Position numbers and translations under genes: made by a program. From Sanchytrium tribonematis (lineage: Eukaryota), in the NCBI GenBank assembly GCA_018985235.1, contig JADGIG010000021.1, positions 1 to 42,145 on the forward strand: a stretch of DNA of 42,145 nt, written 5' to 3'. Within the stretch, counting starts at the first letter, position 1; the number at the start of each line of letters is the position of its first letter. The notes under the pieces were generated by a model that saw only the letters and a list, made by a program, of their open reading frames with translations, did no database searches and was not told the origin of the DNA. Positions 1-42,145 of the stretch are shown one piece after another.

Positions 1-1
1 A

Positions 2-451
2 TTTGACACTATACATTTGAAGGTATTGCGAAATTCTCTTGGGGTTGATTGCCGCGTATTTCACGAAATTGATGACGAAAAATTGGAAGCAGCTTTTATA
101 ATTCCACCAACCTATCCTCTTCATCCAATCAACATCACACCAATCCACAGGGTAGGGATCACGGAACACCAATTTAAAAGTTGGATTCTTGCTAGTAGAC
201 TTTTAATAGTAAACAAAAATGGAACCTTGTACGATGGAATCGAGTTGTTTAGCAAGAATGTTCTGGGTCATTTTGAAGGACAAACTGAGTGCACTATCTG
301 TTTTTCCATCATTGGGGTGCTCGACAAGTCGCTTCCGACGAAAAAGTGTGCCACTTGCTCCAACAAATTTCATGGGGGTTGCCTTCAAAAGTGGTTTCGC
401 GAAAGTAGTCAAACCAATTGTCCCTTGTGTAGATCTCTGTTTAGATTTTAA
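2..451 (+). CDS. LTN1: E3 ubiquitin ligase listerin, C-terminal RWD+RING part (5'-partial)
   Basis: Frame open from position 2. Contains IPPTYPL, HFEGQTECTICFSII...LPTKKCATCSNKFHGGCLQKWFRESSQTNCPLCR, the typical Ltn1/Rkr1 C-terminus. Confidence 0.92.
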   Translation, partial: FDTIHLKVLRNSLGVDCRVFHEIDDEKLEAAFIIPPTYPLHPINITPIHRVGITEHQFKSWILASRLLIVNKNGTLYDGIELFSKNVLGHFEGQTECTICFSIIGVLDKSLPTKKCATCSNKFHGGCLQKWFRESSQTNCPLCRSLFRF

Positions 452-463
452 AATAAATTTATT
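452..463. terminator. Bidirectional poly(A) signal palindrome AATAAATTTATT (LTN1/POL3)
   Basis: AATAAA on both strands, filling the gap between convergent stop codons. Confidence 0.65.
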
Positions 464-3439
464 CACCAGCTGAGATTTAATTTTTCTAATTGTCCAATGG
501 CTGCAGCTACATCTTTTTGTGCTTTTTTTCTCATGTAAAAAATAGGGCAATCTCTATTAGAGCAAATAACATCTTGACAAAGTGATCCTTGACAGCGTTG
601 ACATTCAGTCCAAAGTTGCGAGCACTTTTCCTGCTTCTCTGCTGCATCTTTTTGTTTAGTCAGGTAGATTTCAGAATATCTAGGAATACAATTTTGACAC
701 AATCCCTTTCGTCCATTTGATAATGGAACCCTACAACCTAAACAAGTTTCTGTCTTGGTAACAAATTTCATTAATCCACCCACAGATGACGTAGTTTGAT
801 GGATATGTCTGGTATGATCTCCTTTTACTAAGTTAAACAATTATACATAAAATATTTTCAGCGTTACTTCCCAAAATAGGTTCAAATAATCGGACCAAGG
901 GCTTAGAGAGTTGGTTTTCCAAGTAGTATTGCGTATCTATACTGATATTATTGTCCAATACATAAATGGGATCTTCTGATTTTTCATATGTTTTGGCATG
1001 TCGCGCACCTTTAACAATAACATAAGCAACACGGTCACCTAAATTAGGTGCACTTCCAGCGTCTCTTTGTTTCATTTTTTTAGCAAGCTCAACATGCGGC
1101 TGCTTGTTTTCATACTCTTCTTTGCTTAATTGCTTAGTAATAACAAGATGGCTCATATCGACCTTATTTTGTAGCAAATCGCTAATGACAGATTTAGCAT
1201 AATCTACAGCTCCATTGGGGTCTCTGTCAATCAAAATTTTATCCAAACAGTAGTCAATTACATTACCTACAAGTTGACAATTGTCTCTTCGTACAGATTC
1301 TATTCCTTTAGCGTCCATCTTATCATGCTTATCAGGTTTTGTCCAATACAACCCCGCATATCTTTTCTTGTTCATTAGTAAATAGGGAAAATAAACTTTC
1401 TCAAACTCAAGATTGATAGGCTTAATAAAATTTTTTGTCACATATTTTGCAGCTTCTAGTCCAAGATCCATAACTTGTGCCATATCACTTGGACCGAATT
1501 TTATCATAACAGAGTCAGTATCCCCATATATAACATCTGCATCAAAATCATAACCATTTGCTTTGGTGTATTTCTTTTCCACAAAGTCTCTAGTCAATTC
1601 AATCATTTCTCTACCGAAGGCAGTAACGCTAGCCGATACTTCTAAACAAGGCAAACTGCCAATTGTAGCACCAGTGAATCCATAAACTGAATTTGCACTG
1701 ATTTTCAAAGCTAGTTGACGACCATTTAGGACAGCCTTTTTGAAAGGATCCGTCTCATTTTTCAAGTCAAACTTAGCTTTCTTTCTTGCACCAAGTAAAT
1801 CCGCCAAGATTAAAGGCAGAAGTCCTTCTCTTATATGTTTTTTAATAAAGCAATCGCCAGTAGGAGTTTTAGTGTAATGTTCGCCTTCTTTCAGATTTTC
1901 TTTTTCTATTGTTTTCTTGTCTAGCAATGTAGTATAACAAAGGTTGTGCGCCATCATAATCGAAGGATACAATGATGAAAAATCGAGAGTTGCAATAGGA
2001 ATATCATAGTAACCACGTTTGGGCTCTAAAACCGTAGCGCCTTCATAAGTGTCGTCATAATTGGCACCTTCTCCTTTTCTGCTTTGAACAACATAACCAG
2101 TTTCCTTCGTTTTACGAAATAATTGAGACAGAACCTTGATTTGTTGGCCTCGACTTAATAGAAAATTAAATGGAACTCCACAAACTCTACTCATTTCGAT
2201 GTAATTGATCAAAGTCATTAATTTGCGCATAAGTAGAAGAGGTAGTTCAGCATCTTTTATGCAATAAATGGCAAGTCTACGTCGAGTGTCTTGATTTCCA
2301 TTTTGAAGTTCCGTTATAATAGAATGATGAACATCTTCTTTCTGATCGCCAATAAATTCAGCAGATACAGCATTCAATGAGTAACTTCTCAGCTTATAGT
2401 CCCTCAAAATGACAGCCATCATATCTACAATCACTCTGCCATCTATATTGAATTCTTTTGAGTCTCTAGTACCATAAGCTCTACTACTAAATCTAGTATT
2501 CTTCGCCTTTGTTTCATTGTCCTTTAGCCTTCCAAAATAAGGAAATTTTTTAATTTTTAACGCTTTTGCTCTATCTAAAAGATAAGGCAAATCAAAATTT
2601 AATATGTTGTAGCCAGTTATTACGTCAGGATCGCATTCCACAAAAAATTTTGAAAATTGCAACAGCAGGTCTTGTTCTTTGTCGTAACTTCGTACTTTTG
2701 AACCTGCGATTGGCGCGCAACTCTTAAGAGTAAAAACAGTCTTGGATTTATAGTCAGATCCCTCAATAGCTAAAACGCATGCTATCTGAATTACAGAGTC
2801 ATGTTCTGGTTCCGGGAATATACCTTTTCGGTTACTACATTCAATATCAAAACTAAATATCTTCAAGGGCGCCATTTTGGAATACTCTCCATTTGTGGGG
2901 TGAGAAACTAAATCATTAATACTTATATCTACCTCAATGTCGCAATTGGAAACTCCATTTTCACTTCTTAATTTATATTTTCCTTCAGGCAATTCAAGCC
3001 AATTCATACCTACAATGTCGTGGTCCACCATTGCTTTCAACAAACCTATATTCAGAACATCGGCATCGTATACTTCAAATGAACCAAAACTGCCATTTTC
3101 CGGTCCTGAGGCTGAAGGTGAGATTAGCTCTCTTTGTAATTTCTTGATTTGACTTGGGGTATCTGCCTCGATTTTAAACATTTCTTGCTCATTTGGGCTG
3201 TAATAAAGCAAGATTTTCTTTTTAGTTCTTGTAATTTTGCAGTTTGATCCAGTGATACGATTACAATATGCCTCGAACTTTTGCAAATTCAAATTCTTGT
3301 AATTACAATAGATATACGGTCTATAATCGTGAACATGACAACACACCGATCTTTCGTCTTGCGTTCTACCGTAGAAAACTAATTCGAATTTATATTGTTG
3401 ATTTTCTTCTGCCTCGATTTGCTGAAAAATTATGGACAT
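463..3439 (-). CDS. POL3: DNA polymerase delta catalytic subunit, 2 exons (3439-847, 827-463), 985 aa
   Basis: Exonuclease FDIEC, polymerase DFSSLYPS, KISANSVYG and YGDTDS. Exon 2 carries the CysA/CysB motifs. Removing the 19-nt intron gives NILLKGDHTR in frame. Confidence 0.97.
828..846 (-). other. 19-nt spliceosomal intron in POL3 (phase 1)
   Basis: GTATAATTGTTTAACTTAG. Removal joins the two ORFs in frame. Confidence 0.93.
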
Positions 3440-3486
3440 CAAGGAGAATTTATTCTATAATTTTTTAAAAAAAAACGAGAATAGAA

Positions 3487-4597
3487 CTATTTGAAGTAAA
3501 GTCTAATGGCTTCATCAGTTCTTGTGGCTGTGGGGCAATAAGGACACTTTAATTTGTTGCTGTTTTTAGCAAGATTTTGCAACGATTCATAACAAATCAT
3601 ATGACCACATTTTAGCAGCATTGCCGGATTAGTCTCTGTAGCCTGTTCTTTAGAAACAGGACACACAAAAAGCGAGTGGTATCGAAAGTCGTTGGAAATT
3701 GGAACTTCAACTGGTAACTCATTTGTCTGTGACCATTCCGCTTTCTTGTCTTTCATGACTGTGCACATTTTTGTTATAATAGGCAAGGCCGTAGTTCCAA
3801 CCAAGGTGCTATATTAAATTGTTTTACCTAACGAACAGTGGTGAAGTTGGAGCCAACCCAACGTGAAGACAAAATTCGGAAGTAAATTGCTTCTCTGTTT
3901 GCTGCCATAATTGAGGATCATCAAATTCTGCATAAGGGGTGTTTTTAAGATCGCTATAGATGACGCAGGTCGCCAGTCTCTTTATTTCCGATCCGTGTTC
4001 TTCAAAAAAACCAGATAAATGATCTCTTGCATACGATAAAGCCATTGTCGCCTGACTTTTAGTAGCATTCAAATTTAAAGGATATTCTATTTCGCCTTTT
4101 AAAATTTGTAGGTATTTTAATTTGTGCAATTTAAAAGTAAGTAAATTTTTCTGTATTTTGGAAGCCCACTTTAAAGCACTATCTAAATTTTTGGCTTGAA
4201 AGTCCAGCAAGATTTGATTTAATTCCGAAAAATGGTGTTGCAATTTGAGAATTTCCTCATTCGTTCCCAGTTTTAATTCTTTTACCAAAGCATTCACAAC
4301 ATTAAATTTACCATTTCTAATTAAGTATTCCATAATTGTTTTGTTTAGCAACTGGTGATTACCATCACAAACCTCATCAGGTTCCCAATAAACTTGTAGG
4401 TCTTGCTGTTTTTCATATTTTTTTGTAACCTTATTTAAATTTAAAGCAATTCGCTTCGCTTCTTCATGAATTTGATCTCCTAAGATATTTTGTTTTGAAG
4501 GATCCAAATCTGCAATAATATCGCAATTTTCGATCAATCTCTGACAAAAATCAGAGTGCTCTCGTCTCCATTTATGATACTCTAATGATTCAGCCAT
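3487..4597 (-). CDS. RMD5: GID/CTLH complex RING subunit Rmd5/GID2, 2 exons (4597-3828, 3808-3487), 363 aa
   Basis: LisH/CTLH/CRA region ([26 protein letters not shown]) and C-terminal ELPVEV...[13 protein letters not shown]...CGHMIC...KCPYCP. First in-frame ATG is at 4597. Confidence 0.92.
3809..3827 (-). other. 19-nt spliceosomal intron in RMD5 (phase 2)
   Basis: GTAAAACAATTTAATATAG. Removal gives [15 protein letters not shown]. Confidence 0.92.
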
Positions 4598-4618
4598 TAT
4601 CCGTGTCTCAAATCTTGT

Positions 4619-6598
4619 ATGCAAAAATTACAGAAAACTTTTGAGAGTGGCAAGACAATTTTTATCGCTTTTCTGACTGCTGGCTATCCAAATATAGATG
4701 CGACTGTTGAACTTGTTCTTGAAATGGAAAAGAATGGAGTAGATGTCATTGAATTGGGATTTCCATTTTCTGATCCATTAGCAGATGGTCCGACAATCCA
4801 GTACGCTAATGAGATTTCATTAAAAAATGGAATGAATGTGGATAAATATCTTAATATTGTTGCCGAGATTAGGAAGCATTCCGACATACCTCTTTTGATG
4901 ATGACTTACTACAATGTCGTATTGCAATATGGTCTGGAGTCACTGAGTTCGAAGATGCAAAAGCTTAAAATGAATGGGTTTATAATTGTGGACTTGCCTA
5001 TGGATACTAAATTTGTTCATGTCTGTAGCAAATATGATTTGACTTTTATTCCTTTTATCACCCCATTAACGCCTTCAGATCGAATGCGGTTTTTGCTAAA
5101 GCAAGCATCTACGTTTGTTTATGTCGTGAGTCGATTAGGTGTTACAGGAAATTCAACTGATTTCAATGAAAAAGAATTGGAAAGTTACTTGGCGTCTATA
5201 AGAAAATTCAGTCGCCATCCCCTTGCTGTAGGATTTGGTGTTAGAACTCCGGTTCAATTTTTGACAATTGGAAAATTTGCGGAGGGAGTTGTTATTGGAA
5301 GCGAGATTATAAAGCTCATAAGAGATAACCAAAATTATAAATTAGCGGTGAGTGAGTTTGTGAAGAGTATTTCTGACGTCAAATCGAATAAGCAATTTAT
5401 GCTGGATAGTGGCGATTCGGAAAGTGCTGAAGATATAAAGATTGATTTACCTGGAATGTTTGGTGAGTTTGGAGGAAGTTATATTCCTGAAATTCTTCAT
5501 TTTTGTTTGAATCAGCTTTCAAATGAATTTGAAAAATGTAAAAGCGATAAGGAATTTTGGAACGAATTTTACGATTTATATTCATATGTAGGAAGGCCTA
5601 CCCCTCTATATTTTGCCTCAAGATTAAGCAAGCATGCTGGGGGAGCTAAAATCTGGCTCAAAAGAGAGGACTTGACCCATACTGGTTCTCACAAAATCAA
5701 CAATGCTATCGGGCAAGCGTTATTGGCAAAGCGACTTGGCAAAAAAAGAATTATTGCGGAGACCGGAGCTGGCCAACATGGGGTCGCCACCGCGACTGTT
5801 TGTGCGAAACTAGGACTAGATTGTGTAGTATATATGGGCAGAGAAGATACAGAAAGACAAGAACTTAATGTCTTTCGAATGAAAATGTTAGGGGCTAAAG
5901 TTGTTCCTGTTGAATCTGGGTCTAAAACTTTAAAGGATGCAATTAATGAAGCGATGCGTGACTGGGTTACGAATGTTGGTGATACACATTATTTGGTTGG
6001 ATCTGCTATCGGGCCTCATCCGTTTCCTACAGTTGTGAAAGAATTTCAAAGTATCATCGGTAAAGAAACGTTGAAACAGCTTGGAACTTTACCTGATGCT
6101 GTAGTCGCGTGTGTAGGAGGTGGATCTAATAGCATTGGTATGTTCGCGCCGTTCATAAGTGAGCTTTCAGTTAAGTTATACGGTATAGAGGCCGCTGGAA
6201 ATGGTCTAGACAGTGGTAAGCATTCTGCACCTCTTAGTAAAGGCAAACCGGGCGTTTTACATGGCACCAGGACATACCTTATGCAGGATTCTAACGGGCA
6301 AATAGCCGAAACACACTCTATAAGCGCTGGTTTGGATTATCCGGGAGTTGGGCCTGAACATTCATTTTTAAAAGATTCTAAAAGAGCGATTTATTTATCA
6401 GCAACTGATGAAGAATGTTTGCAAGGATTTAAGCTATTATCAGAATTAGAGGGAATCATTCCTGCTCTAGAAACCAGTCATGCAATTTTCGCATCAATAG
6501 ATATTGCAAGAAATATGAAGCCAGAGGAAAATCTTGTAATTTGCCTATCTGGTAGGGGAGACAAGGATGTGGCAACAGTTATGCGGCTATTAAATTAA
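4619..6598 (+). CDS. TRP5: Tryptophan synthase, fused alpha-beta (fungal type)
   Basis: Alpha motif [17 protein letters not shown] followed by beta motifs [20 protein letters not shown] and [15 protein letters not shown]. Confidence 0.98.
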
Positions 6599-6605
6599 TT
6601 ACTCT

Positions 6606-7364
6606 TCAATCTTCAAGCATGTCTTTGAGATTTTTCAATTCTTTAAATGTCTTAGGAACCTTTAAAGGTGACAAAATTGAGACACCACTTTCAGGTGCCA
6701 CCTCACTTTTTGAAAACTTTAATTGAGACTGCTTTACTAGCAGCTCAGCCACAGCTAGTAAAGCAGATCCCTCAAATATTTCTTTTGAAATGCTTTCCAA
6801 ACTATCATTTGCGAGTTTGTTTACATACCAGCAAAAATCGCTATTCTTGGATAGTGAATCTACGTTATATAATGGAGGTACAAATTTCAGTTCTTCTTCT
6901 TCAATCGAAGCCTCACAGAGTTGGGAATCAAAAGTTTCCATTCGCTCTTTTAAGGAATAGTTTTTCTCGTTTACAAACATCATTGCGTTAATTTTTGGAT
7001 GGGTATGTAATAAATCAGGTTTTACATTAAATGTATTGGACTCAAGCAGTTTTCCAGCCAATTTGCTGTTCTTACGAATCGTTGAAAATGACTCATCTAT
7101 TTGGACATTGTAATTTGCAGAAGTATCAAATATGCAATCTACAACATAAGGCATCTCAGGCTCTTCGACTTTTAATGGGCTTTTAATATTTTGAATTTTC
7201 AAAATTTTCTTTACTTGTAAAACATGCGCATGGCATAACTTTGTAAATTGAATGTGAGATTTGCATTCTTTAGCATGTCTTTGCATCATTTTTGAGCAGA
7301 ACCTGCACTTCTCATCTGCTTTTTTCAATTTTTTGCCAATGCATTTGTCGATAAACTCCTCCAT
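6606..7364 (-). CDS. Hypothetical protein (252 aa)
   Basis: Long ORF filling the space between neighbours, with an upstream ACTCCTT motif. No family recognised. Confidence 0.65.
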   Translation of the reverse strand: MEEFIDKCIGKKLKKADEKCRFCSKMMQRHAKECKSHIQFTKLCHAHVLQVKKILKIQNIKSPLKVEEPEMPYVVDCIFDTSANYNVQIDESFSTIRKNSKLAGKLLESNTFNVKPDLLHTHPKINAMMFVNEKNYSLKERMETFDSQLCEASIEEEELKFVPPLYNVDSLSKNSDFCWYVNKLANDSLESISKEIFEGSALLAVAELLVKQSQLKFSKSEVAPESGVSILSPLKVPKTFKELKNLKDMLED

Positions 7365-7427
7365 CAAAATAGCGAAAGGAGTATTTTTATAATTTATTCC
7401 AAGGAATTTATAGCGACCTAACTATTC

Positions 7428-8936
7428 TCAACCATTGAGCGATTTCTCTATTAAACACTGGTATTGTTCAACTTTCAATGGCTTCCACGGGAATCTCAGT
7501 ACTCGTCCAAATAAATTTTCTTTCGGAGATAAGCTTCTTGTACACAGATCTTTCAATGAGTCTTCGAATTTATAAAAATAATGGCATTGTTGAGGATCGA
7601 CAGTTCTTCCAGGACTCATTACGTTTTCATCATTGACATGCTTCATTTCTAGAGATGCACTTAGCCATGAAGGTTTTAAATTATGGTCCAAAGAATTGTT
7701 TTCAAATTTATATGGCAGTTGACCATCAAAATTGCCTTGAATAAATAGGGCATCACTGGAGAGTGGGATATTAAAAGAGCTTGGAAACAGATGCCACTCA
7801 TCTCCAAGACACACGGTAGAATTTTCCGGCAAATTTTTAAATAATGATAAGGTGTTGCGTCTAGGGATGATGGCTGTAATTCTAAAAATTGAAAACAGTA
7901 AAAATGATGACAAAAGAATTAGGTAAAGTTGCTTAGAATTTTGCTTCACTTTATATATGATATGGCACATCTCCAAAGCCAAGAGTGGATATATAGGATA
8001 GAGGAATCTTTCTTCCTTGTGAGGCTGAGCAAAAAATACGGACAGCCAAATAATGATTGCAATGGAAGATATCAATCTCATTCTGTCAAAAGAAAGTAAG
8101 GACAAAATGATACTAAAAGGAATAAGAATAGCCAAGGGTCCCCAATGAAGTATCAACACTTTTAAATAATATGACATTGGTTCAATTCCATACAAACTGG
8201 GACCGTGTTGACTAAGTATATTATATTTGACAATATTCCAAGCCGCAAAAACAGGCTTTTTATAAAAGTATGAATCTATTGCGTAGCTCAAACTTAAAAC
8301 AACAATAGATTGAATAATACCGTAAAGCAAATACACCTTAAGAAATCTTAATTTTGTATAAATAAGATCTACTAATTGCATCACAACTAGTAATCCACTA
8401 AATGGCCAGCAAATGGCAGACATAGATACAATGCACGAAAGACTAATAAATCTTTTTCCTTGTGCCAAAGAAGCATAAGACACTGCAACAAGTGTCATAC
8501 AAGTCGAAGAAGGCAAGAGTGCCACAGTCGAGACCAAAATTCCTGGTGAAAAAGACATTAACAGAACCATGATTATCTCATAGTCCCTGCTTCCGAATTT
8601 TTTGCTGCATATATTAATGAAATAATAAAAACTTGCAAAATTCAGCAGAGATAAGATATATCTGGCTTTTAGGAAAAATAGATCATGTTCGGATTTAAAT
8701 GCCAATGTTAAAAAGTAGAATATGAGTAAATATGTGTAGGAGCGAATTGCATATCTTGGATCATATTCCCAAGTCATAAATCCCTTTCCATAATGAAGAA
8801 AATGCAAGGGTTCCCAGTAGTTGTAGGTTTCGTCACAATCATTAATAAATCCATACTGAGCCGCCAATATGCCAGAGGCAAATAAAATAGCCTGAGAAAT
8901 TAGTTTCATGAACAGCACCCCATGATGAATTTTCAT
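7428..8936 (-). CDS. ALG9: Dol-P-Man alpha-1,2-mannosyltransferase (GT22)
   Basis: DCDETYNYWEPLHFL...TWEYDPRYAIRSY and QPHKEERFLYPIYP; multi-pass membrane protein. Confidence 0.93.
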   Translation of the reverse strand: MKIHHGVLFMKLISQAILFASGILAAQYGFINDCDETYNYWEPLHFLHYGKGFMTWEYDPRYAIRSYTYLLIFYFLTLAFKSEHDLFFLKARYILSLLNFASFYYFINICSKKFGSRDYEIIMVLLMSFSPGILVSTVALLPSSTCMTLVAVSYASLAQGKRFISLSCIVSMSAICWPFSGLLVVMQLVDLIYTKLRFLKVYLLYGIIQSIVVLSLSYAIDSYFYKKPVFAAWNIVKYNILSQHGPSLYGIEPMSYYLKVLILHWGPLAILIPFSIILSLLSFDRMRLISSIAIIIWLSVFFAQPHKEERFLYPIYPLLALEMCHIIYKVKQNSKQLYLILLSSFLLFSIFRITAIIPRRNTLSLFKNLPENSTVCLGDEWHLFPSSFNIPLSSDALFIQGNFDGQLPYKFENNSLDHNLKPSWLSASLEMKHVNDENVMSPGRTVDPQQCHYFYKFEDSLKDLCTRSLSPKENLFGRVLRFPWKPLKVEQYQCLIEKSLNG

Positions 8937-9135
8937 TATGCAATTTGCAAAATTTTCTGCTAAAATATATATGCAAAGTTAAATTTTACGAGACATTAAT
9001 TGTTAAATGTATGTTTGTAAATTATTTGAAATTGACAACTTCTCCAACTCGGAATTTAGTTTCCAATGAAACACGTGGAATTTATAAATTGAAAACTTTG
9101 CACTAGTTGCAACGAGTATAAACTTTGAGCACAAG

Positions 9136-10074
9136 ATGTCAAGGGTACGTAAGGAAGAATATTTTGCAAAATTAGAAAAACTAGTCGCTGAGAACAAGAC
9201 TATATTATTGATTAACGTCGACAATGTGGGAAGTAATCAGATGCACAAAATCAGACAAAAGTTGAGAGGACAAGCAACTATTTTGATGGGAAAAAACACT
9301 CAAATTCGTAAATGTGTAAAGGAAGTGTCTTTGAAGAAGAAAGAATTAGAACCGCTTTTAGAATATTTAGTTGGAAATATCGGTTTAGTTTTTACTAATG
9401 AAACCGATATCGCAGCCATTCGTAAGAGTTTGGTAGAAGATCGTGTTCAAGCACCTGCGAAATCTGGTGCACTTGCGGTTGTATCAGTTGTTGTCCCTGC
9501 AGCTAATACTGGTATGGAACCTGGTAAGACTAGTTTCTTTCAAGCTTTGGGAATCCCAACAAAGATTACCAGAGGTACCATCGAAATTGTCCAGGATGTG
9601 GAGATTTTGAAAGCTGGAGACAAAGTCGGACCTTCTGAGGCTGCTTTATTGAATATGCTTAACATATCTCCTTTCACTTATGGTTTAAATGTTATTCAGG
9701 TTTACGACAAGGGAATCATATTTCCGCCTGAAATTCTTGATATCACTGATGAAGAGATCAAAGAGTCTGTTCAAGGTTGTATCGCCGAAATTGCCGCCTT
9801 GGCTTTGGGTGCTAATGTACCGTCTGTTGCGTCTGTACCGCATATTCTGATCAACACCTTCAAAGATTTGTTGCACGTTTCTTTGGCTACTGAGATTGAA
9901 CTAGAACAAACAAAGAAATTGAAAGAAATTCTTGCAAATCCTGAATTACTAGCAGCTGCACAAGCAGCAGCTACAAGCACTGCTCCAGCTGCAGGTGGTG
10001 CTAAAAAAGAGGAAGCAAAGGAAGAGGAAAAGGAAGAGTCAGACGATGATATGGGATTTGGTTTATTCGATTAA
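9136..10074 (+). CDS. RPP0: 60S acidic ribosomal protein P0 (uL10)
   Basis: VDNVGSNQMHKIR, GKNTQIRK, TSFFQALGIPTKITRGTIEI and C-terminal EESDDDMGFGLFD. Confidence 0.99.
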   Translation: MSRVRKEEYFAKLEKLVAENKTILLINVDNVGSNQMHKIRQKLRGQATILMGKNTQIRKCVKEVSLKKKELEPLLEYLVGNIGLVFTNETDIAAIRKSLVEDRVQAPAKSGALAVVSVVVPAANTGMEPGKTSFFQALGIPTKITRGTIEIVQDVEILKAGDKVGPSEAALLNMLNISPFTYGLNVIQVYDKGIIFPPEILDITDEEIKESVQGCIAEIAALALGANVPSVASVPHILINTFKDLLHVSLATEIELEQTKKLKEILANPELLAAAQAAATSTAPAAGGAKKEEAKEEEKEESDDDMGFGLFD

Positions 10075-10079
10075 ATAAA

Positions 10080-11882
10080 CTATTTCTTTTTCAGATATAG
10101 CATTTTGAAAGCAAGCTGGCCTGGTAACTTTGTTATTTGGTTGTATTGAACAACGTCCTGCTTTCTGGATATGTTAAGCAATTTTTTCATGGCTTCTTTT
10201 CCATTTTTTGTAGTATCTTTCGCGCTTCTAATAAGATCAAATGGATTAATGTCCCGTGGCAAATTGACCAGGTTGTCTTGGACTTCCGCCTCCTCCTCAA
10301 AATGTAAATCGCAATGGATATATATAAGCTGTCGACAAACGTTTGCCTTTCTAATTAGGTAACCGCTAAAATTAATGACAGATATAATTTTCCTATCTCC
10401 TAAAATTTGCTTTAGTATTTGATTTGTTTTTATAGCTTCAAGTTCCTCGTCATTTAATTCAATATATTCAATTTTTTGATATTTTACACCGAATATTTCA
10501 AAAACAGATGTAGCTTGCGATTTTAAAATAAAAACAGTATTATTTCGTGGTATATTAAAAGTAAAGATAGGATAAATTGACATTTCGGGTGTTTTTCCTC
10601 CAAACTTACATGAAGTAGATTTCTCGTCTGTTTCTACTGAGATTTGTGTTGAAGAGTTCATTTGAAATTCACCAGTTTGTACTTCAGTATCCTTGTAGAT
10701 AATAGAATGACCTACTGCTTTTTCTTGTTTTTCAATATCCGAGCTTGAGAAAATTTGTGTTATAATTTCTTTATCGGATTCTTCTACTAGTTTTAGACGC
10801 TTAGAGCTATGCGTTTGGCCGTCTTTGGATCGTTTTCTTTTCAATTCAGGATCTTTTTCTTTCTCCTTAAAGGTATCTTTTTCCGAAGAAGCAATCAGCG
10901 GGCTTTCCGTCTTCGATGTTTTTCTTAGCTGCTTGTTATCATTCAATGGTCCACTGATCCTCCTCCCACCTCTTTTCTTTCTAATTCCCCTAACGGGCCT
11001 TTCACCAGTTCTTTCCACATTTCGTTCCTCAACTGAATCTAATTTGTCTGTATCCGTCATATCAGAATCGCCCTCGTACTGTGGCGATCTATTACTCATT
11101 TCTGCAAATCTTTTTTCATACATTAATAACTTTCGTTCTTCTCTCGAAAGGTTTCCCTTTTTATTGTACCATTTTGACCACGGATCTTTTTCCACTGCAT
11201 CTTTACATCCTTCAGTTGCAACGTCAGCTGGCGTATTACCTTCGTTGTCTTTAATAAACATATCCGCCCTAGCATCAACTAAGATATCCACAATTTCGCG
11301 GTTTCCCAAAATACAAGCATGATGAAGGGAACTTAGACCATTGGAATCGACAGTGTTAAGATCTACAGTGTACCTTACAAATTCTCTTACCATTGAGACG
11401 TTCTCATTTAATACAGCATAGTGTAAAGGTGCAAATCCCTCTTCATCAGTATTAACCAATAAATCGTCATCTATATCCATTTGCTCAATCAGGGCTCTTA
11501 AAAATACACAGTCCATAGCACTTCCTCTTTCTGCCAAACGAACCACTATAGATTTGTTTTCACTGTCTTTAAGATGAATGTGTTTAACCATTTCTTTAAA
11601 AAATCGTATCAATTTCCGATTATAAGTAGTTTTTCTCATGCCATCAAACTCATTCGGATTCGTTCCATGAAAAAGGCAAAGCTTAAGCAAAGGAGGATAG
11701 TCTAGCAATTTCTCCAACACTTTCTTGCTCAAATGTTTTTTCAAATTCCATTTTAAAAGTTGGGACCACAAGTGATAAGGTATGCTTAATGTGTGCTTGA
11801 TAAGATAGTTCTCTATTTGGCCCTTTTCCTCAAGAGATTTCAAATGCTCTTTCCAGTTTTGTAATTCATTAATTTTGTCCAT
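10080..11882 (-). CDS. Ankyrin-repeat protein with basic/NLS-like middle region
   Basis: GFAPLHYAV, GLSSLHHAC and GNTPADVA ankyrin repeats; KKRGGRR and KRKRSK basic clusters. Confidence 0.85.
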   Translation of the reverse strand: MDKINELQNWKEHLKSLEEKGQIENYLIKHTLSIPYHLWSQLLKWNLKKHLSKKVLEKLLDYPPLLKLCLFHGTNPNEFDGMRKTTYNRKLIRFFKEMVKHIHLKDSENKSIVVRLAERGSAMDCVFLRALIEQMDIDDDLLVNTDEEGFAPLHYAVLNENVSMVREFVRYTVDLNTVDSNGLSSLHHACILGNREIVDILVDARADMFIKDNEGNTPADVATEGCKDAVEKDPWSKWYNKKGNLSREERKLLMYEKRFAEMSNRSPQYEGDSDMTDTDKLDSVEERNVERTGERPVRGIRKKRGGRRISGPLNDNKQLRKTSKTESPLIASSEKDTFKEKEKDPELKRKRSKDGQTHSSKRLKLVEESDKEIITQIFSSSDIEKQEKAVGHSIIYKDTEVQTGEFQMNSSTQISVETDEKSTSCKFGGKTPEMSIYPIFTFNIPRNNTVFILKSQATSVFEIFGVKYQKIEYIELNDEELEAIKTNQILKQILGDRKIISVINFSGYLIRKANVCRQLIYIHCDLHFEEEAEVQDNLVNLPRDINPFDLIRSAKDTTKNGKEAMKKLLNISRKQDVVQYNQITKLPGQLAFKMLYLKKK

Positions 11883-11919
11883 TTGAAATTGGCAACTCCC
11901 TTGTTTTCAAAAAAATTTA

Positions 11920-13104
11920 TTAGACTATTAGAGTCGTATTTTCACTCATAAAAGGCATAAAAAGATCTTGCAACACCTTCCCTTTAATGTGATTTGCGAT
12001 AACCTCCCATATTTGACGTGGATCAGATTTGTATTTAGTAAAGTCAACTACCATATCTTGGGGAACTTTGATAAAATAGCATCCATTTGGCAATATGAAA
12101 TCCTTACACAACTCTTCACTTTTGATTTTGTATACCGCGGGAGACTTGCATTTTTTAAGCTGTTCAAACTTTTCTAAAAACAGAATATAGTTTGTTGCGA
12201 ATCTCTTTGAGCAATATCGATAGAATATTCTTCTTTGAGTTGGTTGATCTAAAAATCGCTGCATATCATCAATGTCTTGCTTAAATTTCGGTTTCAGCGT
12301 ATAAATATTGTATTTAAATTTGAGAAAGAAAATAATTGGGCAAAATAAAATTATACAGATCTGAAAAAATTCATATAAAAAAATAAATAATGAATTAGTG
12401 GATACTAATAATACGTCGCCATAAAAGATATTCGCAAAAATGAAATAAATTATAAATAGCGGAATATGAATAACACTCATCAAACGTAGTTGCCAGCGGA
12501 TTCCGAATCCGTCATCTTCGTGTCGCAGTTTAATAAATATCACAATGTCACCAACACATGCCAACACATTGATAACAGTCCAGGAGATATTAGTTGGACC
12601 GGTACATACGCTTTGATTCTGAACTGGATGCATTTTATCTAGCCCATTTAAAAGACCTGCAGCTAAATCTATCAAATACACAAGAATAGGCAAACAAAAT
12701 GACACAACCCAAATTGCCAGATATACATACCAAGGAATTATTTGTATCACAGTGCGGTCGGATGGAAGATTAAATAGTTTGCAATAAATAGGTAAAATCC
12801 TTGATTTTAGGTGTGATCGATAAACAATTACAAACAACACAACACAAGCGGGGTATAATATTAGAAAAGGCAAAAATGTAATTCGGTTCAGCCAATATAT
12901 ATGGAGGCATGTCAGATCATTAAATCCCTCATAATTACCGAGACGTAAGATATCTACCAGTGCTTTTCCAAATAAATGTATCGACATCAAATACGTTAGA
13001 ACTGGCAGCCTGTATCGATAATATGAAGAATTTCGACAAGCAAAGAGTCCCAAAGCACCCAAAAAATATATTCCAATGAATAGAGTCAAAAATGACAAAA
13101 TCAT
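11920..13104 (-). CDS. Multi-pass (about 7TM) protein with C-terminal RGS domain (RGS1/GprK-like architecture)
   Basis: About 7 hydrophobic segments with a DGFGIR loop motif, followed by RGS-like FLDQP...IFYRYCSKRFATNYILFL...FILPNG...QDLFMPF. Confidence 0.75.
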   Translation of the reverse strand: MILSFLTLFIGIYFLGALGLFACRNSSYYRYRLPVLTYLMSIHLFGKALVDILRLGNYEGFNDLTCLHIYWLNRITFLPFLILYPACVVLFVIVYRSHLKSRILPIYCKLFNLPSDRTVIQIIPWYVYLAIWVVSFCLPILVYLIDLAAGLLNGLDKMHPVQNQSVCTGPTNISWTVINVLACVGDIVIFIKLRHEDDGFGIRWQLRLMSVIHIPLFIIYFIFANIFYGDVLLVSTNSLFIFLYEFFQICIILFCPIIFFLKFKYNIYTLKPKFKQDIDDMQRFLDQPTQRRIFYRYCSKRFATNYILFLEKFEQLKKCKSPAVYKIKSEELCKDFILPNGCYFIKVPQDMVVDFTKYKSDPRQIWEVIANHIKGKVLQDLFMPFMSENTTLIV

Positions 13105-13160
13105 GAGCGAGGAGTAGTTTTAGTTACAAACACAATTAATTTAATAAATGGCAAAATCTA

Positions 13161-13484
13161 TCAGACAATGCCGCGCTTCTTTCTTTCAAAATATTGCTCT
13201 ATCGATAGCTTTTGATTATTCATACCGCTTTTGTTTCCATCTTCTTTCTTATTTTTTGTGAAAAGTGAGTCTAAATCAGACAAATAACTGGCAGTTTCTT
13301 TAAATATTTGATGGCCGATTCCATCGCTGTTCATTTTTTTCTTTAAACGTACCTGACTGCTTTTCATTTGATCAACGTTGTATTTTTTAAGGTAGTTATG
13401 AGCAACACTATTTTTGGTATTCCAACGCTGATTGTTGGGATCAACTGCAATTCTTTGCCTTTGTCGGGGACCTGCCATTGTCAT
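13161..13484 (-). CDS. PXR1: Pxr1/Gno1/PinX1-like protein with degenerate G-patch (about 107 aa)
   Basis: MAGPRQRQRIAVDPNNQRW matches the Pxr1 N-terminus, followed by YLKKY, GIG, LDSLF and SIEQYFERK. The ORF-track extension to 13742 is antisense to RPF1. Confidence 0.7.
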   Translation of the reverse strand: MTMAGPRQRQRIAVDPNNQRWNTKNSVAHNYLKKYNVDQMKSSQVRLKKKMNSDGIGHQIFKETASYLSDLDSLFTKNKKEDGNKSGMNNQKLSIEQYFERKKRGIV

Positions 13485-13511
13485 TTTGATACTTGGGGGA
13501 AACAGTTGACA

Positions 13512-14426
13512 ATGACGGAAATGAAAGACTTGCACAAGATAAAAAATAAAGTACGAAGAAGTGCTGCTGTAAAACGAATGGCACAACACTTTTTGAAAGA
13601 AAAGAAAGTTAAACTCGTGGAAAGAAGAGCTGAAGAGAATGAAAATCCTGAATTGTTGGTCAAACGTCTCGCTGAAAATGTACCAATTACAATTGAAAAT
13701 AGCAGAATACCTAATGAAACTGCGGTCAGCGAGGAAGATCAAGAAGATGCTTTAATAGAAGAATCGATGGATGAATTTGCTTCTTATTTCAATTCTTCTG
13801 ATGCAGAACCCAAAATACTTGTTACAACTTCTAGAAACCCGTCTGGCAAAATATATGATTTTGCAAATGAATTCTCTGATATATTTCCTAACTGTGAATT
13901 TGTGAAAAGAAAAAATTTTGACGTTAAACAAATTGTAAAATTTTGTCAAAATAGAAATTACACCGATGTTATAATAATTAATGAGAATAACAAAATTGCT
14001 GATTATTTAACTATGATTCATCTTCCAGAAGGACCGACAGCTTTTTTTAGATTGTCGAATACAGCACTCTCAAAAGAGATTCATAATCATGGTAGGAGCA
14101 CCGCACACCAGCCTGAACTTATTTTAAACAATTTTGACTCCAAACTAGGTCGTACTGTAGGTAGATTCTTGGCTTGCTTGTTTCCTAAGCTTCCAGAATT
14201 TGAAGGAAGACAGGTCGCAACCTTTCATAACCAAAGAGACTTTATATTTTTTAGGCGTCATAGATATATGTTCAATCATGGGAAAGCTGTTCTCCAAGAA
14301 ATTGGCCCTAGATTCACACTTAAACTCAGATGGTTAAGGAAAGGATTGTTTGATCACGACGGAGAAATTCAGTTCAAGTGGCACCCTAAAATGCAAGTTG
14401 ACAGAAGAAAGTTCTTCCTTAGCTAA
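13512..14426 (+). CDS. RPF1: Brix-domain ribosome production factor 1 (304 aa)
   Basis: IKNKVRR, PITIENSR, PKILVTTS, HLPEGPTAFF, PELILNNF, TFHNQRDFIFFRRHRY and LQEIGPRFTLKL. Confidence 0.96.
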   Translation: MTEMKDLHKIKNKVRRSAAVKRMAQHFLKEKKVKLVERRAEENENPELLVKRLAENVPITIENSRIPNETAVSEEDQEDALIEESMDEFASYFNSSDAEPKILVTTSRNPSGKIYDFANEFSDIFPNCEFVKRKNFDVKQIVKFCQNRNYTDVIIINENNKIADYLTMIHLPEGPTAFFRLSNTALSKEIHNHGRSTAHQPELILNNFDSKLGRTVGRFLACLFPKLPEFEGRQVATFHNQRDFIFFRRHRYMFNHGKAVLQEIGPRFTLKLRWLRKGLFDHDGEIQFKWHPKMQVDRRKFFLS

Positions 14427-14437
14427 ATAAATTTATT
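14426..14437. terminator. Bidirectional poly(A) signal palindrome AATAAATTTATT (RPF1/EHD3)
   Basis: The same 12-mer, overlapping both convergent TAA stops. Confidence 0.65.
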
Positions 14438-15473
14438 AATTTCCAGAGAAGTCGTCTGGTACAGGATAAAAAAATTCATCAATAATTTTGGGTGGCACAT
14501 CTGAAATAGTTTTGTATTTCCATGCAACAGGGTCCTTCGATTTGTGAACCAATCGAGTCGTAACACCCACATGAAAGTCACTCCCTTTTTTCAATAGCTT
14601 GGATGAAACTCTGTATTCGTTTTTGAGTGCTTCTACTAAAGTTTCTGCTTTAAGGTGATATAATCTATGTGTAAGCAATAATGACGTGGGCGAAGCACTA
14701 TTTAATTTTGAAAGTAGTTCCTTACACAATTTGCAATTATCTTTTTCCGCTAATGATTCAAAAGTATCAATCAAGGATTGATTTAGAAAACAGTCATTTG
14801 CAACTTCAAATATTTTGTGATCTCTTTCAGTTGCGATAGGAGGTTCTGAAAACTCATCAATTACTTTTGAAATTTTTTCAATTTTGTTAATATTTCCGAG
14901 TTCACGAATTAAATGAGGAACTTTCTGGGAGGGAACGAAATGAGAAGCAAAACCTATTTCTCTCAGTAGCCAAGGAGAGGTTACATGTAGCCCAGTCAAT
15001 CCAAGTAATAATCCAACACCCCCTTTATATCTAGGAAGCATAAAGCTTCCACCAATATCAGGATGTAACCCAATCGCAGTCTCGGGCATACCATACCTTA
15101 CATTTTCTGTAACTACAACAAATGGAGCATGTCCCGATATGCCAACGCCTCCTCCCAGACAAATTCCATTTACGATGGCGACTGTATCTCTTTCTTGTCT
15201 TCTGTTGTAGAGAGACAGATTCATTTTATATTCTTCTTTAAAAAATTGCTTTCCTAAATTTTCATCATCTAAAAGTTCAACGACATCCCCACCAGCACAA
15301 AAAGCTTTTTTGTCGTCTGATTGTATTATTTTTAATCCACTGGAATCGAAATGCTTTTTCAATTCTTTCACCATATCTATGTTTAATGCGTTTAGCTTGC
15401 TAGGTCTATTCAACGTAAGAACAAGAGCATTAAATCGTTTTTCAGCCAAAATGTGCTTCGTAAATGCAGACAT
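14436..15473 (-). CDS. EHD3: 3-hydroxyisobutyryl-CoA hydrolase (crotonase fold), 345 aa
   Basis: TLNRPSKLNALN, KAFCAGGDV, MPETAIGLHPDIG and SPTSL. The ATG at 15473 is preceded by CCCCCTCTT. Confidence 0.9.
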   Translation of the reverse strand: MSAFTKHILAEKRFNALVLTLNRPSKLNALNIDMVKELKKHFDSSGLKIIQSDDKKAFCAGGDVVELLDDENLGKQFFKEEYKMNLSLYNRRQERDTVAIVNGICLGGGVGISGHAPFVVVTENVRYGMPETAIGLHPDIGGSFMLPRYKGGVGLLLGLTGLHVTSPWLLREIGFASHFVPSQKVPHLIRELGNINKIEKISKVIDEFSEPPIATERDHKIFEVANDCFLNQSLIDTFESLAEKDNCKLCKELLSKLNSASPTSLLLTHRLYHLKAETLVEALKNEYRVSSKLLKKGSDFHVGVTTRLVHKSKDPVAWKYKTISDVPPKIIDEFFYPVPDDFSGN

Positions 15474-15492
15474 GGCAAGAGGGGGTAATTTA

Positions 15493-16074
15493 TTATTTTT
15501 CTTTCTTGTAGTCCAGCCTTTCAACTTTAACATCCTCGATCCATTTTCCGTCTTTTAATTTCTCGCCCAATTGGTATGTATAGATTGTAACATGTTGATT
15601 AATATCTAGTAGCACAAAAGAAGGCTGTCCATCCCTTAATCGCCACTCCTTATCTTCTGTAATTTTCGTATCCTGGAATGCACCCGTCAAACTACCAGTG
15701 TATATAATCATTTTGTCTTTATGTTCTATACATTTTAGACGAGTACCTTGAGTAATCAATATGTCACAATTTAAATGAAGAGATGCAAAGTAAGCCATTT
15801 CTTCATCAAAAAGCTGATAGCCGTTCATAACACCTATGGAAGTAGGCTGATTCAGAGAGAAGTTCAAAAATTGAACTGGAGAGTTAACGTTATCATCATA
15901 TCCAAACACAGCCTTGATATCAATACATATAGATTTGAGATATTCCTTGTCTATATTGCCAAGGGCTACTATTTGCTGTATTTTACCGTTTTTCAGTAGC
16001 TTGGTAAACGGCGCAGGTATCTCAGATGCTTTTGTTGGGATATAAGAACCCCCGCATGCTAATAAAAGAACCAT
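15493..16074 (-). CDS. VPS29: Retromer subunit Vps29 (divergent)
   Basis: IP..ASEIPAPFTKLLKNGKIQQIVALGN, GSLTGA, PSFVLLDI, YTYQL and VKVERLDYKK. Confidence 0.85.
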   Translation of the reverse strand: MVLLLACGGSYIPTKASEIPAPFTKLLKNGKIQQIVALGNIDKEYLKSICIDIKAVFGYDDNVNSPVQFLNFSLNQPTSIGVMNGYQLFDEEMAYFASLHLNCDILITQGTRLKCIEHKDKMIIYTGSLTGAFQDTKITEDKEWRLRDGQPSFVLLDINQHVTIYTYQLGEKLKDGKWIEDVKVERLDYKKEK

Positions 16075-16087
16075 CGATCAAGTCAAA

Positions 16088-16094
16088 ACTCCTT
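16088..16094. promoter_or_regulatory. ACTCCTT start-proximal motif centred in the 33-bp VPS29/CC2D1-like divergent gap (representative copy)
   Basis: 13 nt from each ATG. Related motifs occur near about 15 start codons in the window. Confidence 0.6.
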
Positions 16095-16107
16095 TGTTAG
16101 ATCTTTA

Positions 16108-17886
16108 ATGAATGAAAATGATCTGCAAAAATTACTTACAATTGACTTAGTTGATGAAGGGAATACAAATGATGATGAACTTCTCGAAGATTTTGAAAAT
16201 CTAAAAAACGGCCAACAAATTCAAGCTGTGGAACCTTTGGTTGATGACGATGAAGGAGAGGAAATTTTGCTCGAGGAGCCAGATACAAGCTTACCTCATG
16301 AAAGTGGAGACTTCCTTATTAAATTAGAAACAGGCTCTAGAGACGAGGTATTGTTAATGTCGAATGAGTACAAGTTAAATGCTATTCAACAAAAGAAATT
16401 AGGGAATCTTGATTTGGCCATGAGCTATATGAAAGGTCTTAAACTATTGCAGGAAAAAATCAAGGAATTAGAGCCTCTGAAATTGGATGATGGTCCGCAT
16501 CTGACGGGAAATCAAACAATTTTGGTGAAGCCAGAGATTTCTGTTCGTTCTTATAAACCTGAACCAATTTTAGACAAGCAGGCAATTGAAAGACTTAATT
16601 ATCAGGTTGAGCTTTCATTATTGTATTCAAAGATATTTCTTCGCCTTCAAGACAAAACAAATGCACTGTATTTTCATAGACTTTCGAAACTATCTCAGTC
16701 AGCTCTTGATCATTATCCTGTTACCCTTTCCTCTAATTTAGTTGAGTGGAAGAATCCTGCATGTAATCCGTTTGTTGCAGCAAACACTATTCAAGTTGAA
16801 ATTATCTATCTTGATGGAATTGTTGTACAAGAGAGTTGTGAAGTATTTATTTTGGTAGATTTAGGTCCACCGAATGAAAAACCTTACCATTTTACTCATG
16901 GTCAAGTCATCAAACAAAATGGCTGTAGCAAAAAATATAGCATTGAGTCACATTTAGATATTAAGGAACTATTTCATTTCCAAATTGGATCAAGAATTAG
17001 GAAGCCGCTTAATCTGACATTATGTAAGATTTATCCACTTAGGTTTTGGGAATATGTCACAGGTCCCAGAGTTGAAAAAGTTGGAAAAATTACAATCGAC
17101 ATTAATAAGGTATTAAAAAGTGGAAATGATGCTGTTTATGAATGGTCTGGAGTTTTGCAATTTATGGACTCGAGGAAACCTACCAGCTCATATGTAAAAG
17201 TGGCTCTTCGAACGCATAAATTACTGAACGGAATTGACAATTTAAAGAAATCAGAAACTTGGATTTTTGAGCAAGAGCAAACACGTGACGAAACTAAGCC
17301 TCTCTCTAGAGGATCAAACATTTCAACAACAAGCAATCTCACCACACCAAACAATTCTCTGGCATCACCCATCACTTCTGCAAATTCACCGGCTTCGCAG
17401 CTTTCTCCAAATTCAGTAACTTCTAACTTGCCTCAGCCCGTAGCACCTCGTCCTATACCCAATACTAAAACATTGGAAACCACAGCAAAGACTTCAAATC
17501 CTACGCAAGTTTCCAAGATAAACTCGCCCCAAGTCAGCCCAGTTGGCCATGAGGATGATCCACCAGAAGAATTATTATTAAACCCAGAACATATGACGTC
17601 CAACCTTGTTTTTGAACATTATTTAAAAATTTGGTCTCAGTCGGAAGACAAACAAGATGAAGTCCAACAAATACAGCTCAAAGTCAGTATGCTTGGAGTC
17701 CAGGTATCTACAGGGAAGCTGACTATGGAAAAGTATGGGGAATTACTAAATTCTAGACTTGATCTTTTAAAAAAGGTCGCAAAAAAGCTCAGAGAATCAA
17801 ACAATGTTCAGATGGCACCCCATGCTATAATTCAAATTAAAAGCATACAGCAAGAGCTTGAAGAGCTCAAGCAAATGCAGAAATAA
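16108..17886 (+). CDS. CC2D1/Lethal(2) giant discs-like protein (DM14 + C2 + C-terminal helical domain)
   Basis: DM14-like EYKLNAIQQKKLGNLDLAMSYMKGLK, a beta-rich C2-like middle, a Ser/Pro linker and a C-terminal SNLV...GKLTMEKY...IQQELEEL helix bundle. Confidence 0.6.
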   Translation: MNENDLQKLLTIDLVDEGNTNDDELLEDFENLKNGQQIQAVEPLVDDDEGEEILLEEPDTSLPHESGDFLIKLETGSRDEVLLMSNEYKLNAIQQKKLGNLDLAMSYMKGLKLLQEKIKELEPLKLDDGPHLTGNQTILVKPEISVRSYKPEPILDKQAIERLNYQVELSLLYSKIFLRLQDKTNALYFHRLSKLSQSALDHYPVTLSSNLVEWKNPACNPFVAANTIQVEIIYLDGIVVQESCEVFILVDLGPPNEKPYHFTHGQVIKQNGCSKKYSIESHLDIKELFHFQIGSRIRKPLNLTLCKIYPLRFWEYVTGPRVEKVGKITIDINKVLKSGNDAVYEWSGVLQFMDSRKPTSSYVKVALRTHKLLNGIDNLKKSETWIFEQEQTRDETKPLSRGSNISTTSNLTTPNNSLASPITSANSPASQLSPNSVTSNLPQPVAPRPIPNTKTLETTAKTSNPTQVSKINSPQVSPVGHEDDPPEELLLNPEHMTSNLVFEHYLKIWSQSEDKQDEVQQIQLKVSMLGVQVSTGKLTMEKYGELLNSRLDLLKKVAKKLRESNNVQMAPHAIIQIKSIQQELEELKQMQK

Positions 17887-17894
17887 ATATTTTA

Positions 17895-18404
17895 TTAATC
17901 ATAGTCGTCATCTTCATCTCTAATATCAGTTCTAGCAGGCAGTGGGGCATTTTGAACAGCATCATGGCCCATATCATCAGCACCAGTATCCATATCCTCT
18001 GTTTCTTGATATGGATTTTGCAAATTGACTTGTTGGACAGGAACTGTTTTAAAAGATGAATATACAAGGCAATCGTTGTCATCAGGAAGTCTTAGTCCAG
18101 AAACTTCCTTGATAGTTGGTAGTGGTTTTACATTCAATTGGTCTGCAAGTTTGGCAAACATAGTTCTTGAAGGCACAGGTATAAATTCCCACTGAACTCT
18201 TGATGTTATAATTTGCTTTACGTTTTCAGCGGTTATTCTGTTTTCCGTCGAAATTTGATAAGAATCCAATAGTAACGTTGTAATCCATCTATGGATATAT
18301 TCTAACACGACAGGAATTACATTAGGATCAAATTTAATATTGAGCGATTGTAGAAGAAGTAAGATGTTGCGGCCCAACAATGGTAATTGTTCTGGATTTT
18401 GCAT
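17895..18404 (-). CDS. TAF9: TFIID/SAGA subunit Taf9
   Basis: Histone fold followed by PVPSR...LADQLNVKPLP...GLRLP..DCL. Confidence 0.88.
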   Translation of the reverse strand: MQNPEQLPLLGRNILLLLQSLNIKFDPNVIPVVLEYIHRWITTLLLDSYQISTENRITAENVKQIITSRVQWEFIPVPSRTMFAKLADQLNVKPLPTIKEVSGLRLPDDNDCLVYSSFKTVPVQQVNLQNPYQETEDMDTGADDMGHDAVQNAPLPARTDIRDEDDDYD

Positions 18405-18481
18405 GTTTTAAGAGGGGGAATCTGACATAATTGACATTTTTTAAAGTCAATTTATATTTAATAATACAATTATTTCTTTCA

Positions 18482-18555
18482 GGTCGCTTAGATCAGTTGG
18501 TTAGATCGTCGAGCTAATAACTCGAAGGTCGGCGGTTCAAGCCCGCCAGTGACCA
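18482..18555 (+). tRNA. tRNA-Ile (anticodon AAT), intronless
   Basis: Acceptor GGTCGCT/AGTGACC+A, D stem GATC/GATC, anticodon stem TCGAG/CTCGA with loop CTAATAA, T stem GGCGG/CCGCC with loop TTCAAGC. Confidence 0.97.
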
Positions 18556-19199
18556 TTTTTTAGTATTTCTAAAAACTCTTTTTTTCGTATAATCACTAGA
18601 GTGCTGGGTTCTGTAAAAGCTGCAATATGATAACTGTCTACTTGATAGTGGTATACCTGAATATCTCCCCATTTGTAATCCTTCGAAATGCAAACATTTT
18701 CTTCAAATCCACAACCCAGGCATTTCAAGATGGCTTCTTTGGCAGTCCAAAAGTAGCATAATGTCATAATATTATTGTTTATAGTTTCAATTTCAGATGG
18801 ATATAGCACAGAAGTCACCGACTTGATGAAATCTATCTCTTGTTCTCTTCTTGGTAAGTGAGACTGTTGGTAGATTTGCCTTGTATCCATAACATCTAAC
18901 CCGATGTGCTTTTCAGATATAGCACATCCAACAAAGTTGCCATCATGTGTTAGATTGAAATCCTTACCTTGTGGCCTTATAACTTGAGGTCTGTTATACT
19001 CATCTCTTTGTATTTCGGGTTTGCAATTTTCTGAAAGCAGTACTTGGGCTAGTAGCCACCCACTTAAACTTCGTACTTTATCTATTTCGAAGTGGTATTT
19101 TTGGATTTTCAGCTGCTCTTCCTCGTTTAGATATTTCAAATAAGATTCTAAATCCTGATACTCAAGTTCTTCAATATTAAGAAAAACTATGTTGGCCAT
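18537..19199 (-). CDS. Sfp-type 4'-phosphopantetheinyl transferase (Lys5/AASDHPPT-like)
   Basis: FNLTHDG, IGLDVM and WTAKEAILKCLGCG motifs. Confidence 0.9.
   Translation of the reverse strand: MANIVFLNIEELEYQDLESYLKYLNEEEQLKIQKYHFEIDKVRSLSGWLLAQVLLSENCKPEIQRDEYNRPQVIRPQGKDFNLTHDGNFVGCAISEKHIGLDVMDTRQIYQQSHLPRREQEIDFIKSVTSVLYPSEIETINNNIMTLCYFWTAKEAILKCLGCGFEENVCISKDYKWGDIQVYHYQVDSYHIAAFTEPSTLVIIRKKEFLEILKNGHWRA
18556..18561 (+). terminator. RNA polymerase III T6 terminator
   Basis: TTTTTT immediately after the tRNA discriminator base. Confidence 0.85.
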
Positions 19200-19230
19200 T
19201 TAGAAAAATTGTTTTATTGATAGTTTCAAA

Positions 19231-22200
19231 TTACAAAGATTTTTGTGCTTCATTCAAAAATTGCACCTTGAGGCGCAGCTCTTCTTTGAAATGGTCGTAG
19301 ATCCATTCCTCGCTCTTGTTTTTATCCATTGGGTTTTCCAATTTAGAATTTAATTCTTCCTTGTTCAAGACACATGGAAGTTTGAATTTGTGGTAAAGTT
19401 TTTGATAATATCGAAAGTAACCTTCCTTTTTCATCTCTTTTTCCAAAAATTTACCCAAATAAGTTCTCGAATTAGACCATTGTATTATATCTTTGATCAC
19501 TTTAACGTGCTTCATTCTTGTAGGCGTGTCATGTAGCTCAGCAAATTTTTCAGAAACTTTTAAAATTTCAGATTCCTTGTCTTTTGGTATCTCCGTGGCA
19601 GCTGGATCGAACATGGTCCTGTATATCATCAACTGTTTATCTTTCCTTAATTTAATAGAAGTTAGTCCTTCTGGTTCGAGAATATTTCCACGAGATTTGC
19701 AATCTGCAAATAAAGTAATTTGTGAAGGGTTGATTTTGGAGTCCAAAACGACCCAAGATCCTCCTCGTAGCTCAGCATTTGGCAGAATGTATATAATAAT
19801 AGGTTGTTTGTAAATGTTCAGTTGCTCCACAATCATTGCGCCGAATTTTAAAACCATGTTGTACATATCAGTTTGGCCTCCAGAAAAGCCCCTCCAATTA
19901 GCTAAAATCATAAGAGGTAAGCCTTCTCTGTTGAAATCTTTTATGGCTTCCGCAGTTTTGTATGCACCATCGGGATACCACACGAAGGGCGCTTGATTGA
20001 TTTGAGTTTCACTAGAATTCTGCAGAGCCGGATCGGCTGGTATAAATGATGTACCAACTTTTTGGCTTAATGAAATGACACCAACTGGAAAGCCTAGCAA
20101 ACGCGCGCGCCCACTGATAATTGTTTTTGCCCAACCACCACATGTTTCAACGAAAGAATTCTTGTCAAAAAACCCTTCTGCGTTTTTGCTAAAAATGCAT
20201 TTATCAATGTCGGAGGAAAAGTCCACTAGCGATAATCGGTTGCTATCTTCTGTTAATAGTATAGGGGGAAGTTCCGATTGCCTGAGTGGAATAAACTGAA
20301 GCCATTTCAAAGCTTCGTCAAAAGCCTCCTGATCGGAATCGACAAGAAGATGAGATATTCCGTTTTGATACATAATTTCAGGACCACCCAATTGCAGATT
20401 ACTATTGTATACCTGCTTTTGAAGTAACTTATTAAGTGCATCTTTCCCAGTTAATAAAATACATGAGTCTTTTTTTTGAATCACACGGCTACCAAGCCTT
20501 ACTAAATACGCGCCAATACCTACAGTTCTGCAACTTACAATGCTCAAAGTAAAACAATTCTCGTAACATTTGGCAGTCTCTCCAGCTATAAGACCACTAC
20601 CTGATAAGTTTTCGACACCTATTTGTTCATTGCCTAATACACTAAGAACCTTAAAGTGGTCGCCAACTTTTTCTAATTCGATATCGGATTTAGAAATATT
20701 GTCCAAATCACATGAATCTATATAAAAATATGAAAAGATATTTTTTTCATACCTTGCCTTCAAAAAAGGTAAAATTTGAGACATAATTCCAACTCTGGCA
20801 CCACTATTGGCAGAAAAGTAAACTCTTGGTAAACCTTGTTGTCTACAATATTGGCTGATTTGAAAAAAGTATATATCCTCGTCTACACTAAAGGACCCAT
20901 TAAATTTCGTTATATCATTTGCGAGAACAACAATAGACCTGCCATATGGAGCTTCTGGAGATGTGTAGAAGAATTTCCACGCTACCATTCCATGATTTGC
21001 ACTAAAATTATCACTTTCAAAAACTTTCTCATTTTCCACATTAAGGCAAGTGAACATAAAGTTCTTAACCTCGGAATCAAAAGTCCAAAGCGAATCAATT
21101 GCCTTTTTCATTAGTTTTGGTATATCTTGGATAAATGTTGTATTCATTGTTGATGCCTTGGATCTGCTACTTTGATCGACTGATTTTGGAAGATAAGGCT
21201 TCAAAACGCTTTCGTCGACCTTCGACTTTGCACTTGCATTCCAACTTTGAAACACCTTCTCACCTTGGTTGTTAACACTTTCTACGTAAGATTCCATATG
21301 CAATGATAAACCATCCTCGCTAGACGCAAAAAACCTAAAAGACTTAAAATTGTTAAATTTGTTGCTTTGTACGGTAAACAGAATTTCCGCTTGTTGGATT
21401 TTGAGCTTCCAAAGTCTATCGCCGTAGTTCATTATAAATTTAACAAGTTCCTGTTCCACTTCTTCCGGTTCCAATACAAACACAGGAACAAATTTTACGA
21501 ATATATGATTCGCATCGCATTTTGGATATTTCTGACATGCTATTTCAATAACATCCAAAATACTAGACATGAGCTTGTGGCCGTGATTTATAAGATACTC
21601 ATGCGTAGAGATGTCCGGCCTTTCTCCACTTGGCCTGACTAAACATCTTAAAAAAATTCTCTCGTCTGCCAAATTAGACTTTGCAATTCCATGATAAACC
21701 TGAAATTTCGTGTCACTAAATCCTATTGGATCGATCTTGAAATTTTCAAATCTTGAAAGCTCTAGGTCGTTGACTAGTCCAGGTTCTATATTTCTTGTAT
21801 AGATGTCTTCTTTGTAAATATTATTATCAAGGTAAAAGTTGAAATATTTTGGGTAGACAAGAGGTCTGTAAAGTATGAAAGTTACTCTGGAAATTTGAAA
21901 CTCTTGTATGACTTTTAGCAGTTTGGCAGACCAATTAGAGTCATCAAAGGGCTGCTCCTCATAATCTCTTAAAACAACATATGCTAGATCGACATCAATA
22001 GTGGAATTGATTGTGAAATCTTCCAAAGACTCTACAACAAACATTCCACCAGAAAGGGACTGTTTCCATAATAAAAAACTTTTGCCTTTGTCTAAAGAAA
22101 ATGACATAGACATATTATTATTACCATAAGCTCTTAATATGTAGCATTGCATACAAAATTCCCTAATTTGGGATGACTCAGAGAAGCAAAATTCAATTAG

Positions 22201-25185
22201 AACGTCAAAAAGCGAAAAGCTTACATTTGATAACTCCACAATTTTTTCCCAAGGTCTAGTATAATATATAGCGTCATTCAAAAACTGTCTTAAACGTTGC
22301 CTTTTCTGGGAGTACGAGGGAATTTGGCAATAAAGCAGAAGTTCTTTCGCTTTGATAGTGATGGCCTTCAAATTTGGGAGGCTACTGTATGCCAATTCTT
22401 TGATTTCTTGAATAAAATGCTTGTTAAGAATGCTTATGCTTTTTTCCTTTCTAAGTAGGTCCAGAAGGCTCAAAATAAGCTCTTTTCTGTATTGTATACA
22501 AAATTGCTTCCAAAGAATTGAAGACCACTTGACATAATCTTGCGGATATTGAGTTTTTAACTTTTCTAAAATATCATTGTTCGAATTGAGACCTGCAAAA
22601 AATGAAACGTCAGTGCAGAAATCATGAAAAATATCGCCAAGAACGTCCATTTCGTAAGAAGCCAATCCATTTTCAAATTTCCGTACCAATCGCTTAATTG
22701 AATCGACATCTTCTACATCCAAGATTTCCAAAAGTTGCGTAGCCGGAAATTCTACAAGATTTCTTTCGCTAGAATTTAAGATATCAGTTACTGCTTTGAA
22801 AACATTTTTGTCCAGGCGATTTTCTACCATCAATAATTCTTCCCTAATAAGATAAAATGGTAAGTCTCTACTTTGAAATAAAGACAGAAAGATGCTGCAA
22901 GTTAGGCCAATATCCATTTCAGGGTAGAACGAATTTAAAACATTTTTGATGTGTTGGGTACTATTTTTATAAAGCACTGTAATTGTGCCTGTAGGAGAAC
23001 CTGGCCGAATATATTTAGGTATAGTTCCAGTGAAAAAAGGTATTTTGGAATCAGAATCCTTATTCAAGTATTTTGCTATGGTTTGACTAGCAGTCACTGT
23101 CATACCCTCTGTTGCAATTATTTTAACATTTCCTTTCATGTTTGCATAGATTGGAGAAATCATTTTCATCACTTCGACATAGCACAAAATATCATTTTCC
23201 TCAACAAAATCGCCATCACTTATGCACCACTTATTGATCTTGCCACTACCGGGACATTTTATATTTTCTCTATCAAATTTTTTCTCCAGTGAAAATGTTA
23301 GATTCTTGAAGCTTATTTCGACAGTGTCAACAAGATCTCTTCCAAACACAGTTATTGAATTGCAACCATCGCTGACCAGCAGCCCGCCATCGCTTAATTC
23401 CATACATTCTACAATTATCGAGGAGCTATTTATAACCAACTTAATCACACCACTATCGCATTCATACCCATGAACCTTATACCCTATGCTATTTAATATA
23501 AATTGAAATGCTGAATGTCTTTTAAAGAATGAAATATTGGGAATTATACCACGACTCAATTCCTGAACCAAATGAGAGTCGCGGTTCTTATTTTTGTTGT
23601 AAAAGTAAAACGCGCTTCCATACAAAATCGCTCCTATTTCGTCATCATAAGTTTTAAGAGTCTGGCTCTTGAGAAGCTCATCCAGCCACTCCGTATTGTA
23701 TTTGTTTTTTACAAAAGTCTCCGTTTCCATTAATTTGACTAAGTAAGCTACAGACGTGCGAAATTCGCTTTGAATAGATAATTCTCGTAATGCGACAATA
23801 AGATTTTTACGAGCTTCGTCTCGTGTAGATCCCTGAGAAAAAATATGACCAAATTGAGAATCTGCGTATTCATGTAAGCCGCCATTGCTGTCTACACTAA
23901 AATAGCCCCAAACGTTGCTTCTTGACCTAAATGACAATTGGCTCATACTGCCACTGCTAGGTAGAAAACCCTTTTCGGGGTTTTCAGCAGTAATTCTAGC
24001 TGCAATAACATGACAACTTGGCTGTGGGTAATTTTTCAAATCGTACAAATCAATTTCTTGATTTTTGGTACATAAATATTTGACTACATCTGATATTTTA
24101 AGCAGCGGAATACCCATTGCTACTTGAAGCTGACAAGCAGGAAGGTTCATACCTGAAATCATTTCCGAGCATGGATGTTCAACTTGCAGTCTGGGATTCA
24201 ATTCTAAAAAGTAAAACTCATTTGAATTTGGATCAAATAGATACTCAACAGTGCCTGTTGATCTATAGCTGACCATTCTTGCTAATTTGACCGCACAATC
24301 TTGCATTTTTATCATGATGTCGTTTGGTACAACCAAAGGTGGTGCCTCTTCAATTATTTTCTGATGTCTTCTTTGAACAGAGCAATCTCTACCAAATATA
24401 CTGATAGAATCATTGTAACAATCTGACAAAAGTTGAACCTCGACGTGCCTTACCTCAGTAGCAGTTTTCATTATAAAAATTGGCGACGTAGGGACTTCGG
24501 ACAAGACTTGAAAATACATATCTTTTACAAACTTTGAGGCCGAAACCTTCCTTATGCCCTTTCCCCCACCTCCCTCTGAAGCCTTTATCATTACAGGATA
24601 TCCAATTTTATCGCACCATAGCTGGCATTCTTCTAAATTTTTGATAGATGCTTGGTCATAGACAGATTCTATTTCTTCAAGATTTGAAACTTTTATTCCT
24701 TGGCCATTCCAAGGTATGCACGGTACACCAGCAGATTGAGCTAAAATCATAGATCCTATCTTGTCTCCTAAGGCTTTCATTGCTGAAGCCTGTGGCCCAA
24801 TGAACAATATGTTTTCCTTTTCAAGACGCTCAGGCAACAACGGATTTTCACTAGCATGTCCCCAACCAGGCCACACGGCGCAACAGTTTTGGGCTTTTGC
24901 AATCTCTGTGATAAGATTCACATTTGCGTAATTGTCGACATTTCGTCCGCCTGGAACCTTAACATACCTATCTGCGAGTTTGATGAATTCAGCGTTCATT
25001 TCTAAGTCGTCCTTTGATGCCATAACTATAAGTTCCACTGTGTCTTCTGAGAATTGCTCATAAGTCCATTGGCGAATGCTACGTATACACTTAACTGCCG
25101 CTATACCATTGTTTGCGACAAGTATACGCTTTATAGGTCTGATCTTGGTTTTGTCAGTACGAAATAACGCACAAAATTGATCCAT
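19231..25185 (-). CDS. ACC1: Acetyl-CoA carboxylase, single chain (about 1984 aa)
   Basis: BC domain (ILVANNGIAAVK, WPGWGHASEN, FLELNPRLQVEH), BCCP EVMKM, central domain, CT domain (ANDIT, NSGAR, ANWRGFSGG). ATG 25185 preferred (TCTCC directly upstream); ATG 25236 is possible. Confidence 0.97.
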   Translation of the reverse strand: MDQFCALFRTDKTKIRPIKRILVANNGIAAVKCIRSIRQWTYEQFSEDTVELIVMASKDDLEMNAEFIKLADRYVKVPGGRNVDNYANVNLITEIAKAQNCCAVWPGWGHASENPLLPERLEKENILFIGPQASAMKALGDKIGSMILAQSAGVPCIPWNGQGIKVSNLEEIESVYDQASIKNLEECQLWCDKIGYPVMIKASEGGGGKGIRKVSASKFVKDMYFQVLSEVPTSPIFIMKTATEVRHVEVQLLSDCYNDSISIFGRDCSVQRRHQKIIEEAPPLVVPNDIMIKMQDCAVKLARMVSYRSTGTVEYLFDPNSNEFYFLELNPRLQVEHPCSEMISGMNLPACQLQVAMGIPLLKISDVVKYLCTKNQEIDLYDLKNYPQPSCHVIAARITAENPEKGFLPSSGSMSQLSFRSRSNVWGYFSVDSNGGLHEYADSQFGHIFSQGSTRDEARKNLIVALRELSIQSEFRTSVAYLVKLMETETFVKNKYNTEWLDELLKSQTLKTYDDEIGAILYGSAFYFYNKNKNRDSHLVQELSRGIIPNISFFKRHSAFQFILNSIGYKVHGYECDSGVIKLVINSSSIIVECMELSDGGLLVSDGCNSITVFGRDLVDTVEISFKNLTFSLEKKFDRENIKCPGSGKINKWCISDGDFVEENDILCYVEVMKMISPIYANMKGNVKIIATEGMTVTASQTIAKYLNKDSDSKIPFFTGTIPKYIRPGSPTGTITVLYKNSTQHIKNVLNSFYPEMDIGLTCSIFLSLFQSRDLPFYLIREELLMVENRLDKNVFKAVTDILNSSERNLVEFPATQLLEILDVEDVDSIKRLVRKFENGLASYEMDVLGDIFHDFCTDVSFFAGLNSNNDILEKLKTQYPQDYVKWSSILWKQFCIQYRKELILSLLDLLRKEKSISILNKHFIQEIKELAYSSLPNLKAITIKAKELLLYCQIPSYSQKRQRLRQFLNDAIYYTRPWEKIVELSNVSFSLFDVLIEFCFSESSQIREFCMQCYILRAYGNNNMSMSFSLDKGKSFLLWKQSLSGGMFVVESLEDFTINSTIDVDLAYVVLRDYEEQPFDDSNWSAKLLKVIQEFQISRVTFILYRPLVYPKYFNFYLDNNIYKEDIYTRNIEPGLVNDLELSRFENFKIDPIGFSDTKFQVYHGIAKSNLADERIFLRCLVRPSGERPDISTHEYLINHGHKLMSSILDVIEIACQKYPKCDANHIFVKFVPVFVLEPEEVEQELVKFIMNYGDRLWKLKIQQAEILFTVQSNKFNNFKSFRFFASSEDGLSLHMESYVESVNNQGEKVFQSWNASAKSKVDESVLKPYLPKSVDQSSRSKASTMNTTFIQDIPKLMKKAIDSLWTFDSEVKNFMFTCLNVENEKVFESDNFSANHGMVAWKFFYTSPEAPYGRSIVVLANDITKFNGSFSVDEDIYFFQISQYCRQQGLPRVYFSANSGARVGIMSQILPFLKARYEKNIFSYFYIDSCDLDNISKSDIELEKVGDHFKVLSVLGNEQIGVENLSGSGLIAGETAKCYENCFTLSIVSCRTVGIGAYLVRLGSRVIQKKDSCILLTGKDALNKLLQKQVYNSNLQLGGPEIMYQNGISHLLVDSDQEAFDEALKWLQFIPLRQSELPPILLTEDSNRLSLVDFSSDIDKCIFSKNAEGFFDKNSFVETCGGWAKTIISGRARLLGFPVGVISLSQKVGTSFIPADPALQNSSETQINQAPFVWYPDGAYKTAEAIKDFNREGLPLMILANWRGFSGGQTDMYNMVLKFGAMIVEQLNIYKQPIIIYILPNAELRGGSWVVLDSKINPSQITLFADCKSRGNILEPEGLTSIKLRKDKQLMIYRTMFDPAATEIPKDKESEILKVSEKFAELHDTPTRMKHVKVIKDIIQWSNSRTYLGKFLEKEMKKEGYFRYYQKLYHKFKLPCVLNKEELNSKLENPMDKNKSEEWIYDHFKEELRLKVQFLNEAQKSL

Positions 25186-25210
25186 GGAGATTTGCGAAAC
25201 AAGTAGGTTT

Positions 25211-25732
25211 ATGAGTGACCACCGAAAGGATGACATTTTGCTTGTGATTTTACATCCTCATCCATACCTTGGTGGCACCCCACATAATAACATTGCAACT
25301 TTATTCCGCTCTCTTCCTTGTCAGATATACTGCCCGCAGCTGCGAGGTGTAATTGCTGAATGCGAGATCAATAGAATTTTGATGGAAATCAGCAAAAGGA
25401 ATCACAAACATTTATTTATTTGCGGTTATTCATATGGAAGTTTGGTGGCTACGCTATTAGCAATGAAACTCAAGTCAGATAAATTACTTCTTATTTCAAT
25501 ACCCTGGTCTATTTCATATTTATGCACCTTCAAATCTAAAAAAATCAAACAATTTATAAACTCCACAGACGTGCCTATATCCATTGTCCATGGCTCAGAA
25601 GACCAATTTACTTCATCTTCAAAAATACGTCGTGTGTTTAAAAATGTGAGAATAGTGAATATGGCTGACCACTTTTGGTTTGGCCGTGAAGACGAACTGA
25701 TGCTTAACTGCCGAGATTTTTTCCTCTTATAA
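25211..25732 (+). CDS. Small alpha/beta hydrolase (HPHP-GG family)
   Basis: HPHPYLGG, nucleophile GYSYG, HGSEDQF and ADHFW. Alternative start at 25184. Confidence 0.85.
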   Translation: MSDHRKDDILLVILHPHPYLGGTPHNNIATLFRSLPCQIYCPQLRGVIAECEINRILMEISKRNHKHLFICGYSYGSLVATLLAMKLKSDKLLLISIPWSISYLCTFKSKKIKQFINSTDVPISIVHGSEDQFTSSSKIRRVFKNVRIVNMADHFWFGREDELMLNCRDFFLL

Positions 25733-25784
25733 AGTAGTATTTGTAACGTTTTAATAAAGCAGCCATTTACCCCCTCGATCTATT

Positions 25785-26543
25785 ATGTCTGCAGAATTGC
25801 AACAGATTGATTTTTTATCGAGAGAGCCTCAAACAGCTACGAAAAGGCTTATTGCCGAGTCGATTTTCACCCGACTAGAGAAAAAGCTAAAGCAAGATGA
25901 CCAATTAGAAGATCTATCTTCCAGAATGCACATCATTAAAGACCTGAAAGAAACTCTTAAGAGGAAACAACTTCAAGAAGAAAGAATTGATATTAGCACT
26001 TTTGATTATGAAAAGCTTGGCAATATTTGCGGCCTCGATTCCAATATGGATACTATTGAGCTTTGTCATTCAAGATTGTTAGAAATTTTAAAATCGCTAA
26101 CATCCGAATTAGAATCATTGGGCCCTCGACTTAAGGATCAATCTAAAAATAAGAAAAATGACCAGCTATTATTTAGGCGGATAGTAGTTGGAATGCAATC
26201 GCAGGCACGAGATTATAGCAAATACAAGGAGACACAAAAGTTATTATCTGATTTGCCATTTGGGCTGAAAAGAGTCTATAACGATTTAAGGTTCAGATTG
26301 CGTATGTCTAAATCTTACGAATGGAATCAGTGGTATGGATATGAAATGAAAATTGATCAAGGATCTATTGAATTTGCAAATGGATTTGACAGTATTACTT
26401 TAAAATTTACAATTGAGGGTGACGATGTCATTTGTAGGTATTTGGACAAAACCACAATTGCAAGTAAACCCTACGATGAATTTGTCGCCAAACTTCTTCA
26501 ATTTGATAATGAAAATGACAGTGTTCAAAAAATGGAAATGTAA
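25785..26543 (+). CDS. Hypothetical coiled-coil protein, possibly a divergent THOC5/FMIP family member
   Basis: 252-aa ORF with upstream ACCCCCTC motif. Weak resemblance only (CHSRLLEIL, LPFGL). Confidence 0.55.
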   Translation: MSAELQQIDFLSREPQTATKRLIAESIFTRLEKKLKQDDQLEDLSSRMHIIKDLKETLKRKQLQEERIDISTFDYEKLGNICGLDSNMDTIELCHSRLLEILKSLTSELESLGPRLKDQSKNKKNDQLLFRRIVVGMQSQARDYSKYKETQKLLSDLPFGLKRVYNDLRFRLRMSKSYEWNQWYGYEMKIDQGSIEFANGFDSITLKFTIEGDDVICRYLDKTTIASKPYDEFVAKLLQFDNENDSVQKMEM

Positions 26544-26700
26544 AATTTTACCCAACTCGTAGAAAAATTAATAAATAATTCTTGCTATTTTGGGTTTAGT
26601 TCTATCTCTATTTAGCAGATCCATTTAAACATAAAAGGATTGAATATAAGAGAAAATTAAAGTTTGATCCTTTCACCCCCAAAACTTTTACCAAAACAAT

Positions 26701-29452
26701 TTACTGAATAATTCCAAAAGCAATATCTACCAAGCCACCAACGTCTTTGCAGAACTCCAATAATTTTTTCTCTGTTTTTCTCGCAGCCATGCCCCATTCG
26801 TCCTCCAGATCACTAAATTTGAACTTTAAAAATGCCAAAGCGAAAATGGACAAAGCAGCTTCAACACTAATGGTGGTTTTTAATTCCGAGACCAATTGTG
26901 ACGCACTAGAAAATTTGGAATTGCTGACTATGTTTGCAAAGTGATCCGAGACAACATAGAGTCCATTAAATTGCTGATTTTTCAAAAAATCAATTAATGT
27001 TATCTCACCACTAGAAAAAACACTCCCCTTAGGCATACTTTCAGGCAAAGAATAAGTCGGATTGGATTCAGCATACTTATCCTTTTCCTCGTATTCGATA
27101 CTTTCCTCCTCGTTAGCCATAATTGGTACACTTGAAACCTCTTTCTTTCTCATAAGTGACGGTTTCGGAATATTGAATCCAAAACTCGATTTCTTTGATT
27201 TCTTTGCGAATTCTATAGCCTGATCTTGCACTGGCTCACTATCATACATGAGCCCAGATTCCTGCAATGCCGCGGCCCCAGGTGGAGCGGAATACATCGT
27301 CGGCTGTGCCATCATTGGTGGTGCTGTCATCTGTGGAGACATCATGGAACTAGCTACCATGGGTTGCATTGGTGCAGACATAGTGACAGGTGGAGGACCG
27401 TGCAAAACTCCACCAACCGCCATACTTCTAATTGGCATAGCTGCGGCTGGGACATAAAATTGTGGTCTATCTGCTGGAATTGGCATGGCTATACTTTTAG
27501 AGACCATTTCTCCCTCTTCCTTATTGGGGAAAACTAAGATCCAGCTGGTTTTCTTGGATGATATACTAAAATTTAGTAAACTTTGAGTAACAAATGCCTC
27601 CGCATCATCAACCTTAAAAACATCTTTCACCACAGCTTGAAAAGTTGAATTTGAAAAAATGCTCTCTTGATAAAGTCTTTTTAGTGCCAAAGCGTGCATA
27701 GTCTTGCCGTTAATGATTTTGGGTTTGACAGGAACTGTTATTTCTATTGGACCATCTGGAGTATTGCCTCTAATTGTCACAGATTGCGGCAATTCTTCTG
27801 TGTCTTTGACCAATATCTGTAATAACAATCTTTTGCTTGGGTGAATAACTGGTAGTTCAATTGGTAAAACCAAACGAGTTACAATAGACTTGGATTCTGA
27901 ATTCGAGATAAGTTTAGCAGCCTTATTAAAAAAGCTTAAAGGCCCTACGCTTTTCTTAGTTAAACTTTCTGAGGATTTCTCTTTTGTAATACAACTTGAC
28001 CAATCCACACTTAAGTTTTCAACTGCCGGCATCAAAGATCGTTTTAATAGTGCCATACACTTCTTTTCCATTCTTTCTCCTTCAATGACGTACTCAGCAG
28101 TACCATTTCCAGCAATGGCAAGCCCATTAACTAATCCCGTCGAAACTCCACTACCGATTCCCAATGTATAAACACGGACTTTGTCAAGATATTCGGATGC
28201 GTTTGACGCATTTCTAGTAGCATTTAAACATTCCGATTCGTTACTGACCGAACCATCTGTTAAGACAAAAATTTGGCGCTTGTACCCTCCGATTTTTGGC
28301 ATTTTATAAATATGCTGGAGAGGCTGCAGAATTTCAGTTCCCTGTATTAGTAATATATACGCCTAAATTTGCTGATAGATTTTTAATGCTATCTTCCGCA
28401 GCTTTCAAAGTTTGTTCTGTATATTTCTGAGAAGTGGGAAATAAGCTCTCGAAAGAGCTTCCAAACCCTACTATATTAAAGAAGGAGTCCTCGGGAATGC
28501 TTTTCAAAAATACTAGCATAGCGCTTCTGACGAGTTCTGTGGGATTTCCATCCATAGAGCCAGATCTATCTAATAAAAAGATTAGCTCGCTTGGAACTTC
28601 CTTCAATTTAAATTGGGGTACGAAGGCCATAGACAAACACTGGCTTTTTTCAGTAGTCAAAGCAATGTTAGAGTGATTTTTTTGATCAATTTTTTTCAGA
28701 AACTTTGAAGTCACATCTTCAGACTTCTTAAACTCTTTGCCAGCATCCACCCATTCATCATCAATCAATCCTGGAAAGCCCTCGTATTTTTCTAAATAAA
28801 AGACTGGTTCGTCCAAGTTTTCACATTCAATTACCACTGAGAAATCTTTGGTAGTTTTTAAAGATCCTGAGACACTACCAGTATTTCCCGACAAAATTGA
28901 TTTTAATTCTTGAGAACTGTCTATTGCGAGAATTTTTGAGGTCATGTTTAATTCCATTTGCAGATGAACTTTGTAAGAAGCGTTAGAAGTGAATTCAGGG
29001 TTGATGTTTTCTTCGTGTGACTTTCCGGTGCTAGATGCTGCAATATATCTAGGAACCATTGTAATTGGGTAGCTGAATCTAACATTGTTTGCATTTACAT
29101 CATTTGTTAGATCCTGCACAAATTGTATCCTGATTATCGCGACTGAGCTAGGGCCAAGCCTTCCTAAATCCATTTCGAACATATCTTCCGCAGTTTGGTG
29201 CAGGACGGCGGTCGTATTTCCCTCATTTTTAGCATCTTGGTATACCTTTTCGGCCGAATCTTTGGTGACCAATTTTCCAATTACTAAATCATCATTGATT
29301 TTTGCCTCAAATCCAATGACGCAAATTGAGTCATTGACTGGAAATTTATATTTAAACTCCACAGCTTTATCAGAATTATTTTTGAATTGCTGCTCAATGG
29401 TGACGTTAGCCACAGAGTCCACCAATTTGCAAAAAATGTTTAAGTTTTCCAT
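26701..29452 (-). CDS. VIT + vWA domain protein (VWA5A-like), 2 exons (29452-28361, 28341-26701), 910 aa
   Basis: VIT domain (YKFPV...CVIGFEA), MIDAS FLLDRSGSM, FNIVGFGS, VLTDG and LGIG. Splicing restores ANLGGTEILQPL. Confidence 0.92.
28342..28360 (-). other. 19-nt spliceosomal intron in the VIT-vWA gene (phase 0)
   Basis: GTATATATTACTAATACAG. Removal restores the conserved LGGTEI motif. Confidence 0.94.
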
Positions 29453-29505
29453 TTTTAGTCGTTTCAAGATAGCTCCTTAAGGCTAATATTTGAGACAAAA
29501 GGAAT

Positions 29506-30372
29506 TTAGTTTATTAACTGTGTTATGTTATGATGCATCAAGCATACCTCCGCAAGAAGTTCCCTGTTTTTAACCAGGTGGTGTATGTAATAAGCAGAGT
29601 AAAAGCATCCTTCGCATTTGCATCCAGACATCAAAGCTTCCTTACCGTTCGAAATGGCTATCTTTTCCAATTCTACCAACTCGGTATCTACAATAAATTT
29701 TCTGCTTGACGTTAAGTGTTCAGCAGAATATGTATCATATTGTATATTGTTGGATCTACAGAATAATACATCTTCAAATTTCGACAGCCTAATCAAATAA
29801 GGCACAATTCCATTGTTTTTAACTTTATTGTAAATCTCATTAAATAATTGAACACTATGGTCGGTATCGTTTTCAAAAATTATCATTTTAAGTGGTTTTG
29901 TTTTGTACAAATGTAAAATTTCATTTAAAAGACCTATATCAGAGAGCATCACCACTGGATAAACCGTTTCAGCACATTCCAAAGAATTTTCAAGATAAGA
30001 GAGATGTTTTTTTCGCTTATAATGAAGAGGATCATATAATTGTATAATTTCTTGAAGTTGATTACTTTTCACAAAATCATAGTAAAAGCTTTCTTCAAAA
30101 AATTGCGTTCCTTGCTTGTGTACACAAAGAATGGTTTTGGGGTGTTTTGAGCTCATTGCTTTGCGTGCTGAAGTACTAATTACTGAGACTTTAGGATTGT
30201 ACAATGACACAATATGGCTTTTTAGTTTATGAATTGGAAATTGTAGAAGCTTATCGTAATCCATTATCTCGCTCAAATAAATGATTTTTTTTAAATTTGG
30301 TAATTCGCTGTCCAGTAGATGTGGAACATGTGCAAAAGTTGAATGTAAAAATGGGATTTTAAAAGATGACAT
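29506..30372 (-). CDS. Queuine tRNA-ribosyltransferase accessory subunit-like (QTRT2), shortened
   Basis: C-terminal TGT zinc site GCKCEGC...YIHHLVKNRELLAEVCLMHHN; the catalytic DSGG motif is not seen. Confidence 0.75.
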   Translation of the reverse strand: MSSFKIPFLHSTFAHVPHLLDSELPNLKKIIYLSEIMDYDKLLQFPIHKLKSHIVSLYNPKVSVISTSARKAMSSKHPKTILCVHKQGTQFFEESFYYDFVKSNQLQEIIQLYDPLHYKRKKHLSYLENSLECAETVYPVVMLSDIGLLNEILHLYKTKPLKMIIFENDTDHSVQLFNEIYNKVKNNGIVPYLIRLSKFEDVLFCRSNNIQYDTYSAEHLTSSRKFIVDTELVELEKIAISNGKEALMSGCKCEGCFYSAYYIHHLVKNRELLAEVCLMHHNITQLIN

Positions 30373-30414
30373 TTGAAGGAGGTTAAAAACTTGGAAAAGT
30401 GAAACAAAACTGAA

Positions 30415-31213
30415 ATGAAATTATTAGGTGAAGAAGTTATTACGATAAGACATCTTTCCAAGTCATTTGGGAATGTGCAGGCCTTAAGAGATATACACCT
30501 TAACATAGACTCTGAGTTTACCCCAATAAAAGCTGGGGAATTTGTAATATTGAGAGGACCCTCAGGTGGCGGGAAAACTACTTTGCTGAATTTAATTGGT
30601 ACTCTAGATAATCCCACTTCGGGAGAAATTCAATTGCTTGGAGAAAATATTGATAAAGGAACATCTGATGCCTTTTTAGCAAATGTAAGATTAAGGAAAA
30701 TGGGCTTTGTGTTCCAGGCATACAATTTGTTACCACATTTAAGTGCATTTGAAAACGTTGAGTTACCAATGCTGATGGCTAATATGGGCGTCAAGCAGAG
30801 GAGAGAGAAAGCGTTGAAGCTATTGAAAATGGTAGGTTTACAAGATCGAATTTCTCATTTACCATCTGAATTGTCTGGTGGTGAGCAGCAGCGTGTGACT
30901 ATTGCAAGGTCTTTGGCCAACAATCCCGCGTTGCTTCTTTTGGACGAGCCTACTGGAGACCTAGATTCGAGAAACGTATTAGTTCTTAATTTAGACTGTG
31001 GAAATTATGAATTTATTGTTAAAAATCAATCTTGAAAACAAAACAACTTGTGTGATGGTGACTCACAATGATGATATTGAATGCTATGCCGACAGGTTAT
31101 TATATCTCAAAGATGGTCAGTTCCAAAAACAGGTCTTAAATCGAATCCAAGTTCCATTGGATTACGAAGAATATTTGGAATTTCTAAAAAGAAAAGACAA
31201 TACCAAGGACTAG
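30415..31213 (+). CDS. Stand-alone ABC ATPase, LolD/MacB-like, 2 exons (30415-30975, 30995-31213), 259 aa
   Basis: Walker A GPSGGGKTT, GFVFQAYNLL, LSGGEQQRV and LLLDEPTGDLD; H-loop VMVTHN in exon 2. Confidence 0.94.
30976..30994 (+). other. 19-nt spliceosomal intron in the ABC ATPase gene (phase 0)
   Basis: GTATTAGTTCTTAATTTAG. Removal gives GDLDSRNTVEIMNLL. Confidence 0.94.
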
Positions 31214-31361
31214 ACTTATTCACCTTTTTTTAAAATAAACTCACAGGCTGCCTTAAATCAGTATATACTCAATTTACATTTGTTTTCAAGTTAAAGCCAA
31301 TAGGTGTGAAATTAAAAATAGATTTATTGTGTTGTTCGATGATGTAATCAAGTGTACAAAT

Positions 31362-32195
31362 TCAAAACGATAACCATTTTTCGAAATACTCACAATTATT
31401 GGGACTGTATTTCCCTTTAGGTGAACATTGCTCTGCAACCGGGCAATTTGAACACGGTACATTAAAATTAGGGCCTTGGTATCTTTTGTGAATCATGAAT
31501 TTTTCAGTTCCATCTAGCAGTACAGTTTCTACCTTTCCGTCGTACTCCAACAGTCGAATCAATTTTCTGATATCTTGTTGAGACAGATCTACACTGGTAA
31601 TACCCGATTTTAAAATGTGTTGATGTATCTGTTCGAGATTTGGTAGCATTATTGCGAAAGAAGAAACAGTGTAGGTTAGATGACTTTTCGATTTTATCTG
31701 AATATATTTTAGAATGTGATCCGTCAATCCCTCCACAAATGCCGTGTCAAGTTCCATATCAGTAAACCAAGGCCCACCAGTGGCAGATTCGGTGGGTTTT
31801 ACACTTGAGCATATATAATAAATTCTCGAAGGGTATTCAACATGTTTAAATGTCTGAATCAATTTCATATCAACCAACTTTTTCAACGCCTTATCTATCT
31901 TCGAAGGATGGAGTTGCGTTTTTGATTTTATATGCTTCGACCATAATCCATTTTTCGCCGTTGATTTGATGACTTTATATACAGATTCTTCGTCAATATT
32001 TAATTTGTTTTTAGACTGCTTTGCGGTTGTCAAAATTAAAACACCATCAATTTGCTTCATTTGAATTTTTTTTTGCTTTAATAATTGATTTGTGATTGTG
32101 ACAAATTCTTGTTGATCTATATCCAGCTTTTTCTGCATATCTTCTTTGCTTATTCCGTCGACAGCAAAAGATAAAAACGAGTCTACCTTTTCCAT
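31362..32195 (-). CDS. RPC34: RNA polymerase III subunit C34/RPC6 (277 aa)
   Basis: GLWSKHIK, TGGPWFTDMELD..FV, LEYDGKVE and the Fe-S motif PCSNCPVAEQC...SPNNCEYF..W. Confidence 0.94.
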   Translation of the reverse strand: MEKVDSFLSFAVDGISKEDMQKKLDIDQQEFVTITNQLLKQKKIQMKQIDGVLILTTAKQSKNKLNIDEESVYKVIKSTAKNGLWSKHIKSKTQLHPSKIDKALKKLVDMKLIQTFKHVEYPSRIYYICSSVKPTESATGGPWFTDMELDTAFVEGLTDHILKYIQIKSKSHLTYTVSSFAIMLPNLEQIHQHILKSGITSVDLSQQDIRKLIRLLEYDGKVETVLLDGTEKFMIHKRYQGPNFNVPCSNCPVAEQCSPKGKYSPNNCEYFEKWLSF

Positions 32196-32225
32196 TCGCA
32201 AACTCCGAATTTCACTCCTTCAAAA

Positions 32226-32465
32226 ATGCTTTCTAGAACTTTACTACGATCCAAATGGAAGCCTATATTATTAGACCCTAGTTTAAAAGAAGGCGTCAAA
32301 ACTGCTAAAAGACATCTGATGGTTACTCCGCAGCTCGTCGGCAAAACTATTTCTATACACAATGGAAAATCCTTCATTAATTTACTGGTGAGCGAAGAAC
32401 ACATAGGCACAAAAATAAGTGACTATATACTGACTAAAAAGTTTTACAAATATGATAAAAAATAA
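32226..32465 (+). CDS. RSM19: Mitochondrial ribosomal protein uS19m
   Basis: RSKWK, PQLVGKTISIHNGKSF and EEHIGTK...TKK. Confidence 0.88.
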   Translation: MLSRTLLRSKWKPILLDPSLKEGVKTAKRHLMVTPQLVGKTISIHNGKSFINLLVSEEHIGTKISDYILTKKFYKYDKK

Positions 32466-32612
32466 AAAATGTAAGCTTTAATTTTGAGATTTTTTGCGGC
32501 AACATCGTTTATGATAGAGAATCAAGCTAATATGGAAGCAATTAAGGAATTATTTACATAAACTATTCGCATAAAGCCATCCTAATATTCCAATTGAAAG
32601 AATGTTCTGCCA

Positions 32613-33146
32613 TCAATCTGTAATATATTTCTGCATCGCAGCCTTGGAGTTGAATTCATTCTTCATTTTGTCGTCCATATTCAGCCATTGCATTCTTAAA
32701 GACTGCAAGCCAAGATGAAAATCCGTTTCGACAGGAATATATTTTGCTTTCTCCATCAAGAATATTTGTTGCCCACTCACCTGTTCATTTTTTTCAAATT
32801 TCAATTTCAGTCTTTGAGCAGCCATATTAACATACTTTTCTTTTTCGGGTGGCGGTAAATCTTTATATTTAGTAGCAAATTTTTTCAAATCAATTTCCTT
32901 TCCTTTTTGACTCTCAGAGGAAATGAACATGGAAAACCCCGTAATGGGTTTGTGGTACTTTTTACTATTATTATTTATAAACTTAGCCTCCGATTTGAAC
33001 CTGTTTTGTGATAAAGAATCAAGCGCCTTCCATTTTGAGGACGCCGCTTTCATAAATTGCCCCTTTTTACGCGAATTAGGTTCTTTGATATTCACATGCT
33101 TCAAGAATAAAGAAAATCCAGTCATATAGGTGCGTCGAAATTCCAT
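32613..33146 (-). CDS. HMG-box protein with three apparent boxes
   Basis: MTGFSLF...SKWKALD, KPITGFSMF...YKDLPPPEKEKY and VSGQQIF...QWLNMDDKMKNEF. Confidence 0.75.
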   Translation of the reverse strand: MEFRRTYMTGFSLFLKHVNIKEPNSRKKGQFMKAASSKWKALDSLSQNRFKSEAKFINNNSKKYHKPITGFSMFISSESQKGKEIDLKKFATKYKDLPPPEKEKYVNMAAQRLKLKFEKNEQVSGQQIFLMEKAKYIPVETDFHLGLQSLRMQWLNMDDKMKNEFNSKAAMQKYITD

Positions 33147-33191
33147 TGAAAGTAACTCCTTTGTTTTTAAATGAGTTATGTATTTATTAAT

Positions 33192-34277
33192 TCAATAGCG
33201 AGAGCCTCTATTTGGGTATCTGTCCCTGCTATCGTATCTGGAATTCCCACGAAAATTCCTATCATTATTGCTGCGGGGGTTGTTATTATGTGTTCTAGAC
33301 CGATCGCTTCCATTTCTCTCATATCTGGCATTACTTCTGTCTCTACTATATGGAGCTCTATTTCCAATTTGTTCTCTTCGTTGTGGGGCTCCTCTATACC
33401 CAGATTTATAGTCACGAGAATCATGCACTCGTTTGGCATCAGTTACATTTGAATTTGAATTGTTTGTTGGAGCAACAGGATTTTCCTGAACCGGTCTCGA
33501 AGAAGGTGAGGGACGGTAAGGTTCTCTTCTATCATTAAAATTTCGTCTATCTTGTTGTTTTTGATATTGTTTGACACTCTCTTCAACAAGGTCCGGCCGA
33601 GTATCTTGTAAAAATTTAAAATGCTCCCTAATTTTGTGCCAACCTTGGTGTTGCTTACCATCGATATGTATACCAGTTCTATTAGTGGAAACATCATTAA
33701 CAATTAATAATTTTGCACAAACCGGGCAGACATCAAAAGATTTGTCATCTTGTTTAGTCACATTTTTTAGCTGCTCTAAATCTGCTTGCAATTGGTCTAC
33801 TTGCGTAGCCATGGTGTGACTTTCCTCCACCATACCTTTTAACCCATATTCTTCAGCTTTTGTAATCATTTCGTTGATCTTTTCATCTAATTCTATTATC
33901 TTCTCCCATCTCTCGTCATTTTCCTCATCAATATCCGCTGAAAATCCGTGAAGTCTAGACTGATGTTTTTTAATTCTTTTGTCTAATTCAAGTACCAATC
34001 TTTGTAAGTAATTGAAAAACCATTGCTCGTATGGGTATTTGTCTTTTTTAGGATCTTGCTCGTATTTTTGCTTCAGACGAATGTCGTGATTTTTACTACA
34101 TGGACCTAAATCAGATCTGTTAGGAAACAACAAACTCGGGCAACCAAAAGGTGAAACCAATTGCCATTTACAAACTGAATCATCCTTAAAGTCTTTATCA
34201 TACTCAATGTCAAAAAAGGGTTGAAATAAGGTATGTACCAAACCTCTTAAAAACTCAACGTCTGCATTTTTGACCAT
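33192..34277 (-). CDS. LUC7: U1 snRNP-associated Luc7-family splicing factor (divergent)
   Basis: FKDDSVCK...CP..LF...SDLGPCSKNH zinc finger 1, coiled coil with AEEYGLKGMVEES, VCPVC...HIDGKQHQGW zinc finger 2, and an R/D/S-rich tail. Confidence 0.88.
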   Translation of the reverse strand: MVKNADVEFLRGLVHTLFQPFFDIEYDKDFKDDSVCKWQLVSPFGCPSLLFPNRSDLGPCSKNHDIRLKQKYEQDPKKDKYPYEQWFFNYLQRLVLELDKRIKKHQSRLHGFSADIDEENDERWEKIIELDEKINEMITKAEEYGLKGMVEESHTMATQVDQLQADLEQLKNVTKQDDKSFDVCPVCAKLLIVNDVSTNRTGIHIDGKQHQGWHKIREHFKFLQDTRPDLVEESVKQYQKQQDRRNFNDRREPYRPSPSSRPVQENPVAPTNNSNSNVTDAKRVHDSRDYKSGYRGAPQRREQIGNRAPYSRDRSNARYERNGSDRSRTHNNNPRSNNDRNFRGNSRYDSRDRYPNRGSRY

Positions 34278-34680
34278 CGTGACAAGGAGTATTTTTGGAG
34301 GGCAAATTTATTAATAAAGCAAAATCCAAGCCTTTATGTTCAATTTTAATCAAAGCACCTTCTATATACACATGGTATCTGAAGTAAGCACTTTATGAAA
34401 ATATCATTTATCACAGCTGAAGGATTAATTTTGTGTGTCAACTCAATACATATCTAATATCACCATAAGCACCGAAAGGGCTACAATCATATTGAATTCA
34501 TGGGATTCATTTATTAGGCAATAGGTTATCAATAAATTCTGGTTTTTTGCTTTTGGTATAGTTATTAATTTCCCAATTTACTTATAGTGAAGATTAAACC
34601 TTTTTTGATATAAATGTTTTTTAAATAACAAGTTGATCGAAATCTGTACCATTCTATATTGTTCATAGTATGCTTGTGTC

Positions 34681-35865
34681 TCAAAAGTATGATTTGATTG
34701 CATCTAATCCAAGAAAGACAAGAATATAAATTATCGTGCCCAAATCACCCAACGCAGTTATCAATGGTAAAACTACAGCATCCAAATCAATTTTCTGCTT
34801 ATTCAAGAATTCACAAAATGGTTTCACTGCTTTGACTAAAATGAATAAACATATATTAAAGGTAATGAGAGAACCAATAACCAATCTAGTGGTAATATCT
34901 GTAATTTTTAGTAATTTCGCTAAAATTAAAAGTGTCAAGACATTCAATAAAGTTAAAAGCCATACCGCACTTATAATCTGTGTATTGTTCTCCTTTCTGT
35001 TCAAAGAGTAACTAGTTGTTAGGCGACTAGCATAAATGGAGGTATTGCCGCCACTAAGACCGTTGATTACAGGAGCTAAACTAGCTAGACCTTTGTACTT
35101 GTCAAGGCCTTCATCTAAAGCTAGTCCCGAAAATGTAGTAATACAAACTCCCAATAAATAAGGAATATACGACCACATGCTCCGAGGGTGGAGATATTCA
35201 CTTTCGATATTATCTGACTCCAAGAAAAGTCTGTAAGCAAGTGCCAACAATGCACAAATTGTTATAAAACATAGAATTCCTGATGTATCTTTCATACAAA
35301 CATTTGTCAACAAAGTAAAAAATATTAAGGTAGTAGCATCCCCCAAGGCACAAGCAATTGGTGCAGCAATATTGTCCGGATCAATATTAAAATAAACACA
35401 CATTACAATTAATGAATTCATAAATGTTCCTAAAACCAATGATCCGCACAAGACTGTCAAAATGGTGGACAATGTTAAAACCATATATTGGCGCACACTG
35501 GTCAATATTCCCACGACCCCGCTTATAACAATAGCAAAACTTCCACAAAAGATTCCTAATACAATGCTCTGTAACAACATAAATATTAAATTTCCTTTAA
35601 AAATTACAAGCCTTGATTTGGAAAATTTCATTTCACCAGAATTTGCGCAGGTTCCAAGTCTACAGGACAAATTTAATTCAAAGTTCCCATTAAGATTATT
35701 TAATACAGGAACTAAAATGGTTAATTGTTCTAATACACGAAACGGCAATCCAAGTTCAATTTCACTTAATTCTAATTTTGATAAAATCGCGGCGCTGAAC
35801 ATAAGTCCGAATAAGCTAATGAATGAAGGTATCAAGCTTTGCTTCAAAACTTTTTGGAAAAGCAT
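34681..35865 (-). CDS. SLC41/MgtE-domain cation transporter
   Basis: PVLNNLNGNFELNLSCRLGT, IDPDNIAAPIACALGD and second repeat PVINGLSGG...PLITALGD. Confidence 0.9.
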   Translation of the reverse strand: MLFQKVLKQSLIPSFISLFGLMFSAAILSKLELSEIELGLPFRVLEQLTILVPVLNNLNGNFELNLSCRLGTCANSGEMKFSKSRLVIFKGNLIFMLLQSIVLGIFCGSFAIVISGVVGILTSVRQYMVLTLSTILTVLCGSLVLGTFMNSLIVMCVYFNIDPDNIAAPIACALGDATTLIFFTLLTNVCMKDTSGILCFITICALLALAYRLFLESDNIESEYLHPRSMWSYIPYLLGVCITTFSGLALDEGLDKYKGLASLAPVINGLSGGNTSIYASRLTTSYSLNRKENNTQIISAVWLLTLLNVLTLLILAKLLKITDITTRLVIGSLITFNICLFILVKAVKPFCEFLNKQKIDLDAVVLPLITALGDLGTIIYILVFLGLDAIKSYF

Positions 35866-36012
35866 CTGTGAATGTTTGAAAAATTACAAATTTTGAAAAA
35901 ATGCAACTATATTCAGAATATACACTAACTAAAATTCAAAATGTTTGAAAGTCCCAAATTATCAAACAAAGAGAATTTATAGCGTGTTTATTGTATCAAC
36001 TGTCTCCTTGAA

Positions 36013-36924
36013 ATGTCTTCATTTTCTGTTAGGGTGCCTTGCTCCTCTGCAAATATTGGTCCAGGATTCGATTCATTAGGAATCGCATTAAGTCTGTACC
36101 TAAATGTTCTTTGTGCAGTAGAAGAGAGTGAGGTATTTGAAATGGAAATTACAAAAGTCAGTGAGGGCTTGTCCAAAAATCCAGATGAAAATCTGTTGAC
36201 TCAGATGGTGGAAAAAATATTAAATCAGTATAATCGCAAGCTTAAAAAGGAAATTCATCTAATAATTGAATCGGAAATTCCACTAGGTGCTGGTTTGGGT
36301 TCAAGTTCCACTGCTGTAATAGCAGGGGTAATGATTGCAAATGAAATAGGCGATTTAAACTTAAATAGAGACGCGTTGCTCGATTTGTGCTGTAGTATAG
36401 AAGGCCACCCTGATAATGTTTGCCCAGCCTTTTTGGGAAATTTTACAGTTAGTGTCTATGCTAAGCCTTGTATATATCTGACCATTCCTTTTCCCGACAA
36501 AATTAAGATCTTAGCTGCAACCCCTTCATACCAACTTGCTACCGAGAAAGCTAGACAAGCGTTACCTCAAACCTACTCTCGCGAAGATGTAGTGTTCAAT
36601 ATTCAACGTGCTAGTGCTCTTCCACATATATTAAACAATCCTTCTCTTTGGCATAGACTCAAAGATGTTTTACAAGACAAAATTCATCAACCTTATCGAC
36701 TGACTTTGCTACCTGGGTTTGAAAAGATTCTAAATATGTCTATTGACGGTTGCCTCGGATCATTTGTGAGTGGAGCTGGTCCGACCGCTCTTGTATTTTA
36801 CATTCACAATGGCCCGTTGATCGAGAATTACATCAAAGAATGTTTCGCTGCGTTTGGTTATGATACAACTATCAGGCAGCTGAAGGTTGACAACGGTGGC
36901 GCTCTATTAAATAAAAGGCGTTAA
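36013..36924 (+). CDS. THR1: Homoserine kinase
   Basis: VPCSSANIGPGFDSLG, IPLGAGLGSSS, EGHPDN, HQPYR and SGAGPT. Confidence 0.97.
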   Translation: MSSFSVRVPCSSANIGPGFDSLGIALSLYLNVLCAVEESEVFEMEITKVSEGLSKNPDENLLTQMVEKILNQYNRKLKKEIHLIIESEIPLGAGLGSSSTAVIAGVMIANEIGDLNLNRDALLDLCCSIEGHPDNVCPAFLGNFTVSVYAKPCIYLTIPFPDKIKILAATPSYQLATEKARQALPQTYSREDVVFNIQRASALPHILNNPSLWHRLKDVLQDKIHQPYRLTLLPGFEKILNMSIDGCLGSFVSGAGPTALVFYIHNGPLIENYIKECFAAFGYDTTIRQLKVDNGGALLNKRR

Positions 36925-36967
36925 TTTAGTCACTTTTGCGCTATTGTTTTAAATATTTTTTGATACA

Positions 36968-37321
36968 ATGTCCACCATAGCAACACTTTTGGAAGCGGAA
37001 AAAGAGGCATCAAAAATCGTTCAACAGGCTCGCCAATATAGAACTGAGAGATTGAAAGCTGCAAGAGTTGAAGCACAAAAAGAAATCGAAGACTTGCGAA
37101 AGCAAAAACAAGCAGAATTTGAATCATATTCAAATACTGCTCAAGGTGATGCTGCTTTTGGTCAAAAATTGGAGAAAGAGACTGAGGTTGAAATTAAAAA
37201 GTTAAATAATCAATTTGAACAAAACAAGTCAAAATCAGTTGATAGATTGTTGCAGGTGGTCACTGATGCCCAAGTCAAGATGCATCCTAATACCGATATA
37301 TTCTTGAAATTTGTCAAATAA
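36968..37321 (+). CDS. VMA10: V-ATPase subunit G
   Basis: IATLLEAEKEASKIVQQARQYRTERLKAAR.EA..EIE. Confidence 0.95.
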   Translation: MSTIATLLEAEKEASKIVQQARQYRTERLKAARVEAQKEIEDLRKQKQAEFESYSNTAQGDAAFGQKLEKETEVEIKKLNNQFEQNKSKSVDRLLQVVTDAQVKMHPNTDIFLKFVK

Positions 37322-37325
37322 ATAC

Positions 37326-38963
37326 ATGGCCAATTTTCTCTCGAACACTCCTGAAATTGGAATTCTTGTTCAACATTTATGCGATATAGTTAGCAGCCAA
37401 GCCAATGAAATACTCAATTTGAAGTCTCATTTGGGAACAGTCACTACTGAAATAATGGGCTCAGTACAGAAACTTGAAATGTCATTTAATATTGCGAAAG
37501 AAAATATAAAAGAAGAACTGAAGCAGCAAATCAAAAGTGACTTACTCAATGAAATTCTCAAAGACTTTCAATCTAAAATAGACAACAATATGATAGCATT
37601 TGGTCAAGATTTAAAAGTTTTAACTCACAGACAACGTCAGCTTTCTAACGATGTAAGTGAATTAGTGGACTGCTTTGAAAAATCATTGCTGCTAGATGAA
37701 AATGGAAGTCTATCTAACAATGGGAATCAGATAGCTGAACAGTTGAAGACTCATAGTCTGGAAATCGAAAATTTGAATTCTGCAATTTTAAAACTTAATC
37801 AAAAAGTTGGTAATTCCACTTTTGACAGTATTAATAAAGGAGTGAATGAACTGAAAAATTCAATAACAAACATAGATAATGAATTGAGTTTAATCAAAGA
37901 TGATGTATTCAAAATTGGTAATATTGCCGAGACAGATTTTCAGTCACTTAGCGGCAAAATAGTTCAAATAGAAGAGTATATCGGATCCAGAACATTGACG
38001 AGTTCTAGTATTTTACTGAAGATTCAAGAGGTTTCAGCTCAAAAATCCACAAAATTCTTGGACTTTCAAAATACCATCGATGACAAAATTCAAAGCAAAG
38101 TAAGTTTTAATGATTTGAATGAGATTCTTAAGAGCGCTGCTAGCGTAGACTCAGTTGAGAAGATTAAAACAGAATTACATAACATTGTTGAAAGTTTGGC
38201 TGATAAAACTTCCATGTCCGAATATACAATGATGTTAAGATCTCTTGACCAAATGAAGCATCAATTGACAGACAAAAGCGATAATAGCAAAATAGATCAA
38301 CTTAATATGGAATATACTGACAAAATTAGAGATTTGGAAAAAGGTATTAAATGTCAAATTACTTCATTTAAGAAAAATACGTTTGATAAAATCAATTACT
38401 TGGTAGATTCACTTAAACATAGACAAGAAAATTATACTGAGGTATGTGGCATTGTCCATGAAAATGTGATGAAAGAATTAGGGCTGCAACTGTATGAAAT
38501 GGGGCTTCAAATATCAGATATCAAATCATTGCATCTTAATTTTCCAATTGAAGCTACTTATATATGGAAAAATGCACAACTATTTCAAAGCTGTATTGTA
38601 TGGGACTACGAGACACTAAATACGTCTAAAGATTTAATATCATGGAAGCCTCATGCTCCCGCCGTATCTATTGCTGAGGCCGGAATATATCAAATTTCCT
38701 TGGCTTTTTTCACCACGCATAAGCCTCTCGTAAAAGTTCTCCTGAATAACGAGAAATTATTTACCATTGTTAATTCTCCAACATTTATAATAGGACATGA
38801 TAGTGGCTACATAAATGACAACGGGAAAGTCAGGAGAGGCAGCAAATGTGGATTAAGTATAACGGAATACGTTAGGGTGGTAAAAAACAGTAAGCTCATG
38901 ATCATGTTCCAAGGAAAAACGGACTACACGGATGGATTTTTGCGGCTTGCAAAAGTACAATAA
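37326..38963 (+). CDS. Coiled-coil protein with C-terminal beta-sandwich (C1q/TNF-like) domain, 545 aa
   Basis: Long heptad region followed by YIWK...IVWDYETLNT...W...GIYQISLAFF...GFLRLAKV. Confidence 0.65.
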   Translation: MANFLSNTPEIGILVQHLCDIVSSQANEILNLKSHLGTVTTEIMGSVQKLEMSFNIAKENIKEELKQQIKSDLLNEILKDFQSKIDNNMIAFGQDLKVLTHRQRQLSNDVSELVDCFEKSLLLDENGSLSNNGNQIAEQLKTHSLEIENLNSAILKLNQKVGNSTFDSINKGVNELKNSITNIDNELSLIKDDVFKIGNIAETDFQSLSGKIVQIEEYIGSRTLTSSSILLKIQEVSAQKSTKFLDFQNTIDDKIQSKVSFNDLNEILKSAASVDSVEKIKTELHNIVESLADKTSMSEYTMMLRSLDQMKHQLTDKSDNSKIDQLNMEYTDKIRDLEKGIKCQITSFKKNTFDKINYLVDSLKHRQENYTEVCGIVHENVMKELGLQLYEMGLQISDIKSLHLNFPIEATYIWKNAQLFQSCIVWDYETLNTSKDLISWKPHAPAVSIAEAGIYQISLAFFTTHKPLVKVLLNNEKLFTIVNSPTFIIGHDSGYINDNGKVRRGSKCGLSITEYVRVVKNSKLMIMFQGKTDYTDGFLRLAKVQ

Positions 38964-39034
38964 ATGAAAAATCAAGATTTACCCAATCAAGACATTTTAG
39001 ATTCATTTTTAAACCGCCTCCCTCCAATATATCC

Positions 39035-39352
39035 ATGATACTTCTTACCCTCTATTTTGCTGATCAATTAAAAATAATAATACCAAAAGTCTTGGCGCTT
39101 AAAGCTACTGCTCAAGGATTTACTCACATCTACGTACAATGCGGCCGATCCAGAGTCAACCAATATCTTACCTCAATGAGAAAATATGAAAATGAATGGA
39201 CGTGGACGCCCAAATACTGCAAAGAAGCAAATGTTATTGGATTGCAGTTTGCACAGAACGGCAGCGAGCATTTTGAGTGTACATCAAAAGAAAACCGGAT
39301 TGTTTTCTGTGACATTTTGAAAATTATAGATGAAGAGATAGATAAGTATTAA
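39035..39352 (+). CDS. Hypothetical protein (105 aa)
   Basis: ORF with a C-rich motif upstream and AATAAA downstream. Weak Alg13-like segment GFTHIYVQCGR. Confidence 0.55.
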   Translation: MILLTLYFADQLKIIIPKVLALKATAQGFTHIYVQCGRSRVNQYLTSMRKYENEWTWTPKYCKEANVIGLQFAQNGSEHFECTSKENRIVFCDILKIIDEEIDKY

Positions 39353-39495
39353 AACCAGTCAGTCAATAAATTGTCCTCGTAGTGAAATCAGTACAGGTCT
39401 GTGTTGACATCTTTCTGGTTAATATTATTCAATTTTACTTGTTTTGTTGGAAACCACGTGTTAGTAACGAATCATTTTTGGCACAACCCCATTTT

Positions 39496-40972
39496 ATGGC
39501 CAGTAAGGAATATTCCAATATATATTGCTACAGCGCCGATGACTTTCCGAGTACTGAATCCGGTGTATTAAGAATTACACAAGCAGGAATCGGGTGGAAA
39601 GGTCAATCCGTCATAGCTGTTGCAACAGCTGAAATTACAAAAACACAATGGATGCGTGCATTTCGTGGCTACCAATTGAGAGTATACTGCAAAACCGATC
39701 CTTTCAAAGCCAAGTCCCCATTTATTAAATTAGATGGGTTCGATAGAAATGATTTTGATGAATTAAGTGCTTCCATTAAATCCTTGTACAAGATAAATCT
39801 AGAAGTCAAAGAATGGAATGTTAAAGGCCAAAATTGGGGAAAAGCTGAATTGACTGGTTCTCATTTAAATTTTGTTTGGAATAAGCCCATTTTCGAAATT
39901 CCTTATGGTTGTATTTCAAATGCCAATTTAGCAAATAAAAACGAGGTTGCAATGGATATTGAACCGTGTGAGCACGGTGATCAATTGGTCGATATCAGAT
40001 TTTACGTTCCTGGAGTTACTGCAGAAAATGACGAAACAACTGCCGCTGAATTTTTGTGTAATAGTGTAAAGCAAAAAGCCGATCTTCAAGCAGTATCAGG
40101 GAAATCAATTGTATCCTTTAAAGAATTACCGTTTCTCACCCCCAGAGGCCGGTATGAAATGGATGTTTACGAGGACTTTATACGTTTACGAGGTAAGACC
40201 TATGATTTTAAAATTGAATTTAAAAATATTGTTAAATTATTCAGTTTGCAAAAGCCTGATGACAATAATCACTTGGTCATATTAGCACTAGACCCTCCGG
40301 TATCACAAGGACAAACCAGATACCCTTTCCTAGTAATGAATTTTAGTAATGAAGATGAAGAAGAAATTGAAGTCAATGCGGAACCTGACTTCAAAAAACG
40401 TTACAATTTACCAAATAAGTATGAAAACCCTCTTTATTTCACAATAACAGACGCCATATCGAAAATGTCGACTATCGACACTGTCTTTTCAGGAAGTTTT
40501 CAGAGGTATATTTATTTAATTTAGCCACTTCAAAAAAGGAGGCGTAAAATGTTCATTAAAAGCTAATGAGGGATTTTTGTATTTTCTGGAAATCGCTTTA
40601 CTATTTATTCCAAAGAATTCCATGTACCTTCCATATAATGACATAGCACACGTCAGCTTTTCAAGAGTGAGTGCATCAGGTTCTAATTCTAGTCGCACGT
40701 TTGATATTAGTGTAAATTTAAAAGCTGGTCAACAAATATTATTTTCAAATATTGGGCGCGAGGAACACTCAAGTATACTAAAATTTCTTCAGACTAAGAA
40801 TATTGAAGTCTTTGAAGAGCAAGAAGAAGAGGTGGTTGAAACATTTAATGAAGAAGAAGCCGTTCCTATGGATTTGGATGAAGATGAAAGTTCTCCAGAT
40901 GAGGATTTTAATCCAGGAAAATTAAGTTCAGAGGAGTCTGTTGCTGAAGAAGAGAGCGAGGCAAATGACTAA
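39496..40972 (+). CDS. POB3: FACT subunit Pob3/SSRP1 without HMG box, 2 exons (39496-40505, 40525-40972), 485 aa
   Basis: KGQNWG, IRFYVP, LTPRGRY, LRGKTYDFKI and LDPPVSQGQTRYPFLV. Splicing restores VKCSLKANEGFLY. Acidic tail. Confidence 0.96.
40506..40524 (+). other. 19-nt spliceosomal intron in POB3 (phase 2)
   Basis: GTATATTTATTTAATTTAG. Removal gives FQSHFKKGGVKCSLKANEG. Confidence 0.94.
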
Positions 40973-40989
40973 TAAATATTCATGGGTAT

Positions 40990-42145
40990 TTACTCAGATG
41001 GAAATGTTAACCAAAACGGGTTTGCAAGTACATCCTCTTTCTTGACTCTATCTAAAAGTCCTTCTAATTTCTTTTTGTAATTTATAAGTTGAGAGCTATA
41101 AGGCGTTGGGTCTAAATTAAAAAATATTACCAAAATAGCATTTAAAAACATGCCATTGCATCACTACTTCTTTTCCTTTAATAAGAACTTCTATCCAATT
41201 TGTATTTTCTTTTCCAAAAAGACGATGTGCCATCCCAATACATGATTCACCTTGGCTTGAGATGAGAAATGGATCTGCGCCCATCCAAAGTAAAAGCTGT
41301 ATACAATCAGCATGACCGTGGTAAATTGCTTCATGAAGCGGGGTATATTGGTCAACATTGTCCTGATCATTAACATTTAAATTTGATAGCAATGCCAGCA
41401 TGCACATCCAAACATTTCCACTTCTTGCTGCCAAGTGTAAGAGATTAAACCCAAATTCATTTCTCATTTGCGAGTTTGCATTATATTTTAACAATACAGC
41501 ATTGACGCCCACATTTTGATGAACAAGAAGAGCGAAACAGCTATGTTTGGCAGCTGACGTGGAATTTTTGAGTAGCAAAAGAAGTACAGCCCAATTATTT
41601 CTCGCACAGGCAACGTCAATTGGCAAAACTTGCGCATGAATATTAAAAGTTGGTATTACTTTAAATGACTCAAAACTCTCAGATTTAGGAATGTAATTTT
41701 TGTTATACTCTTTTAAATAAGAGCAGCTTTGAATGCCGTAAACTACTCTAGGAATTCTCTTGATAACATTTGGATCAAATTTATCGGCCGCAGATGTGTT
41801 AATAGGAGCTTCAGAATCTCCATCTGCAGATGCCGAAGTGGTTCTTTCCCACTCAATTTTAGATATACTGTAATCACATTTGACCTTACCTTCCGATTCT
41901 ACTGCAGACCAGATATGTTTCATATCCACCAACTTTGGAGTCTCAACTTTCAAGTGTTCCCCGAGATTTGCAATAAGAGCATAAAGTCCAAGCCGGATAC
42001 CACGCATCTGATCCGCGCCATTTTGGAGTAATAAACTTACACATTCCGGAGAAGTAAGATTACTGGAACAACATGCAGCCATCAAAGGTGTTATATCATA
42101 CCATGCATGATCCAGTTTAGGCTGTTTTGATTGCAACCATTCTTG
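40990..42145 (-). CDS. Ankyrin-repeat protein, 5'-partial, 2 visible exons (42145-41131, 41111-40990)
   Basis: ITPLMAAC, GFNLLHLAARSG and YTPLHEAIYHGH...GADP. The frame is open to the window edge; the last exon is inferred from the intron consensus. Confidence 0.82.
41112..41130 (-). other. 19-nt spliceosomal intron in the ankyrin gene (phase 1)
   Basis: GTAATATTTTTTAATTTAG, an exact match to the consensus. Removal opens 40 further codons. Confidence 0.82.

What the first reader, a model, noticed from the sequence alone, without database searches (positions are those of the whole stretch)
828..41130. All six introns are exactly 19 nt with a fixed-position branch point: a fixed-length tiny-intron splicing system in a fungal-type nuclear genome
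Seen: 828-846(-) GTATAATTGT-TTAAC-TTAG; 3809-3827(-) GTAAAACAAT-TTAAT-ATAG; 28342-28360(-) GTATATATTA-CTAAT-ACAG; 30976-30994(+) GTATTAGTTC-TTAAT-TTAG; 40506-40524(+) GTATATTTAT-TTAAT-TTAG; 41112-41130(-) GTAATATTTT-TTAAT-TTAG. Consensus is GTAW-N6-YTAAY-WYAG with TAA invariant at positions 12-14, in all three phases and on both strands. Five of them restore the frame of recognisable proteins (e.g. LGGTEI, VKCSLKANEG). Known: comparably small introns occur in heterotrich ciliates (15-16 nt), chlorarachniophyte nucleomorphs (about 18-21 nt) and Paramecium (about 20-30 nt), whereas typical fungal introns are 50 nt or more. Inference: the branch A at -6 gives a 14-nt lariat loop and no polypyrimidine tract, too short for normal simultaneous U1/U2 binding, so the spliceosome probably measures length. 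Gene finders with a minimum intron of 20 nt or more would mis-annotate every such gene. I cannot check whether this has already been reported for this organism.
Basis: partly seen in the sequence, partly recalled or inferred. Interest (0 to 1): 0.92.

Follow-up and report, generated by a model that had tools for sequence, protein, structure and literature searches.

The report
19-base introns in a sanchytrid fungus
Six genes in this stretch of DNA from a sanchytrid (a tiny fungal parasite of algae) are each interrupted by a 19-base piece that likely is a spliced-out intron, shorter than the fungal introns found in the papers searched and apparently overlooked in this group, though no RNA was available to show the splicing.

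Summary
All six 19-mers are at the stated coordinates. The window is a sanchytrid nuclear contig (DNA polymerase delta 81% identical to Amoeboradix gromovi; four-member clade, full support). Removing each 19-mer restores a homologue-length protein in five genes. For the ABC gene, a motif-blind search ranks the GT-AG 19-mer first of 1195 deletions, and intronless relatives read identically across the junction. The sixth gene breaks at the same codon in an orthologue. The Pol3 site is shared with a basidiomycete and Coelomomyces, so these are most likely ordinary U2-type introns shrunk to a floor, with the 3' end set by a branch A at -6. 'Exactly 19' holds for 6 of 6 here, but protein tails of a relative imply 20 nt (at least) at two orthologous sites, so a narrow range is likelier than a strict ruler. 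No RNA run was listed: splicing and lariat are inferred. Uniform tiny introns are known (Stentor 15-16, Mikrocytos 16-17, nucleomorphs mode 19 nt); I found no report for sanchytrids, whose published proteomes were called without introns. This scan earlier noted longer tiny introns in Rozella and Neolecta, none in sanchytrids.

The parts
828..846 (-). 19-nt intron, phase 1, in DNA polymerase delta catalytic subunit
   Evidence: Excision restores the GDHTR linker and the C4 zinc-finger domain; rank 1 of 791 deletions against 5 Blastocladiomycota; same break in 3 sanchytrid relatives and 3 other fungi
463..3439 (-). POL3 host gene, 985 aa after splicing
3809..3827 (-). 19-nt intron, phase 2, in RMD5/RMND5A (GID E3 ligase)
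   Evidence: Exon 1 residue 255 aligns to human RMND5A 283 and exon 2 residue 4 to 289, the register that a 19-nt excision gives
3487..4597 (-). RMD5 host gene, 363 aa after splicing
28342..28360 (-). 19-nt intron, phase 0, in a VIT-vWA domain gene
   Evidence: Pfam VWA_3 ends at profile position 76 in exon 1 and resumes at 77 in exon 2
26701..29452 (-). VIT-vWA host gene, 910 aa after splicing
30976..30994 (+). 19-nt intron, phase 0, in an ABC ATPase gene
   Evidence: Rank 1 of 1195 motif-blind deletions; 117 of 119 homologues have the spliced length at the junction; three sanchytrid relatives lack the interruption and read identically across it
30415..31213 (+). ABC ATPase host gene, 259 aa after splicing
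40506..40524 (+). 19-nt intron, phase 2, in POB3/SSRP1 (FACT)
   Evidence: 105 of 114 full-length homologues have the spliced length; tied rank 1 of 714 deletions; same break in 3 relatives
39496..40972 (+). POB3 host gene, 485 aa after splicing
41112..41130 (-). 19-nt intron, phase 1, near the end of an ankyrin-repeat gene
   Evidence: Orthologue P0368 (62% identical) breaks at the same codon with an intron-like tail; no uninterrupted homologue of exon 2 was found
40990..42145 (-). Ankyrin-repeat host gene, 5' part beyond the window; splicing would add about 40 C-terminal residues
33192..34277 (-). LUC7, a U1 snRNP 5' splice-site factor (part of the machinery, not of the introns)
   Evidence: Pfam PF03194, E 5.8e-47

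Best explanation
The six 19-base inserts are likely ordinary U2-type spliceosomal introns of a sanchytrid fungus that have shrunk to about the smallest size its spliceosome would still process. Each reads GTA, eight A/T-rich bases, then YTAAY and WYAG in fixed register (shown). The A at position 14 (-6) would be the branch nucleotide, paired with U2, giving a 14-nt lariat loop; the 3' AG would be chosen by its fixed 5-nt distance from that A, with no pyrimidine tract (inferred). The donor has no G at +5 in any of the six (shown), so U1/U6 pairing would be weak, and the U1 footprint (+1 to +6) and the U2 footprint (9 to 15) nearly touch, so the two would bind in turn or in a remodelled complex (inferred). 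Length uniformity would come from deletion bias pushing against a steric floor of about 14 nt between donor and branch, slightly lineage-specific (19 here, 19-20 in a relative). Retention puts a premature stop in every one of the six messages (shown), so failed splicing would be cleared or give truncated protein.
For: Excision restores homologue register in 5 genes. Conserved residues lie after the junction but before the first Met in 5 genes (19, 14, 13, 4 and 33 residues), which only joining explains. Breaks recur at the same codon in relatives: Pol3 3 of 3, Pob3 3 of 3, Ank 1 of 1, with GTA donors in 6 of these 7 tails and GTR in the seventh; the four long tails put T at -8 and A at -6 before a stop that can be TAG. 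Pol3 ORFs of Violaceomyces, Coelomomyces and an ENA record run into intron-like sequence at the same codon, pointing to an old fungal intron position. The A. gromovi annotation table lists Prp8, SF3B1, U2AF small and large subunits, U1-70K, BBP/SF1, Prp40, Prp21, Prp38, Prp22/16-type helicases, Cwc25, Isy1 and the debranching enzyme Dbr1 (PMC8371127 supplement); the window encodes Luc7. Contigs of DNA run X1 match 1-17072 with no difference or gap at depth 187 (X1 may be the window's source). Stentor's branch A also sits at -6 (PMC9505925); the floor model is that of PMC10245619.
Against: No spliced RNA, lariat or snRNA was seen. n = 6 from one 42-kb window. Against 30 mostly distant Pol3 homologues the best motif-blind deletion is 22 nt and the true site ranks 18 of 791, because most of them lack one residue just upstream; the rank of 1 came only on a 5-sequence Blastocladiomycota set chosen afterwards. 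The VIT site ranks 10 of 231 in leave-one-out. No depletion of cryptic 19-nt motifs in coding DNA was seen (1 observed, 1.25 expected). Relatives' intron lengths are back-translated from protein tails, not read from DNA; their terminal stop could be a branch TAA of a longer intron. Four sites (28342, 30976, 40506, 41112) have no read-level check.
Confidence: 0.7

Rival explanations
1. Same introns, but the spliceosome actively measures from the donor: a remodelled factor counts about 14 nt from GT to place the branch and 19 nt to the AG, so spacing rather than sequence defines the intron.
For: 6 of 6 at one length with weak donors (no +5 G); fixed spacing cuts chance matches from about 1.7 (sum over lengths 14-40) to 0.08 in this window; upstream alternative donors sharing the same AG (40 nt in Pol3, 28 nt in Rmd5) would delete conserved residues.
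Against: Orthologous introns of a related lineage fit 19 nt in Pob3 but at least 20 nt in Pol3 and Ank, with the T-N-A keeping its distance from the 3' end, not from the 5' end; no avoidance of cryptic 19-mers (low counts).
Confidence: 0.22
2. The inserts are not spliced: they are assembly or amplification errors, or the genes are split, frameshifted at the ribosome or decaying.
For: No RNA evidence in hand; sanchytrid genomes were amplified from single sporangia (PMC8371127).
Against: Same breaks in independent relatives; GT-AG ends and a shared internal motif; downstream exons stay conserved (ABC exon 2 is 65 of 72 identical to a relative); homologues have no room for 6 extra residues; essential genes (Pol delta, FACT) are affected; no indel in X1 contigs at two sites.
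Confidence: 0.04
3. The 19-mers are cut by a protein endonuclease (Ire1/HAC1-type or tRNA-type), whose fungal substrates are about 20 nt long (length recalled, no call).
For: Similar length only.
Against: No twin hairpins at the junctions; folding z-scores of the six 69-nt regions run from -0.8 to +1.1; GT-AG ends, branch-like motif, six unrelated genes and a position shared with conventional fungal introns.
Confidence: 0.02

Closest known systems
Chlorarachniophyte nucleomorph introns (Bigelowiella natans, Lotharella oceanica; PMC4035089, passages read)
   Same: Modal length 19 nt (68.8% in B. natans, 49.1% in L. oceanica); ancestral positions shrunk in a compact genome.
   Different: Endosymbiont remnant nucleus of green-algal origin, intron-dense; here a true fungal host nucleus, intron-poor (about 0.15 per kb), with a clear fixed branch motif.
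Stentor coeruleus 15-16-nt introns (PMC9505925, passages read)
   Same: GTA start, A/T-rich, putative branch A at -6, most spliceosomal parts kept.
   Different: Four bases shorter, no strong branch consensus, thousands of introns, ciliate; RNA-supported.
Mikrocytos mackini 16-17-nt introns (PMC10245619, section 7 read)
   Same: Reduced parasite, few introns, uniform length, conserved sequence.
   Different: Rhizarian; only 17-19 spliceosomal proteins plus U2, U4 and U6 found, whereas a sanchytrid table lists U1-70K, Prp40, U2AF and BBP.
Encephalitozoon cuniculi introns, 22-76 nt (PMC3629993, passages; PMC6349667, passages)
   Same: Holomycotan parasite, GT-AG, strict branch motif (TAAYTT, PMC2483917).
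   Different: Longer and variable, many at the extreme 5' end; the six here are 19 nt and 5 of 6 lie at 69% or more of the coding length.
Fixed branch-to-AG introns of Yarrowia, Trichomonas, Giardia (PMC2483917, passages)
   Same: Branch motif anchored a fixed few bases before AG, no pyrimidine tract.
   Different: Their total length is not constrained.
Myxobolid introns, median 22 bp (PMC13644364, abstract and introduction)
   Same: Convergent extreme shortening in an opisthokont parasite.
   Different: Animals; reduced splice-site motifs; longer median. I did not read their minimum lengths.

Membership tests
U2-type spliceosomal introns | GT...AG ends | tested here: met
   6 of 6
U2-type spliceosomal introns | Branch-site motif (YTRAY) near the 3' end | tested here: met
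   YTAAY at 11-15 in 6 of 6; sequence only, use as branch not shown
U2-type spliceosomal introns | Removal restores the homologous reading frame | tested here: met
   5 of 6 by homologue register; sixth by shared break
U2-type spliceosomal introns | Precisely removed from mRNA through a lariat | not testable with these tools
   No RNA holder listed
U2-type spliceosomal introns | Major-spliceosome proteins present in the lineage | tested here: met
   Luc7 in the window; Prp8, SF3B1, U2AF, U1-70K, BBP, Dbr1 in the A. gromovi table; a relative, not this genome
U2-type spliceosomal introns | U1, U2, U4, U5, U6 snRNAs present and complementary | not testable with these tools
   No genome held; none in the window
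U12-type introns | Donor RTATCCTT (motif recalled) | tested here: not met
   Positions 5-6 are A or T in 6 of 6
Uniform tiny introns (Stentor, Mikrocytos, nucleomorph kind) | Length at or under about 21 nt in a range of 1-4 nt | tested here: met
   6 of 6 at 19 nt in the window; 19-20 inferred in relatives
Uniform tiny introns (Stentor, Mikrocytos, nucleomorph kind) | The narrow range holds genome-wide | not testable with these tools
   No genome held; 95% lower bound on the 19-nt share is 61%
Uniform tiny introns (Mikrocytos variant) | Strongly reduced spliceosome | tested here: inconclusive
   Many U1, U2 and second-step factors are listed for A. gromovi; Slu7, Prp18, U1-C, Prp39 and Smu1 gave no hit by name or recalled KEGG id, but only about half the proteins are annotated and split genes can be missed
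Ire1/HAC1-type non-spliceosomal introns | Two stem-loops with a cut site in each loop (recalled) | tested here: not met
   No such fold at any of 6 sites

The most novel reading that the evidence does not exclude
All sanchytrid introns are 19-20 nt, the shortest genome-wide intron class in fungi, and they are spliced by a spliceosome that still has U1, U2AF and branch-point-binding protein but has been rebuilt so that donor and branch, 13 bases apart, are recognised as one unit. That would give a fungal model, directly alignable to yeast structures, of how the roughly 50-nt steric limit between donor and branch is broken, and it would mean that about one sanchytrid gene in five is truncated or split in the published proteomes.
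Probability: 0.45. Interest if true: 0.8.

Novelty: new member of a known kind. Interest (0 to 1): 0.64.

Why it matters
In human extracts a donor-to-branch distance of about 50 nt is needed and 46 nt abolishes splicing (PMC6692369, passages); here it would be 13 nt. The known lineages that do this (heterotrich ciliates, mikrocytids, nucleomorphs) are far from yeast; a fungus makes residue-level comparison with solved yeast spliceosomes much easier. It adds an independent origin of uniform tiny introns, at positions that can be traced to longer introns in other fungi. In practice, sanchytrid proteomes were called as plain ORFs on genomic contigs, so genes with such introns are truncated or split (6 of 33 protein genes in this window), which can bias the gene-loss and 'reduced repertoire' conclusions drawn for the phylum.

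Tried and rejected
No whole genome is held, so no genome-wide scan or snRNA inventory. Run search with window 1-10000: 1 DNA run, no RNA holder listed. Metagenome scan with Pol3 returned 80 loci, none above 68% identity, so no sanchytrid DNA; the 78 of 80 that cover the junction region align through it in one piece, which says nothing on sanchytrids. Rfam and ARAGORN on the window: one tRNA-Ile, no snRNA. Hidden in-frame (3n) introns: no insertion over 2 residues in Pol3, Pob3, ABC or Ank against their sanchytrid relatives, no strict-motif hit at 18, 21 or 24 nt; the other genes were checked only by Pfam continuity and the profile scan. The best non-intron candidates (35 nt in ACC, 22 nt in TAF9, 17/19 nt at 35907, 19 nt at 35315) lie in unbroken ORFs, antisense or between genes. 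Cryptic-motif avoidance in coding DNA: no signal at 19 nt, counts too small. First motif-blind Pob3 test failed through a mis-anchored alignment and was rerun with a longer anchor. The ABC tree did not finish and the Pob3 tree is the quick version. U12-type and Ire1-type readings rejected. Supplement PDF 2 of PMC8371127 has no text; its main supplementary PDF and one table are too large to read, and the annotation table is cut early in its second sheet.
Full report
Observation. The six sequences are in the window exactly as reported: 828-846(-), 3809-3827(-), 28342-28360(-), 30976-30994(+), 40506-40524(+), 41112-41130(-). GTA (1-3), TAA (12-14) and AG (18-19) are invariant, inner GC is 8%, and none has G at +5. 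Phases are 1, 2, 0, 0, 2, 1. The strict consensus gives 6 hits at length 19 against 0.08 expected and none at 14-18 or 20-39; since the pattern came from the six, I also ran leave-one-out profiles, which rank the held-out site first of 231 GT..AG 19-mers in 5 of 6 cases and tenth for the VIT site. A profile scan of 18,444 GT/GC..AG intervals of 14-60 nt put the six in the top nine; the other three were a 35-mer inside the unbroken ACC frame and two longer versions of the same introns. The window is about 95% genic with 33 protein genes in my list (one small gene's coordinates were corrected), so density is about 0.15 introns per kb.

Organism. The Pol3 ORF is 81% identical to a protein labelled Amoeboradix gromovi in EukProt and 77-79% to two unnamed ENA proteins, then 61% or less to other fungi. 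These four form one long-branched clade with 100/100 support, the window being sister to the other three at modest support (83/80). So the window is a sanchytrid distinct from A. gromovi. Sanchytrium tribonematis is the only other sanchytrid genome in the paper I read (PMC8371127; first part of the text, keyword passages and one supplementary table), which makes it a candidate by elimination; identity is not established.

Each removal restores a protein. ABC ATPase: among 1195 stop-free, frame-restoring deletions scored against 30 homologues without regard to splice motifs, the GT-AG 19-mer ranks first; 117 of 119 homologues have the spliced length at the junction, and relatives P0247, P0248 and A. 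gromovi P0366 have no interruption there and read identically across it. Pob3: 105 of 114 full-length homologues have the spliced length and the site ties for first of 714 (a first try was mis-anchored). Pol3: the join restores the GDHTR linker and the zinc-finger domain. Of 104 full-length homologues 87 are one residue shorter near the junction, so the blind test on 30 of them prefers 22 nt (true site 18 of 791, best of the 5 GT-AG options), while against 5 full-length Blastocladiomycota, a set chosen afterwards, it ranks first. VIT-vWA: Pfam VWA_3 stops at position 76 and resumes at 77. Rmd5: the two exons land on human RMND5A in the register a 19-nt excision gives. In these five genes conserved residues lie between the junction and the first downstream Met, which rules out simple split genes. 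Ankyrin gene: no uninterrupted homologue, but orthologue P0368 (62% identical) stops at the same codon. Contigs of DNA run X1 match 1-17072 with no gap at depth 187, covering two sites; X1 may be the window's source. The other four sites have no read-level check.

Relatives show both conservation and slack. ORFs called on genomic DNA run into the intron until a stop, so their tails can be back-translated. All seven relative tails (Pol3 3, Pob3 3, Ank 1) begin with GT at the same codon position, six with GTA. The A. gromovi Pob3 tail and ENA P0130 fit 19 nt. ENA P0004 (Pol3) and P0368 (Ank) cannot end in AG before base 20, so they are 20 nt or longer; at 20 nt they have T at -8 and A at -6 like the window's. 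P0130 and P0368 share a contig size and probably a species. In P0130 and P0368 the base before the branch A is a pyrimidine, so TAA relaxes to TNA. The signal thus keeps its distance from the 3' end while the 5' span varies by one base. These lengths are inferred from protein, not read from DNA.

Ancestry. Of 119 Pol3 homologues, 6 stop at the junction: the 3 sanchytrid relatives plus Violaceomyces palustris, Coelomomyces lativittatus and one ENA protein, whose tails fit GTGAG-type or GTA-type donors and longer introns. A partial Neolecta Pob3 ends at the same junction as the window's Pob3, which is suggestive only. So at least one 19-mer sits at an old fungal intron position: these are shrunken conventional introns, not new inserts. 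The ABC intron is absent in three relatives; given the tree, one loss in their ancestor or one gain in this lineage fit equally.

Machinery. The window encodes Luc7. The published A. gromovi annotation table lists Prp8, SF3B1, both U2AF subunits, U1-70K, BBP/SF1, Prp40, Prp21, Prp38, Prp22/Prp16-type helicases, Cwc25, Isy1 and Dbr1; Slu7, Prp18, U1-C, Prp39 and Smu1 gave no hit (KEGG ids recalled). Only about half the proteins are annotated, so absences are weak.

Mechanism. Shown: sequence anatomy, frame restoration, shared positions, and a premature stop on retention in 6 of 6. Inferred: U2 pairs with bases 9-15 and bulges A14; the first step makes a 14-nt loop; the AG five bases on is taken without a pyrimidine tract, as in Yarrowia, Trichomonas and Giardia (PMC2483917, passages). 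In human extracts about 50 nt between donor and branch are needed (PMC6692369, passages), so the usual simultaneous U1/U2 and U6/U2 geometry cannot hold unchanged at 13 nt; weak donors without +5 G fit reduced or sequential U1/U6 pairing. I put 0.93 on these being spliceosomal introns, 0.7 on the floor-plus-anchored-branch account (the deletion-bias floor model of PMC10245619), 0.22 on an active ruler from the donor, and about 0.06 on non-spliceosomal or artefact readings. No twin hairpins of the Ire1 kind are present.

Comparison and novelty. Uniform tiny introns are known: Stentor 15-16 nt with branch A at -6, Mikrocytos 16-17 nt, nucleomorphs with mode 19 nt. Among fungi and allies the shortest I found in print are Encephalitozoon cuniculi, 22-76 nt; among animals a 22-bp median (abstract and introduction). 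Searches for sanchytrid plus intron gave 2 papers, in each of which 'intron' occurs once, in a reference title; wider searches (listings and abstract starts only, except the papers named) showed no report of 19-nt fungal introns. The library lacks most subscription journals, and the genome paper's main supplementary PDF could not be read, so a mention may have been missed. The genome paper called ORFs with TransDecoder on genomic contigs, and the truncated ORFs of this window and of A. gromovi stand in the public protein collection. Earlier notes of this scan describe 26-31-nt introns in Rozella and about 38-nt introns in Neolecta, and none mention sanchytrids; I did not test them.

Verdict. 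Observation confirmed; interpretation partly supported. It works like, and on every testable feature belongs to, the U2-type tiny-intron kind, in a fungal phylum where it seems unreported. The strict ruler is unproven and slightly weakened by the 20-nt cases. Interest 0.64; new member of a known kind.

Noticed in passing
window 33192-34277 (-): LUC7, a U1 snRNP factor for 5' splice-site choice; worth comparing with yeast Luc7 given donors without +5 G.
   Followed up: partly
PMC8371127 supplementary table, A. gromovi sheet, rows 1135-1136: The branch-point-binding protein BBP/SF1 is annotated on two adjacent ORFs of one contig, as expected if its own gene carries a frame-breaking intron.
   Followed up: no
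P0366 (A. gromovi ABC orthologue): Lacks the window's intron but starts at an internal Met, which hints at a different interruption upstream, so intron positions may turn over among sanchytrids.
   Followed up: partly
the six host genes: Five of six introns lie at 69% or more of the coding length, the reverse of the 5' bias described for the first-found microsporidian introns.
   Followed up: partly
window 34278-34680: About 400 bases without a clear ORF in a genome that is 95% genic; no Rfam hit. Could be a promoter region or a diverged non-coding RNA.
   Followed up: partly
window 32226-32465 (+): Small ribosomal protein S19 family gene, probably mitochondrial, 79 aa.
   Followed up: yes
window 18482-18555 (+): tRNA-Ile(AAT) overlapping the last 19 bases of the phosphopantetheinyl transferase ORF on the other strand; X1 contigs show loose ends and higher depth here, as for a multi-copy tRNA.
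   Followed up: no
window 17043-17154: Run X1 holds a second version of this stretch with six substitutions at about a third of the depth: an allele, a second strain or a paralogous piece.
   Followed up: no
window 29506-30372 (-): Highly diverged queuine tRNA-ribosyltransferase-like ORF; only the C-terminal part matches Pfam TGT.
   Followed up: no
whole window: Extreme compaction: many intergenic gaps of 5-50 bases; fused tryptophan synthase alpha-beta (4619-6598) and an intronless 2001-aa acetyl-CoA carboxylase (19231-25236).
   Followed up: no
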